Source: Myxococcales bacterium
Lineage (GTDB): Bacteria > Myxococcota_A > Polyangia > Polyangiales > DASUME01
Assembly (NCBI GenBank): GCA_047601445.1
Contig: JASGJH010000001.1
Coordinates: forward strand, 3,520,001-3,584,000
Length of the DNA: 64,000 bases
Direction of reading: 5' to 3'
Shown: one piece after another, positions 1 to 64,000 of the stretch
Layout of the letters: each line of letters begins with the position of its first letter
Position numbering within the stretch: position 1 is the first letter of the stretch
Program-made: the position numbers and the translations under genes
The notes under the pieces: generated by a model
What the model was told of the DNA's origin: nothing
Seen by the model: only the letters and a program-made list of their open reading frames with translations
Databases searched by the model: none

Positions 1-177
1 CCCGGTGCCGAGCCCTGGTTCCACGGCCTGGTGGATCACGTGCGAGGCGTGGAAAACGTGGGCGGATTGTTGGCCCTGGTCCTGCCCACGGTGCTCCAGG
101 TCGGGCTTGGCATCGCGGTCGGTACCGTGGCCGTGCTCGGCATGATGCTGTTTCAGCGGGTACGGGGATCCAAGTAG
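1..177 (+). CDS. 3' end of inner-membrane protein, DUF808/YedI-like (partial)
   Basis: Frame 1 is open to TAG at 175-177: ...GGLLALVLPTVLQVGLGIAVGTVAVLGMMLFQRVRGSK*. This resembles the DUF808 C-terminal TM segment. Confidence 0.6.
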   Translation, partial: PGAEPWFHGLVDHVRGVENVGGLLALVLPTVLQVGLGIAVGTVAVLGMMLFQRVRGSK

Positions 178-186
178 AATCAGGAC

Positions 187-849
187 ATGATCGAGCTCGC
201 CGCCGACGCACGTATCGGAGTCATCGGCGACGTGCACGCGGAGGACGAGCGCCTGGCGGAGGTGCTCGACTTCCTCTCGGGCTGCGGTGTGCAGGGCATC
301 CTGTGCACGGGCGACATCGCCGATGGCAGCGGCTCGGTGTCGCGCTGTTGCCAGCTGTTGGCCGCGGCCGGTGTGTACACGGTGCGCGGCAACCATGATC
401 GCTGGCTGTTGGATCGCGAGATGCGCACGCTGCCCGACGCCACCCACCCGGACGACCTCAGCCGATCGGCGCGGACGTATCTCGAAGCCTTGCCCGCCGT
501 GCTGCGCTTCGGCACTTCGCTGGGAACGCTTCTGCTGTGTCACGGACTGGGCGAAAACGACATGGCCCGGGTGAATCCCGACGACCGCGGCTACGCGCTG
601 CAGAGCAACGACGAGCTGCAAGCGCTCATGCGCGACCCCGGCGTGCAGCTGCTGATCAACGGGCACAGCCATCGCCCGATGGTGCGCCATTTCCCCGGAC
701 TCACCGTGATCAACGCGGGCACGCTGCACCGCGCGCACCAGCCAGGCTTCGTGATCGTGGACCTGGCGGCACACTGCGTGGAGCGCTTCGGCTGGAGCTC
801 GCAATCGATCGCCACCAATGGTCCTCCGCTGGCCCTGAGCGAAGGCTGA
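187..849 (+). CDS. metallophosphoesterase (calcineurin-like, YfcE-type)
   Basis: Motifs GDVH, GDIADG, GNHD, CHG and GHSH. Confidence 0.9.
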   Translation: MIELAADARIGVIGDVHAEDERLAEVLDFLSGCGVQGILCTGDIADGSGSVSRCCQLLAAAGVYTVRGNHDRWLLDREMRTLPDATHPDDLSRSARTYLEALPAVLRFGTSLGTLLLCHGLGENDMARVNPDDRGYALQSNDELQALMRDPGVQLLINGHSHRPMVRHFPGLTVINAGTLHRAHQPGFVIVDLAAHCVERFGWSSQSIATNGPPLALSEG

Positions 850-875
850 TCGGCGCGCCCCGTACGAGGGCCGCT

Positions 876-2399
876 TCAGCGCAAGGGGGCGAGCGGCAGT
901 TGCGGCGTGATGATGCTCGGAACCATGGGGCTCGCCGGGTTCAGCGGGTTCGGCAACAGCGGCGTCGGTGCCTGCGCAGCCCGTAGCGCCTCCTCGCGCT
1001 CGGCGGCCTCTCGCCGCGCCACCGCCGCAGCCAGGCGTTCCGCCTCGTCGTTCTTGTCCGGCGGCCCGACGTTGCGCTCCTGGAAGATGGGCTTTTTGGT
1101 GCGCTCCGAGTTGCGCACGTGCACCACGGGAGCTTGCTCGAGGTTCCAGTAGCGCACCGAGGTCCAGCCCGGAGGTAACGGCGGCTCCAGCCAGTCGAAC
1201 AAGTAGCGCGCGTCGAGCGGCGAGAGATTGGCGCAACCGTGGGACTTCACGGCGCCGAAGCGATCGTGCCAGTAGGCCGCGTGCAGCGCGTTGTGGGCCT
1301 GGAAGAACATGACCCAGGGCACGCGGTTCACGTAGTAGGGAGCGTCGTCGTAGGCCTGGGACTTCATGGTGATGGCCGTGGCCTTGCCCCACACCGGATA
1401 GTTGCCGCGCGGCGTGTGATTGGGCTCCCGACCCGACGACGTGAGCGTGGCGTAGACGGGCAGCTCTCCCGCGTAGGCCACCACCACTTGCTCCCCCAAG
1501 TCCACGTCGATCCACTGCGTGTGCAGGCCCGCCTCCGGCGGCCGCGCGCTCTTGCGCACCTCGTTGAGTTGGACCGCCTTCATGAAGCGCCCCTCGCCGA
1601 TTTGCACCCAGCGATCGCGCCCCTCGCCTTGCTCGCCCACGATGTCCACACGCGTGCGGCGTGGCAGCTCCTCGAGCTTCTTGCCCTTGGGCGCGTCGTA
1701 CACGGGCGCCTTGTGCGGCGTGACCCAGGCGAAGGGGAAGTGTTCGCTGGGCGAGAGCTGTACGCCTTGCCACTCCGAGAACTTCTTGAGCCCGAAGGTT
1801 CCTTCCGTGGGCAGGATCTTGCCGTCGATGGTGATGAAGTATTTGACCCCCTCGAACTCCAACGTGGACGGGGGCGGCGCGAGCGCGATGGTGTCGCCGC
1901 GACCGAGCTGTCGCTCCGGCTCCTCGTGGGCCATCAGCGACTGCTCCGAGGCCCACATCGGCAGGAAGCTGCCCTCCTCCACCGTGACCATCACGTAGAC
2001 GTAGGGAACCGACGAGCCCGGCACCAGGTTCAGCACCGACTCGCGCGTGGGCGGCAGGTCGGTGGGCTCGGAGTCCGCCGAGCACAGCCAACCGAAGGGC
2101 TCGAGCGCGTAGTAGATGGAGGTGGCGCAGTAGGGAGCGAAGGAAAACTCGACCTGGCCGCGCACCCGCACGCGCGTGCCCCGCGCGATGTTGCCCACCA
2201 GCGGCGCGGTGTACACCGGACGCGCAAAGACGTTGGCGTCCCAATCACCGTTCTCCGGCAGAACCTCCACCGTGGTGACGGGTGCCCTGCCGATAGGAGG
2301 CTCCGCCTCGAGGACCGGCGCAACGTAGGGCCGAATCGGCGTTGGCTTGGCGGGCTTGAGCTGAAGGCCGAACAGGCCCCACAAGAGCGCGAGTAACAT
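876..2399 (-). CDS. L,D-transpeptidase family protein (YkuD domain)
   Basis: C-terminal WIDVDLGEQ...TSSG...HTPRG...ALHAAYWHDRFGAVKSHGCANLS carries the catalytic His/Cys. N-terminus is hydrophobic. Confidence 0.9.
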   Translation of the reverse strand: MLLALLWGLFGLQLKPAKPTPIRPYVAPVLEAEPPIGRAPVTTVEVLPENGDWDANVFARPVYTAPLVGNIARGTRVRVRGQVEFSFAPYCATSIYYALEPFGWLCSADSEPTDLPPTRESVLNLVPGSSVPYVYVMVTVEEGSFLPMWASEQSLMAHEEPERQLGRGDTIALAPPPSTLEFEGVKYFITIDGKILPTEGTFGLKKFSEWQGVQLSPSEHFPFAWVTPHKAPVYDAPKGKKLEELPRRTRVDIVGEQGEGRDRWVQIGEGRFMKAVQLNEVRKSARPPEAGLHTQWIDVDLGEQVVVAYAGELPVYATLTSSGREPNHTPRGNYPVWGKATAITMKSQAYDDAPYYVNRVPWVMFFQAHNALHAAYWHDRFGAVKSHGCANLSPLDARYLFDWLEPPLPPGWTSVRYWNLEQAPVVHVRNSERTKKPIFQERNVGPPDKNDEAERLAAAVARREAAEREEALRAAQAPTPLLPNPLNPASPMVPSIITPQLPLAPLR

Positions 2400-2435
2400 C
2401 CCGCCCAGTCTATCACTGTCCTGGGCCGAACGCGC

Positions 2436-2936
2436 TCAGCCGAGCGGCATGATCAGACACGTGGTGGTGGCGTGTGCATACAGCTTCTGGTCGTTGACAC
2501 CCACCAGGCGCCCCTCCGCCGTGGCCACCTTGGAGCCCGCGTGCACGATCTTCCCCTCGGCCCGCACCGGGCCGGTGCTTGCGAGTAACGCCCGGGTGAA
2601 GTTGAGCTTCAGCTCGAGCGTGGTGTAGGTGGTGCCAGCAGGCAGCGTCGAATGCACGGCGCAGCCCACCACCGAGTCCAGCAAGGTGGCCGCGTAGCCT
2701 CCGTGCACGCTGCCGAGCGGGTTGTAGGCCCACTCCTTGGGCGTGCCCTCCGCCACGACCCGCCCATGCTCGACGTGCACCAGGGTGTAGTCGAGGGTCT
2801 GCATGATGGGCGGCGGCGCGAGCTCACCCGCGATCATGCGCTGCAGGAGCTCGAGCCCCGTGAGCTTGACCAGATCCGACTTCACGTAGCGCAAGGGATG
2901 ATATTCGTAGCTGCGGGTTTCGGTGGGGAAGGTCAT
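2436..2936 (-). CDS. PaaI family (hotdog-fold) thioesterase
   Basis: NPLGSVHGGYAATLLDSVVGCA and YTTLELKLNF. Start moved to ATG at 2936 because the longer ORF overlaps the LysR gene. Confidence 0.9.
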   Translation of the reverse strand: MTFPTETRSYEYHPLRYVKSDLVKLTGLELLQRMIAGELAPPPIMQTLDYTLVHVEHGRVVAEGTPKEWAYNPLGSVHGGYAATLLDSVVGCAVHSTLPAGTTYTTLELKLNFTRALLASTGPVRAEGKIVHAGSKVATAEGRLVGVNDQKLYAHATTTCLIMPLG

Positions 2937-2993
2937 GACGGCAGTGTTCGGCCGAGGCCATGCATTCGCCAGCATCGACTTTGAAATCGTATG

Positions 2994-3007
2994 ATTCATA
3001 TTTGAAT
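2994..3007. promoter_or_regulatory. palindromic operator, probable LysR autoregulatory site
   Basis: ATTCA-TATT-TGAAT dyad in the AT-rich divergent gap, immediately before the LysR ATG. Confidence 0.5.
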
Positions 3008-3009
3008 GG

Positions 3010-3912
3010 ATGCTGGACTGGAACGGGTACCGGGTGCTGCTGTCGGTGGTCGAGCAAGGCTCGTTTTCGGCGGCGGCACGCCACACGGGCATGAGTCAGC
3101 CCACGGTGAGCCGCCACATCGCGGCCCTCGAGCGGACGCTGGGAGTACGCCTGGTGCTGCGGCGCAAGCGCGGGGTGGCGCTGACACCCGCAGGAGAGCA
3201 AATGATGGAGGACGTGCGGCGCATGGCCCAGGCCGCCCAGGCCGCCTCGCTGCACGGTGCCCACGACACCAAGGAGGTCGACGGCGTGGTGCGCATTTCC
3301 TGCTCGGAGACGCTGGGCACCCTGTGGCTCCCCCACCGCCTGCGCTTCCTGCGTGAGCGCCACCCGCGTCTGCGCCTCGACGTCTCCATCGACAACGCCA
3401 TCGTGGACCTCTCCAAGCGTGAAGCCGATATCGCGCTGCGCCTGTCGCGCCCCAAGCAGCCTGGCCTCGTCGCGCGCAAGTTCGGCGCCCTGGGCTTCGG
3501 CTTGTTTGCCTCCCCAGGCTACCTCGACGCACGTGGCACACCGCGGCGTCTGCAGGATCTCGCCAAACACGACGTGATCGGCCTGGTCGCCGGGGGCCCC
3601 GTACCGAAGGCGATGCAGTGGCTGCGTCAGTTGGTGCCCGCCGAGCGCTTCGTGCTGTCGGCCAACACGCTGCTCGCGCAGCAGGAAGCAGCCCGCGCGG
3701 GCTGGGGCATCGCGCTCGCCCCGGCGCACCTGCTCGAGGGCGATCCGCGCTTGCGTCGCGTGCTGCCGCGCGCCAAGCCTCCGAGCCTCGATCTGTGGCT
3801 CGTCACCCACGAAGACGTGCGCAGGAGCGCGCGCGTGTCCGTGGTGGTCCAGGCGTTGGCGAGCACGCTCAGTCACGAGCGCATCGGTCTCAGCGGCGGC
3901 ACGGGCGGGTGA
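3010..3912 (+). CDS. LysR family transcriptional regulator
   Basis: N-terminal HTH GSFSAAARHTGMSQPTVSRHIAALE...LTPAG plus substrate-binding domain. Divergent from the thioesterase. Confidence 0.95.
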   Translation: MLDWNGYRVLLSVVEQGSFSAAARHTGMSQPTVSRHIAALERTLGVRLVLRRKRGVALTPAGEQMMEDVRRMAQAAQAASLHGAHDTKEVDGVVRISCSETLGTLWLPHRLRFLRERHPRLRLDVSIDNAIVDLSKREADIALRLSRPKQPGLVARKFGALGFGLFASPGYLDARGTPRRLQDLAKHDVIGLVAGGPVPKAMQWLRQLVPAERFVLSANTLLAQQEAARAGWGIALAPAHLLEGDPRLRRVLPRAKPPSLDLWLVTHEDVRRSARVSVVVQALASTLSHERIGLSGGTGG

Positions 3913-4045
3913 TCTGGGGACTACCCGATCGACGATTCGACGTCGTCCTCACGTGCTTGATGCCTTCTTCCCGCGAAAGACGCAAACCTCAACTTCTACC
4001 CATCAATCTCAGAACCAGGCGACGCCACACTGGTGACGTTGACAG

Positions 4046-4513
4046 GTGATGGCGATGAGCATGTTGCCCCCTAACGAGAAGCCCCCGACGCGGCCGGGGG
4101 TCCCGGACTGCAACGCACCAGCGTGCACGAACGCCAAGAGGGAGCTCGACGAGGCTCGCGCCGCGTTCACGACAGTCTGCAATCGACTGAGCAGTGTCAC
4201 GAGCATCGTGAGATTTCTGCGGTCGATCATCAGCGCGCCTTTTTGGATCGTCATCGTGGTCCTCATCGTCGCGATCGTGGCCAGCATCTTCGGCATCTGG
4301 TTCATTGCCGTCGTGCTTTGGGCGCTCATTTTCATGTACTTCATCGCGTGGCTGCTCATTGAGGTCTTGATCCGCGTGCAAGCCTCCATCGGTGAAGAAT
4401 TGAGCAAGCAGAAAGACGCGGTCATCGGTGCCGTGGCCGAGGTGGTGACTGCGTGCCCCGAGTCTTGTCGTGGCGACCTTTCGCCTCCGACATGTGCCGG
4501 GGCGGGGCCGTAG
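4046..4513 (+). CDS. hypothetical membrane protein (hydrophobic hairpin flanked by Cys clusters)
   Basis: Long central hydrophobic stretch with three Cys on each side. Exact start uncertain (4046-4061). Confidence 0.65.
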   Translation: MMAMSMLPPNEKPPTRPGVPDCNAPACTNAKRELDEARAAFTTVCNRLSSVTSIVRFLRSIISAPFWIVIVVLIVAIVASIFGIWFIAVVLWALIFMYFIAWLLIEVLIRVQASIGEELSKQKDAVIGAVAEVVTACPESCRGDLSPPTCAGAGP

Positions 4514-4599
4514 CAGGCCCTTGCCGTTCGAGCGTAACCTCAGCACTCGGCCCCCTGGGCGTGGCCGGAAATCGAGGAAGACCTCGAGATGGGCGGTCC

Positions 4600-6087
4600 C
4601 TACAACCCCGTATTGACCCGCACCGTCCCATAGGGCGTGCCGATCTCTGCCCGAACCGTTGGCCACACGTCTACTCGCTCGCAATCGCGCTCGTGCGTTC
4701 TCGGATCGAAGGTGCAGCGAGTAACTTTGTGCGAGGTGAAGCTAAAGTTGAACGATGAGCCCACCGGCACCGTGCGCACGAGCTGTCCGTTGTCGAGTAT
4801 CTGTACCATGCCCTGGTTGATCGCCGCTCCAGTGACCGTGTCCACTGCCGTGACGCGATACTGCGTCGACACGTTCGGGCGGGCCGGGTATGGGCTTAGC
4901 GTCGCCCGGGCCGTTCCCGCGCTGACGGGCGTCCGCAGACGCAAGAGGATGGCTACCACCTGCGCCTGCAACGTCGGATCCGACAGCGCCTCTAGATGGT
5001 TCAGCAAGTTCGTCGTGTGTGATGCCGAGAACGGTAATCGAGCGCGTGCATCGCTGACCAACAGGTCTCCCGCGCCCGGTGCGATGTCGGGAGTCGCGAC
5101 TGCCAACGCGGTCGCGACAGCCATGAGCTCAGTGATCAAAGGAGTCGGCGCCGCCAGAACTGCGGGCACGAAGGTCGCGATATTGAGCGGAACGCCAACC
5201 ACAACAGGGGTGCTACCCCAGTGGAAGAGTGGGAATGGTACCAATGGAAAGAAGAACGGGATCGTGCTGTCCGGCGTGTAGATATCGGCCCATAGCCGGG
5301 CAAAGTCGGTACTGATGCCGCCGAAGGTGTGATAGGTCACGCCTGCGACCGGCTCGGCCGCGGCAATCGCTGCAAGCGTTGGGTTTCCGGGAATGAGCTC
5401 GGCGCGCGACGGATTCAAGACCATGCCGGCAAGCGCGGTCGCAAGCACCGCACCGGCAGGCAGTCCCGCTCCCGTAAACGCGGTCGCGGCGCGAGTGAGC
5501 AACGTTGCGACGGTGCCGGCGATGGACGCGACTCCCGAGCCGCTGTTCGGCGAATGCAGCGTGATCAACGAGGTGAATCGCGCCAAGAACCCTGCTCCGG
5601 CGCCAGTCAGGAAGGACCGCGCGACCAACCCGCCGCGGCTGTGCGCGACAAATGCCACCCGGAAGCCCAAGAGTGGAACCCCAGCGAAGCTACCGGTCGT
5701 GAGAACCTGCGTCACAAGGAGGGTCAGCTGCAACACGTCATTGGCGATCAAGGGGCCGGACTGCGTATAGGTAATCGTGGTGAAACCCGCCGCCTTCAGC
5801 GCAGTGTTCCAGCTGGTGAGCGGGCCTGCCGGGGGATCGAGGTAGAAGCGCGCAGCCGGCAGGACCGATGGCACGAAATGCAGGCCTTCATCCTTGTAGA
5901 ATGGAAACATCGCGCTGCGGTTGAAAGATAGGCCGGGGTAATTGGCGGCCGGCGCGGTCATGTCCAGGCTGTTGCCACCCATGCCGTGAAGCAAGACAAC
6001 GATGGGCAGACTTGGATCCGGCGCACTGGCCGTACAGTCGATGGTGACTGAGGTTCCGTCAGTCAGCGTGATGGTGGAGGTCGGCAC
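4600..6087 (-). CDS. alpha/beta hydrolase (PGAP1/lipase-like) with C-terminal beta-rich domain
   Basis: VLLHGMGG, nucleophile elbow AHSRGG, TLHSPNSGS, GDLLVS (Asp) and NHLEAL (His). GTG start overlaps the upstream TAG by 1 nt. Confidence 0.85.
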   Translation of the reverse strand: MPTSTITLTDGTSVTIDCTASAPDPSLPIVVLLHGMGGNSLDMTAPAANYPGLSFNRSAMFPFYKDEGLHFVPSVLPAARFYLDPPAGPLTSWNTALKAAGFTTITYTQSGPLIANDVLQLTLLVTQVLTTGSFAGVPLLGFRVAFVAHSRGGLVARSFLTGAGAGFLARFTSLITLHSPNSGSGVASIAGTVATLLTRAATAFTGAGLPAGAVLATALAGMVLNPSRAELIPGNPTLAAIAAAEPVAGVTYHTFGGISTDFARLWADIYTPDSTIPFFFPLVPFPLFHWGSTPVVVGVPLNIATFVPAVLAAPTPLITELMAVATALAVATPDIAPGAGDLLVSDARARLPFSASHTTNLLNHLEALSDPTLQAQVVAILLRLRTPVSAGTARATLSPYPARPNVSTQYRVTAVDTVTGAAINQGMVQILDNGQLVRTVPVGSSFNFSFTSHKVTRCTFDPRTHERDCERVDVWPTVRAEIGTPYGTVRVNTGL

Positions 6088-6506
6088 TAGCGCTTCTCCG
6101 CTTGTCGAACCAGCAGGACCTGGCTCCGCACCTCGACACGATCGGCACTCGCGACGGTCTCCGTCAGCGCAAGAATCACGAGCTCGTCCTCGGGTGGCAG
6201 CTCTGCAAATTGAGAAACGCTGCGCTCTCCGTCGGAACCGCCTGCGGTGATGTACGCAATTGGTTCGACTTTTCGGGGATGCTCGCGCTCAAACCGGTCG
6301 AAAAGCTGTCGAATCTCGGCCGGAAGATCGGCAACAGCGGGAGCCTTCGCTTTGCCTCGAGTGCGTTCCTCGCTGGTTCTCTCCTCGAGGTCGGGCACGG
6401 GCGAGTATCCGATCAGTAGGCCGCGGTACTCCCGCATGATCTGTCTGGCGCGGTCGCCCGAGCCTTCCCACGCCATCCCGGTCCGCTCGCTCTCGTTCGG
6501 CTTCAT
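6087..6506 (-). CDS. hypothetical protein (139 aa)
   Basis: ATG at 6506 with AAGGAG RBS. Stop overlaps the lipase start. Confidence 0.6.
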   Translation of the reverse strand: MKPNESERTGMAWEGSGDRARQIMREYRGLLIGYSPVPDLEERTSEERTRGKAKAPAVADLPAEIRQLFDRFEREHPRKVEPIAYITAGGSDGERSVSQFAELPPEDELVILALTETVASADRVEVRSQVLLVRQAEKR

Positions 6507-6839
6507 GGAATGCTCCTTGCCTCGGTACCTACGATTGTGGCCCAGCAGTCTGCATGGCATTTTTCGCCCGCCTGCGTGGGCGACTCTTGACCGACGTCGT
6601 GCACTTTGCGGCAGCCTGTCGCTGCACGTGAACTCCTGGATCGCCGCTAGACGTCGTGGCGTAGCAGCAGCGACTCTACGTCTGCCATGGGCGAGTCCTG
6701 AATCGCCATGGTCATTTTTCTTTGAGGCGATTCTTGAGCGCTTTTCCGTGCACGACGGCGCAGCGGCACAACTTGATCGACCTCGTCACGGCCGGCCTGA
6801 TTTGCCAGGACGACCCACAAAAGACATGTTCTCGCTTCC

Positions 6840-7691
6840 ATGCTCAAGGTCACCACCTGGAACGTCAATGGCATCCGCGCCCGCGAGGCCCAGGTCCTGC
6901 AGTGGGTCGAGCGCGAACGTCCGGACGTCCTGTGCCTGCAAGAGGTCAAGGCCTCGCGTGAACACGTGCCCGAGGCCCTCGGGGAGCTGCCGGGCTACTG
7001 GTGCTACTGGCATGGGCACAAGGGCTACTCGGGCGTGGCGCTCCATCTCTCGAAAGCAACGTTCTCGCCGCGCCCTACCTACGCCCATCCCGAGTTCGAT
7101 CACGAGACGCGCATCGTGACCGCCCAGGCTGGAAACCTGCTGTTCGCCTCCATCTACGTGCCCAACGGCGGCAAGGATCTGGGCGCCAAAGTGCGCTTCC
7201 TGGATGCGCTGGATGGGTTTGCCGAGCGCGCCCAGGCTGCCGGTGAGCAGATCATCCTGTGCGGTGATCTCAACGTGACTCTCGAGGCACGCGACGTGCA
7301 TCCGAGTCTGCGCAAGCCGAACCAAATCGGACAGACCCCCGAGGAGCGCGCGCAACTCCAGCGCCTGATCGGACGGGGTCTGGTCGACCTATCGCGGCAG
7401 TTCCACCCGGACGACGACGCCCTCTACACCTGGTGGGCGCCCTGGCGGAACCTACGTGAGAAGAACGTCGGCTGGCGGCTCGATTACGTGCTGTGCAGCG
7501 CGGCTCTCGCGGCCAAGGCCGTCAGCTGCACCAGCCATCGCGAGTTCGGAACCAGTGATCACGGCCCCGTGCAAGCGGTGTTCGATCTGCAGATCGAACG
7601 CGGCGCCGAGGCCGAAGACTTGGCAGAATCCAGTGTGGCGCCTACCGAGACAGGGAGCCCACACAAGCGTGGCCAGCTCTCACTGTTCTAA
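6840..7691 (+). CDS. xth: exodeoxyribonuclease III
   Basis: TWNVNGIRAR, CLQEVK, GYSGVA, YVPNG, GDLN, YTWW, GWRLDY and SDHGP. Confidence 0.95.
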   Translation: MLKVTTWNVNGIRAREAQVLQWVERERPDVLCLQEVKASREHVPEALGELPGYWCYWHGHKGYSGVALHLSKATFSPRPTYAHPEFDHETRIVTAQAGNLLFASIYVPNGGKDLGAKVRFLDALDGFAERAQAAGEQIILCGDLNVTLEARDVHPSLRKPNQIGQTPEERAQLQRLIGRGLVDLSRQFHPDDDALYTWWAPWRNLREKNVGWRLDYVLCSAALAAKAVSCTSHREFGTSDHGPVQAVFDLQIERGAEAEDLAESSVAPTETGSPHKRGQLSLF

Positions 7692-7749
7692 TGCAGCCTC
7701 GCTGCAAGCCCCAGAGGCGTAGCCTCGTTGCTATGCGACGGAGGACACG

Positions 7750-9441
7750 ATGGAAATGGTTCCATGGTGGAAGCGCACGACCGTCTACCAGATTTACCCG
7801 CGGTCCTTTGCCGACTCCAACGGTGACGGCATCGGTGACCTGGCAGGCATCATCGAGAAGCTCGACTATCTGCTGAGCCTGGGCGTCGAGACCATCTGGC
7901 TCTCGCCCTTCTACGACAGCCCGCAGGCCGACTTCGGCTACGACATCCGCGATTACTTCGACGTGGCGCCCGAGTACGGCACGCTCCAGGACGCGCGCCG
8001 CCTGATCGACGAGGTGCACACGCGCGGCATGAAGATCGTGTTCGACATGGTGCTCAACCACACCTCGGATCAGCACTCCTGGTTCGTGGAGTCCCGCAGC
8101 TCGCGCGACAACCCCAAGAGCGATTGGTACATCTGGCGCGACGGACGCGGCCCAGGCAAGCGCAAGCGGCCCAACAACTGGCAAGCCATCGTGGGCGGCA
8201 GCGGTTGGCGCTGGGACGAGACCCGCCAGCAGTTCTACTGGGCGAGCTTCTTGCCGTTTCAGCCCGACCTCAATTACCGAAACCCCGAGGTGAAGCAAGC
8301 CATGCTGGAGGTGGTGCGCCACTGGCTGCGGCAAGGCGTGGACGGCCTCAGGCTCGACATCTTCAACGCCATCTTCAAGGACGAGTCCTTCGCGAACAAT
8401 CCCTTCTCACTGCGGCCCATCCCCACCGAAGACAACCCGCACGGCTTCTTCCAGCACAACGTGCACACCATCGACCATCCCGACACCATCGCGTTCGCGC
8501 ACGAGCTGCGCAAGGTGGTGGACGAGTTCGGCGACCCACCGCGCTTCATGGTGGGCGAAGTGTTCGGCGATCCCGTCACCTTGCGGCGCTATTGCGGCGA
8601 CGAGGCCGACGGCCTGCATCTGGTGTTCTTGTTCAAGACCCTGCGCATGCGCTTCGCTGCCAGCGACGTACGCAAGCTGGTGAGCGAGATCGAGCACGCC
8701 TTCCCGGAGCCGTACACGCCGACCTACGTGTTCGGCAATCACGACCGACCGCGGCTCTCGCACCGCCTCGACAACCACCACTACAAGGCCAAGCTCTTCG
8801 CCACGCTGCAGCTCACCGTGCGCGGCGTGCCGTTCGTCTACTACGGCGAAGAGATCGGCATGGGCCACTACGAGATCCCGCTGGTCCACGGCCTCGATCC
8901 GATCGCCGTGCGACACCGCTGGCTGCCCCAGTGGCTGGCGCGCTATCTCACGCGCTTCGGCATGCTGCTCAACCGCGACGAGTGCCGAGCCCCCATGCAG
9001 TGGCACGGCGGGCCCCACGCGGGCTTCGCGCCCGAGAGCGCCACGCCCTGGCTCGCCCTGCACCCGGCCTCGAGCGAGATTAACGTGGATGCCCAGGAGC
9101 GCGATCCGGAGTCGATCCTGCACTGCTATCGCGGCCTGCTGAGCCTGCGTAAGCAGAGCCCCGCCTTGAGCGCGGGACGGCTCGAGTTGCTCGACGAAGG
9201 AGAACGTCCCGTCAAGCTGCCGCCGCACGTGGTGGCGTATCGGCGCGTGTTCGAGTACGACGGTGATCACGCCAAGCGCGACACGGCCACGGTGTTCCTG
9301 AACTTCGGCCGCCACCCGGTCGACGTGGACATGGCAGGCGACCGCGGCAAGCGCGTGTTCTCGAACCGGCGCGCGGACATCGCGCCCTTCGGCGGCGGCT
9401 ACACGCTGGCAGGCTACGAAGGTGTGGTGGTGCTGGCTTGA
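7750..9441 (+). CDS. GH13 alpha-glucosidase / oligo-1,6-glucosidase
   Basis: YQIYPRSFADSNGDGIGDL, DMVLNHTS, QPDLN, GLRLD, VGE, NHD and YYGEEIGM. Confidence 0.93.
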   Translation: MEMVPWWKRTTVYQIYPRSFADSNGDGIGDLAGIIEKLDYLLSLGVETIWLSPFYDSPQADFGYDIRDYFDVAPEYGTLQDARRLIDEVHTRGMKIVFDMVLNHTSDQHSWFVESRSSRDNPKSDWYIWRDGRGPGKRKRPNNWQAIVGGSGWRWDETRQQFYWASFLPFQPDLNYRNPEVKQAMLEVVRHWLRQGVDGLRLDIFNAIFKDESFANNPFSLRPIPTEDNPHGFFQHNVHTIDHPDTIAFAHELRKVVDEFGDPPRFMVGEVFGDPVTLRRYCGDEADGLHLVFLFKTLRMRFAASDVRKLVSEIEHAFPEPYTPTYVFGNHDRPRLSHRLDNHHYKAKLFATLQLTVRGVPFVYYGEEIGMGHYEIPLVHGLDPIAVRHRWLPQWLARYLTRFGMLLNRDECRAPMQWHGGPHAGFAPESATPWLALHPASSEINVDAQERDPESILHCYRGLLSLRKQSPALSAGRLELLDEGERPVKLPPHVVAYRRVFEYDGDHAKRDTATVFLNFGRHPVDVDMAGDRGKRVFSNRRADIAPFGGGYTLAGYEGVVVLA

Positions 9442-9487
9442 TGGGAGCGGGCCAGGCGCGCGCGACACGCGGGCTCGCTGACTTCAT

Positions 9488-10297
9488 TCAGCCGAGCAGG
9501 GCCCTGAGCGTGCGATCGAAGGACCAGTCCTCCATGGCGTGCATGCGGCGCTTCCAGTCGCTGTCGGCCTCGGGATGCAGGTCGAAGTACATGCCCCACC
9601 ACTCCTTGGAGCCGCCCGTGAGTGTGGGTTTGGAGCGCCACGGCTTCTGCACGGTGTAGTGGATGATCTTGGCGCGTCCCTCCACGTGGGCCGCGAGGCC
9701 GGGGTGGGCGCGCAAGAACTGGTAGATGAAGTGGTGCATGTTGTAGCCCGTGGGCAGCCGGTGCCCGACTGGCAGGTGGTACCAGTCGGGGAAGAACGAG
9801 TTCAAGAAACCCTGATCGCCGCCGTCGTAGCTGCCAGAGGTGAAGAGGCGCTCCATCATGCGCTCGAAGATCAGCTCGCTCGGGTCGACCACCATGACCC
9901 CGGAGTTGAAGTGGTCGGGCAACAGGAAGTCAGGCGCGGCCGCGGGCGAGGGACGGTCGAAGAGATCGTCGATGTTCTTGATCACGATGGTGTCCGCATC
10001 GAGCAGCACCACCTTACGGAACTCGGTCAGCGCGAACGCCCGCAGCTTGGTGAAGGTGTTGGCGAAGCGAGCGAACAGCTGTTGCCCGTGCACGGTGGGA
10101 TTCCGGATGGGATCGATGTCGCGGATCCACCAGCCCTGGGAGTGCAGGAGCTTGCGAGCCGAATCGGGGACGTCGGGGGTCACGAGCACGACCTTGGGTC
10201 GCGTGGTGCCGCTCAGATCGAGGGACTTCCCCAGGGCCTCCACGCCAGGCACGTATCCATCGCCGTTGCACAACGTCGTGACGTACGCGGTCTCCAT
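9488..10297 (-). CDS. glycosyltransferase family 8, glycogenin/IPUT1-like
   Basis: AYVT, FTKL, LDADT (DxD), NIDDLF, FNSGV, DGGDQGFLN and IHYT..KPW. ATG at 10297 has an upstream AGG. Confidence 0.9.
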   Translation of the reverse strand: METAYVTTLCNGDGYVPGVEALGKSLDLSGTTRPKVVLVTPDVPDSARKLLHSQGWWIRDIDPIRNPTVHGQQLFARFANTFTKLRAFALTEFRKVVLLDADTIVIKNIDDLFDRPSPAAAPDFLLPDHFNSGVMVVDPSELIFERMMERLFTSGSYDGGDQGFLNSFFPDWYHLPVGHRLPTGYNMHHFIYQFLRAHPGLAAHVEGRAKIIHYTVQKPWRSKPTLTGGSKEWWGMYFDLHPEADSDWKRRMHAMEDWSFDRTLRALLG

Positions 10298-10468
10298 CCT
10301 CGCCCCTCTTCGCTCGCGCCGCCCGAGGGCGCGCTTCGGCGTTTGCTCACGCGCGCTACGCGCGCTTCGTCCACTCCTTTGCACTGACACTCCAGAACTG
10401 GCAGTGCCACTGCGGACGACATGTGAACGGGCAGGCGGACTTTTTTCTTTGCAACCCGACGCGCGTGT

Positions 10469-11590
10469 CTACTTCAGCTGCGTGCGCCCGCAATCGAACG
10501 TGAGTTCGATGGGCGCGCCGTGGTCGATGACCTCGAAGTCCTCGACCTTCAACGCCGCGAGATCGCGGGGCTCGAGCAGCCCATCCCACTTGGCGGTGGT
10601 GTGGCGATCACTCTGTGCGGTCAGCGCGATTTGCCCCCCGTCGGCGTGGTACATACCGAAGCGCTGAAGCGCCCGTGCGACCGTGCGCGCGCCCTCGGAT
10701 GGGAGCTGTTCGAGCGGATAGTCGCGCCGCAGCCGCAGGTGCACGCCATAGTACGGCGAGCCCGCCCCGCCCGTGGTGCGCGTGCCGTGGGTGGCCGGTG
10801 GCACGAAGCCCTCGCGCACCCGGTCGTTGGGCAAGATGAAGCGAATCGCATGCTCGATCTTGCCTGCCTTGACCTCATCGGCCGTGAACAGGAGCGGCGA
10901 AATGGGAAAGCCCGCGGCGTCCGCGCTCGAGCACTGCAACCCGCGTCCAGCGTTGGTCACCGGTTTCGACGTGTCCCAACGCGCCTGACAGCCGGAGATG
11001 AAGTTGGTCCCCTGGATGTCTGCGCGCCACAGCTCGTAGAGCGCGTGCGTGTCGGGTTGGAATACGAGCAAGTGACAGTCGCCGTCGCTCATGCACACAT
11101 AGCCATCCTCGCCCTCGACGTTGCCGCTGGCCGGCACAGGCACGCTGTTGAGATCGCAGTCGGGCGTGTAGAACTCGTCGTCGTAGCCGTTGGCTTCGGT
11201 GCGCGGCGTGAACATCTTCTTGGGCGTGCTCTGATCGGCGCTCAGCACGTCGAGCGAGAAGTCGATCTGGAACACGTCTTTGTTGCCCCAGCCGCCGTGG
11301 GCGCGCAGGGCCTTGATGGTGGCGTCGGAGTTCTGGGCTTTGGGCGTGTCGTACACGTCCTGCACGAAGAAGGAGCCGCTCGGGAAGTAACGACTGGTCC
11401 CCATCGCGTGCGGGCCGCTGCCCGCGTCGTCCCCCGGCGTGGTCCCGGCGTCCGAGCCGGTCCCGTCGCCGTCGCCATCGCCTTCGTGCGTGCCATCGTC
11501 GCCCGCGTCTGTCCTCCCGTTGGACTCGGCTTTGTCGCCACAGGCGACTGTCAACAGCAGGGCAGACAAGAAAGGCAGTGTCCTCGACAT
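10469..11590 (-). CDS. lipoprotein of unknown function
   Basis: Lipobox LTVAC, DAG/GDGDG linker, and a conserved-looking domain (GDCHLLV, ADAAGFP, HAIRF, YHADGG). Confidence 0.8.
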   Translation of the reverse strand: MSRTLPFLSALLLTVACGDKAESNGRTDAGDDGTHEGDGDGDGTGSDAGTTPGDDAGSGPHAMGTSRYFPSGSFFVQDVYDTPKAQNSDATIKALRAHGGWGNKDVFQIDFSLDVLSADQSTPKKMFTPRTEANGYDDEFYTPDCDLNSVPVPASGNVEGEDGYVCMSDGDCHLLVFQPDTHALYELWRADIQGTNFISGCQARWDTSKPVTNAGRGLQCSSADAAGFPISPLLFTADEVKAGKIEHAIRFILPNDRVREGFVPPATHGTRTTGGAGSPYYGVHLRLRRDYPLEQLPSEGARTVARALQRFGMYHADGGQIALTAQSDRHTTAKWDGLLEPRDLAALKVEDFEVIDHGAPIELTFDCGRTQLK

Positions 11591-11644
11591 GGCCGCGATT
11601 CTCACACGCTTGAACTCGAGAAGCGAGAGGCCACACTGCGCCCG

Positions 11645-12487
11645 ATGTCGTCCCTTCCCCCGCTGCTCGAACCCGCGTTTTGGGCCTGTATCGGCGCAAT
11701 TCTGCTCTGCTGGCTGTTGTCCGTGTGGACCCGTGAGTACTCCTGGGTCGACCGCCTGTGGTCCGTCATGCCACCCCTGTATGCGATCTGGTTCGCATGG
11801 GGCAGCGGGTTCGACGGGCGTACCGTGCTGATGGCCGGCCTGGCCACGCTGTGGGGCGCGCGCCTCACCTACAACTTTGCGCGCAAGGGCGGCTATCAAA
11901 AGGGCGGCGAGGACTATCGCTGGGTCGAACTGCGCAAGCGCATGAGTCCGCTGGCCTTCCAGGTGTTCAACTTCTTCTTCACCGCGTGCTTTCAGCTCCT
12001 GCTGGTGTTCGCCTTGAGCTGGCCGGCCGTCATCGCAGTCGCGCACCAGGACCAGCCGCTGGGCGCCGTCGATACGCTACTAGCATCCCTGTTCCTGGCC
12101 TGCCTGATCGGGGAGACCATCGCAGACCAACAGCAGTGGACCTTCCAGCGAGAGAAGCACGACAAGCAGGCGCGCGGTGAGCCGGTGACGCAGGGCTTCG
12201 TCACCGGCGGCCTGTTCGCCTACTCGCGACACCCGAACTTCTTCTTCGAGCAAGCCCAGTGGTGGATCTTCTATGCCATGGGAGCCTGGGCTGCGGGCGA
12301 CTGGCTCAACTACACCGTCGCGGGTCCCGCCGTGCTCACCGCGCTCTTCCACGGCTCCACCAATTTCACCGAAGAGCTCTCGCTGCGAAAATATCCGGAC
12401 TACGCCGGGTACCAAGCGCGCGTCTCGCGCCTCCTGCCCTGGTTTCCCAGGCCGCGCGCCGACGAGCACGGCGCGCTGGCGGAGTGA
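11645..12487 (+). CDS. DUF1295 / steroid 5-alpha-reductase-like membrane protein
   Basis: SWVDRLWS, WGARLTYNF, GEDYRW, ETIADQQQW and GLFAYSRHPNFFFE. Confidence 0.9.
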   Translation: MSSLPPLLEPAFWACIGAILLCWLLSVWTREYSWVDRLWSVMPPLYAIWFAWGSGFDGRTVLMAGLATLWGARLTYNFARKGGYQKGGEDYRWVELRKRMSPLAFQVFNFFFTACFQLLLVFALSWPAVIAVAHQDQPLGAVDTLLASLFLACLIGETIADQQQWTFQREKHDKQARGEPVTQGFVTGGLFAYSRHPNFFFEQAQWWIFYAMGAWAAGDWLNYTVAGPAVLTALFHGSTNFTEELSLRKYPDYAGYQARVSRLLPWFPRPRADEHGALAE

Positions 12488-12491
12488 GCTC

Positions 12492-13334
12492 TTACTTCTT
12501 GGCGATCTTGTCGAGGCCGGGGATGGCCTTCAGCCGCGGTTCGAGGATGATCTCGATGCGACGGTTCTTTTGCTTGCCCTGGTCGTTGCCGTTGCGGGCG
12601 ACCGGGTCGTACTCGCTGTAGCCCGCCGCCACCAGCTGCTCGGGCCGCAGCCCGCCCTTGACCAGGGCCTCGGTCACGTTGACCGCGCGCGTCGCCGACA
12701 GCTCCCAGTTGCTCTTGAAGCGGTCGCCGGTGACGGGAACGTTGTCGGTGTGACCTGCCACGATGAAGCGGCGGTCACGCATGCCGCGCAGGATCTTGGC
12801 CACCTCGACCAGGGACTCCTTGCCCTGATCGGTGAGGTCCGCGCTGCCCGAGGGGAACAGCACCTGGGCGGGCAGCTCCACGATCATGCGGCCGCGGCGG
12901 AAGGTCACCTGGAGCTTGCCGCTGTCGATCATGCGCTTGAGCTGCGCGGTCATGGCCTTGAACTCGGCCAGCTGCTCCTGGGCCGCTTCGCGCTCCTCGC
13001 TCAGCTCGTCGAGCTGCGTACGCAGGGCCGCGACCTCGGTATTCAGATCCGCAAGCTTGGTGTTCGCCAGCTCGAGCGCGCTGCCACGCTCATCGTTGTC
13101 CTTGGCCAATACCCGGAAGCGCTCCGAGCTGTCGTGCTCGGCCTTCTCGAGCGTGACCAGCTGGGCCTTGGTGGCGCGCAGCTCGTTGTCGGCGCGGTCA
13201 CGCTGTCCTTGCGCGTCGAAGGCCAAGTAGCCGAGCGCGCCCGCAGTCGCCACGAGCAGGGCCGTGAGCCCCATCATCGCGCGCGAGCTCTTGCGCTGCT
13301 CGGCGTATGGATTGTCTGGCACGGTCTCGGGCAT
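12492..13334 (-). CDS. OmpA/MotB family peptidoglycan-binding protein (TM, coiled coil, OmpA_C)
   Basis: VLFPSGSA, GHTDNVP, NWELSATRA and NRRIEI. Alternative start at 13358. Confidence 0.9.
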   Translation of the reverse strand: MPETVPDNPYAEQRKSSRAMMGLTALLVATAGALGYLAFDAQGQRDRADNELRATKAQLVTLEKAEHDSSERFRVLAKDNDERGSALELANTKLADLNTEVAALRTQLDELSEEREAAQEQLAEFKAMTAQLKRMIDSGKLQVTFRRGRMIVELPAQVLFPSGSADLTDQGKESLVEVAKILRGMRDRRFIVAGHTDNVPVTGDRFKSNWELSATRAVNVTEALVKGGLRPEQLVAAGYSEYDPVARNGNDQGKQKNRRIEIILEPRLKAIPGLDKIAKK

Positions 13335-13475
13335 GTCTTGTTGACCGGCAAAACTCATGCAACCCCCTGTTTCGTGGCAGTGCGCGCAAACTCACGCGCA
13401 AGAGGTGCATGCTAACGCCTGTCCCGAGCCGTCGGCATCCGTTCTTTCGCCCTACACGAACGCCGCGTGTGCTCC

Positions 13476-14263
13476 TCAATCGCCTTCGTTGCGCACGATG
13501 TCCACGGCTGTCGCGGGCGATACGCGCGCGCCAGGTTCCGGAGATTGTTGCAGGATCACGAGGGGGTCACGGTCTTCGTCGAAGCGCTCGCGCACCTTCC
13601 CCATGGCCAGGCCGGATTCCTCGAGCAGCTTCTTCGCCTTCGAAAACTTAACCCGACCAACTTGGGGACCTCCACGCCGCGCAGCTCCACGGTGAGCTCC
13701 ACGGTGCTCTCGGGTGAGACCGAGGCGCCCGGCGCGGGCTTGCTCGCGAGCACGATGCGATCGCCCGTATCGGGTCCGTTGACCGCACCGGCCTTGAGCC
13801 CTGCGGCCTCGAGCTCCTTGATGGCATCGGGCAGGAGTTTGCCGGTGAGCTCGGGAACCGCGACGTTGGCGGGTGGCCCGCTCGAGAGCGTCAACTCCAC
13901 GGCGCCGTCGCGCGGCATCAGCGAATCCGCCAGCGGGTTCTGCGCGATGACGATGCCCGCTGGCTGAGGGCTCTCACGCCGCTCGCGCACCACGGGCCTC
14001 AGCCCGCGCGCGCCAAGCAGCTCATTGGCGGTATCGGCCGGTAGGCCGAGGATGGTGGGCACTTTGACGTTCGCGGGTGCCTGAGCGAGCGCGGGCGCGG
14101 CCGATGCCGCGGGCGGCGGTGCGCTCTGCACGAGCCCCGGGATGTGGCCTGACTGGATGCCCCACAGGACACCAAAGACCACTGCGCTCGAGGTGAAGAA
14201 GGAGGTAACGATGACCCCGAACCAACCCGGTCCGCGGTAGAGACGAAACGGATCCTCATCCAT
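13476..14263 (-). CDS. PASTA-domain membrane protein (TM + 3 PASTA), -1 frameshift at ~13645
   Basis: VPTILG, VPELTG and VPKLVG repeats. Adding one T to the TTTT run restores ...AKKLLEESGLAMGKVRERFDEDRDPLVILQQSPEPG...NEGD* ending at 13476. Confidence 0.8.
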
Positions 14264-14315
14264 GACCAGCTTGAGTACGCCAATTACACCAGAAGCTCAA
14301 ACTTGTTTGCTTGCC

Positions 14316-14443
14316 GTCGGGGGGGTCACGCGACCTCCCCGACCGTCGCGGCAAAGCCGCGACGGGCCCACCCCTCCGCGAGGTTCGCTTCGCTCACGTG
14401 TGCACTCAGTAGGTCTCGGCGGAGGTCACGCGACCTCCCCGCC
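14316..14443. repeat. REP-like structured repeat, copy 1 (14316-14398) plus a partial hairpin copy (14418-14443)
   Basis: GTCGGGGGGGTC-ACGC-GACCTCCCCGAC, then CGTCGCGGC-AAA-GCCGCGACG, then tail CCCTCCGCGAGGTTCGCT.CGCTCACG. A homologous copy lies at 48826. Confidence 0.85.
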
Positions 14444-14587
14444 TATCACGCGAGCCGCCGGGCGGCGTTTCGGTCACTCTTCCTGACTTTGTCGCCAGCC
14501 TGCTTGGAGGTAGGCTCGGGCCAGCTCGCGGGGTCGAAGGAGGGGTGAAGTAACCCTCGGCAAGGCCACCGCGGACGAGGTAGTCGC

Positions 14588-16174
14588 ATGAAAAAGGGCT
14601 TGGTTCACAGCGTGATCGCGGGCAGTGCCGCGCTGGGCATCGCATGGGGTGTGGCGTCGGCGGAGCCCAAGGAGATGCCCAACGACATGACGGCCTCGCC
14701 TGCCTTTTGGCGCGGCTTTCGCCCCCTCGTCTACGCCTTCGGCGACGGCGACCCCGCACGGGCCGTGAGCTACCTGCGGGCCGGTACCAAGATCTTGCGC
14801 AGCGTGGACGCCAACCTCGACCGCGACGAGGCCACCAAGAAGTTCCAGGAAAAGGCCCAGGACTGCATGGAGGAGTTCGACCTGCGCTCCTTCTTCAAGC
14901 TGCTGCCCGAGCGTGATGGCGACTATCGATATTTCGCCTTCGCGGGCAAACCGGCCGAGAACGCCTATCGCGTGTGGGCCGCCAAAGGCAAAGACTTCGA
15001 GGTGAACGCCAAGAGCGCGCGGCGCGGCTTCGGCGAGGCCTCGGGCATGATGCGCATGCGCCAGCTCGAGAAAGACGACAGCGGACGCTACCTGGTGAAC
15101 TGGCGCCAAGGCGCGGGCTTCGGCGATGTCGCCTGGCTCTCCATCGTGGCGGGCCTGCGCGATGGCGTGTCTCTGTTCGACACTCCGTCGCAGGACGCCG
15201 AGACGCCGGTCATCCTGCAGGCCGCGGAGGTCTTCCTCAAGCGCACGCAGCCCGCGCTGGGGCCCGAGGACCGCGCGGTGCTCGCCACCCTGTGGGGCAG
15301 CTTTCCGGAGGGTGCCAAGCTGCTCGCCGATGTCGCCACGGGCGACGACGTGATCAAGGGGCGCGACGCGAACACGGGTATCACCCAGGTTCACTGGCAC
15401 TCGCGCTTCAACCTGGAGAAGCTCAAAGAGAACTATCCGCACCTGACTGACTACTTCAAAGACCTCGACAAGCTGGCGGCCATCAAGCTGCGCTTGCTCG
15501 ACGCAGCCGGTCACACGTTGTTCGACCTCAAGGCGGACACCGCGCGCATGCAGAGCGAGATCGACGCCTTCGTGAAGGGCGGCCGCATCGTGCCGAGCCA
15601 TCAGGGCACCCCGCTGCTCGACCAGACCGCGCGCTTCGAGAAAATGCGGGCCCACATCAACCTGCACTTCCAGGTGTTCCGCGTGCACATCTACGTCGAC
15701 GACATGCGCGTGGAGTTCAACTTCGACGAGCACGCGACGGGTGCGGCCCTCTCGGCGCGCATCAAGCAGACACCCAAGATTCGCGTCTCGGGCGCCGCCT
15801 TCGGCCTGTTCCCCACGGGCATGCTCGACTGGTTCATCCCGGGCGACATCGAGGGACTGGCGCGCAAGCTCATGGACGTGGCCACCAAGGGCAACGAGGG
15901 ACAGGGCATCGCCTTCGACTATCGCTTCGAGCGCTCGCCCAACGGACTTGCGACCCTGGACAGCAGCATCGGAGGCGAAGTCCTCGACAGCGCCTTGATT
16001 CGGTTCGCGATGGCCATCGCAGCCGAACGCGTGGTGCCCGACGAGAAGCAGCTCGACGACATCAAGCGCCTCGGCGTGGCCTACCGCGACGCCTTCGACG
16101 CCGACGTCGTGCGCTTCGGCAAACACGGCAAGTTGCCGACCTACCCTGCCCCGACTGCAGAGCCGGCACGTTGA
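14588..16174 (+). CDS. secreted hypothetical protein (528 aa)
   Basis: GAGG RBS, signal peptide ending VASA, strong GC3 codon bias. No family recognised. Confidence 0.8.
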   Translation: MKKGLVHSVIAGSAALGIAWGVASAEPKEMPNDMTASPAFWRGFRPLVYAFGDGDPARAVSYLRAGTKILRSVDANLDRDEATKKFQEKAQDCMEEFDLRSFFKLLPERDGDYRYFAFAGKPAENAYRVWAAKGKDFEVNAKSARRGFGEASGMMRMRQLEKDDSGRYLVNWRQGAGFGDVAWLSIVAGLRDGVSLFDTPSQDAETPVILQAAEVFLKRTQPALGPEDRAVLATLWGSFPEGAKLLADVATGDDVIKGRDANTGITQVHWHSRFNLEKLKENYPHLTDYFKDLDKLAAIKLRLLDAAGHTLFDLKADTARMQSEIDAFVKGGRIVPSHQGTPLLDQTARFEKMRAHINLHFQVFRVHIYVDDMRVEFNFDEHATGAALSARIKQTPKIRVSGAAFGLFPTGMLDWFIPGDIEGLARKLMDVATKGNEGQGIAFDYRFERSPNGLATLDSSIGGEVLDSALIRFAMAIAAERVVPDEKQLDDIKRLGVAYRDAFDADVVRFGKHGKLPTYPAPTAEPAR

Positions 16175-16182
16175 CCTCGACT

Positions 16183-16322
16183 TGGTCGGGGACGTGAACC
16201 TAACGTGAACCTTGACGGCGACGCGTACGTGAGCGTCAAGACGTTGTGTTCGTCAATCGCGAGAGCGGCCACGCACACCGTCGCCGTCGCCGTCAAAGTC
16301 CACGTAAAGTCCACGTCGACCA
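16183..16322. repeat. hexamer-periodic imperfect inverted repeat (fold-back element)
   Basis: Left arm TGGTCGGGGACGTGAACCTAACGTGAACCTTGACGGCGACG pairs with right arm CGTCGCCGTCAAAGTCCACGTAAAGTCCACGTCGACCA. Confidence 0.75.
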
Positions 16323-16334
16323 CCCCCCTCAGGC

Positions 16335-16523
16335 TCAGCAAGCGTCCGTCAGCTCCCCCCTGCGCATCCGACTCCGCTGGTAGTACATGGTGCCGTGATT
16401 CACCGGGATGATGCCGACGCCTGGGCAGTCGAGGTCGATGATCACCATGAGCAGTGCGCTGAGCATGACGGACAGCACGAACCACATGCCCAGGCGCTGG
16501 CAGCGCGCCGAGCTCCCGAACAT
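16335..16523 (-). pseudogene. C-terminal remnant of a DUF4239/bestrophin-like membrane protein
   Basis: LSALLMVIIDLDCPGVGIIPVN resembles the family C-terminal IxDLDxPxxGxIxV motif. No room for the N-terminal part. Confidence 0.5.
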
Positions 16524-16563
16524 CGGGGTTGCGACGCGCGAAAGCGAGCTTTATAGGGGCCCA

Positions 16564-17241
16564 ATGAGTTCTTTGGGAGTCACCGAAGCCGTTCGTTCGC
16601 GCCGCTCCGTGCGAGCCTTCCTGGACAAGCCCGTGCCGCTCACCTTGCTGCGCGAGGCGCTCGAGCTGGCAGCGCGCGCGCCGTCGGGCGGGAACCTCCA
16701 ACCCTGGTGGATCCACGTCGTCGCGGGGGCAAGGCTCGAGGAGCTGCGCGGCGTCATGCGAGAGCGCGTGCTGACAGAGGGACCAGATCCCGCCGAGTAC
16801 GAGATCTATCCCGCCAACCTCTGGGAGCCCTATCGCTCGCGACGCTACGACATCGGCGAGCTCATGTACGCCGCCCTCGGCATCGAGCGCAACGACAAGC
16901 TGAAGCGGCTCGAGCGCTTCGCTCAGAACTATCAGCTCTTCGGGGCCCCGGTGGGATTGTTCTGCTTCATCGAGCGACGCATGGGCGCGCCCCAGTGGTC
17001 CGACCTCGGCATGTACCTGCAGACCCTGATGTTGCTGCTCAGGGAGCGCGGCGTGGACAGCTGCGCGCAAGAGGCCTGGTCGGCGTACCACCGCGTGGTC
17101 GGCGACTTCGTCGGGAGCCCTCCCGAGCGCATGTTGTTCTGCGGAATGGCCATCGGGTACGCCGATCCAGACGCGCCCGTGAACCACCTCAGCACGCCCC
17201 GTGCGGCGCTCGACGACTTCACCACCTTCCACGGATTTTGA
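16564..17241 (+). CDS. nitroreductase
   Basis: RRSVRAF, APSGGNLQPW, FGAP, SDLGMY and GMAIGY. Confidence 0.93.
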   Translation: MSSLGVTEAVRSRRSVRAFLDKPVPLTLLREALELAARAPSGGNLQPWWIHVVAGARLEELRGVMRERVLTEGPDPAEYEIYPANLWEPYRSRRYDIGELMYAALGIERNDKLKRLERFAQNYQLFGAPVGLFCFIERRMGAPQWSDLGMYLQTLMLLLRERGVDSCAQEAWSAYHRVVGDFVGSPPERMLFCGMAIGYADPDAPVNHLSTPRAALDDFTTFHGF

Positions 17242-17244
17242 GCC

Positions 17245-17748
17245 ATGCACGAGGTCACGCTGCAGCGCGTGGAGCCGCACGAGGCTTCCATCCTGTCCAA
17301 CCTGCTCGAGCTCTACTGCCACGACATGAGCGCATACTTTCCCGTCACGCTCGGTTCGGACGGACGCTTCGGCTACTCGCTCGAGCGCTACTTCACGGAG
17401 CCGCAGCGCTTTCCCTACTTCATCCTGGTCGAACGAAAGCTGGCCGGTTTCGCGCTCGCCACGCGCGGCTCGCCCGCCAGCGCCGACCCCGAGCATCTCG
17501 ACGTCGCAGAGTTCTTCGTGCTGCGAAGCTTGCGCGGTCGCAACGTGGGCGAACGCGCCGCGGGCCTGCTGTGGGATCAGCTGCCCGGTCGCTGGCTGGT
17601 GCGGGTCGCTTGCGTCAATCGACCTGCGCTGGCGTTTTGGCCGCGCGCCATCGAGCGCTACACGGGCCGGCCGGCCACGTCTCGCAAGTTCACGCAAAAC
17701 CAAATCGAGCGCGACGTGTTCGAATTCGACTCGGTGATCCGCGGCTAG
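17245..17748 (+). CDS. GNAT family N-acetyltransferase
   Basis: AEFFVLRSLRGRNVG (motif A) and NRPALAFW. Confidence 0.9.
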   Translation: MHEVTLQRVEPHEASILSNLLELYCHDMSAYFPVTLGSDGRFGYSLERYFTEPQRFPYFILVERKLAGFALATRGSPASADPEHLDVAEFFVLRSLRGRNVGERAAGLLWDQLPGRWLVRVACVNRPALAFWPRAIERYTGRPATSRKFTQNQIERDVFEFDSVIRG

Positions 17749-18456
17749 TCAGCTGCAGCCCTCGGCGTCACAGGCGACCCCGGTCTCTGCTTCGGGCAGC
17801 TCGTCAGAGGCTTCGTCCCAGGCCTTGTGCAGCGCCTCCCGCAGCAGCTCCGCGGGCTGCGCACCCGACACGCCATAGCGGCCGAGCACGAAGAAAGGCA
17901 CACCGCTGATGCCGTAGCGGCGGGCCTGCTCGAGGTCTGCGCGCACCTCGGCGCTGAACAGGTCGCCGGCGAGCACGCCCTGCACCTCGTCGGCCTCGAG
18001 CCCGACCTCGACCGCCAACCGCAGCAAGTCCTCGTGCATGCCGAGCCGGGCTCCCTCGCAGAAGTAGGCGCGCAGCAGGCGCTCCTTGAGCTGGGCGCCC
18101 AAGCCGCGCGCGTGGGCGAGCGCGAGCAGACGATGGGCGTCGAAGGTGTTGCCCGAGCGGATGATATCGAAGCGCATCCCGATGCCGTCGCTGGCCGCGA
18201 CGTTCACCAGGCGGTCCGTCATGGCTTGAGCCTGAACCGGGGTGGTGCCGTACTTGCGCGCCAGCCGCTCGGCATGGCTCAGGGAGCCGTCGTCGACACG
18301 AGGTGCCGAAGGATCCAGCTGAAAGGCGCGGTAACGCACGCGCACGCGGTCAGCATGGGGAAAGCTTGCGAGGGCCTGCTCGAGCCTGCGCTTGCCCACG
18401 TAACACCAGGGGCAGGCGGTATCGGACCAGACCTCGACGGACAGCTGCTTGGCCAT
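17749..18456 (-). CDS. DsbA family oxidoreductase (FrnE-like)
   Basis: WSDTACPWCYVG, NTFDAHRL, GISGVPFF and VSGAQ. Confidence 0.93.
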   Translation of the reverse strand: MAKQLSVEVWSDTACPWCYVGKRRLEQALASFPHADRVRVRYRAFQLDPSAPRVDDGSLSHAERLARKYGTTPVQAQAMTDRLVNVAASDGIGMRFDIIRSGNTFDAHRLLALAHARGLGAQLKERLLRAYFCEGARLGMHEDLLRLAVEVGLEADEVQGVLAGDLFSAEVRADLEQARRYGISGVPFFVLGRYGVSGAQPAELLREALHKAWDEASDELPEAETGVACDAEGCS

Positions 18457-18543
18457 GGCGCGCAAGCTAAGGACGCGTCGCTCTCTTTTCAAGACCGGAG
18501 CAGCGCTCGCGAGGCAGAGGCGAGCGCGCCGCTCTCCCGCCGC

Positions 18544-19894
18544 TCAGGGCAGGTTGAGGCTGATCAACCCCTCATCGGACGGCCAATTCGGGATCCGCAT
18601 GCTCACGTTGTGGGTCTCGAGCTCGATCCAGGCCGGCTCACGGGCGTCCACGAACACGTCCGAGGCAAACAGGAAGGGCACGAGCTGGGTGGCCCCGAGG
18701 TCGCTCTTCTGGTTCTGGTTCTGGTCAGACATGAACAGGCCCACCGTGGTGGTGTCCTTGCCGGCCAGCTGGTCGTTGAGCACCTCGGTGCCGTTGATCT
18801 TGAGGGACTGCCCGAGGTCGTGTCGGAACGAGCCCTGCAGATAGCGCGCCACCATGGTCACGTGGTTCGGGCCGCGCACCAGCTTGTCGGTGCTCAGGCT
18901 GGAGACCAGCGGATTCTTGGAGAAGCTCACGAAGCGCACCAGACGATTGCTGCGCCTGAAGGGCGCGAAGTACACGTGGCCGATCAACTTGTCCTGACCG
19001 TCGATGGCCTTGAACTCATACTGCTTGCCGCGGGCAAGCTTCACCGGCGCAGCCCTACCGTCGGCCCCTGGCGTGATGGTGACCACCGGCGCCCCGCGCT
19101 CGGTGGGAGAGTCTCCCATCTCGTAGACCTCGATGCGTCCATCGGTGACCGGCACGTTGTCGCCCAGAGTCTCGCCCAGGCCCTCGACGGTGATCTCGTT
19201 GTCGCCGCACTGGATCTCGGTGTACTGCGGGGGCTTACCCAGCAGGTACTTGTACATCTCGACGAAGGCCGGGGTGCTCGAGGCGCAATCGACGTGGTCC
19301 TCGTTGGCCATCAGCGTGACCGTGGACTCGGCACCTGGTGCGTGGTGAGGCATCGCGTTGAGGTCGTTGGTCGACGAGAGGCTCAGCGCGTGGACGCCCG
19401 CCGGGACCGCGGTCTCGCCCGACACGTTGATGTAGTGCGCCACCTTGGCCGCCCGGCCGGGGTCGCTCAGGTAGTTGATGCAATGCCCGGTGCCCTGCGA
19501 GTGCCCCACCAGCTCCACCTGGGTCTGCCCCGGGGTCTTGGCCAGGATCTCGTTCACCACGGCGTCGATCTTCGCGACGACCTCCTCGCCCTGGTTGGGA
19601 TTGATCAGAATCCACCGAGTTGTACTCGACCGCCACGATGCGATCCTGACAGTAGCCGTTGCTGCCGAAGAGCATGGCTGGGTGGGCGAACTGATCCCCG
19701 GAGCCGAGCGTGCCGTGCACGAACACGATGGGGGGCAGGGTCTTGTCGCAGGCGTCGTCCGAGACCACCACGTCGCACTTCTCCGGCAGCGTGCTGCCCT
19801 CGCTGGGCGTCTTGTCATCCGACCCGCAGCCCACCGCGAGCGCCGCCAGCGTCAGCAGCCACATCCTCTTCTTCGCACCGTTCATTTCAAGCAT
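18544..19894 (-). CDS. lipoprotein lipase/esterase (alpha/beta hydrolase plus C-terminal domain), +1 frameshift at 19608-19612
   Basis: Lipobox LAVGC, PIVFVHG, GHSQG and EDHV. Removing one base from GATTC joins VEYNSVD to LINPNQGEE. Confidence 0.85.
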
Positions 19895-20138
19895 TGGTTC
19901 TCCGAGGCTCTGCAAAATTGCCGCATCAACGTAGCGGTCGGTTGGCGCGTGCATCATAGGGACAAGCGGGGCCCCGCGGCACTCTCCCAGCTTGCCAAGT
20001 GCTTGACCCGCGGAGTCACGCCCCCGTCGCCACAGCTTGCGAGGCTTCTCACCGAATCGTGGCGGGCCTGCGATGGGCCGCAGCTAGGTCTTCGAAATGT
20101 CCCTCCAAACCTGACGGGACATGAGGAGTGTTACCGCA

Positions 20139-21197
20139 ATGACCAGCCGTCATCTTTGGCCCTGCCTGGGAGCGGGGCTGCTGAGCGCCATGAGCGCCGT
20201 GGCCTCTCCCGCCCTCGCGGACGGCCCGCTATCGCGGGCGATTGACCTGTTCGAACGCCTCGAGAAGACGCAGTTCGCCGTGATCGGCGACACGCCCTAC
20301 CGCGACACGGACATCCCGATGCTCGACGAGGTGCTGCGCGAGATCAACGCCTCGGGCATGGAGTTCACCGTGCACAACGGCGACATCAAGAGCGGCAGCT
20401 CCCTGTGCTCCGACGACTTGTTCCAGGTGCGCTTCAACCAGCTCCAGCAGCTGCGACGTCCCCTGGTCTACACGCCTGGCGACAACGAGTGGACCGACTG
20501 CCACCGCCCGGCCGCCGGCGGCTACCAGCCCCTCGAGCGCCTGGCCAAGATCCGCTCGCTGTTCTTCGCCAACCCCAACTTCACCACGGGCAAGCTGCCC
20601 ATGCGCGTGCGCAGCCAGAGCAGCGACCCCGCCTACGCGACCTTCGTGGAAAACGCGCTGTTCGTGAAGAACGACATCGTGTTCGCCACGGTGCACGTGG
20701 TGGGCAGCAACAACAACAGGGCGACTTGGAGCGGCATCGGCGAGACCGCCGCCGCCCCGCGTCAGGATCGCCTGGCCGAGGTCGCGGCGCGCACCGCCGC
20801 CGCGCTCGCGTGGATCGACAAGGCCTTCGACGAAGCGGAGGCGCGCGGCGCAGCGGGCGTGTTCCTGGCCATGCAGGCCAACCCGGCCTTCGAGTCCGCG
20901 CAGGGTTCGCCCGAACGCCTGGGCTTCGACGAGATCGTCCAGCGCATCTCGGATCGCACGGTAGCCTTCGCGCGCCCGGTGCTCGTGGCCCACGGCGACA
21001 GCCACTACTTCCGCTATGACAAGCCCCTGATCGCCCCCACCCTCTCGGTGGGACCGCGCCGCCTCGAGGACTTCGCGCGCCTCGAAAATTTCGGCGACAC
21101 CGACGTGCACTGGGTGGAGGTCGTCGCCGACCCCAAGACGCCCGAGGTGTTCCGCATCGTGGCGCACATCGTCCAGAGCAATCGCTTCGAGCGCTGA
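20139..21197 (+). CDS. secreted calcineurin-like metallophosphoesterase
   Basis: Signal peptide ending ALA, GDTPY, HNGDIKSG, PGDNEWTDCHR and HGDSH. GAGGAG RBS. Confidence 0.85.
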   Translation: MTSRHLWPCLGAGLLSAMSAVASPALADGPLSRAIDLFERLEKTQFAVIGDTPYRDTDIPMLDEVLREINASGMEFTVHNGDIKSGSSLCSDDLFQVRFNQLQQLRRPLVYTPGDNEWTDCHRPAAGGYQPLERLAKIRSLFFANPNFTTGKLPMRVRSQSSDPAYATFVENALFVKNDIVFATVHVVGSNNNRATWSGIGETAAAPRQDRLAEVAARTAAALAWIDKAFDEAEARGAAGVFLAMQANPAFESAQGSPERLGFDEIVQRISDRTVAFARPVLVAHGDSHYFRYDKPLIAPTLSVGPRRLEDFARLENFGDTDVHWVEVVADPKTPEVFRIVAHIVQSNRFER

Positions 21198-21280
21198 GAT
21201 CACGCCTGCACGAAGCCAGGTGACGCAAATGTCACGCGCACGTCGGACGGGAGCCGTCTTTCGACACTAGACCCGGCTCC

Positions 21281-22171
21281 ATGTCCGACTCCTTGCGAAA
21301 CCACGTCGTACTCATCACGGGCGCCACCAGCGGCATCGGCCTCGTCGCCACGCGCTCGCTGCTGGCACGGGGCGCCAGGGTCTTCGCGACCTATCGCTCG
21401 GGCGCCAAGGCCAACCAGGTGTTCGCCGATCTGCCCCGCGAGGACTCGGAGCGCCTGAGCGTCTTGCCCCTCGAGCTGGGCGACTTCGACTCGGTGCAGG
21501 CCTGCGCCGAGCGGTTCCTCGCCACGGGTCTGCCGCTGCACGTCCTGGTCAACAACGCGGGTCTGGCCGGCGTCCGTGGGCGCACCTCCTCGGGCTTCGA
21601 GTCCGCCTTCGGGGTCAACCACGTCGGCCACTTCCTGCTCACTCGGCTGCTCCTGGATCGCCTGCTCGCTTCCGCCCCCGCGCGCATCGTCAACGTGGGC
21701 AGCCGCGCCCATCGCCGGGTGCAGGGTATCGACTTCGCGCGCGTCACCGAGCCCACCCGCTCCCTGACGGGCATCCACGAGTACAACGTCTCCAAGCTGG
21801 CCAACTTGTTGTTCAGCGCCGAGCTCGGTCGCCGCCTGGCGGGCACCGGTGTCCACACCTACGCGCTCCACCCCGGCGTGGTCGATACGCCGTTCTGGCG
21901 CGCCGTGCCGGCCGTGGTGCGGCCCCTGCTCAAGCTGCGCGGCATGATCTCCCCCGAAGCCGGCGCGCGCACCCTGCTCCACTGCGTCGGCGCCCCCGAA
22001 CTCGCGCAGGAGAGCGGCCTCTACTACGCGGATTGCCAGGTCGCTACGCCCACGACGGTCGCCCGAGACGGTGAGCTCGCCAGCCTATTGTGGCAACGCT
22101 CGGTGGCCTGGGTACGCCCTGCCCTGGGCCCCATTCCTGCCCAGGCAGTTTGGGATCCAGTTGGACCGTAG
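21281..22171 (+). CDS. SDR family oxidoreductase (retinol dehydrogenase/WWOX-like)
   Basis: TGATSGIG, NNAG, VNHVGHFLLT, YNVSK and LHPGVV. Confidence 0.92.
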   Translation: MSDSLRNHVVLITGATSGIGLVATRSLLARGARVFATYRSGAKANQVFADLPREDSERLSVLPLELGDFDSVQACAERFLATGLPLHVLVNNAGLAGVRGRTSSGFESAFGVNHVGHFLLTRLLLDRLLASAPARIVNVGSRAHRRVQGIDFARVTEPTRSLTGIHEYNVSKLANLLFSAELGRRLAGTGVHTYALHPGVVDTPFWRAVPAVVRPLLKLRGMISPEAGARTLLHCVGAPELAQESGLYYADCQVATPTTVARDGELASLLWQRSVAWVRPALGPIPAQAVWDPVGP

Positions 22172-22183
22172 TATCTTGGTGGG

Positions 22184-23272
22184 GTGCACGTTCAAGGCAC
22201 CTGTCATGTGTATCAAGCCATCGACTTGGGCTTTGCCATCGACCTCGCACGCGCCGAGCGGCTGCTCTCGGTGGACCCCATTCAACAGAACTTCAAGCGT
22301 CCGCGCAGAGCCACCGAGGCCGCGCAGCTGCAGCGCCACTCCTTGCGGGTCGCCCAGAGCGGCTTCCCGGTCCAGATCGGCAACTTCCGCACCGAGGGGC
22401 CCGTCGAGATCGTGCTCTGGGAATTCGGCGCCGCCACCATCGGCTACCAGATTCCCATCGACGGCACGCTGGCAGACCTGGTCCCGCTCTCCGATCAACT
22501 CTGGGACCATGGCGAGCTAATCGGCGACGCGCGGCGCCGGGCCGAGCACTTACTCATCACCATCCGCGAAGCGGTGGACAAGCCACGCCTCGGGGAGCGC
22601 ATCGAGGACTACGTGGTGTTCGAGCTGCGTTTGCCCGAGCGCGCGCCGGTGAATGGCCTGTGGACGGCCCACGCGGCGACCACGGCGAGCATCCTGCGCG
22701 CGGAGCCGGGCCCCCTCTCCGAGCAGGAGATCGCCGAGGCGCTCAGCCTGCGCTGCGCTTACCTGCCCGACGAAGTGGCCCTGATCGACTGGTTCGCTGC
22801 CTTGCTGGTGGGCGACGACATGGAAGACGAGCGGCTGGTGCTCGAGCTGACCGTGGCGGAGCTGCTCGAGCTGCGCACCTTGGACGATCAACTCGATCGC
22901 GGCGTGGACGCTGCCTACAACGTGCTCACGCGCAAGCGCAGTTGGCTCTCCTCGCTGTGGATGCGCGGCCCGGACCTGGCGGAGATCTCCCAGCTGCAGG
23001 CCGATGCGGCCGTGCTCTTCGAGGGCGTCGACAATGCCCTCAAGCTGCTCGGCGACCAATACCTGGCGCGCCTTTACCACGTGGCCTCCGAGCGCTTTCA
23101 CCTGCCGCAATGGGATACGGCCATCGAGCGCAAACTGAGGTTGCTCGACGGCATCTACGAGAAGCTCGCCACTCGCGCCTCGAGTCGCCGCTTCGAGCTG
23201 CTGGAGGTGGTGATCATCGTGCTGATCGCGATCTCGACCGTGGCGCCTTTCTTGCCGAAGTTCTGGCAGTGA
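22184..23272 (+). CDS. RMD1/DUF155-like protein
   Basis: FGAATI, DNALKLLGDQYLARLY, WDTAIERKL, and C-terminal TM LEVVIIVLIA. Confidence 0.75.
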   Translation: MHVQGTCHVYQAIDLGFAIDLARAERLLSVDPIQQNFKRPRRATEAAQLQRHSLRVAQSGFPVQIGNFRTEGPVEIVLWEFGAATIGYQIPIDGTLADLVPLSDQLWDHGELIGDARRRAEHLLITIREAVDKPRLGERIEDYVVFELRLPERAPVNGLWTAHAATTASILRAEPGPLSEQEIAEALSLRCAYLPDEVALIDWFAALLVGDDMEDERLVLELTVAELLELRTLDDQLDRGVDAAYNVLTRKRSWLSSLWMRGPDLAEISQLQADAAVLFEGVDNALKLLGDQYLARLYHVASERFHLPQWDTAIERKLRLLDGIYEKLATRASSRRFELLEVVIIVLIAISTVAPFLPKFWQ

Positions 23273-23750
23273 GCTGCGCCTCGAGCACGCTGCGCTCCTG
23301 GCCCCCGCGCCGCTGCACGCGCTCGGCCCCGCCAAGCTGCTCGAGCACGGCCACGAGCGCCTCACGCGCCGCCCCCTGAGCGCGCGCCGAGCCCCCGGAC
23401 AGCGCACGACGCTCGAGCTCGGGACCAACCTCGCTCCGAGAGACGCAGGTTACGCACTCGGGCATCCGCGCTCTCCCCGTACTCCACGTATCCCAGGGAC
23501 AGCGGCTCCAGGCTCTTAGGATGCCGCCTGCTGGGTCACCCCCAGCAGCTGCGCCAGCTGGCTCACGCCGCACGCGCTGTTCCCCACCTTTCGAGACGGC
23601 AAGGTCTGCGAGCTACGCGACTACGACTGCTTCGAGCCCTTCCAGAGATTGCGGTCCGCCGACGTGGAGGGCGCGGACACCGCTCCAGTCCAGTAACCTC
23701 CAACACGCCGTGAGACGCTGCGCGAGTAGTTCGCTCCGTGACGCGCAGCA

Positions 23751-23766
23751 TGGCCACAAACTTGCA
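23751..23766 (+). promoter_or_regulatory. putative sigma54 -24/-12 promoter
   Basis: TGGCCACAAACTTGCA fits GG-N10-GC with a TTGCA -12 box. It lies ~110 nt upstream of CDS 23878 in a ~600 bp intergenic region. Confidence 0.55.
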
Positions 23767-23877
23767 GCGACGCTCCGTCACAGCGCGCGAAGAACCCGTG
23801 CTCGCGGGGAGATTTTGCCCCGTGGACGACACGTTTTTGTCATGATGTGAAAATCAAGCGTCGAGGAGTTCACACAC

Positions 23878-24783
23878 ATGGACCAAGTGGCGACTGGCGT
23901 GCGGATCTGGTGGATCTTTCTCTGCAGTCTGACGCTCTTCAATCTGGGCTTCTGGATCGCCTCATGTGTGACCTTCATGCGTCGACGCGTCACGGCACCG
24001 CGCGCGTACACGGCACGTTGGCCCCACGTGCTCTTGTCGCTGACGTACGTGCTCGGCTGCGGCTTCCGCTCGATCCTTCCGCGCGCCGACGTGCAGCGCA
24101 TGTGTCTGTACGACTCGTTCCTCTCGAGCGTGCTGGTGGGCCGATCGGTGGCCACCATCGCCGAGCTCGCCTTCGCGGTGCAATGGGCGTTGCTCCTCTA
24201 CGAGCTGTCCCAGGCCGAGCACGACCGCTTTGGAATGCGGGTCGCTCGTGTCGTGGTGCCGCTCATCTTCGTGGCCGAGATCTGTTCTTGGTACGCCGTG
24301 TTGACCACGAACTACCTGGGTAACGCGATGGAGCAGTCGATCTGGACCTTCTCGGCGGCCTTGATGACGGTGGCGCTATTTGGGCTCTGGAAGAAGACCT
24401 ACGGCCAGCTGCGCGGCTTCCTCACGGTGGCGATGATCGTCTGCGTAGGCTTCGTGTGCTTCATGTGCACGGTGGACGTGCCGATGTACCTCACGCGCTT
24501 CCAGGCAGACCTCGCGCACGGGCGCCCGTTCCTCAGCCTCGGCGAGGGGCTGCGCGACGTCTCGGAGCGTTGGGTCGTGATCCACAGCTGGCAGGAGTGG
24601 CGCGACGAGATCAGCTGGATGTCGCTCTACTTCAGCGTCGCCGTGTGGGTCAGCATCTCGCTGGTGCATGCCCCCCACTCACGCCGCTCGTTCCGGAGCT
24701 CGTTGTTTGGGAAGGCTAACTCGGGTGACAAGGACGGACGCTTCTCGGAGATGGGGACGAATCCGGGGATGATCAAGAATTGA
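23878..24783 (+). CDS. multi-pass membrane protein of unknown function
   Basis: GAGGAG RBS, about 7 hydrophobic segments, conserved-looking RSILPRADVQR, GRSVATIAE and VDVPMY. Confidence 0.85.
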   Translation: MDQVATGVRIWWIFLCSLTLFNLGFWIASCVTFMRRRVTAPRAYTARWPHVLLSLTYVLGCGFRSILPRADVQRMCLYDSFLSSVLVGRSVATIAELAFAVQWALLLYELSQAEHDRFGMRVARVVVPLIFVAEICSWYAVLTTNYLGNAMEQSIWTFSAALMTVALFGLWKKTYGQLRGFLTVAMIVCVGFVCFMCTVDVPMYLTRFQADLAHGRPFLSLGEGLRDVSERWVVIHSWQEWRDEISWMSLYFSVAVWVSISLVHAPHSRRSFRSSLFGKANSGDKDGRFSEMGTNPGMIKN

Positions 24784-24880
24784 GGCTGACTGCGGCGTAG
24801 TAGTTGCGGCCCGTCGCCGTCGCCGTTGACCCACCATCTCCAACCGTTGACGACTCCCTCTCCTCCTCACGTCATCATCA

Positions 24881-25552
24881 TCAGTCCCACTTCCCCACTT
24901 CCTTCGCATACTGCCCCTGGGTCCTCTCCACCTGCTTGCGCAGTCCGACCAGGGTGTCGTAGGGCACGGCTTGCGAGGCGTTGCGCACGGCCCACTCGGG
25001 GTGGTTGCCGCCGGGGTCCACGCGCATCAACAGCTCCACGAAGGTGCTGGCGTCATCCATCTTGCGCAGCGAGAAGACGGTTTCGCACTGCTTGATGCGC
25101 ACGACCTTGGGCACCTCGGCCTTCTCCCCGGGCAGGCACACCAGGCGTACGCGGAACTCCTGTCCTGGCTTCACGACTTCCACGGTCCGCTTCATCACCA
25201 GGTCGCGGTCGCGCACGGGCCAGGTCTGATCGGAGCGCGAGTAGACGATCTCGGTCTTGTCGTCGATGCTGCGCAGCACGTGCGCTTCGGCCACGTCTTT
25301 GGCCCACTCCTTGGAACGTGCATCGTCGAGCACCACGGCCAGGACCTGCAGCACCGAGCCCTGCACCTTGCCCGTGCCACGATAGGCTGGGATCGCCCGG
25401 CCAGGCTCTTCCTTCTCGCTGACCGAGATGCCGCTCTTCTTCTCGATCTCTTGCCAGCCAGTGTCTTCTGCCCAGGCGGCGGAGCCGACGAGCGAACTCG
25501 TGGCAAGCACGCCCGAGAGGATGAGAGGGATTCTTGCGCTTCGCATACTCAT
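24881..25552 (-). CDS. secreted START-domain (lipid-binding) protein
   Basis: Signal peptide, WQEIEKKSGISV, WPVRDRD and VDPGGNHPEWAV. Confidence 0.85.
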   Translation of the reverse strand: MSMRSARIPLILSGVLATSSLVGSAAWAEDTGWQEIEKKSGISVSEKEEPGRAIPAYRGTGKVQGSVLQVLAVVLDDARSKEWAKDVAEAHVLRSIDDKTEIVYSRSDQTWPVRDRDLVMKRTVEVVKPGQEFRVRLVCLPGEKAEVPKVVRIKQCETVFSLRKMDDASTFVELLMRVDPGGNHPEWAVRNASQAVPYDTLVGLRKQVERTQGQYAKEVGKWD

Positions 25553-25678
25553 CACTATGCAGGGCCCCGATTGGGGAGCCAGCACGACCTCGCGGGCGGA
25601 CAAAAACGACACAGAGGGCGCCGCGCTACGCCGCGCGTTTTCGGGCGCTTGTGGCGTATTGGATGGGCCTGCTCCGAC

Positions 25679-27028
25679 TCAGCGCTCGATGATCACCTCG
25701 ACGCGGCGACTGCCGGCATTGGTGTTCTGCGGGTTGGCCACGCCTCGGCCCACCATCTCGATGCGCTCGGCCGCGATGCCGTGGGACATCAGGTACTCCC
25801 TCACTGCATTGGCGCGTGACTCCGAGAGCTCCTGGTTCATGACCTGGTCGCCGCGTGGGTCGGCATAGCCGCGCAGGCGCACCTTCGCCTCGGGATGCTG
25901 GGTCAGCGTCGCCACCACCTGGTGCAGCACGGGACGGTTCAGGGGTCGGCTCGAGCTGGTTTCGAAATGCACCACGCGAGTCTCGGGCTCGAGGCGGGCC
26001 GCGACGGGCTCTGCAGCGGGCGCCGGGGGCTCGGCGACGGGCGCCACTGGCGCCACAGCGTGCACGGAAGGCGCGGGCGGGGTCTGGACGGCCTCGCGGA
26101 CTTCGATGGCCTCCTCCACCTGTGGCCGCTGTACGGCCTCGGGCCGCTGCAATTCGGTCGGGGGTGCGACTGGAAGACTCGTTGGTGCGACCGGAAGGCT
26201 CGGTGGCGCAGTGACCACGGTGCGCACAGGACGCTCGGGTCGATCGCGGCCCATGCGCATCAGGCTGAACAGCCCAAAGAGCGCGATCGGCAGGAGCAAC
26301 CACCAGAGCCCGCTCGAGCGGCGCTCGGGCGCGACCGCCGTGCGGCGCGTTAGCTCTGGCGTGCGGCGCACCTCACCGGGCAAGGGCGGCGGCACGGGCG
26401 CAGGCGGCACGATCTCGGGCGTGTCGTAGGCATGGGTCTCGAAGGCGCGCTCCGAGTAGAAGACCTTCTGCCCATGCGCCTTGGCCGCCTCTTCGGTGCG
26501 CCCGAACAGGGCGCTCAATCCGCTCGGCAAGAGCCCCGAAGCTTTCCTGCCTTCCTCGCTCAGTAGGCGCGACAGTCCGCGCGCGTCGAGCGACCGCGAC
26601 TGGCTCTCGCGCTGCAGCGCGCCGAGCACGATGGGTGCCGCGATGCCGAGCAACGTGGTGGCCGATGAACGACTCACGCCGCTGGTTCCCGCGAGCGAAT
26701 CGAGGATGCCGTCGAGTTTGCCGCCGAAGAGCCGGCCGAGAAAGCCGCTGCTCGACTGCGTGAGCCTGTGCGTGGCGGCTGGATCGCGCACCAACGAGCC
26801 GAGCTCGCTGGCCTCGACGTGGGGGAAGTCCCCGCCCTTCAGCGTCCCGAGCAACTCGGACGCCTTCTGCTCCGAAGAGAACTGCGAGGCCAATCCGGCC
26901 ATCGACAGTGGCAGCGCGCTCTCGAGGCCCTTGCGGGTCGCGCTCTGACTCTCGTGCATCTGAGAGCTCAGGCGCTCCACCGAGTCGCCCTTCAACGCGA
27001 GCCCCATGATGTCCATCATGCTCTCCAT
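25679..27028 (-). CDS. DUF937 + TM + OmpA_C protein
   Basis: N-terminal helical DUF937-like region (SGVSRSSATTLLGIAAPIVLG), TM WWLLLP, Pro-rich linker, GYADPRG..NQELSESRA..RRVEV. GGAGG RBS. Confidence 0.88.
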   Translation of the reverse strand: MESMMDIMGLALKGDSVERLSSQMHESQSATRKGLESALPLSMAGLASQFSSEQKASELLGTLKGGDFPHVEASELGSLVRDPAATHRLTQSSSGFLGRLFGGKLDGILDSLAGTSGVSRSSATTLLGIAAPIVLGALQRESQSRSLDARGLSRLLSEEGRKASGLLPSGLSALFGRTEEAAKAHGQKVFYSERAFETHAYDTPEIVPPAPVPPPLPGEVRRTPELTRRTAVAPERRSSGLWWLLLPIALFGLFSLMRMGRDRPERPVRTVVTAPPSLPVAPTSLPVAPPTELQRPEAVQRPQVEEAIEVREAVQTPPAPSVHAVAPVAPVAEPPAPAAEPVAARLEPETRVVHFETSSSRPLNRPVLHQVVATLTQHPEAKVRLRGYADPRGDQVMNQELSESRANAVREYLMSHGIAAERIEMVGRGVANPQNTNAGSRRVEVIIER

Positions 27029-27297
27029 CCGAGCACCTCCTCCTTTGCGTCCCTTCCACCCTGCCGCCCTTCGAGCGGCCTCGCAAAGGAGCAGTGCGCC
27101 AGCTGCCCGAACGCGCAGCGCGCACATGACGACCTGCCGTCTCTTCGAGAGCGTGCGCAGGCGCGCAGACTGCGCTCACTTGTCAGCAGACGCGCGAAAA
27201 AGCGTGGGGCACGTCGCTCACGCGGACATCGCATACGGGACAGCACCCGCGAGCGACGCAAGGTCTGCTCGAGTGCTCCGTAGAGCCCGAGGATGTC

Positions 27298-27738
27298 CTA
27301 GCGGGCCTGAGCGCGAGCGGTGCCGAACGCGAGCTCGCGCCGGGCCAGCGCGAGCAGCTCGCCGCTGCTCTCCAGCAACTCGAAGCGCCCGCCGACAGCC
27401 AGGTTCACCGTGCGCACGGCCAGGGAGATCAGCGGAGAGCGCACCCCGATCGCGACGCGGCGCACCTTGCGGAAGGTGGACACGGACCAGGTCGACATCC
27501 GGGTGTGAACGCTGATTTCATAGCTCTCGACCTCGAACAGGTCGTGGATGATCGCGACCTCCCGGGGTCGCTCTCGAATCGCGTCCTCCACGGCCGCGAT
27601 GATGCTCTCGGCGTGCTCCGACACCATGCGCCCCGAGGCCTGAGAGAACACCAGTCCGGGTCGAGCGGTCCAGAGGCGAACGCAGCCGTCGGGGGCCTCG
27701 ACGACCTTGGACGGCGTCACACCGAGCTCGGTCAACAT
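27298..27738 (-). CDS. hypothetical protein (myxobacterial STAS/SEC14-like)
   Basis: IIHDLFEVESYE...VRSPLISLAVRTVNLAVGG pattern and GC3 bias. Confidence 0.6.
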   Translation of the reverse strand: MLTELGVTPSKVVEAPDGCVRLWTARPGLVFSQASGRMVSEHAESIIAAVEDAIRERPREVAIIHDLFEVESYEISVHTRMSTWSVSTFRKVRRVAIGVRSPLISLAVRTVNLAVGGRFELLESSGELLALARRELAFGTARAQAR

Positions 27739-27847
27739 GCATCGAGGGTATCAAAACGCTCAGGCGACGTGCACAGATTCAGGCGAATTTCGTCGGGTGG
27801 GCCGCGCGCCGCCGGGGTAGCTGGCCGCCACACATCGACAGGAAGAC

Positions 27848-28897
27848 TCAGGCTCGGACGAGACGCAGTAAGGTGCTGTTGCGCACGGAGTCCGCAAGCA
27901 GGAAGGGCGGATCCGAGTCGGGCTTTCCCTGCAGGGCCCGGCGCACCCGGAAGCTGGCGAGGGCGCAGGTCCACGCCAGGTCTGCCAGCACCGCGTAGAC
28001 CGTGCCGTGGTTCTTCACGAAGTAGCGGTGCCGCGAGTCGAACACGTACTGCGGCCGGCGCTTGGGCGGCCCGGTGCGATCCGTCACCCCGGTGCTCTGT
28101 CCCGCGATGTGCATGACGCGACTGTCGGGCACGTACCAGCAGGGCCAACCAGCTCGCTTGGCGCGCAGACAGAAGTCGGTCTCCTCGTAGTAGAGGAAGA
28201 ACTCCTCGTCCATCAGTCCGATACTCTCGAACACATCGCGCCGAATCATCATGCTGGCACCGGGCAGCCAGTCCACGCGCTCGGCCCGATCTCCCATCTT
28301 CACGGGGACCTCCCAGCGGCTGAGCATGCGGGTGAGGGGCCCGAGCCGCGCGCCCCCCTCCAGCTCGCCCAACACACTGGGGAACCGAAACGCGGTGGAC
28401 CACAGGCTGCCATCTGGGTTCTCCAGGCAGCTCCCCGCGATGCCCACGCGCGGGTGCGCGTCCATGAACGCCGCCAACTCCGAGAGCGCGCCCGGACGCA
28501 CCTGACAGTCCGGATTGAGCAGCATGAACAGACCTGGCGCGCGCGCCTGGCTGAGCGCCTCGCGAATGGGAAGGTTGTTCCCGTAGGCGTAGCCGCCATT
28601 GCGCGGCGCCTCGATGCAAACCGCCCAGCCGGTGAAGCCGTCGTCCACGATGGCCGCCGCGATACGCTCCCTGGAGCCGTCGGCCGAGTCGTTGTCGACC
28701 ACCACCGTGCGCAGCCCTGGCATCGACGCGGCCTCGCCGGACAACGAGCGCAGGCAATCGATGCTGAGCGCCGCGGTGCGGTAGTTCACGATCACGACCA
28801 GCACCTCACACCCGGGCAACAAGGGTCGCAGGGGCTGCAAGGGATCCTGGGAAGTGCGTTTCATGGGTTTCCTCTCCTCTCGAGGGCGGGCGTTCAC
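27848..28897 (-). CDS. glycosyltransferase family 2
   Basis: VIVNYRT, VVDNDSADGS, NGGYAYGNN, LLNPD, GASMMIR and FFLYYEETDFC. GTG start overlaps the NRPS stop by 4 nt; alternative ATG at 28864. Confidence 0.93.
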   Translation of the reverse strand: MNARPREERKPMKRTSQDPLQPLRPLLPGCEVLVVIVNYRTAALSIDCLRSLSGEAASMPGLRTVVVDNDSADGSRERIAAAIVDDGFTGWAVCIEAPRNGGYAYGNNLPIREALSQARAPGLFMLLNPDCQVRPGALSELAAFMDAHPRVGIAGSCLENPDGSLWSTAFRFPSVLGELEGGARLGPLTRMLSRWEVPVKMGDRAERVDWLPGASMMIRRDVFESIGLMDEEFFLYYEETDFCLRAKRAGWPCWYVPDSRVMHIAGQSTGVTDRTGPPKRRPQYVFDSRHRYFVKNHGTVYAVLADLAWTCALASFRVRRALQGKPDSDPPFLLADSVRNSTLLRLVRA

Positions 28898-31800
28898 AGG
28901 TGCGCCGAGTCGCGGGCATCCGCGGCTTGCGTCGGTGCGGCACCGAGGTCCTTGGTCTTGGCGTCGATGCGCGCCTGGACGAGCCGCGCGAGCTCCTCGA
29001 CGTCGGGCTCCTGGAGCATGCTCGAATGTCCCCCGCCCGCATCGAACACCTTGAGCGTCTCGACCTTGCCCTCCCAGCCGAGCAGCGGCGATGCGAAGAT
29101 GTCCACGTAGGGCGTGTCGTCGATGGCGGTTCCATCGAAGCTCGGGTTCTTGTGCGTCGCGCGCAGCAAGACGACCTCGCCGCGGTAGGGTTCGGGTGTC
29201 ACGAATTCGCGCTCGGCGAAGCGCAGCACCACCTGCACCGGGATTCCCCTCAGATACTCCGGCATCGTGAGGCCTCGGTCGAGGTGCCAGCGGTACATAC
29301 GCATGCGGGCGTTGTTGCGGGCTCGCAAGGTGCGTGCGCTGAGCTCGTAGCTCAACACGTTGCCGCCCTTGCGGTAGGCCGTGCGCGCCAGCTCCCTGGA
29401 GCGCTCGAACAGGCCCATGGCAGGTTGCGCCGCCTCCTGTTCCAGAGCTGCCGTGAAGCGCTGTAGACGCTGCACGCTCTTGCTCTTGAGCGCCGCGTGC
29501 ACGTGCGCTGCATCAAGCAACACCACCAAAGCCACGGTCTCGCCCAGTTGCTGCAGCTGGCGCGCCATCTCCAGCGCGATGAAGCCACCGATGCACAGGC
29601 CGCCCAAGTAATAGGGGCCCGTGGGCTGGGCCTTACGCACGACCGTGACGTAGTGCTGCACGACCTCGCTGAGTCGAGAATGCAACATGGGATGATCGAT
29701 GGTGGAGCGCGGCTGAATGCCGTAGACCTTGCGCTCGCTCGTCAAGCGACGGCTCAAGTTCAGGTAGGGCAAGGTCTCGCCCTCCCCGTCATGCACCAGA
29801 AAGAGCGGCGGCTCGTCCCCGCCGTCGCGCAGCAGCACGAGCTCCTCGCGCAACTCGTGGGCCGGCCGTTCGAGCGCCTGCGCGAGCTTCTCCACCGTCG
29901 GATCCGTGAGCAGGGTGCTGAGCGGAAGCGCGCGCCCGAAGACTCTTTCGATCTCGACCATCAGGTCCACGCTCAAGAGCGAGTTCCCGCCCACCTCGAA
30001 GAAATTGTCACGGATGCCGATGGGACGGCCGGCGCCGATCACGTGCTCCCAGATCTTCGCCAGCCTCACCTGCTCCGGTGTGTGCGGCGGGACGAAGTCA
30101 CGCAGTGCCTCGAAGTCTTCCGCCGTGGGCATGGGCAGGGCGCGCCGATCGACCTTTTGGTTGAGGTTCACCGGCAGCTTGGGCAGCGTGGCGAACACCA
30201 CTGGCACCATGTAGTCGGGTAGCTTCGTACGGCACACGTCTCGCAACTGCCGCACCCGGGCCGCGGTGCTCTGGCTGCGCTCATCGAGCACCACGTAGGC
30301 CAGGAGGCTCGGCTCGCCGCCTCCAAGGTCTTTGGCCGAGACCACCGCCTCCTTCACGCCAGGCTGGGCACGCAGGGTGCTCTCGATCTCACCGGGCTCG
30401 ATGCGGATGCCGCGAAGCTTGAGTTGAAAATCGCTGCGACCGAGGATTCTCGAGCTGTCCGTGCTCGTCGGAGCGCCCCAGGTCGCCAGTGCGGTAGAAG
30501 CGCTGGCCGTCGACTTCGACGAACTTCTCGCGTGTGAGGTCCTCGCGCCCCAAGTAGCCGAGCGAGACCCCCTCACCGCCGAAGTAGATCTCTCCCACCA
30601 CGCCGAACGGCACCAACTGCTGGCGCGCGTCGTAGAGCCGCACCGACATGTTCTCGAAGGCGCTGCCGACCATGCTCTTGCTCACCACGCTCTCGCGCGG
30701 CACCTCGAACGTGCAGCCCATGCAGCTGATCTCGCTGCACCCGTAGATCACGAATAGCTCCGCCTGTCGAAACACGCGCTTGAGCGACTCCAGCAGATCC
30801 CCCGAGACCAGGTCTCCGCCCGAAGAGACGTGGCGCAGCCCGTCGAACAGCGTGACGTCGAGCCCCTGCTCACGCACGAAGGCCACCAACTTGCGCAGCA
30901 AGCTCGGCGAAGCATGCAGCACGGTGGTCTCACGTAGGGTGGGCACGAGCCGGCGGAAGTCGAGCACGTGTTCGCGCTCGAGCACGATCAAGCGTCCGCC
31001 CACCGCCAGGGTGGAGAACATCTCCAGCATCGTGATGCTGAAGGTGGAGCGCGCCATGGCCGGCATCACATCGCCCTCGTTGAAGCGATACTTGCGCTGA
31101 GCCGACAGCACGTAGTGGGCCAGGTTTTGGTGACTCACCATCACGCCTTTGGGCGTGCCCGTGGTGCCCGAGGTGTAGATCACGTAGGCCACCTGCGAGA
31201 GGTCGACCTCCACGGGCAGCGCGGGTGCGGCGCCCGGCGCGAAGGTCAGCAGGTGCTCGCGGTCGTCCACACACCAGATGCGCGCCACGCTCGGGACCAC
31301 GGACAGCAGGGAACGCTGCGTGAGCAGGACCTGGGCCGCCGTGTCGTCCACCATCAAGCGCAGTCGTTCGATCGGATAGCTCGGATCGAGCGGGACGTAG
31401 GTCGCCCCGGCCATCAGCACCCCGAGCAAACACACCACGGTGTCGAGGCCTGGCTCGAGGCACACCGCCACGCGCGCGCCGATACCGACGCCCTCCCGCG
31501 CGAGCTGTTGGGCCAGCGCCGAGGCGTGATACATGAGCTCGCCGTAGGAAAGGCTGCGGTCGCGGAAGCTCACGGCCTTGGCCTCGGGTCGGCGCTTGGC
31601 CTGCTCCAGCACGCAGTGATGGATGGGCTTGGTGCTGCGCAGCCAGTGGGCGCCGGTCCACGCTGCGAGCTGGTGGGAGAGCTCGAGCTCCGAGAGCAGC
31701 GGCAATTGGCCCACGGTCAACTCGGGATGCTCTGCCATGGCCGCCGACAGACACTGCAGACCGCGCGCCAGGCGCTCCACCGTGGCGAGCTCGAATACTT

Positions 31801-32317
31801 CCTGATCGTATTCGAAGCAGGCCGAGAATCCCTCGGGAGCCGGTTCGACCACCAGGCTCAAATCCGCGGCGACGTAGCGACTCGAGAGCTCGGCGAAGTT
31901 CACCGACAGCCGCGGGTACGCCTGGATCGACGTGCGCTCGCTGCGGGTCAGCGCTTCCTCCAGACACGAGCGCAGATAGGAGACCGACGCCTCCAGCTCG
32001 AGCTCCACCACGATCTCCGTGGCACCGAGATCGGGCGCGAGCGAGATGCCCATGCGGAAGTTGGGCTCTCCGCCGTAGCGCACCAGCAGGGCGATGAAGG
32101 CCGAGAGCGCGTGGGTGCGTGGGTCGGACTCGGCCGCGGGAATGCCGAGCATGAAGGTGTGTCGCGCCAGGGCGTGCTCCTGATTCGGGGCACGCATGCG
32201 ATCGGCGAAAGGCAAGGCACACCACGTAACGTCAGGCTGTCCCGCCACGCCACGCGCCAAGGTCCGGACGCCTTCCGTCGGAGTGCGCGGTAGCGCGCGC
32301 GAGCTGCCCTGCGACAT
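28894..32317 (-). CDS. NRPS-like enzyme (truncated C, A, PCP, TE), +1 frameshift at 30445-30449
   Basis: A3 YTSGTTGTPKG, A7 YRTGD, A8 GRSDFQLKLRGIRIEPGEIE, A10 NQKVDR, PCP FFEVGGNSLL, TE GGLCIGG/LLDA/GHSSML. Removing one A joins GQLE to ILGRSD. Confidence 0.9.
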
Positions 32318-32674
32318 CGAGAAAACGTCCTCCCGCGAAGGCGCGCAGGCGCACGCCCTTTCGCACATTCCAGAGGATGCGCCGCGGGGAGCGGCGTTGT
32401 CGAGCCCAGCGTGCGCGATGCCTCACCGCGTCGTGCGCAACAAGTTCGAAGGCGAGGCCAACGCGCGAACCGCTCGCGAGTTTGGAGGCAACGCGACTTG
32501 CTCTCGCGCATGCAGCACGGCTTGCTGCGTTCGAAAGCGACTTGGAGCGTGCGTGGCTATGAGAACATGGAATGAGTGAATGCACGGCGGTCTGCGGTCC
32601 GGGGGGAACGCGGCCGCGTTGAACGTAAGGTGCAGCGGGTGGCCGTCGCCCGCGAACACTGGTGGGAGGGAGTC

Positions 32675-33838
32675 GTGAGCTCGCAGAAGGAGTCGTTGGG
32701 TATTCAACGAGTAGCCTCGGTGCACATGTTCGTGCGTGACCTCGATCGCATCCGAGACCACTACATCAATCAGCTCGATTTCACGGAGACGGCGGTCAGC
32801 ACACCGGAGTTCGAGGCGCGGCATCGGGCCCGCGCCAGCGTGGTGGAGGCGGGAGGCGCGCGCTTCGTCTTCATGGAGCCGCTCGGATCCAAGGGAGAAA
32901 GCTTCCAGTGGCTCGAGAAGCACCCCGAGGGTGCGGGCCGCATCGTGTTCGAAGTTTCGGACGTGGAGCGCGCCTACGCCTTGCTTGCCAAGCGGGGCGC
33001 CACGCACGTCACCGGCATGGAGCACGAGTACGTCGACGGTGGTGCCGTGGCCTGGTTCGACATCGCCACCGCGCTCGGCGACACCTTGTTCCGCTTCGTG
33101 CAGTACCAGGGCGACACGCCCATGATGCCGCTTTTGCGGCGCCACGAGGTGCCACGCGGCGGCAAGAACCGCTTCGAGGTGAGCGGCGTCGATCACCTCA
33201 CGGCGAACTACCTCACGCTCAAGCCCGTGATCATGTGGCTCGAGCAAGTGATGGGATTCGAGCCCTATTGGGACGTCGAATTCCATACGCGTGACGTCAA
33301 GGCGCAGGAGCATCACGCTGGCTCGGGGCTGCGCTCGATCGTGATGTGGGACCCTCACTCCGGCGTCAAGATGGCGAACAACGAGCCCGCGGCGCCCGCC
33401 TTCAAGGCCTCACAGATCTACGTGTTCTGCGAAGATCATCGCGGCCCAGGCATCCAGCACATCGCGCTCTCGGTGCCCGACATCATCTCCACCGTGCGCG
33501 GCATGCGCGAGCGCGGCGTGGCTTTCCAGGGCACGCCCGGTGTGTACTACGATCTGCTGCCGCAGCGCCTGCATGATCTGGGCGTGCAAAAGATCGAGGA
33601 GGACGTGGAACTCCTGCGCGAGCTGCAGATCCTCGTGGACGGCAGCTCACCTGGTCACTACCTGCTCCAGATCTTCATGCGCGAGGCCGCGTTCATGTTC
33701 CGCGATCCCAAGGCTGGACCGCTCTTCATCGAGCTGGTCCAGCGCAAGGGCGACAAGGGCTTCGGCGCCGGGAACTTCAGGGCGCTGTTCGAGAGCATCG
33801 AGCGTCAGCACGAGCTCGAAGGTCGCACGGGCACCTGA
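32675..33838 (+). CDS. hppD: 4-hydroxyphenylpyruvate dioxygenase family protein
   Basis: Fe ligands in VDHLT, GIQHIAL and FIELVQR, plus SGLRS, ANNEP, LLQIF and GFGAGNFRALFESIE. GTG start after GGAGGGAG. Confidence 0.9.
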   Translation: MSSQKESLGIQRVASVHMFVRDLDRIRDHYINQLDFTETAVSTPEFEARHRARASVVEAGGARFVFMEPLGSKGESFQWLEKHPEGAGRIVFEVSDVERAYALLAKRGATHVTGMEHEYVDGGAVAWFDIATALGDTLFRFVQYQGDTPMMPLLRRHEVPRGGKNRFEVSGVDHLTANYLTLKPVIMWLEQVMGFEPYWDVEFHTRDVKAQEHHAGSGLRSIVMWDPHSGVKMANNEPAAPAFKASQIYVFCEDHRGPGIQHIALSVPDIISTVRGMRERGVAFQGTPGVYYDLLPQRLHDLGVQKIEEDVELLRELQILVDGSSPGHYLLQIFMREAAFMFRDPKAGPLFIELVQRKGDKGFGAGNFRALFESIERQHELEGRTGT

Positions 33839-33850
33839 GCTGCGTCGCCG

Positions 33851-34906
33851 CTAGCACGCGACAGGAGCGCGTGCGGTGCGGTGATCCAGCCGATACTGGA
33901 TGGGAGTCTGGCTGGTCCAGCGCTTGAAGGCGCGGTGGAAGGCGCTGGGCTCGGAGAAGCCCAGGCGCTCTGCGATGTTCTTCAAGGGCGTGTCGGTCTC
34001 GGAGAGCAAGAAGAAGGCGTGATCCTTGCGGGCGTCCTCGAGCAGGTTCCACAGGGTCTGCCCCTCCTGTGAGAGCCTGCGGCGCAGGCTGCGCGCGGAG
34101 AGCCCGAGGCGCTTGGCCAACATCTGACGCCCCTTCTCGCCCAACGTGAGCTCCTCTTCCCTGAGGATCGCGCGCACGCGTAGGTGGAGGGGCTCGGAGC
34201 GCACTTCGCTGAGCAGCATGCTCTCGGCTTGCTCCTTGAGCAGCCGATGCAAGCGAACGTTGGTGAACAGCTGCTCGCGGTCGAGGAAGGAGCGGTCGAA
34301 CACCAGCTCGGCAGTGTCGGTACTGAACTCCAGGGGGCACGCGAACAGCTCGTCGTAGGCCTCCACGTGGGCGGGACGCGTGTAGGGCAGGCGCACGCGC
34401 AGGGGGCCGATCTTGCGACCCAGGAAGACGCGGGCAGCGTTCAGCATCAGCGCGAAGCAGAGCTCCACCGCGAACCGAACTTGCTCACTGGCGTACTCGG
34501 GCGTGACGCGTGCATCCGCTTCGAAGTTCGGCGGGTGGTACACGAGGCGCGCCTGCAGGCCGTCTTCCTGCAGGGTGAAATGTCCCCCGGTGGCGATCAA
34601 CGGCATGTAGCGCTGCACTTCCGTCAGCGCTTCGCGCAGCGTCGCGCATTGCACGAACAAGCTGCCCACGGCGCTCACCATCTGAGGAGGCACGTGGGTC
34701 CCCAGGCTGAGCCCGAGCGCGGGGTCGTTCGTGAGCCGATAGGCCGCGGCGGTCGCGAGACGCATGGTCTCACCGCTGACGTAGCCGGGGGTTTGCTCGA
34801 GGTGATCGGCCGAGAGGCCGGCCTCGCTGAGCAGTCGTTCCCTGCTGACGCCTTGGTCGCGCAGGTGAGCACAGAGTCCGCGGAATAAGAAAAGAGAGAC
34901 CTGCAT
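33851..34906 (-). CDS. AraC family transcriptional regulator (OruR/VqsM-like N-domain)
   Basis: NDPALGLSLG in the N-domain and C-terminal LSARSLRRRL...IAERLGFSEPSAFHRAFKRWT. Confidence 0.93.
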   Translation of the reverse strand: MQVSLFLFRGLCAHLRDQGVSRERLLSEAGLSADHLEQTPGYVSGETMRLATAAAYRLTNDPALGLSLGTHVPPQMVSAVGSLFVQCATLREALTEVQRYMPLIATGGHFTLQEDGLQARLVYHPPNFEADARVTPEYASEQVRFAVELCFALMLNAARVFLGRKIGPLRVRLPYTRPAHVEAYDELFACPLEFSTDTAELVFDRSFLDREQLFTNVRLHRLLKEQAESMLLSEVRSEPLHLRVRAILREEELTLGEKGRQMLAKRLGLSARSLRRRLSQEGQTLWNLLEDARKDHAFFLLSETDTPLKNIAERLGFSEPSAFHRAFKRWTSQTPIQYRLDHRTARAPVAC

Positions 34907-35082
34907 AAGTGGTTACCTCGAACTGACACTAGGCCCGCGTCGGCATTGACCGCGATGACCTACGCGGTTCTGCGTATTGACACATACAGCCACGCAAATG
35001 ACCCCAATTGTCAGCCTTGGCCTTTGGTTGGACCAAGGACTCGGTTCTCAGCGGAAGCTCGGGTTTTCTCCGCTGCGGGTCG

Positions 35083-35874
35083 TCAGCAGAACGTCGCGCC
35101 GCGCCGACCATCGTCGAACACGCGGTACGCATACTGGTAGACGTCCTCGAAGCCCGACGTCTGATACAGACCACGGGCGGCCACGTTGCCGAGCTCCACA
35201 AGCAAGTACAGCTCGCGCATGGCGTCGGCGCGCGCGCTCTGCGCCAGCGCACGCAAGAGTCCCTTGCCGGCGCCCTTCCGGCGCCGATGGGGCAGCGTGA
35301 ACATGGCGTAGATGCCGAGCCTGTCCTCGGACGCAATGGCGAGCGCAGCGGCGCACGCTTCGCCCTCGGCATCGCGGGCCAGCGCGAAGCGAGCGCGGGA
35401 GCCCAGTCGCGCGAGGATACCCTTGAAGACGTCGGCGCTACTCGCGAAGCGACTCTGGTGGACCGCGATCTGGAGCCACGCGGACTTGGCGTTGCTCGAC
35501 ACGCTGCACTCGAGGTCCTGGCCGCGACCGAGGCGCTCCAGCAGCTCAGCGGGCGTGGTGCGCGCGAAGGCTGCCGCGCCTTCCTGGAGGTAGCCGCGCT
35601 CCTCGAGGGCAGCGTCGAGTCCGGCCGGGCTCGCGCACGGTCCGACCTGGAACATCGGCAGCTGCCCGTGCTCGCGGTACCACGCCTCGACGCGCGCGAT
35701 GCGCGTGGGCAACGGCATGTCGTCCAGTGCATCCAGCGTGGCCACCGAGTTTGCCCGGTGGCTCGGTCCGCCGCTCTTGCGCAAGAGCCAGCCCGCGAGC
35801 TCTTCCGTCTCGGCCGCCGGCCATGCGTCGACCACGGTTTCTTCGAGCTCGTGCAGCAGCGTGTTCATGGCCAC
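35083..35874 (-). CDS. GNAT family N-acetyltransferase
   Basis: AWPA..GWLLR..HRANS N-domain, HRRRKGAG and NVAARGLYQTSGF. Confidence 0.9.
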   Translation of the reverse strand: MAMNTLLHELEETVVDAWPAAETEELAGWLLRKSGGPSHRANSVATLDALDDMPLPTRIARVEAWYREHGQLPMFQVGPCASPAGLDAALEERGYLQEGAAAFARTTPAELLERLGRGQDLECSVSSNAKSAWLQIAVHQSRFASSADVFKGILARLGSRARFALARDAEGEACAAALAIASEDRLGIYAMFTLPHRRRKGAGKGLLRALAQSARADAMRELYLLVELGNVAARGLYQTSGFEDVYQYAYRVFDDGRRGATFC

Positions 35875-35887
35875 GGGAAGCGGCGGC

Positions 35888-36134
35888 TCAGTTTTGCTTG
35901 CCGGCCTCGGCCATCAGCTGGGCCTCCACCGCCTCGGTGGCTTCGGCCATGCTCACGCCGTACTGCTCACGGTAGCGCTTGATGAGCTCGATTCTTGTTG
36001 AGCGCCGGGGTGTTGGCTGGGGGTCGCAGACTGGCGGGACCACCGCGGCGCCGACGGTTGACCCACAGGTACCCCATGAAGCCGGAAATCACGATTCCGA
36101 TCGCCAACGCCAGCAATGTTCCTTGGTCCGCCAC
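35888..36134 (-). CDS. small TM protein with L7/L12-CTD-like tail, +1 frameshift at 35990-35994
   Basis: TM LLALAIGIVISGFMGYLWV. Removing one A gives NKIELIKRYREQYGVSMAEATEAVE...QN*. Confidence 0.65.
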
Positions 36135-36236
36135 GCAGCGATTATCCCCAACCACGGGGATTTGTCATTAGGGAGCTTTTGCAGTTCCGCGCCTGCGTAC
36201 GGAAAACCACAGGTAGGAGCCGGCCCTGGGACGCGC

Positions 36237-37010
36237 TTAGCCCTGGGCCGCGAGGGGCAGCTCGCGGGACTCGTAGACGTGCTGCGAGGGCAGCTCGAGT
36301 ACGCTGAGGAACCCGCCCGTGCCGCAGCCCGTGTCGAGCCCGAATACGGCCTCCCCGGCGAACAGATCGGTGGGGTCGTCGGGCGTGTACTGGGAGAGCT
36401 CCTGGGGCAGCATGGCCGTGGCGCTGTGGCCGAAGACCACGGGCTTACCCCGATAGTTTTTGAAGAAACTCTGGGTTCTCAGCCACAGCAGGACCACCGG
36501 GTCGGGCACCTCGCGCGGGTGCAGGAAGCGGCCATCCTTCTCGGGCAATCCGGCGTGCACGTAGATCGCGTGCTCGTCCTCGTAGTAGTAGGGCAACCCA
36601 CGCATCCAGGCCACGACGTCGGGGGGGAAGAACGAGCCCGCGAACAGGGCCTCCATTTCGTCCGCCTTGGCGAAGTCGCCCTCCTGCACGAGCGGGCCGC
36701 CCGTGAAGGAGCGCATGGTGGCGAGGCAGCCATTGCTGGGAGGAAACACGAACTCGTCGAAGCCCTTGTCGATCACCTTGAGCCAGGCGTCCTCGTGGTT
36801 GCCGCGCAGGCACACCACCTTGGCCGGCCCGTCGACGGCGAGCCGTCGGATGTGCTCCACGACCTGAGCCGCGTGGGGCCCACGATCGAGGTAGTCCCCC
36901 AGGAAGACCAATGTGTCGGATTCATCGAGCTCGGGCAGCTTGTTCAGCACCCGCAACAGATGCTCGATTTCTCCGTGGATATCCCCGACCGAAAAAGTGC
37001 GACCCGCCAT
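36237..37010 (-). CDS. Ser/Thr protein phosphatase (PPP/PrpA-like metallophosphoesterase)
   Basis: GDIHG, GDYLDRG, RGNHE, VHAG, FGHS and DTGC. Confidence 0.92.
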   Translation of the reverse strand: MAGRTFSVGDIHGEIEHLLRVLNKLPELDESDTLVFLGDYLDRGPHAAQVVEHIRRLAVDGPAKVVCLRGNHEDAWLKVIDKGFDEFVFPPSNGCLATMRSFTGGPLVQEGDFAKADEMEALFAGSFFPPDVVAWMRGLPYYYEDEHAIYVHAGLPEKDGRFLHPREVPDPVVLLWLRTQSFFKNYRGKPVVFGHSATAMLPQELSQYTPDDPTDLFAGEAVFGLDTGCGTGGFLSVLELPSQHVYESRELPLAAQG

Positions 37011-37188
37011 GGCGCCCCAGTCTACAACAGCCCGGGCCAGGACCAACCAAGTTGCCGACGGGGGACGGCAAAAGCCGCGTTTTGGGGCCGTCCGCCGCGG
37101 TCTCCACCACGCGCGGGCTCGCTTTCGTGCGGCACCGAGACACGCGGGCTGCGTTGAGCGTCCGTGCGAGCGCGCGGTACAGTGACCT

Positions 37189-38892
37189 GTGAACCACTCT
37201 ACACGCTACGCACGTTGTTGCTTGTTGGGGTTGTTGTTCTTGAGCGCATGCTCGCGCACCAGCGCCGAGCCACGCCGCACCGAGTCGGCCTCGAAGAGCC
37301 CCAAAACCCTCGCCAAGACCGCGCGAGATCGCGATCCCAGCCAGGCCAAGCGGCGCACGGGACGCTCTCCCGTCGGCACCAACCTGGATGCCCTGGTGGA
37401 CTACAGTCAGGACTGGATCTCGGTGGACGCCTTCAAGCGTTCGCGCGATTGGATCTCCAGCACCGAAGACAAGTTCGACGACGGCCGCAAGGTCGCCCTC
37501 GACGAGCGCGGCTGGGTCAAGGCGCTTTTGCCGGGTCAAATCGCCACCACGCTGATGTTCTGGGATGGGGTCAAATATCCGAGCGGCGACTATGTGGTGC
37601 TCTACGAGGGCAAGGGGGCGGTGGACTATTGGCCCCAAGACAAGGTCATCAGCTCCGGGCCCGGGCGCGACGTGCTGCGGGTCGACAGCTCCCAGGTCGG
37701 CATCGGTGTGCGGATCAAGAAGACCGACCCTGGCGATCCCATCCGCAACATCCGCGTGTTGATGCCGGGCGGGGTGTGCGAATCGGACCCGCGGCGCTAC
37801 TGCGACAAGAAGCTGCCGTGCGAGAGCGCGGGGCGCTGCGTGCCCTTCGAGGAGAACTACGCCACGCAGATCTTCCATCCGCGCTTCCTCGAGCGCACCT
37901 CCCACTACGCGACCCTGCGCTTCATGGACTGGATGCAGACCAACGGTTCCACCATGCAGCGCTGGGACACGCGCCCCAGGCCCGACGATGCGCGCTGGAA
38001 CAAGGGGGCGCCGGTGGAGATCATGGTGGAGCTCGCCAACCGCCAGGATCAGGATCCCTGGTTCACGCTGCCACACGGCGCCGACGACGAGTACGTGACC
38101 AAGTTCGCCGAGTACGTGCGCGATCACCTGAGCGCATCGCACAGGGTCTACGTGGAGCACTCGAACGAGGTCTGGAACGGCATGTTCGCCCAGGCCGAAT
38201 ACGCGATGAAGCGCGGTCAGGAAGCGGGCCTTGGCCCTTCCCCGTTCGAGGCCCAGCTGCTCTACCATGCGCGACGCACCGCGCAGATCGCCAAGATCTG
38301 GGAGCGCGTGTACGGGGACAAGCGGCACAAGGTGGTGCGCGTGCTCGGCGCGCAGGCGGCGAACGCCTGGGGTTCGGAGATCATGCTGGCCTTCGAGGAC
38401 GTCAAGGCCCACGTGGACGCGCTGGCCATCGCGCCTTACTTCGGCGGCTATCTGGGCTCGCCCGAGAACCTGCAGCGCGTGCAGAGCATGAACCTCGATG
38501 AGTTCTTCGTGGAGCTCAAGGAGAAGGCCCTACCCGAGGCGCGTGACTGGATCCGCGATCAAGCCAAGGTGGCCAAGCAGAACAACCTGCATCTGGTGGC
38601 CTACGAAGGCGGTCAGCACTTGACGGCTGGCGGCCCCGGGCTCGACAGCAAGGCCTTGAACGACCTGTTCGATCGCGCCAACCGTGACCCGCGCATCGGC
38701 CAGCTCTACTTCGACTACCTGGTCTCCTGGCGCAAGCTCGGGGGCAAGATGTTCGTGCACTTCACGGATTGCACGGGCATGAGCAAGTGGGGGCGCTGGG
38801 GCGCCCTCGAGTGGCTCGAGCAACCGCGTGCGCAGGCGCCCAAGTACGACGCCATCGCGCGCTTCGCGGAGCAGAACACGCGGTGGTGGTGA
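37189..38892 (+). CDS. lipoprotein, putative clan GH-A-like glycoside hydrolase ('cellulose-binding protein' family)
   Basis: Lipobox LSAC, LRFMDW, VEHSNEVWN, AIAPYFGG, AYEGGQH and WGRWG. Confidence 0.75.
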   Translation: MNHSTRYARCCLLGLLFLSACSRTSAEPRRTESASKSPKTLAKTARDRDPSQAKRRTGRSPVGTNLDALVDYSQDWISVDAFKRSRDWISSTEDKFDDGRKVALDERGWVKALLPGQIATTLMFWDGVKYPSGDYVVLYEGKGAVDYWPQDKVISSGPGRDVLRVDSSQVGIGVRIKKTDPGDPIRNIRVLMPGGVCESDPRRYCDKKLPCESAGRCVPFEENYATQIFHPRFLERTSHYATLRFMDWMQTNGSTMQRWDTRPRPDDARWNKGAPVEIMVELANRQDQDPWFTLPHGADDEYVTKFAEYVRDHLSASHRVYVEHSNEVWNGMFAQAEYAMKRGQEAGLGPSPFEAQLLYHARRTAQIAKIWERVYGDKRHKVVRVLGAQAANAWGSEIMLAFEDVKAHVDALAIAPYFGGYLGSPENLQRVQSMNLDEFFVELKEKALPEARDWIRDQAKVAKQNNLHLVAYEGGQHLTAGGPGLDSKALNDLFDRANRDPRIGQLYFDYLVSWRKLGGKMFVHFTDCTGMSKWGRWGALEWLEQPRAQAPKYDAIARFAEQNTRWW

Positions 38893-38905
38893 GCGGCGTA
38901 AGGAG

Positions 38906-39881
38906 TTAGGGCTCGCAGCAGCCGCTGCCTTCGCGCTGCCCGACGCACCACTCACTCATGCGCTTCCAGACTTCCTTGGCCATGGCCTGGGAGCCCTCGG
39001 AGATCGGGTGGATGTCGGTGTTGAACCAGTCGGGATCGTGGCCCTCGAACACGGGCACCATGTCGATGAAGTGACAGCGCAGCGCGCCGCCGGTGGCGTC
39101 CTCGCGGCCGTCGCAGAAGTCCTTCACCTGCGGCAGCGCGAACTCCAGCATCTCGTTGGGATGGGGTCCGCCGATGGGGCGCCCCTCCGGGATGTGGGGA
39201 TAGAAGAAGTACACCACGTCGCGGATGCCCGCGGCGATCATACGAATCCATCAGCTTCTCGGCCGCCGCCAGCGCGTCAGTGACCACTTTCTGACACTGC
39301 GGCAGCTTGGAGGAGCCCGTGTCCTTGCACTGCTCGATGCTCGGATCGGCGAGCCAGCCCACCAGCACGTCGTTGCCTCCGCCGTCCATCAACACCGTGT
39401 GCGCGTCGGGATCGGCCTTGATGGCATCGTCGAACTGGCTGGGAATGTACTGCCCGAGCGGCGCGCCCACGCCGCCGGTCGCCATCGACATGCCGCCGAT
39501 GGCCTGCATACGCCACATCTGGCCGGACTCACGCGCGATGTCCTGGGGGAACGTGTGGCTCGGCCAGTTGATGTACGAGTCCCCGATCACGATGACCTGA
39601 CTGTCTTTCTGGACGCACTTGGGCTTGGGCTCCTTGGCGTCGGAATCGCCGTCGCCATCCCCGTCGCCCGCGGGCTTGTGGTCTCCATCGCCATCGCCCC
39701 CGAGCTCGCCGTCGCCGTCTCCATCCCCGTCACCGCCCTCATCGTCCGGCTCGGAGTCGTCGCCGCCATCGCGGCCTCCCACGGCCTGGGCCGAGGGCCC
39801 CGACGACCCATCCGACTCCGCACAACCCGAAAGCACGCTCGCGCAGAGCGCAAGCCTTCCCACGAATCTCCACGTCCCCAT
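38906..39881 (-). CDS. SGNH/GDSL hydrolase lipoprotein, +1 frameshift at 39244-39248
   Basis: Lipobox LSGC, GD-repeat linker, IGDSY, DGGGNDV and DIHP. Removing one T joins KLMD to RMIAAG. Confidence 0.85.
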
Positions 39882-40004
39882 AAGCACCGCCAAACCAAGC
39901 AAAGAGCGCGCGGCACGGCTGACCGTCCGAGCGAGACGAGCACGATGCGCGCCTGGACAACATCCGTACAACAACGTCGATACAAGTTATACAGAATTGT
40001 TTTA

Positions 40005-40037
40005 TCAGCTCAGGCCGCCGGCTATTCAGCTCAGGCC
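40005..40037. promoter_or_regulatory. 12-bp direct repeat at 21-bp spacing, putative TF site
   Basis: TCAGCTCAGGCC at 40005-40016 and 40026-40037, next to an AT-rich tract in the divergent gap. Confidence 0.45.
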
Positions 40038-40143
40038 ATAGGCTTTTCGAGCCCTACTCGGCGCCGCTTGCACTCGCTCGGCCGATGGGTGAATCTGGCG
40101 CAAGTCTCGGCTTTTGCTGCGGGATGTGGGGGAAGGGTCAGCG

Positions 40144-41454
40144 ATGAGTGAGTCTCGAAGCCCAGGCGTTCGGCCGGCGGGCGGTTCTCCCGGAGGGGAG
40201 CGGCGCAGTGGCCCCGGGGTCTTCACGCGCTTCCTGTGGTTCTGCGCGGGGGCCGACGGCACCATCCTGGCGCGCTGTCCGCTCTCGGACTGGGTGAAGT
40301 ACCAGGGCATCGGCGGCATCGTGTTGGCGACCACGGTGCTCGCCTTCGTGTCCGCGTCCTACGCGTTCTACACCGTGTTCAGCCCCAAGGATGCCACGGC
40401 GCTGATGACCTCCACCGACCTCACGAGCGTGCTGCTCTCGTGCGTCGCCGGACTGGTCTGGGCACTGGTGATCTTCAACATCGATCGCTTCATCGTCTCC
40501 AGCACCGGCAAGGGCGACGGCACGGACAAGGTGACCCTCGAGGAGCTCGTGCAGTCGCTGCCGCGCTTGTTGATGGCGGGCATCATCGGCGTGTGCATCT
40601 CAGCGCCGCTCGAGATTCGCATCCTCAAGCCGGAGATCGACGCCCAGCTCGAGCTGGAGCAGAACAAATACCTGGCCGAGCTGAACAGCCACGCCGAGAG
40701 CATGGTGCAGAAGCGCAAGGACGAGCTGTTGGGCAAGCTCGACCGAGCCCAACGGACCCTGGACGAGCGCAGCCAGTACTTCGAAAAGCGTCGCCTCGAG
40801 ATCAACGAACAGCGCAAGCAACTCGAGCTGGAGGCCGAGGGCAAGACCGGCAGCGGTCACGCCGGCCGCGGACCCGCCTGGCAGGACAAGAAGGACACGC
40901 TCGACAAGCTCGAGGCGGAGCTCGCGCAAGACCGCGCGGCCGACGGGGAGAAGCAGAAGGTCTTCGCCGGGGAGGTCGAGAGTTCCAAGGCTGCCATCGC
41001 GGCGCTGAACAAGCAGCTCGAGGACGACAAGGCCAGTAACCTGCGCCAGTCTCGCCACCTCGACGGACTCATGAAGCGCATCCACATCTCCCACGAGATC
41101 GGCGGCTTCGTGCCGTGGGCCATCCTGCTCTTGCTGCTCGCCGTGGAGACCGGCCCGATCTTCTTCAAGATGATGATGGTGAAGAGCACCTACGACTACT
41201 TGATGGAGAACGAGAAGCTGGTGGCCACCGCCAAGGGCGGGGTCGAGGTGGATGCGCAGGTGTATCTCACGGAGGCCAGCGAAGAGATTCGCGTGGACAC
41301 CTTTCACCATGTTCAGGCGGCGTTGGCCGAGGAGCGGCGTCGACTCGAGACCGAAGCCCATCTCTCGGAGGCCGTGCACGAGCGCGTGCGCGAGCGCACC
41401 ACGGCGGCGGCCCGCGAGGGCGAGGGTTACAAGCAATTCGTGAGCGAGAAGTAA
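40144..41454 (+). CDS. DUF4407 domain membrane/coiled-coil protein
   Basis: LWFCAGAD, KYQGIGG, VIFNIDRFIVSS, PRLLMA..ISAPLE, EAEGK.GSG..GRGP and ETGPIFFK. Confidence 0.85.
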   Translation: MSESRSPGVRPAGGSPGGERRSGPGVFTRFLWFCAGADGTILARCPLSDWVKYQGIGGIVLATTVLAFVSASYAFYTVFSPKDATALMTSTDLTSVLLSCVAGLVWALVIFNIDRFIVSSTGKGDGTDKVTLEELVQSLPRLLMAGIIGVCISAPLEIRILKPEIDAQLELEQNKYLAELNSHAESMVQKRKDELLGKLDRAQRTLDERSQYFEKRRLEINEQRKQLELEAEGKTGSGHAGRGPAWQDKKDTLDKLEAELAQDRAADGEKQKVFAGEVESSKAAIAALNKQLEDDKASNLRQSRHLDGLMKRIHISHEIGGFVPWAILLLLLAVETGPIFFKMMMVKSTYDYLMENEKLVATAKGGVEVDAQVYLTEASEEIRVDTFHHVQAALAEERRRLETEAHLSEAVHERVRERTTAAAREGEGYKQFVSEK

Positions 41455-41462
41455 GGCGCGGC

Positions 41463-42323
41463 ATGGTTTCCGAGCTGCCCGCGTTGTTCGGCTACGACCC
41501 TGACCTGCTGGAGCGCCTCGCGCCGCGCCGCAGGCGGGCCATCGGTCTCTTGGTCGAAGCCTGGATCCTCTCGAGCGCCGCGCTCGCGTGCTCGGTGGGC
41601 TACGCACTCTGGCTGGTGGAGCACTCGGCCGGGCTGTCGCTGCTCGCCACGTTCGCCATGGCCATGGTGGTGATCAACCTGCTACGGCTGGTGGTGGCGG
41701 GCAGCGGCGCCGCGCCGCATCTGGGCATCGAACACGTGAAGGACTATCGCCCGGCGCTCGGGCCGACCTTCGTGCTCAGCATGCTGGCCGCCTTGTTGGC
41801 GCAACCGGGCCAGCTGCCGCTCTGGCAGAGCGAGCTCGCGGCACCCCTGGCGGAGCACCGCGCGGAACTCTTGAATCAACAGGCAGAACTCGCGCATTCG
41901 TTGGGCCAGGCGCCGACGCCGGCGTTTCGTGCGGAGCTCGAGAGCTCCGACTTTTTGGCCTGGCGCGTACGGGAAATCTGGAAAGACCCGCAGCGCGCCT
42001 TTCTGCTCTCGGTGCTGTATTGGTTCCTGGTGCTGTCACCCACGTTGGCCGGGCGCTTCGTGGCCCTCGGTGCACTGCGTGAGTACGAGCTGGTGCGCTG
42101 GCACGCAGTGCGCGGAGAGATCGAAGCTGCAGGGCGCGCGGCCGCGCGCGACATTGCCCGGGAGCTCTCGCCCTACCCGACCTACGAGCATCGGCCGCAT
42201 CCGACGCTGACCTCACCGCTTTCGCCCAACGTGCCCTTCCTGGCACGCCCAACGCGTCAGCGCTCGACGAGTCGGTGGAGCGCGTTCGCACGCAGACTGC
42301 GTCTGCCCTGGAGGAGCCGATGA
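41463..42323 (+). CDS. membrane protein, divergent DUF4407-like paralogue
   Basis: FGYDPDLL start, TM segments and INLLRLVV. Lies 8 nt after the previous gene. Confidence 0.65.
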   Translation: MVSELPALFGYDPDLLERLAPRRRRAIGLLVEAWILSSAALACSVGYALWLVEHSAGLSLLATFAMAMVVINLLRLVVAGSGAAPHLGIEHVKDYRPALGPTFVLSMLAALLAQPGQLPLWQSELAAPLAEHRAELLNQQAELAHSLGQAPTPAFRAELESSDFLAWRVREIWKDPQRAFLLSVLYWFLVLSPTLAGRFVALGALREYELVRWHAVRGEIEAAGRAAARDIARELSPYPTYEHRPHPTLTSPLSPNVPFLARPTRQRSTSRWSAFARRLRLPWRSR

Positions 42324-43459
42324 GGCAGTGGTTCCGCGGCCAACTCGAGGGGCACTATGAAGGCCTGCCCAGCGTGCATCCCGGTCCGTCCAAGGACATG
42401 CGCGGGCGCCCTCACCAGCTGCGCATCTACCGCGCCCACGTGCGCGGGCTCGAGCTCATCGAACCGCCCGATCCCGCGCGCGCCGATCCCGAGCAAAAAA
42501 CGCTCTATCAGGCCCGCGTGGAGCATGCGCGCCTCGAGACGCAGCACACGCGTGGGCTGTGCCTCGAGGGCCCCATCTTCGAGCTCTCGCTCGATGCTCC
42601 GCGGCTCACCCACCCAGCCCGCTTCGAAGGTCGCCTTTTCGGGCGCGTGGAGGGCACCGCGGTGGGTTGCTTCGAAGTGCCCCAGGAGCCGCAAGCCCAG
42701 GAGCTGGTGGCCCGTGCGGCGCCCGCGGTGCCCAGCGAATCCCCCGAGAGCACCGCCGCCGCGACGCCCCTGACGCGTAGTAGCGAAGCCCCCGAGAGCG
42801 AACCGTCTGCGCAGCCCGAGCCGGGCGAGTCCAGTGTGAGGTTGGTGCCGCTGGAGCTCCCCGCGCCGAGCCAAGCAGAAGTAAGCCCAGCTGCGACGAA
42901 CCCGGACGCGCCCCACGTGGTGCCCGAAGTAAAGCCGCCACCGCGGCCCAAGGCGCCGCCTTCCAACCTGCCGCTGCTCGCTTTGGTGGGTGCCCTCGCC
43001 CTGACGCTGCTGGTCACGGCGGGTGCGGGTCCGGCGCTGCTCTGGCTCTCGTTCCTGCTACCGAGTTTGTTGGTGCGGCGCTTCTTGCGCGGCGTGCTAC
43101 CTGACGCCACCGCCTTTCGCGCGATCGGCGCGCTCCTGATCGGCGCTCAAGTGTGCTGGGTCGGCTGGACCTTACTCGGCTGGAGCACGGCTCCGTGCAA
43201 GGAGCTCCATGTGTTGCCGCTGGCCGCGCTGGTGGGTGGCGTATTCCTGGCCGGCGTATTGCCGTACCTGTTGCCCATGGCCATCAACGCGTTCGGCTTC
43301 GCGCTGGTACTCGGCATGTGGAGCGTCGGCCCGGGTCAGGTGTGCGGAGCAGACGGAAACCAAGAGCCGACCCGACAGGTAACGCCGAGCGTGAAGCACC
43401 CGGGGGAGCCAAGGACGAATGAGGATGGGAGCTGGCCGAGAGAGCCCGTGAGGGAGTAG
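42320..43459 (+). CDS. hypothetical membrane protein (beta-rich N-domain, Pro/Ser linker, 5-6 TM)
   Basis: GGAGGAG RBS and ATGA overlap with the previous stop. Confidence 0.75.
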   Translation: MRQWFRGQLEGHYEGLPSVHPGPSKDMRGRPHQLRIYRAHVRGLELIEPPDPARADPEQKTLYQARVEHARLETQHTRGLCLEGPIFELSLDAPRLTHPARFEGRLFGRVEGTAVGCFEVPQEPQAQELVARAAPAVPSESPESTAAATPLTRSSEAPESEPSAQPEPGESSVRLVPLELPAPSQAEVSPAATNPDAPHVVPEVKPPPRPKAPPSNLPLLALVGALALTLLVTAGAGPALLWLSFLLPSLLVRRFLRGVLPDATAFRAIGALLIGAQVCWVGWTLLGWSTAPCKELHVLPLAALVGGVFLAGVLPYLLPMAINAFGFALVLGMWSVGPGQVCGADGNQEPTRQVTPSVKHPGEPRTNEDGSWPREPVRE

Positions 43460-43488
43460 AGCGGCCAAAAAGGGCCCAGGGCCAAAGG

Positions 43489-44175
43489 GCCATCTGCCAT
43501 CTGCCATCTGCCATCTGCCATCCGCCATCCGCCATCCGCCATCCGCCATCGGCCAACAGCCATCGGCCATCCGCCATCCGCAATCCGCCATCCGCAATCC
43601 GCAATCCGCAATCCGCAATCCGCAATCCGCAATCCGCAATCCGCAATCCGCAATCCGCAATCCGCCATCCGCAATCCGCAATCCGCCATCCGCCATCCGC
43701 AATCCGCAATCCGCAATCCGCAATCCGCGAGCGGCTACCAGGCCAACTGCCCATCCGCCCTCTGCGAGCGGGCGGCGGCCCAACTGCCAGCGACTAGCAG
43801 TGCTCCACCGCCAGCAGTCATCTGGTAGCGGCGGGCGGCCAGTTGCTCGCTGCTGACGGCCGATGGAGAGTACGCCACTGACGGCGCATTGCTGGTGGCC
43901 GATCGCCGACGGTTGATGGCCGAGGCAGATGGCAGATGGCTGATAGCCCGTTGGCCGCCGGCTGTTTGGCCGACGGCTGATGGCCGATGGGCTGATGGCT
44001 GATGGCTGATAGCCGTTGGCCGATGGCCGATGGCCGATGGCCGATAGCTGATGGCCGATGGCCGATGGCCGATAGCTGATGGCCGATGGCCGATGGCTGT
44101 TGGCCGATGGCTGTTGGCCGATGGCCGATGGCCGATGGCCGATGGGCTGATGGCTGATGACAGAGATGGCAGACG
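43489..44175. repeat. inverted pair of heptamer tandem arrays
   Basis: Left array of CTGCCAT/CCGCCAT/CCGCAAT units (10 perfect CCGCAAT at 43592-43661). Right array of ATGGCCG/ATGGCTG/ATAGCTG/TTGGCCG units in the reverse-complement orientation. Confidence 0.95.
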
Positions 44176-44191
44176 GGCCGCTCGCGGCCCC

Positions 44192-45087
44192 TTAAACCCG
44201 AACCCGCTCAGAGCTCATCTGCCACAAGCGCGTCGCAGCCTCGACATCGCGTCCGCCCTGGCTGGCTTTGCCTTCGTGACAATCCACGTAGTATCGCCCG
44301 CCCACGCGCTCGAGCTCGGGGGCCGTGGCGCAGTAGACCGTGGTGGCCGCTCCTTGCGGGATGCTCTTGGTGAAGGGCTTGATGGCCGTGGCCAGGGTCT
44401 GCGCGGCCAGGGAACTGCGAAAGATGGAGGTCCCGATGAAAGCCCCCGGATGCAGTGCGTTCGAGAAGATGCCCCGGCTCTGGTAGCGACGTGTGAGCTC
44501 ATTGGCGAACAGGACGTTGCACAGCTTGGCTTGTCCGTAGGACACCATGGAACCGTAGCCCGATTGGCTGAGGGGAAAGCGCTCGAACTCGAGCTTGCGC
44601 GGGAAGCGGTGGGACTCGGACGACACCATCACCACGCGCGAGGTGCCCGCGGCCGCCAGGCGATCGAGCAGCAGGTTCACCAGCAAGAAATGTCCGAAGT
44701 GGCACACGCCCACCGTGCTCTCGATGCCGTCCTGGGTGGTTTGATAGCGGGTCGCATACAGGCCGGCGTTGCAGAATCACCACGTCGAGCTTGGCGGGCA
44801 GCTCCTCGGCGCAGCGTCGCACGCTAGCAAGCGACGCGAGATTCGAGCGGGGTCAACTGAACCTTGGCCTCCGGATGCTTCGCGAGGATGTTCTGTTGGG
44901 TGGCCTTGCCGGCTTCGAGGTTCCGACATGCCAGTAAGGTGTGCGCCCCGGCTGCGGCCAGCGAGCGCGCTGCCTCATAGCCAATGCCGGAGTTCGCCCC
45001 TGTGATGAGGATGGTCTTGCCGACGAGGTTCACTCCCGAGAGGACCTCGTCGCAAGTCGTGCGCGCGCCGAACTTCGCTGTGGCCAT
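44192..45087 (-). CDS. SDR family oxidoreductase (WWOX/RDH-like), two +1 frameshifts (44840-44844, 44774-44778)
   Basis: TGANSGIG, reconstructed PLDLASLASV and VICNAG, then HFGHF, YGQAK and LHPG. Confidence 0.88.
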
Positions 45088-45103
45088 GACTTGGGTCGCG
45101 TTC

Positions 45104-45544
45104 CTAGCGGTCGCTGCGCCGCAACATGCGACGCCCTTCCGCCTCGTACCAGCGGGAGTGCATACGCTCGAAGGGGATGGTTTTCTCCACGATGGCCCTC
45201 AATTCGGGGTCGCGAATCTTCTGGGCCAGGTCGGTGAGGTGGCGGGTCGCGGCAGCCTCGGTGAGGGCGAAAGTACGCAGCTTGAGCTCCAGGGGCTGCG
45301 GCGCCAGGGCCAGATTGAGCGAGGGGATGACCAGAAAGTCGTAGGCGGGTCCATACGGTACCTCCTCACCCCGAGCCTCCAGCCATTCCGCATACCAGCG
45401 CGCATGCTCGTGTTCATGGCGCGCGAAATTTTCGAATGCTCCCGCAACGTCCTGGTTGTCGACGTTCAAGGAAAAGCGGTCGTAGAAGGCGCCCCCGACA
45501 TGTTCGGCGACGAAAAAAGTCTTGGCGAGCTGTACCGCGTTCAT
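45104..45544 (-). CDS. ferritin-like diiron protein (Coq7/Clk-1-like ligand spacing)
   Basis: E-X6-Y-X22-EHEH-X48-E-X6-L-X22-ERMH, counted from the translation. Confidence 0.75.
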   Translation of the reverse strand: MNAVQLAKTFFVAEHVGGAFYDRFSLNVDNQDVAGAFENFARHEHEHARWYAEWLEARGEEVPYGPAYDFLVIPSLNLALAPQPLELKLRTFALTEAAATRHLTDLAQKIRDPELRAIVEKTIPFERMHSRWYEAEGRRMLRRSDR

Positions 45545-45689
45545 GGCGCCACCGTAGCGAAGCCGCATCGCGGAGTCACGCCCACTCAACCTCGAGACTT
45601 CCCATCCCTGATAGCCTGCGTGCTAGCCTGCCCGCTCTTGGCCACGCCTGCGGACACCCCCGCACGCTTGGGCCAACCGGAGGCTGCCC

Positions 45690-46472
45690 ATGGCTACGCT
45701 GTTGTCGCGCATTACCGAGCTCGGCGGGAAGCGCGTGCCCATCCTGCGCTGGTCTTTTGTCCGCATGATGCTCGGGATGAAGACCCTCACCAAAGAGTGG
45801 CAAGTCGGAGACGGTCGCGAGAAAGACGTGCTGCGTCACGTGCTCGACAACGCCAAGGCCGGCGACGTGAACTCGGTCATCGCCGCCATCGACAACTTCG
45901 CCTACCACCACAAGTTCCTGATCAACGTGGGCGACGAGAAGGGCGCCATCCTGGACAAGGTCATCGAGCGCGAGAAGCCCAAGCGCGCGCTCGAGCTCGG
46001 CGCTTACGTGGGCTACAGCGCCCTGCGCATCGCCAAGAAGCTCCCGGCGGGCGGCCATCTCTACTCCATCGAGTTCAACGCCGAGAACGCAGCCATCGCG
46101 CGACGCATCGTGGAGCACGCGGGCATGACTGACCGGGTGACCTTCGTGGTGGGCTACCTCGGCGACGAGGGCAAGACACTGGCGACACTGCGCGAGAAGC
46201 ACGGCTTCGACGCGGGCTCCCTCGACGTGGTGTTCGTGGATCATGACAAGGAGGCCTATCTGCCGGACCTGATGCGCCTCCTGGGCACCGGCTGGCTGCA
46301 CAAGGGCAGCGTGATCGTGGCCGACAACGTGGGCTTCCCGGGCGCGCCGGCCTATCGAGCCTACATGCAGGCCGAAGAGGGCAAGCGCTTCATGACCACG
46401 AGCCACGAGACGCACCTGGAATACCAGTCCATGATCCGCGACGTGGTGCTCGAGTCTACGTTGCTCGGTTGA
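45690..46472 (+). CDS. catechol O-methyltransferase-like SAM-dependent methyltransferase
   Basis: INVGDEKG, LELGAYVGYS, VFVDHDKEAYLPDL and ADNVGFPGAP. GGAGG RBS. Confidence 0.9.
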   Translation: MATLLSRITELGGKRVPILRWSFVRMMLGMKTLTKEWQVGDGREKDVLRHVLDNAKAGDVNSVIAAIDNFAYHHKFLINVGDEKGAILDKVIEREKPKRALELGAYVGYSALRIAKKLPAGGHLYSIEFNAENAAIARRIVEHAGMTDRVTFVVGYLGDEGKTLATLREKHGFDAGSLDVVFVDHDKEAYLPDLMRLLGTGWLHKGSVIVADNVGFPGAPAYRAYMQAEEGKRFMTTSHETHLEYQSMIRDVVLESTLLG

Positions 46473-48045
46473 GCGAGGAAGCCGCGGCGCGGGCACCACG
46501 ACGTTGGCCGCGCCGCACGCAGGCAACTCCCAGCATCAGCGCGAGCCAGACGAGGCCACCGCGAGCCCGTGAAGGAGCCGAGAGCGAACAACCGCCGTCG
46601 GCATCCTTCAGCCGTGGCGTCACACCTGCGTCGCTTTCACCGCCTGTTGCCCCGCCGTCGTCGGAGGGCGCTGGCGTGCTCGCGTCGGGCCAGCTGGCGG
46701 GGTCGGCATCACCGACGAACTCATAGGCTCCCACTGCCGGCGGGCTGGACCGAAGGAGACCGTCCAAGTCCCGCACGAAGCCCTGCGCCGACAGACCTAT
46801 CCCCGCATGGCGGGCCGGCGATGCCTCACTCAAGTGAAAGTCGTCCGCACCCACGAATGCCGCTGCGCCGAGATCCGCCACGAACACGTTGTTCGTCAGG
46901 CTCTCACTCGTGACCTCGTTGCTGACCCCGAGCGCCGTGCTCGGCCCCACCACGAAGTTGTTCGAGACCGCGCTGGTAATTCCCTTGCCGAACACGCGCA
47001 GCGCCGAGCCCTTGTAACCGAGCAACGTGTTGAAGTGCACAGCGTAGCGAGCAGGCGCTTGTCCGCTGACGTTCATGTAGACGGTGTCTTCGCCGAAGTT
47101 GGCCACCAGGTTGTCGCCCACCGTGGTGTCTCCTGCGCCCAACACGAAGATGCCCATGGCGGGTCCGTCGCGGAGATCGTTGGCTCGCACGTCGCACGCC
47201 GAGAACGTGCCGATCTGCAGGCCCTGCTGCTGGTACATCTCGCCTGCCGTGCCCACGTGCCGAATCACGTTGTGGTGCACGCGACAGCCCTGGTGGGCCA
47301 TGCCCACCTGCATGCCGTCCCACTCGGTGTTCTCTACCAAGTTGTGGTCGAGCTCGATGCCCTCGAGGAAGTGCGGCTGCCGCTTCACCGCCGAGCCGTT
47401 GCACTGGATGGTCTGCCCCGCAGACTGCGTACTGCCCACGTAGAAACCCTCGCCGCCCGTGTCGTGGACCCACAGGTGATGCAGGTGCACGTTGCGTTGC
47501 ACGAAGGTGCCTTGATCCGCGCTGCCGTCACAGAGCGGATCGGTCTTGGCCATTACCCCTGCGAAGCCCGTGTCGTGGACCTCGATGTGGTCGGCCTCGT
47601 AGTTGGTGCTCTTGTCGAGGAACCACAGTCCCATGCCGGGATAGTCGGGGCCCCGGCGCGACGCGCTGACGCGAATGCCATACTCGATACCCGCGGTGCC
47701 GCTCCCCGTGAACCGGAAAAACTGTGAGCTGCCCTGGAAGTCCACGCCGTAGCCGCGATCCGTATTGTGCACGTCGACCACGCCGCCGCAGTTGAGGATG
47801 GTGATGGGAGCCCCCTCTGCGCCGCGGATCTCCCGAAAGCGAATGAACGCATAGTCGCCAGCCTGGAGGCAGACCGTGGCCCCCGGAGCGATCCCGAGCG
47901 TGGTCCCGTTCACCTCACCCGTACCAGGGGCGATCGTGTGATCGCAGGCACTGCAGCTCGCGGGCTCGGGGAGCACCGGCAAGGCCTGCGCAGGAGACGC
48001 CAGGGAGCCGCAAATCAGGGCGAATAGTGCAGGGAACAATCGCAT
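46456..48045 (-). CDS. secreted right-handed beta-helix protein with MYXO-CTERM tail
   Basis: Signal peptide ending AQA, PbH1-type repeats (VHDTGGEGFYVGS, WDGMQVG), DFHL..SPA..VGAYE and C-terminal GGCS...LALMLG...RRGQRR. Confidence 0.85.
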   Translation of the reverse strand: MRLFPALFALICGSLASPAQALPVLPEPASCSACDHTIAPGTGEVNGTTLGIAPGATVCLQAGDYAFIRFREIRGAEGAPITILNCGGVVDVHNTDRGYGVDFQGSSQFFRFTGSGTAGIEYGIRVSASRRGPDYPGMGLWFLDKSTNYEADHIEVHDTGFAGVMAKTDPLCDGSADQGTFVQRNVHLHHLWVHDTGGEGFYVGSTQSAGQTIQCNGSAVKRQPHFLEGIELDHNLVENTEWDGMQVGMAHQGCRVHHNVIRHVGTAGEMYQQQGLQIGTFSACDVRANDLRDGPAMGIFVLGAGDTTVGDNLVANFGEDTVYMNVSGQAPARYAVHFNTLLGYKGSALRVFGKGITSAVSNNFVVGPSTALGVSNEVTSESLTNNVFVADLGAAAFVGADDFHLSEASPARHAGIGLSAQGFVRDLDGLLRSSPPAVGAYEFVGDADPASWPDASTPAPSDDGGATGGESDAGVTPRLKDADGGCSLSAPSRARGGLVWLALMLGVACVRRGQRRGARAAASSLNRAT

Positions 48046-48272
48046 GGAACGATGGTATCGCCCCGTCCTCGATTTCGCCCATGTGCTCCAAGGTGCGTCG
48101 ATGGACCGAGCGGTTCTACGCAAATGCGCTCTCACCTCGATTAGGGCTTCCAAACCCCGGCGGCGGCGATCATATTCGGAGGCCCAGCTGGGGAGTTCCG
48201 CTCACGCGTAGCGGTTCTTCGCAGGCGCGCCGGAGGGCGCGCGTGGACGAGCTTTGGAGAAGGAGGATCTTG

Positions 48273-48953
48273 GTGAAACGCAAGCAGTCACAGCGAAAGC
48301 GCCAGACCAAATCCGCCAATTCCCGCAGCTCCGACTCGGGCAAGCGCAGCTCGGTGGCCCCCGGGGTAAACCACGCAACCCTGCGTAGCTCCTCCATCCC
48401 GGCCGCCAGCGCAGCGGCCGTGGCCTACGAGGCCGAGCTCGATGCGGCCCTGCCACGCGAAGCTCACCTGGACTCCGGGGAGATCGAGATCGAGCCCCGC
48501 CAGCGCCTGTTCGGCCAGGTCGACTTTCACACCGAGAGCAACTTCTACAGCGGTTACTCGGGCGATCTCTCGGACGGCGGCGTGTTCGTGGTCACCTACG
48601 CCCAGCTCAAGCTCGGGCAGTCCGTGGACGTGGAGCTCTCGCTGCCCGGCGGGCTCTTCATCGCGGCCACCGGACGCGTGGCCTTCCTGCGCTCCCCCGT
48701 GGGCCATCACGGCGAGCTCTCACCCGGCGCGGGCATCGAGTTCGACGAAATCGACGCATCGTCCCGGCGCGCAGCGGAGTCCTTCATGAGTCGCCGCGAG
48801 CCCACCTTCGTGGATCCTGAATTAAGTCGGGAGGGCACGCGCCCTCCTGACCTTCACGGCAAAAGCCGCAACGGGACCCACCCTCCGCGAGGTTCGCTAC
48901 GCTCACGAGGTGCTGTCGCACCTGCGGCGTGGACCGGCTCAGGCTCCGCGTGA
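48273..48953 (+). CDS. TIGR02266-type PilZ domain protein
   Basis: EPR, ESNFYSGYSGDLSDGGVFV, GAGIEF and RREPTF. AGGAGG RBS. The C-terminal tail is read through a repeat element. Confidence 0.85.
   Translation: MKRKQSQRKRQTKSANSRSSDSGKRSSVAPGVNHATLRSSSIPAASAAAVAYEAELDAALPREAHLDSGEIEIEPRQRLFGQVDFHTESNFYSGYSGDLSDGGVFVVTYAQLKLGQSVDVELSLPGGLFIAATGRVAFLRSPVGHHGELSPGAGIEFDEIDASSRRAAESFMSRREPTFVDPELSREGTRPPDLHGKSRNGTHPPRGSLRSRGAVAPAAWTGSGSA
48826..48907. repeat. REP-like structured repeat, copy 2
   Basis: GTCGGGAGGGC-ACGC-GCCCTCCTGAC, CGGC-AAAA-GCCG and tail CCCTCCGCGAGGTTCGCTACGCTCACG. Homologous to 14316-14398. Confidence 0.85.
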
Positions 48954-50651
48954 GATCTTGCGTGGGGCCGCGTTCATGCGCCGATGCTGGTCGATCAGGG
49001 CGCGCAGCTCCTTGGCGGTGACGCCCAGGCGGGCCGCGGTCTGCTGGGCCAGCGACGTGTTGGCGACTCCTGGCACGAAGCGGTAGGTGGGCCGATCGTG
49101 GACGTCGAGCTCCACGCGCAGGAAATCGAGCCCCGAGGTGCTCGGATCGCGCGCCAGCGAGGCCGCGAACTCGAGGAAGTGCGTGCTGATGAAGACCTGG
49201 GGCCCGAGCTCCTTGAGCAGGGTGAGCACCATGCGGAAGATCTCCTCGCCCTCGCTGGGATTGGTCCCGGAGCAGAGCTCGTCCACCACCACGAAAGCCC
49301 CCGGCCGCACGCTCTCGAAGACCTTGCGGATGCGGAGCAGCTCGCTGCCCAGGCGTCCCTCGCGCTGGTTTTCGTCGGCATGATCGCCGATGGAGAGGAA
49401 CATGGCGCTGGCGCTGACCAGCTGCGCCTTGGAGGCCGGCACGAAGTAACCGCCCTGGGCCAGGATCTGCCCGAGGCTCAGGGCCTGCAGGAGGCGCGTC
49501 TTGCCACCCGAGTTCGGTCCCGTGAGCAGCACGATGTCGTCGCAGCGCTGTTGAGACAGACTGCAAGGCACGGCGGCCTCGCCGTGACGCACGAGCAGCG
49601 GGTTGAACAGGTCGACCCACACGCGCACGGGCGAGGCTGCGTCGGGCTGCGCCGCGACGACTTCGGGCAAGCACACCTCGAGATCGAGCTGGCGTGCGTG
49701 ATCCCGGAAGCGCAGGGCCACCAGGTAGAACTCTAGATCGGACAGGATTTGGAAGAACTTCGCGAACTCGGCGTCGACCCCCAGGAAGACCTGGTCGACG
49801 AAGCGGCTCAGGACCTCGGCATCGCTGAAGAAGTAGCCGCGCACGAGCAGCGAGAAGCGGCGCCACAAGCGTCCCAGGCGCGTGGCGTAGAACGGATTGA
49901 GCTTGGCCTCGCTGGTGCGCACGATCTCGAAGTGGCGCAGCTCGCCGTCGTAGCCGATTTGCAGGCGCGCCTCGATGCTCGCCATGTTGTCTTCGAAGGC
50001 CAGCAGCTGGGAGAGGCGCTGGAAGCCCTGGCTGGCCTGCACACGGCGCGCGAAGTCACGGAGGCGCGACAGCCCGGAGTTCGCGCCCTCGAAGCCCCGC
50101 GCCAAGATCTCGATGGCAGCGCGGCCTGACTCGAGCACGTCCAGGCGGCGACGATTCACGTCCAGGCGCTCCCCAAGGCCGGAGTCCCCCAGCAGGTCCC
50201 GGAAACGCGCGAGCGCCACGTAGGCTTGCTCGAGGCTGGCCCGGAAAGCGTCGTTCTCGCTGAGCTCGCGCAGCACGGCCTGGCGGAAATAGGTGTTCTT
50301 CAGATCCTGTGGGGGGTGGTTCAAGATCCGAAGCAGCGGAGCCACGCGCGCCTGGAAGCGCCCGCCGTTGATCTCCAAGACTGCGTGAGCATTGATGAAT
50401 GCTTCGAGGTATAGATCGCTGGCGAAAAACTCGGGGGTCCAGGTGGAGAAGGCCAGCTGGGTCTCGTCGAAACACTCGTAGAGAGGGACGTCGGAGCCGC
50501 CGGAAGCAAAGGCAAACCGCAGGGCTTCGCGCAAGAGGACCAAATCCGCGCGGGCCATCGGCTGGTGGTGCAGCAGATCGGGCATCACGGTGGGGTCGCG
50601 CAGGTCGTGAGACGCCGGGACGGGCGACGCTTGCGGCATCGAGGACTCCAT
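48939..50651 (-). CDS. MutS-related ATPase (domain V; no mismatch-binding domain)
   Basis: FNPLL, TGPNSGGKT, AQGG.FVPA, EGRLGSEL, VDELCSGT and STH. About 570 aa. Confidence 0.85.
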   Translation of the reverse strand: MESSMPQASPVPASHDLRDPTVMPDLLHHQPMARADLVLLREALRFAFASGGSDVPLYECFDETQLAFSTWTPEFFASDLYLEAFINAHAVLEINGGRFQARVAPLLRILNHPPQDLKNTYFRQAVLRELSENDAFRASLEQAYVALARFRDLLGDSGLGERLDVNRRRLDVLESGRAAIEILARGFEGANSGLSRLRDFARRVQASQGFQRLSQLLAFEDNMASIEARLQIGYDGELRHFEIVRTSEAKLNPFYATRLGRLWRRFSLLVRGYFFSDAEVLSRFVDQVFLGVDAEFAKFFQILSDLEFYLVALRFRDHARQLDLEVCLPEVVAAQPDAASPVRVWVDLFNPLLVRHGEAAVPCSLSQQRCDDIVLLTGPNSGGKTRLLQALSLGQILAQGGYFVPASKAQLVSASAMFLSIGDHADENQREGRLGSELLRIRKVFESVRPGAFVVVDELCSGTNPSEGEEIFRMVLTLLKELGPQVFISTHFLEFAASLARDPSTSGLDFLRVELDVHDRPTYRFVPGVANTSLAQQTAARLGVTAKELRALIDQHRRMNAAPRKISRGA

Positions 50652-50789
50652 AGTTGGCTCGCGGGAACCTTCGGTTTGGTATGGACACCAACCGGGCGCA
50701 AGGGTTCCCGGGCGGGTGCACGAGCGAGCGTGGCGGGCCAGGTCGAAGCGGGCGGGTCCGCTCGCGAGCAAAAAGAGGACTCAGGAGCG

Positions 50790-52647
50790 ATGCGCTCGCG
50801 CTTTCAACGGGAAGAGGAACGGGCCTGGACCGAGCAGATGGTGGGGGCCAAGCGTCGCTGGTTCACGGCGGCCCTGGGCAACGTGTTGCTGCTCGCTGTG
50901 GTCTTGGGGCTGCCCTTTTGGCGCGGTGTGCGACGGGCCAAGGACGTGTGGCCTCGCTACGCGCGCGCGGCGTCGTGCCTGCTTGGGGGCAAGCCCGCGA
51001 GTCAGCCGGGACTGGGCAAGCTGCCGGCGCTGGAAGCGCACTTCGGCGCGCAGGTGCTGAAGGCACTCGCGAAGGGCGACACGGGCTGGACCGCGCGCTG
51101 CGACTCGGAGCTCGCGAAGCTGGTCCCCGAGCCGGCCATCTTCGTGTGGCCACCTGCCAAGGAAGGCGAGCTGCGGGTGCGCGAGGCGGTGCGCGTGCTG
51201 CGCGCTGAGCTCTCGAAGTTGCGTGGATACCGCGGGGAGTCGCGCGTGCCCCACGACCCGGTGCGCGCCATCGAGCAGCTCCATCGCGAGCTGGAAGGTC
51301 ACGCCGAGCGCGCCGGGATCATCGATTTGCCGCCGCAGGCCGCGCTGCACTTCGACGAGCCCGCGGCGGCGCTGGCGCGCCCGAGCAGAATCCCCATCTA
51401 TGCGGGCTCCGACGCGGTGATTTCGCTGTGGGGCGACGACGCGGCGCTGTCGGTGGTCGCCGTCGACCGCACCGGGATGTCGTTCTTGAGCGCGCGCGCG
51501 GGCCACGTGGAGCAGTCGGTGCGCCACGTGCGCCCGCCGCTGCTCGAGGGCTTCGTCCACGAGCCACGGGGCGACTTCTTGCTGTGGGCGCTGGCGCGCG
51601 AGAAGTGCAGGAGCCGCAGCGGGGGTTGCGAAGGTAAATCGATGGGCGTCTCGCAGGTGGCCATGCCGCTGACGAACGTGCGCGCGCCACGCTGGATCGC
51701 CTCGCACCCGAGTGGACGCCTGGACCGCAGCGTGCTCGCTCCCACGGCCCATGGTGACTTGTGGCTGCTGCTGGCCGAGGGCCCCCAACGCCGCAGCGAG
51801 CTGCGTGGCTTCGCGCTGTCGGAGCAGCCTGGAGGCTACGCGGAGTCGGAGCTCGCGCCCCTCCGCTGGAGCTTCAGCACTCCGATCGCAGGGGAACCGC
51901 TAGGGCTCATTCAGTTGCCGAGTCGCAGTCTCGCCCTCAGCGCGAGTGCGCAGCAAGAGGGCCGCACCGAGTTCGTGGCGCGCGTGCTCGAGGGCGCGGC
52001 GCCGAGCGGTCCATCCGACACTCAGATCGCCCTGGCCAGCCTGCCCGCCGCAGATCCTCCATGGGCCGCCTACTGCACCGCGGGAGACGGCGCGGCGCTC
52101 GCGCTCGGCACCACCGGCCAACTGTTGCCGGTCCTGCTGAGCGGCGACCAGGTGCACCGCTGGCAGCCGATTGCGCTCGAGCTCGGTAGCGTGTTGCACG
52201 AGCGCGACCCCGTGCGGGACCGCGTGCTGAGCCTGTGCGTGCCAGGCGGCTTTTTGGCCTTCGCGCGCAGCAGCGACGACAAGCTGTGGCAGATCCGCTG
52301 CGAGGATACGGGTGAGGAATGCCGCAAGGAGCTCGTCGCCGAGCACGTCACGGGCTTCAGTGGGCTCCAGAGTGGGCAGGCGCTGGTACTCGCCTACGCG
52401 GGCCACGAGGAGCGCGCGCAGATTCGCGTGCAGCGCTTCGACCTCGCGGGCCACGCCCTGGGCAAGCCTGTGCTCCCGAGCCCCTGCTGGGATCCGCGAG
52501 GCGGCATGTGCGACCAACCGCGCCTGCACAAGCTCGGGTCTCGCTTGCTGTTGAGTGCCCGTGACGAGACCGATTCTGGTGGTGCTCGAGTCCCCCGACG
52601 ACGGCGCTTCTTGGCGCAGCGCGGGCGGCATCCCGTTGTCACCGTGA
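50790..52647 (+). CDS. membrane-anchored hypothetical protein, +1 frameshift at 52572-52576
   Basis: AGGAG RBS, N-terminal TM and Cys pairs. Removing one T gives TDLVVLESPDDGASWRS..SP*, an Asp-box-like motif, and removes the overlap with the kinase. Confidence 0.75.
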
Positions 52648-52681
52648 CGCGCCTGCCCTCGCCCTCTCCTCTCGCTGGAGC

Positions 52682-54814
52682 TCAGGCCTCGTCTTCGGCT
52701 TGCGCCGGGATCTCGGTCGGACCGTTGGGCGCCACCACGCGCAGCAGGGAGCCCACCGCGAAGGGCTTCGCGAGGAAATCGATACCCGTGTCGCGCAGTG
52801 CGGAGAGGCGCGACGGCGAGGGCGAATAGCCGGACATCACCACGAAGTGCGCGCGTGCCTGCATCTCGCGCAAGCGACCCACGGCGTCGAGTTCGTCATC
52901 GCTGCCGAGCACGATGTCCACCAGCATGGTGTCGAAGGGCTGCTTCTCGGCCGCCGTGATGGCCTGGCTCGCGTTGGCAGCCGTCACCACGCGGTGCCCA
53001 GCCATCTCCAGGAGGCGCGCGATCAGCTCACGGATCCGTTCCTCGTCGTCCACCACCAGCACCGTGCGCCCCTGGGCCGTCGAACTCGTGTTCGCGATGT
53101 ACTCCGGCTTGCGCTGCGGCAGGTCGGCCGCGCGCGGCAGGTAGACGCGGAAGGTGGAGCCCTCTCCTGGCGCGGAGTCCACGGTCAGCGTGCCCCCCAC
53201 CTGGCGCGCCACACCGAAGCTCGTCGAGAGCCCGAGCCCGGTGCCTTTGCCCGCAGCCTTGGTCGTAAAAAATGGCTCGAAAATCCGCGATTTCACGTCC
53301 GGATCGATGCCCGAGCCGGTGTCGGCCACTTCGATGACGATGTGTTCGCCCGCCTGCAAGTCGGCGACCTCCGAGGTGGCGATCTGGCGGTCGCTCACGC
53401 GCACGTGCAAGCGGCCGCCCTCTGCCATGGCGTCGCGCGCGTTGACCGCCAGGTTCATGATGATCTGCTCGAGAGCCCCCGTGCTCAGCTGCGCGTGCCA
53501 GACCGAACCCGAGGTGTCGAGCGAGAGCCGGATGCTCTGACCCACCGCGCGCGACAGCAGGGGCTCCAGGTCGCGGATCACCTTGGCGGGTGCGGTGTAG
53601 CCCTCGGGCAAGACCTGCCTGCGTGCGAACGACAGGAGCTGCCCCGTAAGGAGGGCCGCCTTCTGCACCGCGTCGTCGATGATCTGCAGGTCGCGCTGAC
53701 CGCGCTGCTGGCTCGGGATTTGACTGCGCAGCATCGAGGCGCACGATCCGATGACCGCCAGCAGGTTGTTGAAGTCGTGGGCGACGCCCCCTGCCAATCG
53801 TCCGAGCGCGTCCATCCTGCGCACGGCTTCCAACTCGGCGCTCAAGGCCTGCAGATCGGTGATGTCGCGCGAGGTGATGGCCACCAGCCGCTGGTCGTCG
53901 ATCTGCACGCCGAGCATCCTCAGGTGGAAGGTCCGATACGTACCTTCCTTGGAACGCAGCCTCGCGACCACCTCGCGCGCCTGCCCCTGCAACGCCTCCC
54001 GGAATGCTTTGCCAGCCGCCTCGCGGTCTTCTGCATGGAGCAGCCAGGGAGCCGCCTTGTCCGTCAGCTCGGCGGGCGAGATGCCAAGGATGCGCTCGTA
54101 GGAGGCGCTCACGAAGGTATGACGACCCTTGGAATCGAGCACGGCCACCAGATCGCTGACCTGATCCGCCACCAATCGGAAACGGCGCTCTGCTGCCGCC
54201 GCCGCCGCCTGCGCCTCGGATGCCGCCCGGGCGCCCTCCAGCTGCTGCCGCATGGAACGGCGCTCCGCCAGGGCCGACGAGATGCCCGCCACAGCGCCCA
54301 ACAACGCGAAGAACAGCGGCGCTCCCAGCGCACGCGCCGCGAGCGTGGCGTCGGCCCCTTGCGAGATCCTCGCGAACAGCAAGAGCGGGATGGCCAGCAC
54401 CGTGCAGACCGATGCCATGATGGTGCCCTGCAGGTTGAGCGTGGCGGCCGCGATCAGCGGGATGATGCCGCTGAACATGATGGTGTTCGAGGCCTCGCTC
54501 AGCTCGAGAACCGTAAGCGCAGACGTCCAGTGCTGCGCGAGCATGGTCGTCAGCATTACGGCCGACGCGTACCAGTCGCCGGAACGCTTCGCGAGCAGGT
54601 GGGCCAGCAGATAACCCGCGATCGACACAACGCTCACGACGATGGTGGAGCGGGGCGCTCCGAGCACCACCATCTGCACGTTAGCCAGCACCGAAAGGGC
54701 GCCCAGCAGGGCACTGACCTCCCGTACGAACATGCGGCGTCGCGCCTGCTGGGCGACGAGCAGACGTTCACCAGGCGTCACTGCGCTTGGAGTCGAGGAA
54801 ACTGCTTCTTCCAT
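52682..54814 (-). CDS. hybrid sensor histidine kinase (TM, PAS, HisKA, HATPase, REC)
   Basis: AGGVAHDFNNLL, NLAVNARDAM, DTGSGI, FEPFFTTK, GTGLGL and REC VVDDE..D..SG..KPF. Confidence 0.95.
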   Translation of the reverse strand: MEEAVSSTPSAVTPGERLLVAQQARRRMFVREVSALLGALSVLANVQMVVLGAPRSTIVVSVVSIAGYLLAHLLAKRSGDWYASAVMLTTMLAQHWTSALTVLELSEASNTIMFSGIIPLIAAATLNLQGTIMASVCTVLAIPLLLFARISQGADATLAARALGAPLFFALLGAVAGISSALAERRSMRQQLEGARAASEAQAAAAAAERRFRLVADQVSDLVAVLDSKGRHTFVSASYERILGISPAELTDKAAPWLLHAEDREAAGKAFREALQGQAREVVARLRSKEGTYRTFHLRMLGVQIDDQRLVAITSRDITDLQALSAELEAVRRMDALGRLAGGVAHDFNNLLAVIGSCASMLRSQIPSQQRGQRDLQIIDDAVQKAALLTGQLLSFARRQVLPEGYTAPAKVIRDLEPLLSRAVGQSIRLSLDTSGSVWHAQLSTGALEQIIMNLAVNARDAMAEGGRLHVRVSDRQIATSEVADLQAGEHIVIEVADTGSGIDPDVKSRIFEPFFTTKAAGKGTGLGLSTSFGVARQVGGTLTVDSAPGEGSTFRVYLPRAADLPQRKPEYIANTSSTAQGRTVLVVDDEERIRELIARLLEMAGHRVVTAANASQAITAAEKQPFDTMLVDIVLGSDDELDAVGRLREMQARAHFVVMSGYSPSPSRLSALRDTGIDFLAKPFAVGSLLRVVAPNGPTEIPAQAEDEA

Positions 54815-54937
54815 AGATGGCGTCGCTGAGCGCTGCCCTTGGGGGCTATGTTAGCCCAGTCTGCTCGTGCTCGCGACGAGACCGCGTCAGGTTCCGCGCA
54901 GCACCGCCCCAGCCCCGAACGCGGACTATGCGTTCCT

Positions 54938-55762
54938 TCACAGCGCAGTGGCAAAGCGCACGGCAGCCTGCACTTGAACAGCCGTCGGGCGCAGCCCGGT
55001 GTAGAGCTCGAACTGATCCAGGGCCTGCAGCGCGATCACTTCGGTGCCCGTAATCACTCGCTTTCCAGCCTGAAGCGCCGCCAGAATCAGCGGCGTTTCC
55101 GCTGGATTGGCCACCACGTCGAAGACGATGTCGGCGGCCTCCACGAGGTCACGGGGGAATGCGAGCTCGGCGGCCACCGCGGTCCCTGTCATGCCGATTG
55201 GCGTCACGTTGATCAGCAGCTCGGCTTTCACCCCTATGAGCGAATCTCGAAAATCGTAGTCACATGCCTGCGCAAGGGCTCTGCCCGCTCCCTGATTGCG
55301 CGCCACGATGGTACCTCGCCGGTAGCCAGCGTCGCGCAGCGCGGAGGCCACCGCCTTGGCCATGCCGCCGCTGCCACGCAGCACGAAACGGACCTCGCGA
55401 GGCACCGCATGCTGCTGGAGCAAGGAGCGCACGGCGTTGTAGTCCGTGTTGTGACCGACGAGTCGCCCAGCCTCGTTCACGATGGTGTTCACCGACGCGA
55501 TGGCCCGAGCCGAGGGCCCGAGCTCGTCGAGCAGCGGAATGCAGGCTTCCTTGAACGGCATGGAGATGGCGCAGCCGCGAATACCGAGGGCGCGCACGCC
55601 AGCGATGGCCGCCTGCAGGTCCGTGGTCGTGAAGGCCTTGTAGAGGTAGTCGAGCCCCAGCGCTTCGTAGAGGTGATTGTGAAAGCGCGAGCCGAAGGTG
55701 CCGGGGCGGCCGGCCAGGGACATGCAGACGACGGTGTCGCGTCCGATCGTGAGACGAGTCAC
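54938..55762 (-). CDS. shikimate dehydrogenase-like protein (SdhL type)
   Basis: CMSLAGRPG, ISMPFK, SVNTI, HNTD, GSGGMAKA, NVTPIGM and QALDQFELYTG. Confidence 0.9.
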   Translation of the reverse strand: MTRLTIGRDTVVCMSLAGRPGTFGSRFHNHLYEALGLDYLYKAFTTTDLQAAIAGVRALGIRGCAISMPFKEACIPLLDELGPSARAIASVNTIVNEAGRLVGHNTDYNAVRSLLQQHAVPREVRFVLRGSGGMAKAVASALRDAGYRRGTIVARNQGAGRALAQACDYDFRDSLIGVKAELLINVTPIGMTGTAVAAELAFPRDLVEAADIVFDVVANPAETPLILAALQAGKRVITGTEVIALQALDQFELYTGLRPTAVQVQAAVRFATAL

Positions 55763-55765
55763 TCG

Positions 55766-56323
55766 TTATTCCAGATCTGCAGCAAGCGCGGCGCGCTGCT
55801 CGATGCGAAACAGGGTTTGGCTGCGGTCGTCGCTCCACGTGTAGAGCGCGAGCTCCGTAAGCCGCGCGGTGATTTCTGGCAACGCCAGGGCACGCGCCCA
55901 GTCTAGCGCTCGGGTGCGCTCGGCGTGACTCGCGGCGCGCCTGGGTCTCGCCAACGTGACGTGGGCCAGCGGCGGCCGCGCGTCGTGCTGCGCCTCGGCG
56001 GCATCCCAGGCCAGCGCACGCACCGCCCCCATGGCGTGCTCCACCTCGCTCCGTCCGCGTGCCAGCAGGGCGGAGAATGCGGAAGGGCGGCGGGGCGAAC
56101 CGAGGGCCTCGATGGCGCCGAGCGACACCTCGATGGCCTTGAGCGGAATGTCGCGGGCAGCCTGGAAGGCGGCCAGGGCGCGCCCGGGGGAGACGGGCCC
56201 CAGGAAGGCCACGGTGATGTGCCGGTCCGCGCGCGCAAACAGACGAACACCTGGCGGAGCTGCAAATTGCTCCAGGTCCAGCTCGAATGAGATCGGCAAC
56301 GCGACGAACCAGTTGGCACTCAC
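55766..56323 (-). CDS. thpR: RNA 2',3'-cyclic phosphodiesterase (2H phosphoesterase, LigT/ThpR family)
   Basis: WFVALP, HITVAFLG and HVTLAR. Start placed at GTG 56323. Confidence 0.82.
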   Translation of the reverse strand: MSANWFVALPISFELDLEQFAAPPGVRLFARADRHITVAFLGPVSPGRALAAFQAARDIPLKAIEVSLGAIEALGSPRRPSAFSALLARGRSEVEHAMGAVRALAWDAAEAQHDARPPLAHVTLARPRRAASHAERTRALDWARALALPEITARLTELALYTWSDDRSQTLFRIEQRAALAADLE

Positions 56324-56494
56324 GATGCTGTCGTCATGCCGCTCGCCGAGACCTGACGCAAAGCACCCGGCGCGTACATCCCCGCCCAGGAACACGCAGA
56401 CCCGCTTGTCAACAGCGTCAAGTAGCTGGTTCAACTCACTATTGTCGGAGCCCAGGGAAGCTCCCGCGGAGCCTGGCCGTAGTGAATTTCCAAG

Positions 56495-57619
56495 TTGTCC
56501 GTTACCAGTGAAGAGACGAGCGAGCGCCAATCCGTGGACGATGTCCTCGGTCCGGTCCGAGCGCTGATCGCCCAGCTGACCAGGTCGAGCGCGCTGGAGC
56601 GCGGAGACATGGAGGGCGCGCTGGCCCAGCTCACGGAGTCCTCCTCGCTGGCCCTGCGTGTGGAGCGGGTAAGCGTATGGCATTTCAACGATGACCTCAG
56701 CGAGCTGACCTGCCTCGACGCCTACTCCCGCACCGAGCACCGCCACGAGCGCGGCGCCAAGCTCGTGGCGCGCGCCACCCCCGCCTATTTCAAAGCGCTG
56801 TGCGAAGAGCGCACCATCGCGGCCCACGACGCGCGCCAGGATCCTCGCACCCAGGAATTCGGGGCGCAGTATCTCCAGGAGCACGGCATCGCCTCCATGC
56901 TCGATGCTCCCATCCTGCTCGAAGGTCGCCTGGTGGGCGTGGTGTGTCACGAGCACGTCGGCGCTCCGCGTCGCTTCCGAGCCTGGGAGGAGCTCGTGGC
57001 GGGGACGTTCGCGGATTTTGGCGCCATGGTGCTCGGCGCCGCAGCCCGAGCGCGTCAGGCCCAGGACTTGGAGGACGCCCAGCGGCGCCTGGACGAGCAG
57101 CAGCGCCTGGAGAACGAGCTCCGGGAGCTAGCGAGCACCGACGCGTTGACCGGCACCCTCAATCGCCGCCGCATGTTCGAGATCGCCGAGTCGGAGCTGC
57201 TGGTCGCAGCCCGCTCGCAGCGTCCGCTGGCACTCGCCATGCTCGACGTGGATCACTTCAAGGCAGTCAACGACCGCTTCGGTCACTTGGTGGGAGACGA
57301 CGCGCTGCGCCGCATCGCGCTCGCTGCACGCGGGGCCCTGCGTCGTCAGGACTACGTCGCGCGTTACGGCGGCGAGGAGCTCGTCGTGTTGTTGCCAGGC
57401 ACGGACCTCGACGCAGCGCGGCGGGTCATCGAGCGCGTGCGAGCGGAGGTGGCGTCGCTGCGTCTTTCCCGTGAAGGCGAGCCAGTGCCGCTCAGCGTAA
57501 GCGCCGGCGTAGTGAGCTACCAACCGTTCGAGTCGCTGAAGGAACTCCTGGAGCGCGCAGATAGCGCGCTGTATGAGGCCAAGACACGCGGCCGAAACTG
57601 TGTGGTAGCGGAGAGTTAG
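56495..57619 (+). CDS. GAF-GGDEF diguanylate cyclase
   Basis: GAF (RVSVW, SMLDAPI, CHEH), TDALTG, DVDHFKAVND.FGH..GD, RxxD I-site (RRQD) and YGGEEL. Start uncertain. Confidence 0.93.
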   Translation: MSVTSEETSERQSVDDVLGPVRALIAQLTRSSALERGDMEGALAQLTESSSLALRVERVSVWHFNDDLSELTCLDAYSRTEHRHERGAKLVARATPAYFKALCEERTIAAHDARQDPRTQEFGAQYLQEHGIASMLDAPILLEGRLVGVVCHEHVGAPRRFRAWEELVAGTFADFGAMVLGAAARARQAQDLEDAQRRLDEQQRLENELRELASTDALTGTLNRRRMFEIAESELLVAARSQRPLALAMLDVDHFKAVNDRFGHLVGDDALRRIALAARGALRRQDYVARYGGEELVVLLPGTDLDAARRVIERVRAEVASLRLSREGEPVPLSVSAGVVSYQPFESLKELLERADSALYEAKTRGRNCVVAES

Positions 57620-57739
57620 GAAGTGCGCTGCGCGTGAGTGCCCACGGCGCTTGCGTCCCTCGTTGGCAACTTCGAGGTTTCGCTGTCGCTCCACCTTCGT
57701 TCTGGAGTACCGTCGAAGGAACAAGAACGGAGGCCAGGC

Positions 57740-58654
57740 ATGCGCTCTCCATTTCTCGTTCGCGTTCTCGTTCCCGCACTCGTTCCCTCTCTACGTGCCT
57801 TCAAGACATGCGCGCTCGGTGCGCTGATGTCGGCTGCCATCGCGCAGGCGCACGTCGCCAGCGCGCAGACCGGCGCCGTGTCTGGCAGGCCCGACCTGAG
57901 CCCCACTGCCGCGGCCCACACGATGCTCCTTCCCGTGATGGACGCCCCGCGAGAGGCGCCCGCGAAGGCCGCCGAAAGCCAGCAGACTCCGGAGGATCCA
58001 CGCGGCCTTCCCGCCATCGAGGACCCGGAGTTGCCAGGACTCGAGCGCCGCGCCGACGGCAGCTATCGCTTCCAGGGGACCAACTTCAGCGCAGTGATTC
58101 CACGCGACGGACAGGTGAAGTTTCGAAACTCCTTCTTCGGATTCTCGCGCCGCATGGCCCCGCTCGCCCCACCTCCACGGGACCTCGACCCCACGCCGAG
58201 CGGCGCCCGCATCCCACAGACCACCCCGTTGCTCGCGGCCCAATTCCGCATCGACTTCCAGGGCTACCTTCAGAGCCGACTCGGTGATGACCCCTACCTC
58301 TCCGAGCGCCGCTGGTTCCTCGATCGCACGCGCGAGCTGCGCGACAGCCTGAGCGCCCGCAGCTTCATCCTCTCGTTGCGCGCGGCATTGTTGAAGGTTT
58401 GGAGCGCGGCTGGCGAGAACCTCGCGCAGCGCAAGCGTGAGACGTTCGAACTCTGGAACCAGACTGGCGACGATGAGCGGGGTGAAGCCGCACGCAAGCT
58501 GGTCCTCACGTTCGTGCGCGAACGCTGCCCGCAGCGCTCGTCGTGCGAGTTTCGGCCCGCCGAGCTCAAGCGCCTCAACGACAAGCGCAGCCACGCGGAG
58601 GCGTTCGCGCCTTACGCTCCTGTGGCGCGCAATCGAGCCACACCAGCGCCGTGA
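57740..58654 (+). CDS. secreted hypothetical protein
   Basis: GGAGG RBS, signal-like region, DPYLSERRWFL and FELW motifs. Confidence 0.7.
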   Translation: MRSPFLVRVLVPALVPSLRAFKTCALGALMSAAIAQAHVASAQTGAVSGRPDLSPTAAAHTMLLPVMDAPREAPAKAAESQQTPEDPRGLPAIEDPELPGLERRADGSYRFQGTNFSAVIPRDGQVKFRNSFFGFSRRMAPLAPPPRDLDPTPSGARIPQTTPLLAAQFRIDFQGYLQSRLGDDPYLSERRWFLDRTRELRDSLSARSFILSLRAALLKVWSAAGENLAQRKRETFELWNQTGDDERGEAARKLVLTFVRERCPQRSSCEFRPAELKRLNDKRSHAEAFAPYAPVARNRATPAP

Positions 58655-58898
58655 CGCCTCACTGAACGGCGCCACTGCGCGCGCCGTGACGTCGCGTGGC
58701 GCGATCTCGACAGACTCGTCAGCCCGGTGTTTCGCGGACTTTTCACATCACCTTCCAGTGACCGCCTCGGCTTTCACCCGGAGATTTGCGGGCGATCTTC
58801 CGCGATCTTCGTAGTTGTCAGGCAGACTCCAGAGCTGCATTCTGTTCGCTCGAGCGCGCACCGAGCACTGCGATCTTTGCTTTCTGATGGAGGCGGCA

Positions 58899-60050
58899 AT
58901 GCAGTCACAAGTACAGCTGGCACGTGAAGCCTGGCGGAGTTACGCGTCCACCGGACGTCTGCGCCACGATCTGCTGCGTCCCGAGATCTACCGTTCATGG
59001 CAACGCTGCCATTTCGACCACGTGAGTCCCCGTCAGTTCCGCCCCAAGATCCTCGGACGCTCCGAGTCCGATCGCGTGCGCGCGCTCAATGCTCCGCTCA
59101 TCTACGCCGCCGCGCCCTACCTCAACGCGCTCTCCGAAGCCGCTGGCGATGCTCGACATGCGACGCTGCTCGCGTCCCCCGACGGCACGTTGATCGACCT
59201 ACGCGGCGATGAGATCTCGCTGCAGGGGGCCGACGCCATGCCGCAGCCAGGCACCCTGCTGGCCGAGTCAGCCGCCGGCTCGAACGGGATCGGCACGGCC
59301 ATCGCAGAGGGCAAGTACGTGGAGCTCTACGGAGCCGAGCACTTCATCTCGGGCTTCCACGACCACCTCTGTCTGGGCCTGCCGCTGCGCAACTCCGACG
59401 GTGAGCTCGCGGGCGCGGTCTGCCTCTCGGTGCGCTCCTCCGAGGCCGCGTCTCACTTGCGCGGGCTGTTCTTCGCCGTCGCGCGCGGCATCGAGTGCGA
59501 GCTGCGCGCCGAGACCATGCGCCTGCGCTTGCAGCAGCTTCAACAGGCGACCTCACGCGCTGCCCAGTCGATGGTGCTGCTGCACGAGGAGGTCGACCGC
59601 AGCCGCCTGCAGGCACGCCACGAAATCGCCAGCAGCGTGGAGACGCTGGCCCAGGGCTTTCCGAGTGAACTGCTCGAGCACGCACGCGACAGCCTCGAGC
59701 GCTATCAGCGCAGTGCGCGCACGTGGCAGCTGGCGAGCGGCGTCACGCTGGCCCAACCGATGAGCGCCCACGAGTTGGCCTTCAACGTGGTCGAGCTGCT
59801 GCAGCACGAGGCCCGCCTGCTGCGCGTCCGACTCGAGTTCGGCACCCACTCGGAACCCAGCAGCAGCCTGGCGAACCCGAGTTTCGTGCGGCTGGTCTTG
59901 GGCGAGACCGCGCAAGCACTCCGCAATGTGGGCCCCAAAGGCCAGGTCCGTCTGAGCGTTCAGGGCGATGGCGCGGTGTGCATCCACTCGCAAGCCGAGG
60001 ACGCCTCCCTGTGGATCGAGCGACGGCTGCCGAACCGCATGGCGGCCTGA
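58899..60050 (+). CDS. AcoR-type GAF domain protein lacking AAA+/HTH domains
   Basis: IYRSWQRC, ESAAGSNGIGTA and GAEHF. No Walker A or GAFTGA. GGAGG RBS. Confidence 0.8.
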   Translation: MQSQVQLAREAWRSYASTGRLRHDLLRPEIYRSWQRCHFDHVSPRQFRPKILGRSESDRVRALNAPLIYAAAPYLNALSEAAGDARHATLLASPDGTLIDLRGDEISLQGADAMPQPGTLLAESAAGSNGIGTAIAEGKYVELYGAEHFISGFHDHLCLGLPLRNSDGELAGAVCLSVRSSEAASHLRGLFFAVARGIECELRAETMRLRLQQLQQATSRAAQSMVLLHEEVDRSRLQARHEIASSVETLAQGFPSELLEHARDSLERYQRSARTWQLASGVTLAQPMSAHELAFNVVELLQHEARLLRVRLEFGTHSEPSSSLANPSFVRLVLGETAQALRNVGPKGQVRLSVQGDGAVCIHSQAEDASLWIERRLPNRMAA

Positions 60051-60074
60051 CGGTCCCGAGGCTAAGCCCTTCCC

Positions 60075-61614
60075 ATGAGGGGCACGGACAAGGCGACCTA
60101 TCAGGTCAGCGTGTTGATCGTGGGGGCTGGCATCAGCGGCATTGGCGCCGCCATTCGCGTGCGCGCCGAGGGCATCGAGGATGTCGTGGTGCTCGAGAAG
60201 GCCGAGGAGGTCGGCGGTACCTGGCGGGACAATACCTATCCTGGCTGCGCCTGCGACGTGCCGTCGGCACTGTACTCGTACTCGTTCGCGCAGAAGCAGG
60301 ACTGGAGTCGCTTCTTCGCGGATCAACCGGGAGATCCTGCGCTACGTGCAGGCCACGGCCGAGCGCTTCGACGTGCGCAGGCTGGTGCGCTTCGGAGAAC
60401 CCGTGGAGAGCGCCGCCTGGCACGAACGACGCGCGCGCTGGATCGTGGAGACCCCGCGCGCCCGCTACGAGGCTCGCCTGGTGATCTCCTGTGGGGGCTA
60501 TCTCCACGAGCCGCAGGTCCCCGAGCTACCTGGTCTCGAGAGCTTTCCGGGCACGGTGTTTCACTCGTCGCGCTGGCGCCACGATCATTCGCTGCAGGGT
60601 GAGCGCGTGGCGGTGATCGGCACGGGCGCCTCCGCCATTCAGTTCGTGCCGCGCATTCAACCTCTCGTGCGTAGCCTCACGCTCTTCCAGCGCACGCCGC
60701 AGTGGATCCTGCCCAAGCCCGATGCGGCGCTCGGCGAGCTACCCCAACGTTTGCTCGCGCTGCCCGGCGCGACCGACACCTTGCGGCGCCTCCTCTATCA
60801 CGGCTTCGAGGCACTGGGCGCCGGCTTCCGGCATCCCGAGCTCATGCGCAGCGCGGAGCTCCTGGCCAAGGCTCACCTCGAGCGCGCCGTCGGCGACCGT
60901 GCCCTCCGTCGCAAGCTCACCCCGGACTACGTGCTCGGCTGCAAACGGGTGCTGCTCTCCAACGACTACTACCCTGCCCTCAGCCAACCCAACGTGGAGT
61001 TGCTGGCCACGGGCGTGCGCGAGATCCGCGGGCGCTCGTTGGTGGGCACCGATGGTCAGGCACGCGAAGTCGACACCATCATCTTCGGCACCGGCTTTCA
61101 CGTCTCTGATCCACCGATCGCCACGCGCGTGTTCGGCCGCGATGGACGCTCGCTGGCAGAGGTGTGGGCGGGCAGTCCCGAAGCCCATCGCGGGACCACC
61201 GTGCACGGCTTCCCCAACTCCTTCATGGTGCTCGGTCCCAACCTGGCCATCGGACACAACTCGGCCTTTGTCGTGATCGAGGCCCAGCTCGACTATGTGA
61301 CCAGCGCTCTCCGCAGCATGCGCGAGCACAGGCTCTCGCGCGTGGAGGTGAAGCGCGAAGCCCAGACAGCCTACAACCGCGAGGTGCAGCGAGACCTCGC
61401 AGGCAGCGTTTGGAATGTGGGCGGATGCTCGAGCTACTACCTCGATGCCAACGGCAAGAACAGCATCGGCTTCCCCTGGAGCACGCACACGATGCGCAGA
61501 CTCTTGAGCCGCTTCGACGTGGAGAACTACCTCACCGAGGCTGCCGAAGGGCCCTGGCTGGGAGGTCCGACGCCGGTCGGAGCGAATTCCGGGACCGAAG
61601 GGCTAGCGTATTGA
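60075..61614 (+). CDS. flavin-containing (Baeyer-Villiger type) monooxygenase, +1 frameshift at ~60330
   Basis: GAGISG, GGTWRDNTYPGCACDVPS, FPGTVFHSSRW (FxGxxxHxxxW), GTGASA and GTGF. Removing one G gives ADQPEILRY. Confidence 0.92.
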
Positions 61615-61639
61615 AATTGTTTGCAATAAAGTGAAGGCC

Positions 61640-61655
61640 AGGCCACCAAATAGCT
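61640..61655 (+). promoter_or_regulatory. putative sigma54-like -24/-12 element
   Basis: AGGCCACCAAATAGCT fits GG-N10-GC and follows an AT-rich tract. Imperfect match. Confidence 0.35.
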
Positions 61656-61665
61656 GAACATTTGA

Positions 61666-61780
61666 CGAGCATAGAGCACGGGAGTACGGTGCTCTTCAGC
61701 GGGCCTTCTCAAGGGGTCGGCACCTAGTTGAAGTGGAGCCCCGGATAGGCATTGGTGCCTATGCCGGGGCTTTGCCTTAT
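61666..61780 (+). ncRNA. candidate structured sRNA or leader RNA (2-3 hairpins, the last terminator-like)
   Basis: AGAGCAC/GTGCTCT stem (61673-61695), a weak middle stem, and AGCCCCGG-ATAGGCA-ttgg-TGCCTAT-g-CCGGGGCT followed by TTGCCTTAT. Confidence 0.45.
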
Positions 61781-61809
61781 GGTGGCGGCCGCGAAGGTGA
61801 AGTGAAGCC

Positions 61810-62118
61810 ATGACCACGAGTTCCAAAGCCAGCATCGCGATCGAGCACGAAGAGGAGGACGGGCGCGGCGCCTTCTTCGTGGAGCGCCAGGGCATCCGCC
61901 TCGCGGAGATGACCTACTCCCGCACCGGCGAGCACCTGATCATCGTCGATCACACCCAGGTCGACGAGCAGCTGCGTGGGCTCGGCGTGGCCCGCCTACT
62001 GCTGGACACGCTGGTGGCCTGGGCGCGCCAGACCAAGACCCGGGTCGCGGCGACCTGCCCCTATGCGAAGGCGCAGTTCGAGAAGGATGGGAGTATCCAG
62101 GATGTCTACGAGCGTTGA
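61810..62118 (+). CDS. GNAT family acetyltransferase (YjdJ-like)
   Basis: AEMTYS, IVDHTQV..LRGLGVA and TCPYA. Confidence 0.9.
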   Translation: MTTSSKASIAIEHEEEDGRGAFFVERQGIRLAEMTYSRTGEHLIIVDHTQVDEQLRGLGVARLLLDTLVAWARQTKTRVAATCPYAKAQFEKDGSIQDVYER

Positions 62119-62184
62119 CTGGCTTCGGGGACGGCGACGAACCGCAACTAGATGCCAGCGCCCTGACTAAGGGGGGCCCCCGCC

Positions 62185-63964
62185 CTACGGCACAATCGGA
62201 GGCGGCCCGTCGGGCTCGACCGTGTACTGCCCGCAGCGCGCCAGGGTATCGCCGACCAGCACAATCTCGCCGCGCTGGATGTCGTACATCTCGTAGGTGG
62301 GCACGAGCTGCACGCTGCCGTCTTCCTGCACTTGAGCGCACCAGTAGAGGATGTTCGAGAGAACATCACCGGTCTTGGTGTCGAAGTCGAGGGGTCCCGA
62401 TGCGCCGATCAGATTCGATGCGGCCGCCGCTGAGCAGCTCCTTGAGCGCGCCGTTGATGCGCGTTCCGCCAACGTCGACGCGAGGCACACCGTCAGCCGG
62501 CACGAGCTTGCCGATTGCGGCCGCCAGATCGACGCCAACTGGATGGGCTTTGCCGGCCACCACCGATGCGTAGGCGAGGACGTAAAGGGCGTCGTAGGCG
62601 TTGGCGGAACCGAAGGTGATGGGCACCGGCGGGGCTTCGGCCTTGGACACGTAGAGCTGCTGGAACAACTCGTAATTGCCGCCCATAGCCCCGGGTTCGG
62701 TGCCCGACACGCGATCGGCCAGCTGCAGGGCGCCGTCGGGATCGACCTTCTCGATCACAGCGCTCAGCTCGGCCGTGTGCGCGCCGTCGGCGAACACGTA
62801 GCTGGGGCGAGCCCCATCGAGGTCGTCGTCCCAGGCGGCTTCGATCATCTCGACCAGGGTGGCCACCTCGGCGGTGCCGTAGAGCAGGACCAGATGCGGC
62901 TTGAGGGTGAGCACCTTGGCCACCGCCTCGTCGTATTGGATCGGCGCTGCCACGGGATTGCCCGGGTCGCCGTAGTTGAAGCGCGTCACGTAGGGCGCGT
63001 TCGGATCAGAGACGAAGCCATCGTTCCACAGCAAGCTGCGGGAGACGTCTTCGGCCAATCCGATGCCGTAGGGATCGCCCTTGTGCAGCAGCGCGAGCCG
63101 CATCGTCTTCGAACTGCCCCCGATGATGCCCTGGTGGGTCTGAATGATGCCGCGGACGCGGGTGGCGAGCAGGGTCTGGGCGCGCGCCTGGATGACGTCC
63201 GAAGGGGACGTGCGCCAGAGCAGGTTGTTGTCCATCAAGTCCGTCAAGGCCGCGCTGGTGGCCGACGGCGAGATCAAGAGGACCCCGGCGGGGATGGCGA
63301 TCTGGGAGGCCACGCTCAAGGTGATGCCGCTGAAAGAAGGTCCGATGATGGCACTGACGCCAAGATCGGAGACCAGGTGCTGGGCGCCTGCAATGGCCTG
63401 GGCCGTGTTGCCTGCGTCGTCGCAGTGCACCACCACGATGGGCCGACGACCGGTGTTCTCCACAGGAGGCAAGCCGTTGCCGCTCACGGTGAAGTCATCG
63501 ACGGCTAGCTTGATTCCCCACAAGTTCGAGAGGCCGGTGCTCGAGTTCGGTCCGGTCGTGGGACCGATGCTTCCGAGCAGCAAGGCGCTGTCGTTCTTGT
63601 AGTCCCCGATGACCTCGGTGCAGTGGTCGGCGAGCAGGGACACGCAGACGGCGCGCTCGTGGTGACAGAGGAAGTTCTCACCGAGTCGATCGACGCAGTC
63701 CTGGGTGTGAGAACACGCAACCTCGCCCGCGTCGGAGTCCGAGGCATCGGAGCCCGCATCGGCGGGCGCTTCGGGGGCGGCGTCGTGGCCCATCCCGCTG
63801 TCGACGTGGTCGTCGAGCGTGTCGTCGGGCGGCTCGGCCACTGGAATGGGCTTGCCAAGGGCATCCCTGCCGACGATGAACTCACAGCCAAAGGAGCTGA
63901 CCGTGCACGCCAGGCCGACTGCATACGCCGCGCGCAGGGCGCCTGAACGAAGTTGGGAGCTCAA
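62185..63964 (-). CDS. ABC-type (LivJ-like) substrate-binding lipoprotein, +1 frameshift at 62412-62416
   Basis: Lipobox SFGC, DAG linker, Cys-rich segment, AIIGPSFSG, ISPSATS, RTSPSD and AYDA. Removing one A gives RIDLIGASGPLDFD...PPIVP*. Confidence 0.85.
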
Positions 63965-64000
63965 TGTCGATCTCCGAGCGGGTCGTATTTTGGCGCGCGC
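63961..64000 (-). CDS. 3' end of upstream gene (partial)
   Basis: RAPKYDPLGDRH* whose TGA overlaps the TTG start of the next gene. The tail resembles myxobacterial Ser/Thr kinase ends but is too short to call. Confidence 0.3.
   Translation of the reverse strand, partial: RAPKYDPLGDRH

Follow-up and report, generated by a model that had tools for sequence, protein, structure and literature searches.

Assembly errors linked to DNA modification are of a known kind. In R10.4.1 reads of E. faecium and K. pneumoniae, GATC is the dominant error-linked motif (PMC11610603), and a comparison of native with amplified reads gives more insertions and A/G confusion in the native reads, with false SNP calls most numerous at GATC (10.64898/2026.01.14.699587), as far as the available text of these reports goes. 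The nanopore consensus errors described at Dcm CCWGG sites (PMC6591954) and elsewhere (PMC11610603; 10.64898/2026.03.20.713089) resemble, in the portions available, those found here in the genome that carries the window (G000): a single palindromic motif is affected, it matches the genome's methylase, and most motif sites are read correctly. The difference lies in the error itself. The available text describes mainly substitutions, or does not give the error type, whereas in G000 one purine is inserted (+1), preferentially at AGATC/TCGATC, as recognized from frame breaks alone. No paper describing a GATC to GAATC consensus insertion of exactly this form was found in the literature searched.

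Frame breaks in the window

The window is the whole stretch of 64,000 nt that was analysed. Other G-numbers denote comparison genomes, of which G007 is syntenic and of the same genus. The initial annotation attributed eight frame breaks to one and the same insertion within GATC, and all eight pentamers are present (Table 1). When the middle base is removed, a codon model gains 14–47 log-units at seven of the eight sites; at 52572 the model does not support repair.

Table 1. Frame breaks in the window and the dam gene of the same genome. Gain: codon-model log-units once the middle base is removed. Codons: codons open once the base is removed.
Position	Strand	Event	Gene	Gain	Codons
13645..13650	-	-1 in A-run; outside GATC class	PASTA-domain gene		
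19608..19612	-	+1, GAATC on +, context CAGATC	lipase/alpha-beta-hydrolase-like gene	+34.6	512
30445..30449	-	+1, GATTC	NRPS gene, adenylation domain cut		
35990..35994	-	+1, GATTC	small conserved gene, 89 aa in G007	+29.6	
39244..39248	-	+1, GAATC on +, context ACGATC	(basis: codon model only)	+35.4	359
44774..44778	-	+1, GAATC on +	putative short-chain dehydrogenase gene (motifs of the initial annotation), first of two errors	+14.3	
44840..44844	-	+1, GATTC, minus-strand context TCGATC	same gene as 44774, second error	+46.6	
52572..52576	+	+1, GATTC	near 3′ end of ~618-codon gene	-6.9	
60320..60336	+	+1 between two GATC sites	flavin-monooxygenase-like gene (Pfam FMO-like)	see text	
62412..62416	-	+1, GATTC, minus-strand context TCGATC	periplasmic-binding-protein-family gene (Pfam Peripla_BP_6; basis: codon model only)	+26.7	625
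G000:593,316-594,200		intact frame, motif I and DPPY	dam (orphan Dam/DpnM-family)		

G007 carries GATC in place of the pentamer at 30445, 35990 and 44774. The G007 protein switches frame at 30447–9, and the Pfam AMP-binding and AMP-binding_C domains fall on separate pieces of the split NRPS gene; a frame change is found at 35990 as well. At 44840 and 52572 the comparison gives a one-base gap against G007 in diverged sequence, and at the latter site the 618-aa G007 protein aligns as far as window position 52574, ending at residue 595. The junction at 19608 is crossed by a homologue after read-through, with Pfam Lipase_C downstream.

An extra G before a GATC had been proposed near 60330. The +1 itself is real, although the score does not fix its exact base: 33.1–33.9 is reached whether the deleted base belongs to the GATC at 60320–23 or to the G-run ahead of the following GATC. 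This event probably belongs to a second error class, an extra purine before AGATC, described below. The break at 13645 was rightly set apart from the GATC class: it is a missing base in an A-run and not an insertion, and G007 is one base longer there, with a frame change. The window is unusually dense in events, with ~1.6 expected and a probability of 0.0015 per window for seven or more. A strict scan recovers four of the eight sites, and four are reached in 3 of 149 windows.

Genome-wide distribution of +1 events

Over the whole of G000, a +1 frame switch is found at 144 of 3,439 scorable GAATC/GATTC pentamers and at 19 of 6,939 GACTC/GAGTC controls (Fisher p = 2e-49). This enrichment supports the proposal of systematic insertion errors at GATC. 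With events at gene ends excluded, 134 of the 241 +1 events lie within 15 nt of GAATC/GATTC, against a background of 2.8%, and only four of the 71 -1 events do so. The extrapolated total is ~250 affected sites or 0.45% of GATC, in agreement with the earlier statement that most GATC sites read normally. When the middle base is removed, 135 of the 144 sites show no stop across 120 codons, and one alignment crosses the junction at 38 of the 41 sites having any homologue.

No strand or replichore bias of the events is seen genome-wide, and no similar +1 excess occurs at the other palindromes tested (AGCT, TCGA, GTAC, TGCA, ACGT). A search for a deletion motif gave none except ATGA-type gene overlaps, and no GATC-linked nonsense substitutions are evident among 37 in-frame stop candidates, mostly gene ends. 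A self-comparison of repeats, of low power (131 pairs, 78.8 kb, 158 shared GATC), shows no GATC/GAWTC differences, and two of its 34 indels adjoin GATC. The rRNA operons carry no such insertion; GATC there is mostly in low-error contexts. A possible second motif, GAAATT/AATTTC, is affected weakly (8/366 vs 0.3%).

Flanking context

A flanking preference exists upstream of the motif, contrary to the absence of consensus reported initially. In the GAATC orientation, A occupies position -1 in 74% of events (AGATC) vs 21% for intact GATC, and most events without this A have TC upstream. Frameshifts are found at 109 of 645 scorable AGAATC/GATTCT sites. The second error class, with the extra purine before AGATC, is seen as GAGATC/GATCTC at 41 of 5,463 sites vs a 0.13% background.

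The error rate ranges from ~0 to 4% depending on two to three upstream bases. By 3′ neighbour the rates are 1.22% (A.T), 0.86% (A.C), 0.85% (A.G) and 0.70% (A.A). With so one-sided and graded a context, neither RGATCY nor AGATCT can be the target. Errors at only a small share of sites need not mean partial modification, as the rate tracks the upstream bases. Basecalling errors that vary with the k-mer would show such a dependence even if every site were fully methylated.

Assembly error or mutation

The sole valS of G000, which has the HMGH and KMSKV motifs and no second copy, is broken at a GATC site of this type. As the only valS is split by the insertion, the extra bases are therefore taken as assembly errors. 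Real mutations, for instance traces left by MutH nicking or by slippage at GATC where a strain's repair is faulty, would agree with the presence of a MutH gene and with every event being +1 at one motif. However, the cell would then have a dead valS and ~250 genes hit without decay, and the pattern goes with noise in the assembly, in families that are unrelated, and is missing from clean assemblies, which makes a mutational origin highly improbable.

The best explanation, to which we give a probability of about 0.8, is that of assembly errors from Dam m6A at GATC, with m6A as the presumed cause of the miscall. The extra bases are consensus errors, presumably of a long-read and most likely nanopore assembly. 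An orphan Dam/DpnM-family enzyme with predicted Dam activity would methylate the adenine of GATC. At a methylated A that closes a purine run (AGATC) or comes after TCG, the signal would be misread as one extra purine. The miscall would yield AGAATC, less often GAGATC, with GATTCT on the opposite strand, and would persist in the consensus at ~0.45% of sites. In practice, ~250 genes of this assembly resemble pseudogenes yet are intact, as do similar numbers in other long-contig Polyangiales MAGs; the false pseudogenes include NRPS genes of the kind searched for natural products. The error motif may also serve as a readout of the methylation site without raw signal.

The dam gene and other modification genes

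One intact Dam/DpnM-family N6-adenine methylase gene was found in G000 (Table 1), and thus outside the window, as had been predicted for the responsible genes. The product scores 292 bits with TIGR00571 (cut-off 115), and its best structure match is DpnM (2dpm, E = 9e-67). In score, motifs and recognition residues it is like the members of the Dam/DpnM family (TIGR00571; PDB 2dpm, 2g1p), and it is an orphan conserved in the lineage. Dam is present in 38 of 41 Polyangiales genomes, and the dN/dS of the gene vs G007 is 0.09. K9, N120, L122, R124 and P134 of E. coli Dam are identical in the G000 protein, while Y119 is F, as in DpnM; we take these six positions to be the GATC-recognition residues of E. 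coli Dam. It is very probable that the organism modifies GATC, as first claimed.

The setting differs from that of E. coli Dam in the host, a myxococcotan, and in that no SeqA was found. The surroundings of dnaA hold 5 GATC in 559 bp and 6 in 581 bp (genome, 5.8 per kb), without an E. coli-like GATC cluster at the origin. The lack of both SeqA and an origin cluster argues against origin sequestration of the E. coli type. The neighbours of dam in G000 are mlaE/mlaF and a FolB-domain gene; mlaF lies beside dam in 13 of 26 loci (that of G000 included, one genome sampled twice). A DpnII-type GATC restriction-modification system was rejected on these neighbours and on the lack of a cognate nuclease: the DpnII/MboI nuclease (PF04556) is found in 0 of 41 genomes and not beside dam.

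The initial annotation leaned towards phosphorothioation or another bulky mark. Dnd and Dpd systems are indeed known to give high nanopore assembly error (10.64898/2026.03.20.713089), and GATC is a known phosphorothioation site (PMC9069010), according to the available text of both. However, matches to DndC and DndD are absent from G000, a 98.7%-complete genome, and DndC is absent from all 41 genomes, error-bearing ones included. DpdA also gives 0 matches in G000, in a search with no control above the cut-off, and DndE gives none, in a search with no control genome matching either. Both TGT matches in G000 score as full tRNA-type enzymes. There is a single PAPS-reductase-family gene, and its product looks CysD-like. 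As causes of the error, Dnd phosphorothioation (GpsATC) and Dpd 7-deazaguanine modification are already largely refuted and retain almost no probability.

Three further orphan methylases are conserved in Polyangiales. Of the 41 genomes, 35 have a beta-class N6/N4 enzyme, 33 an alpha-class one with SPPY and 34 a second D12 enzyme. Their resemblance to GATC enzymes is no better than family level. Type I N6 and m5C methylases were not found in G000.

The signature in other assemblies

Three of five other Dam-positive Polyangiales assemblies sampled show the error signature with the same contexts: G021 (20/203), G010 (27/105) and G044 (9/85; identical to G031 and counted once). All three have a high frame-error background. 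The footprint would be indirect evidence of a Dam mark written in vivo in three further Polyangiales families. The clean assemblies show none (0/252 in the Dam-positive G039 and 0/141 in G042), and G043 has too few sites (0/16). The signature is not seen in G022, which has a dam gene and a high error background (1/84), or in the archaeon G041, which has both as well (8/602, p = 0.42; AGAATC/GATTCT 3/212). Thus a dam gene and a noisy assembly are not sufficient, and a part may be played by chemistry, by GC context or by an additional mark specific to the lineage.

These two error-rich genomes bear on two alternatives. A quirk of the basecaller or polisher at AGATC k-mers that bear no modification would account for the strong k-mer dependence, but other palindromes show no comparable +1 excess, and G022 and G041 carry many AGATC sites without the error; we regard it as very unlikely. 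Another possibility is a second or different GATC mark (e.g. m4C, or methylation of an adjacent A) set by one of the three other orphan methylases, the unusual double mark driving the error. In its favour, all three are conserved, G022 has no match for the second D12 enzyme and also no error, and G041, in which a Dam-like gene is the only one known, is likewise without it. Against this, the graded context excludes the two palindromic targets and resembles a k-mer effect, all three enzymes are GATC-like at family level at most, and the link depends on one negative genome. A double mark is thus unlikely, though less so than the quirk, and Dam m6A is the preferred cause.

MutH, MutL and mismatch repair

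The in vivo role of GATC methylation would likely be strand discrimination. As in E. coli methyl-directed mismatch repair, G000 encodes homologues of all five of Dam, MutH, MutS, MutL and UvrD (MutS by motif only), and MutH is stand-alone in both. Only one of 55,118 GATC gaps in G000 exceeds 2 kb. Stand-alone MutH is found in 33 of 41 Polyangiales genomes. The G000 MutH is a single domain of 221 aa that matches 1azo (E = 1.6e-49), with scores just below two curated equivalog cut-offs (233.7 vs 243, NF003458; 194.2 vs 229.9). A Sau3AI-type enzyme was rejected (48.7 vs a cut-off of 300; not of the two-domain, ~475 aa form). Nineteen of 20 loci give a MutH length of 214–239 aa and one is frameshifted; no methylase-motif open reading frame lies beside MutH in the 20 loci. 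The active-site residues K48, E56, D70, E77, K79, E91, K116, R184, K186 and Y212 are invariant in E. coli and 19 Polyangiales sequences.

The G000 MutL keeps the nuclease motifs (DQHA..E....D, ACH, CPHGRP, with one E-to-D change) and in this differs from E. coli MutL, which is without them. These motifs are lost in G012, G014, G016 and G143, all Dam+MutH genomes that span at least four families (f4, f6, f8, f52). The association of motif loss with Dam+MutH status is not significant (4/15 vs 0/13, p = 0.10, kin not being independent), in a comparison where the motifs were read in 7 genomes, a high Pfam score serving as proxy elsewhere, and neither G021, whose MutL is fragmented, nor G134, which has no MutL_C match, was included.

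Dam, MutH with invariant residues and MutL motif loss together point to methyl-directed mismatch repair. We lean, by a small margin, towards Polyangiales and some other Myxococcota running a Dam/MutH system outside Gammaproteobacteria. Most genomes keep a predicted nuclease-competent MutL beside MutH while the four families have lost its motifs, and the group would show a transition in progress. The lineage-wide orphan Dam, MutH and repeated MutL motif loss suggest E. coli-style strand discrimination in myxobacteria; if true, the E. coli arrangement would have been reached a second time, by a parallel route, and the replacement of MutL nicking by methyl-directed repair would become testable.

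The MutH gene is not new, as public records of Sorangium and Minicystis already carry its annotation. No paper on a myxobacterial Dam/MutH repair system was found in the literature searched, and the available text of PMC5010890, PMC1636413, PMC3439923 and PMC4752239 holds no mention of myxobacterial Dam or MutH. The two genes also occur apart: in one Myxococcota family, 9 of 11 genomes carry MutH and 0 of 11 carry Dam, and other Myxococcota families have Dam without MutH.

Insertion errors at GATC

The genome of the Myxococcales bacterium (G000; 9.50 Mb, 66% G+C, 98.7% complete, 5.4% contaminated) is assembled as a single contig, which points to long reads. A three-periodic Markov model trained on this genome gave, for each word, the frequency of a +1 move of the coding frame across the word. 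When all pentamers are ranked without bias, AGAAT/ATTCT and GAATC/GATTC are found on top. A +1 switch is present at 144 of 3,439 scorable GAATC/GATTC words vs 19 of 6,939 GACTC/GAGTC words (p = 2e-49). With the middle base removed, 135 of the 144 sites are without a stop over 120 codons, and 38 of 41 sites with a homologue (from 3.8 Mb of fetched loci) are crossed by a single alignment. The only valS gene is cut in two by one such insertion. These insertions are sequencing/assembly errors. The pattern is real and the artefact is of a known kind, motif-linked assembly errors having been described before (PMC6591954).

Simulated insertions were recovered in 329 of 600 random GATC, giving an estimated total near 250 sites, or ~0.45% of 55,119 GATC. 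Events are even along the chromosome, on both strands and both replichores. The initial annotation saw no flanking consensus, however A is at position −1 in 74% of events vs 21% of intact GATC, and TC stands before GATC in most of the others. Error rates go from ~0 (T or G before GATC) up to 4% (TCAGATC). The base 3′ of GATC has little effect, which excludes RGATCY and AGATCT as target motif. A weaker second class, GAGATC/GATCTC (41/5,463 vs 0.13%), fits one extra purine within the same purine run. Deletions in G000 show no motif apart from gene overlaps.

Other features of the assembly were seen as well. A weak +1 motif, GAAATT/AATTTC (8/366 vs 0.3%; scattered over the genome, e.g. G000:1,985,645; 2,923,028; 3,873,525; 7,426,688), is possibly an AATT-core m6A site. 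A 13.4-kb duplicate of 99.73% identity (G000:123,599–136,964 and 9,455,897–9,469,255) has two single-base indels adjoining GATC among its copy differences. The contig start (G000:1–180,000) is low in G+C (55–62% vs 66%); it can be read as a large island, an integrated element or a chimeric join, and may be the source of part of the contamination.

Sites in the window

In the window (G000:3,520,001–3,584,000) the eight GAATC/GATTC words reported in the initial annotation are all present where it placed them. Removal of the middle base, its proposed repair, raises the codon-model score at seven, but 52572 shows no gain. The same-genus genome G007 is syntenic with the window and has one base fewer at 30445, 35990 and 44774, reading GATC there; it is also one base shorter at 44840 and 52572, but the sequence has diverged at both. 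When proteins of G007 are aligned to the window, the reading frame shifts at 13649, 30447 and 35994, and the alignment of one protein stops at 52574. At 39244 and 62412 the codon model is the sole support. The event at 13645, set apart as a homopolymer error away from GATC, does lie in an A-run and is a deletion. Near 60330 the +1 shift is real and lies between two GATC sites, but the extra base, described in the initial annotation as a G before a GATC, is not placeable. The NRPS gene appears split because of the error at 30445 and from no other cause.

Coordinates of genes discussed in the text
Feature	Position	Remarks
Dam/DpnM-family methylase	G000:593,316–594,200	intact
MutH, stand-alone, 221 aa	G000:4,784,312–4,784,977 (locus L250:6312–6974)	E. 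coli MutH match, E = 1.6e-49
MutL	G000:1,363,150–1,364,985	nuclease motifs kept, one E-to-D change
Three further orphan DNA methylases	G000:553,907–554,968; 7,657,246–7,658,439; 8,797,639–8,798,499	kept in 33–35/41 order genomes
Single-module NRPS (C remnant, A, PCP, TE)	window 28,894–32,368 (−)	intact in G007

The probable mark on GATC

The most likely cause of the errors is Dam m6A (probability about 0.8). GATC methylation leads to R10.4.1 errors (PMC11610603), and reads of native DNA have more insertions and confuse A with G more often (10.64898/2026.01.14.699587). The dnd and dpd systems likewise produce errors (10.64898/2026.03.20.713089), and the initial annotation leaned to phosphorothioation or another bulky mark. 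However the gene search it suggested returns an intact dam-type methylase but neither DndC nor DndD in G000; DndC is found in 0/41 genomes of the order, DpdA was not found, and DndE gave no match in a search without positive control. Phosphorothioation is a very improbable cause. The lone PAPS-reductase-family gene in G000 is CysD-like. Neither an m5C methylase nor a type I N6 methylase was found in G000. A double mark on GATC is an unlikely alternative, suggested by the three further orphan methylases conserved in the order. The beta-class methylase of G000 has M.RsrI as top structure match (E = 1e-26).

Of the residues by which E. coli Dam recognises GATC, all but one are kept in the G000 Dam, the exception being Y119F, and dN/dS of the gene is 0.09. 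No nuclease adjoins it, and DpnII is found in 0/41 order genomes. Dam is present in 38/41 genomes of the order and above cut-off in 71/121 of the phylum, the nearest relatives among named genomes being in Sandaracinaceae and Polyangiales, which places G000 in the order Polyangiales (Myxococcota).

Five other Dam-positive Polyangiales assemblies were sampled (200–400 kb each), with G043 counted apart. The same signature and contexts are found in three of the five, all with many background frame errors: G021 (20/203), G010 (27/105) and G044 (9/85). The clean G039 has none (0/252), the noisy G022 shows 1/84 and no signature, and G043 (0/16) has too few sites. Two assemblies from beyond Polyangiales display no signature either: one from Chloroflexota, which is clean (0/141), and a noisy one from an archaeon of low GC that has a Dam-like gene of its own (8/602, p = 0.42). 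G022 and the archaeal assembly count against a simple rule of dam gene plus noisy assembly.

Dam, MutH and MutL

A single-copy MutH-family gene is found in 33/41 order and 50/121 phylum genomes. The G000 MutH scores slightly below curated MutH cut-offs and far below the Sau3AI cut-off, with dN/dS = 0.20. K48, E56, D70, E77, K79, E91, K116, R184, K186 and Y212 are invariant among 19 Polyangiales MutH and E. coli. No methylase-motif open reading frame is near MutH in 20 loci. Public Sorangium and Minicystis records already carry the MutH annotation.

G000 also encodes MutS (by motif), MutL and UvrD. By this gene content the putative system would work like E. coli methyl-directed repair, and mismatch repair directed by GATC methylation is probably the job of methylation here. 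In contrast to E. coli, neither SeqA nor a GATC cluster at the origin is present. Methyl-directed repair is reportedly limited to part of the Gammaproteobacteria (an account by Putnam from 2016). Searches of main texts, mostly of open-access papers, gave no paper on Polyangiales DNA methylation, methyltransferase and motif, or joining MutH, Dam, mismatch repair and Myxococcales, and related literature searches had no title on the subject among the matches listed.

The MutL nuclease motifs, lost in E. coli, are likewise gone in four genomes with Dam and MutH (G012, whose contig stops before the last motif, G014, G016 and G143). They are kept, without the E-to-D change of G000, in one genome lacking both Dam and MutH and one with MutH only. 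The MutL_C score is high in all 13 genomes without Dam or MutH of a 30-genome sample. The association of motif loss with Dam and MutH is not significant (p = 0.10). Family f31 (G050, G062, G067, G118 and others) has MutH in 9/11 genomes and TIGR00571 Dam in 0/11, with MutL motifs intact in the one genome read. Dam occurs without MutH in two other families, and all three families speak against strict Dam/MutH pairing. Family f16 has no matches for Dam, MutH, or two of the three further orphan methylases.

G000 also carries two full-scoring tRNA-guanine transglycosylase genes (G000:666,758 and 4,727,004). Within a menaquinone-type gene cluster, at G000:644,464–647,634 (locus L103:9464–12631), a type ISP/IIG-like methylase carries a specificity domain and is fused to a Ser/Thr kinase domain.
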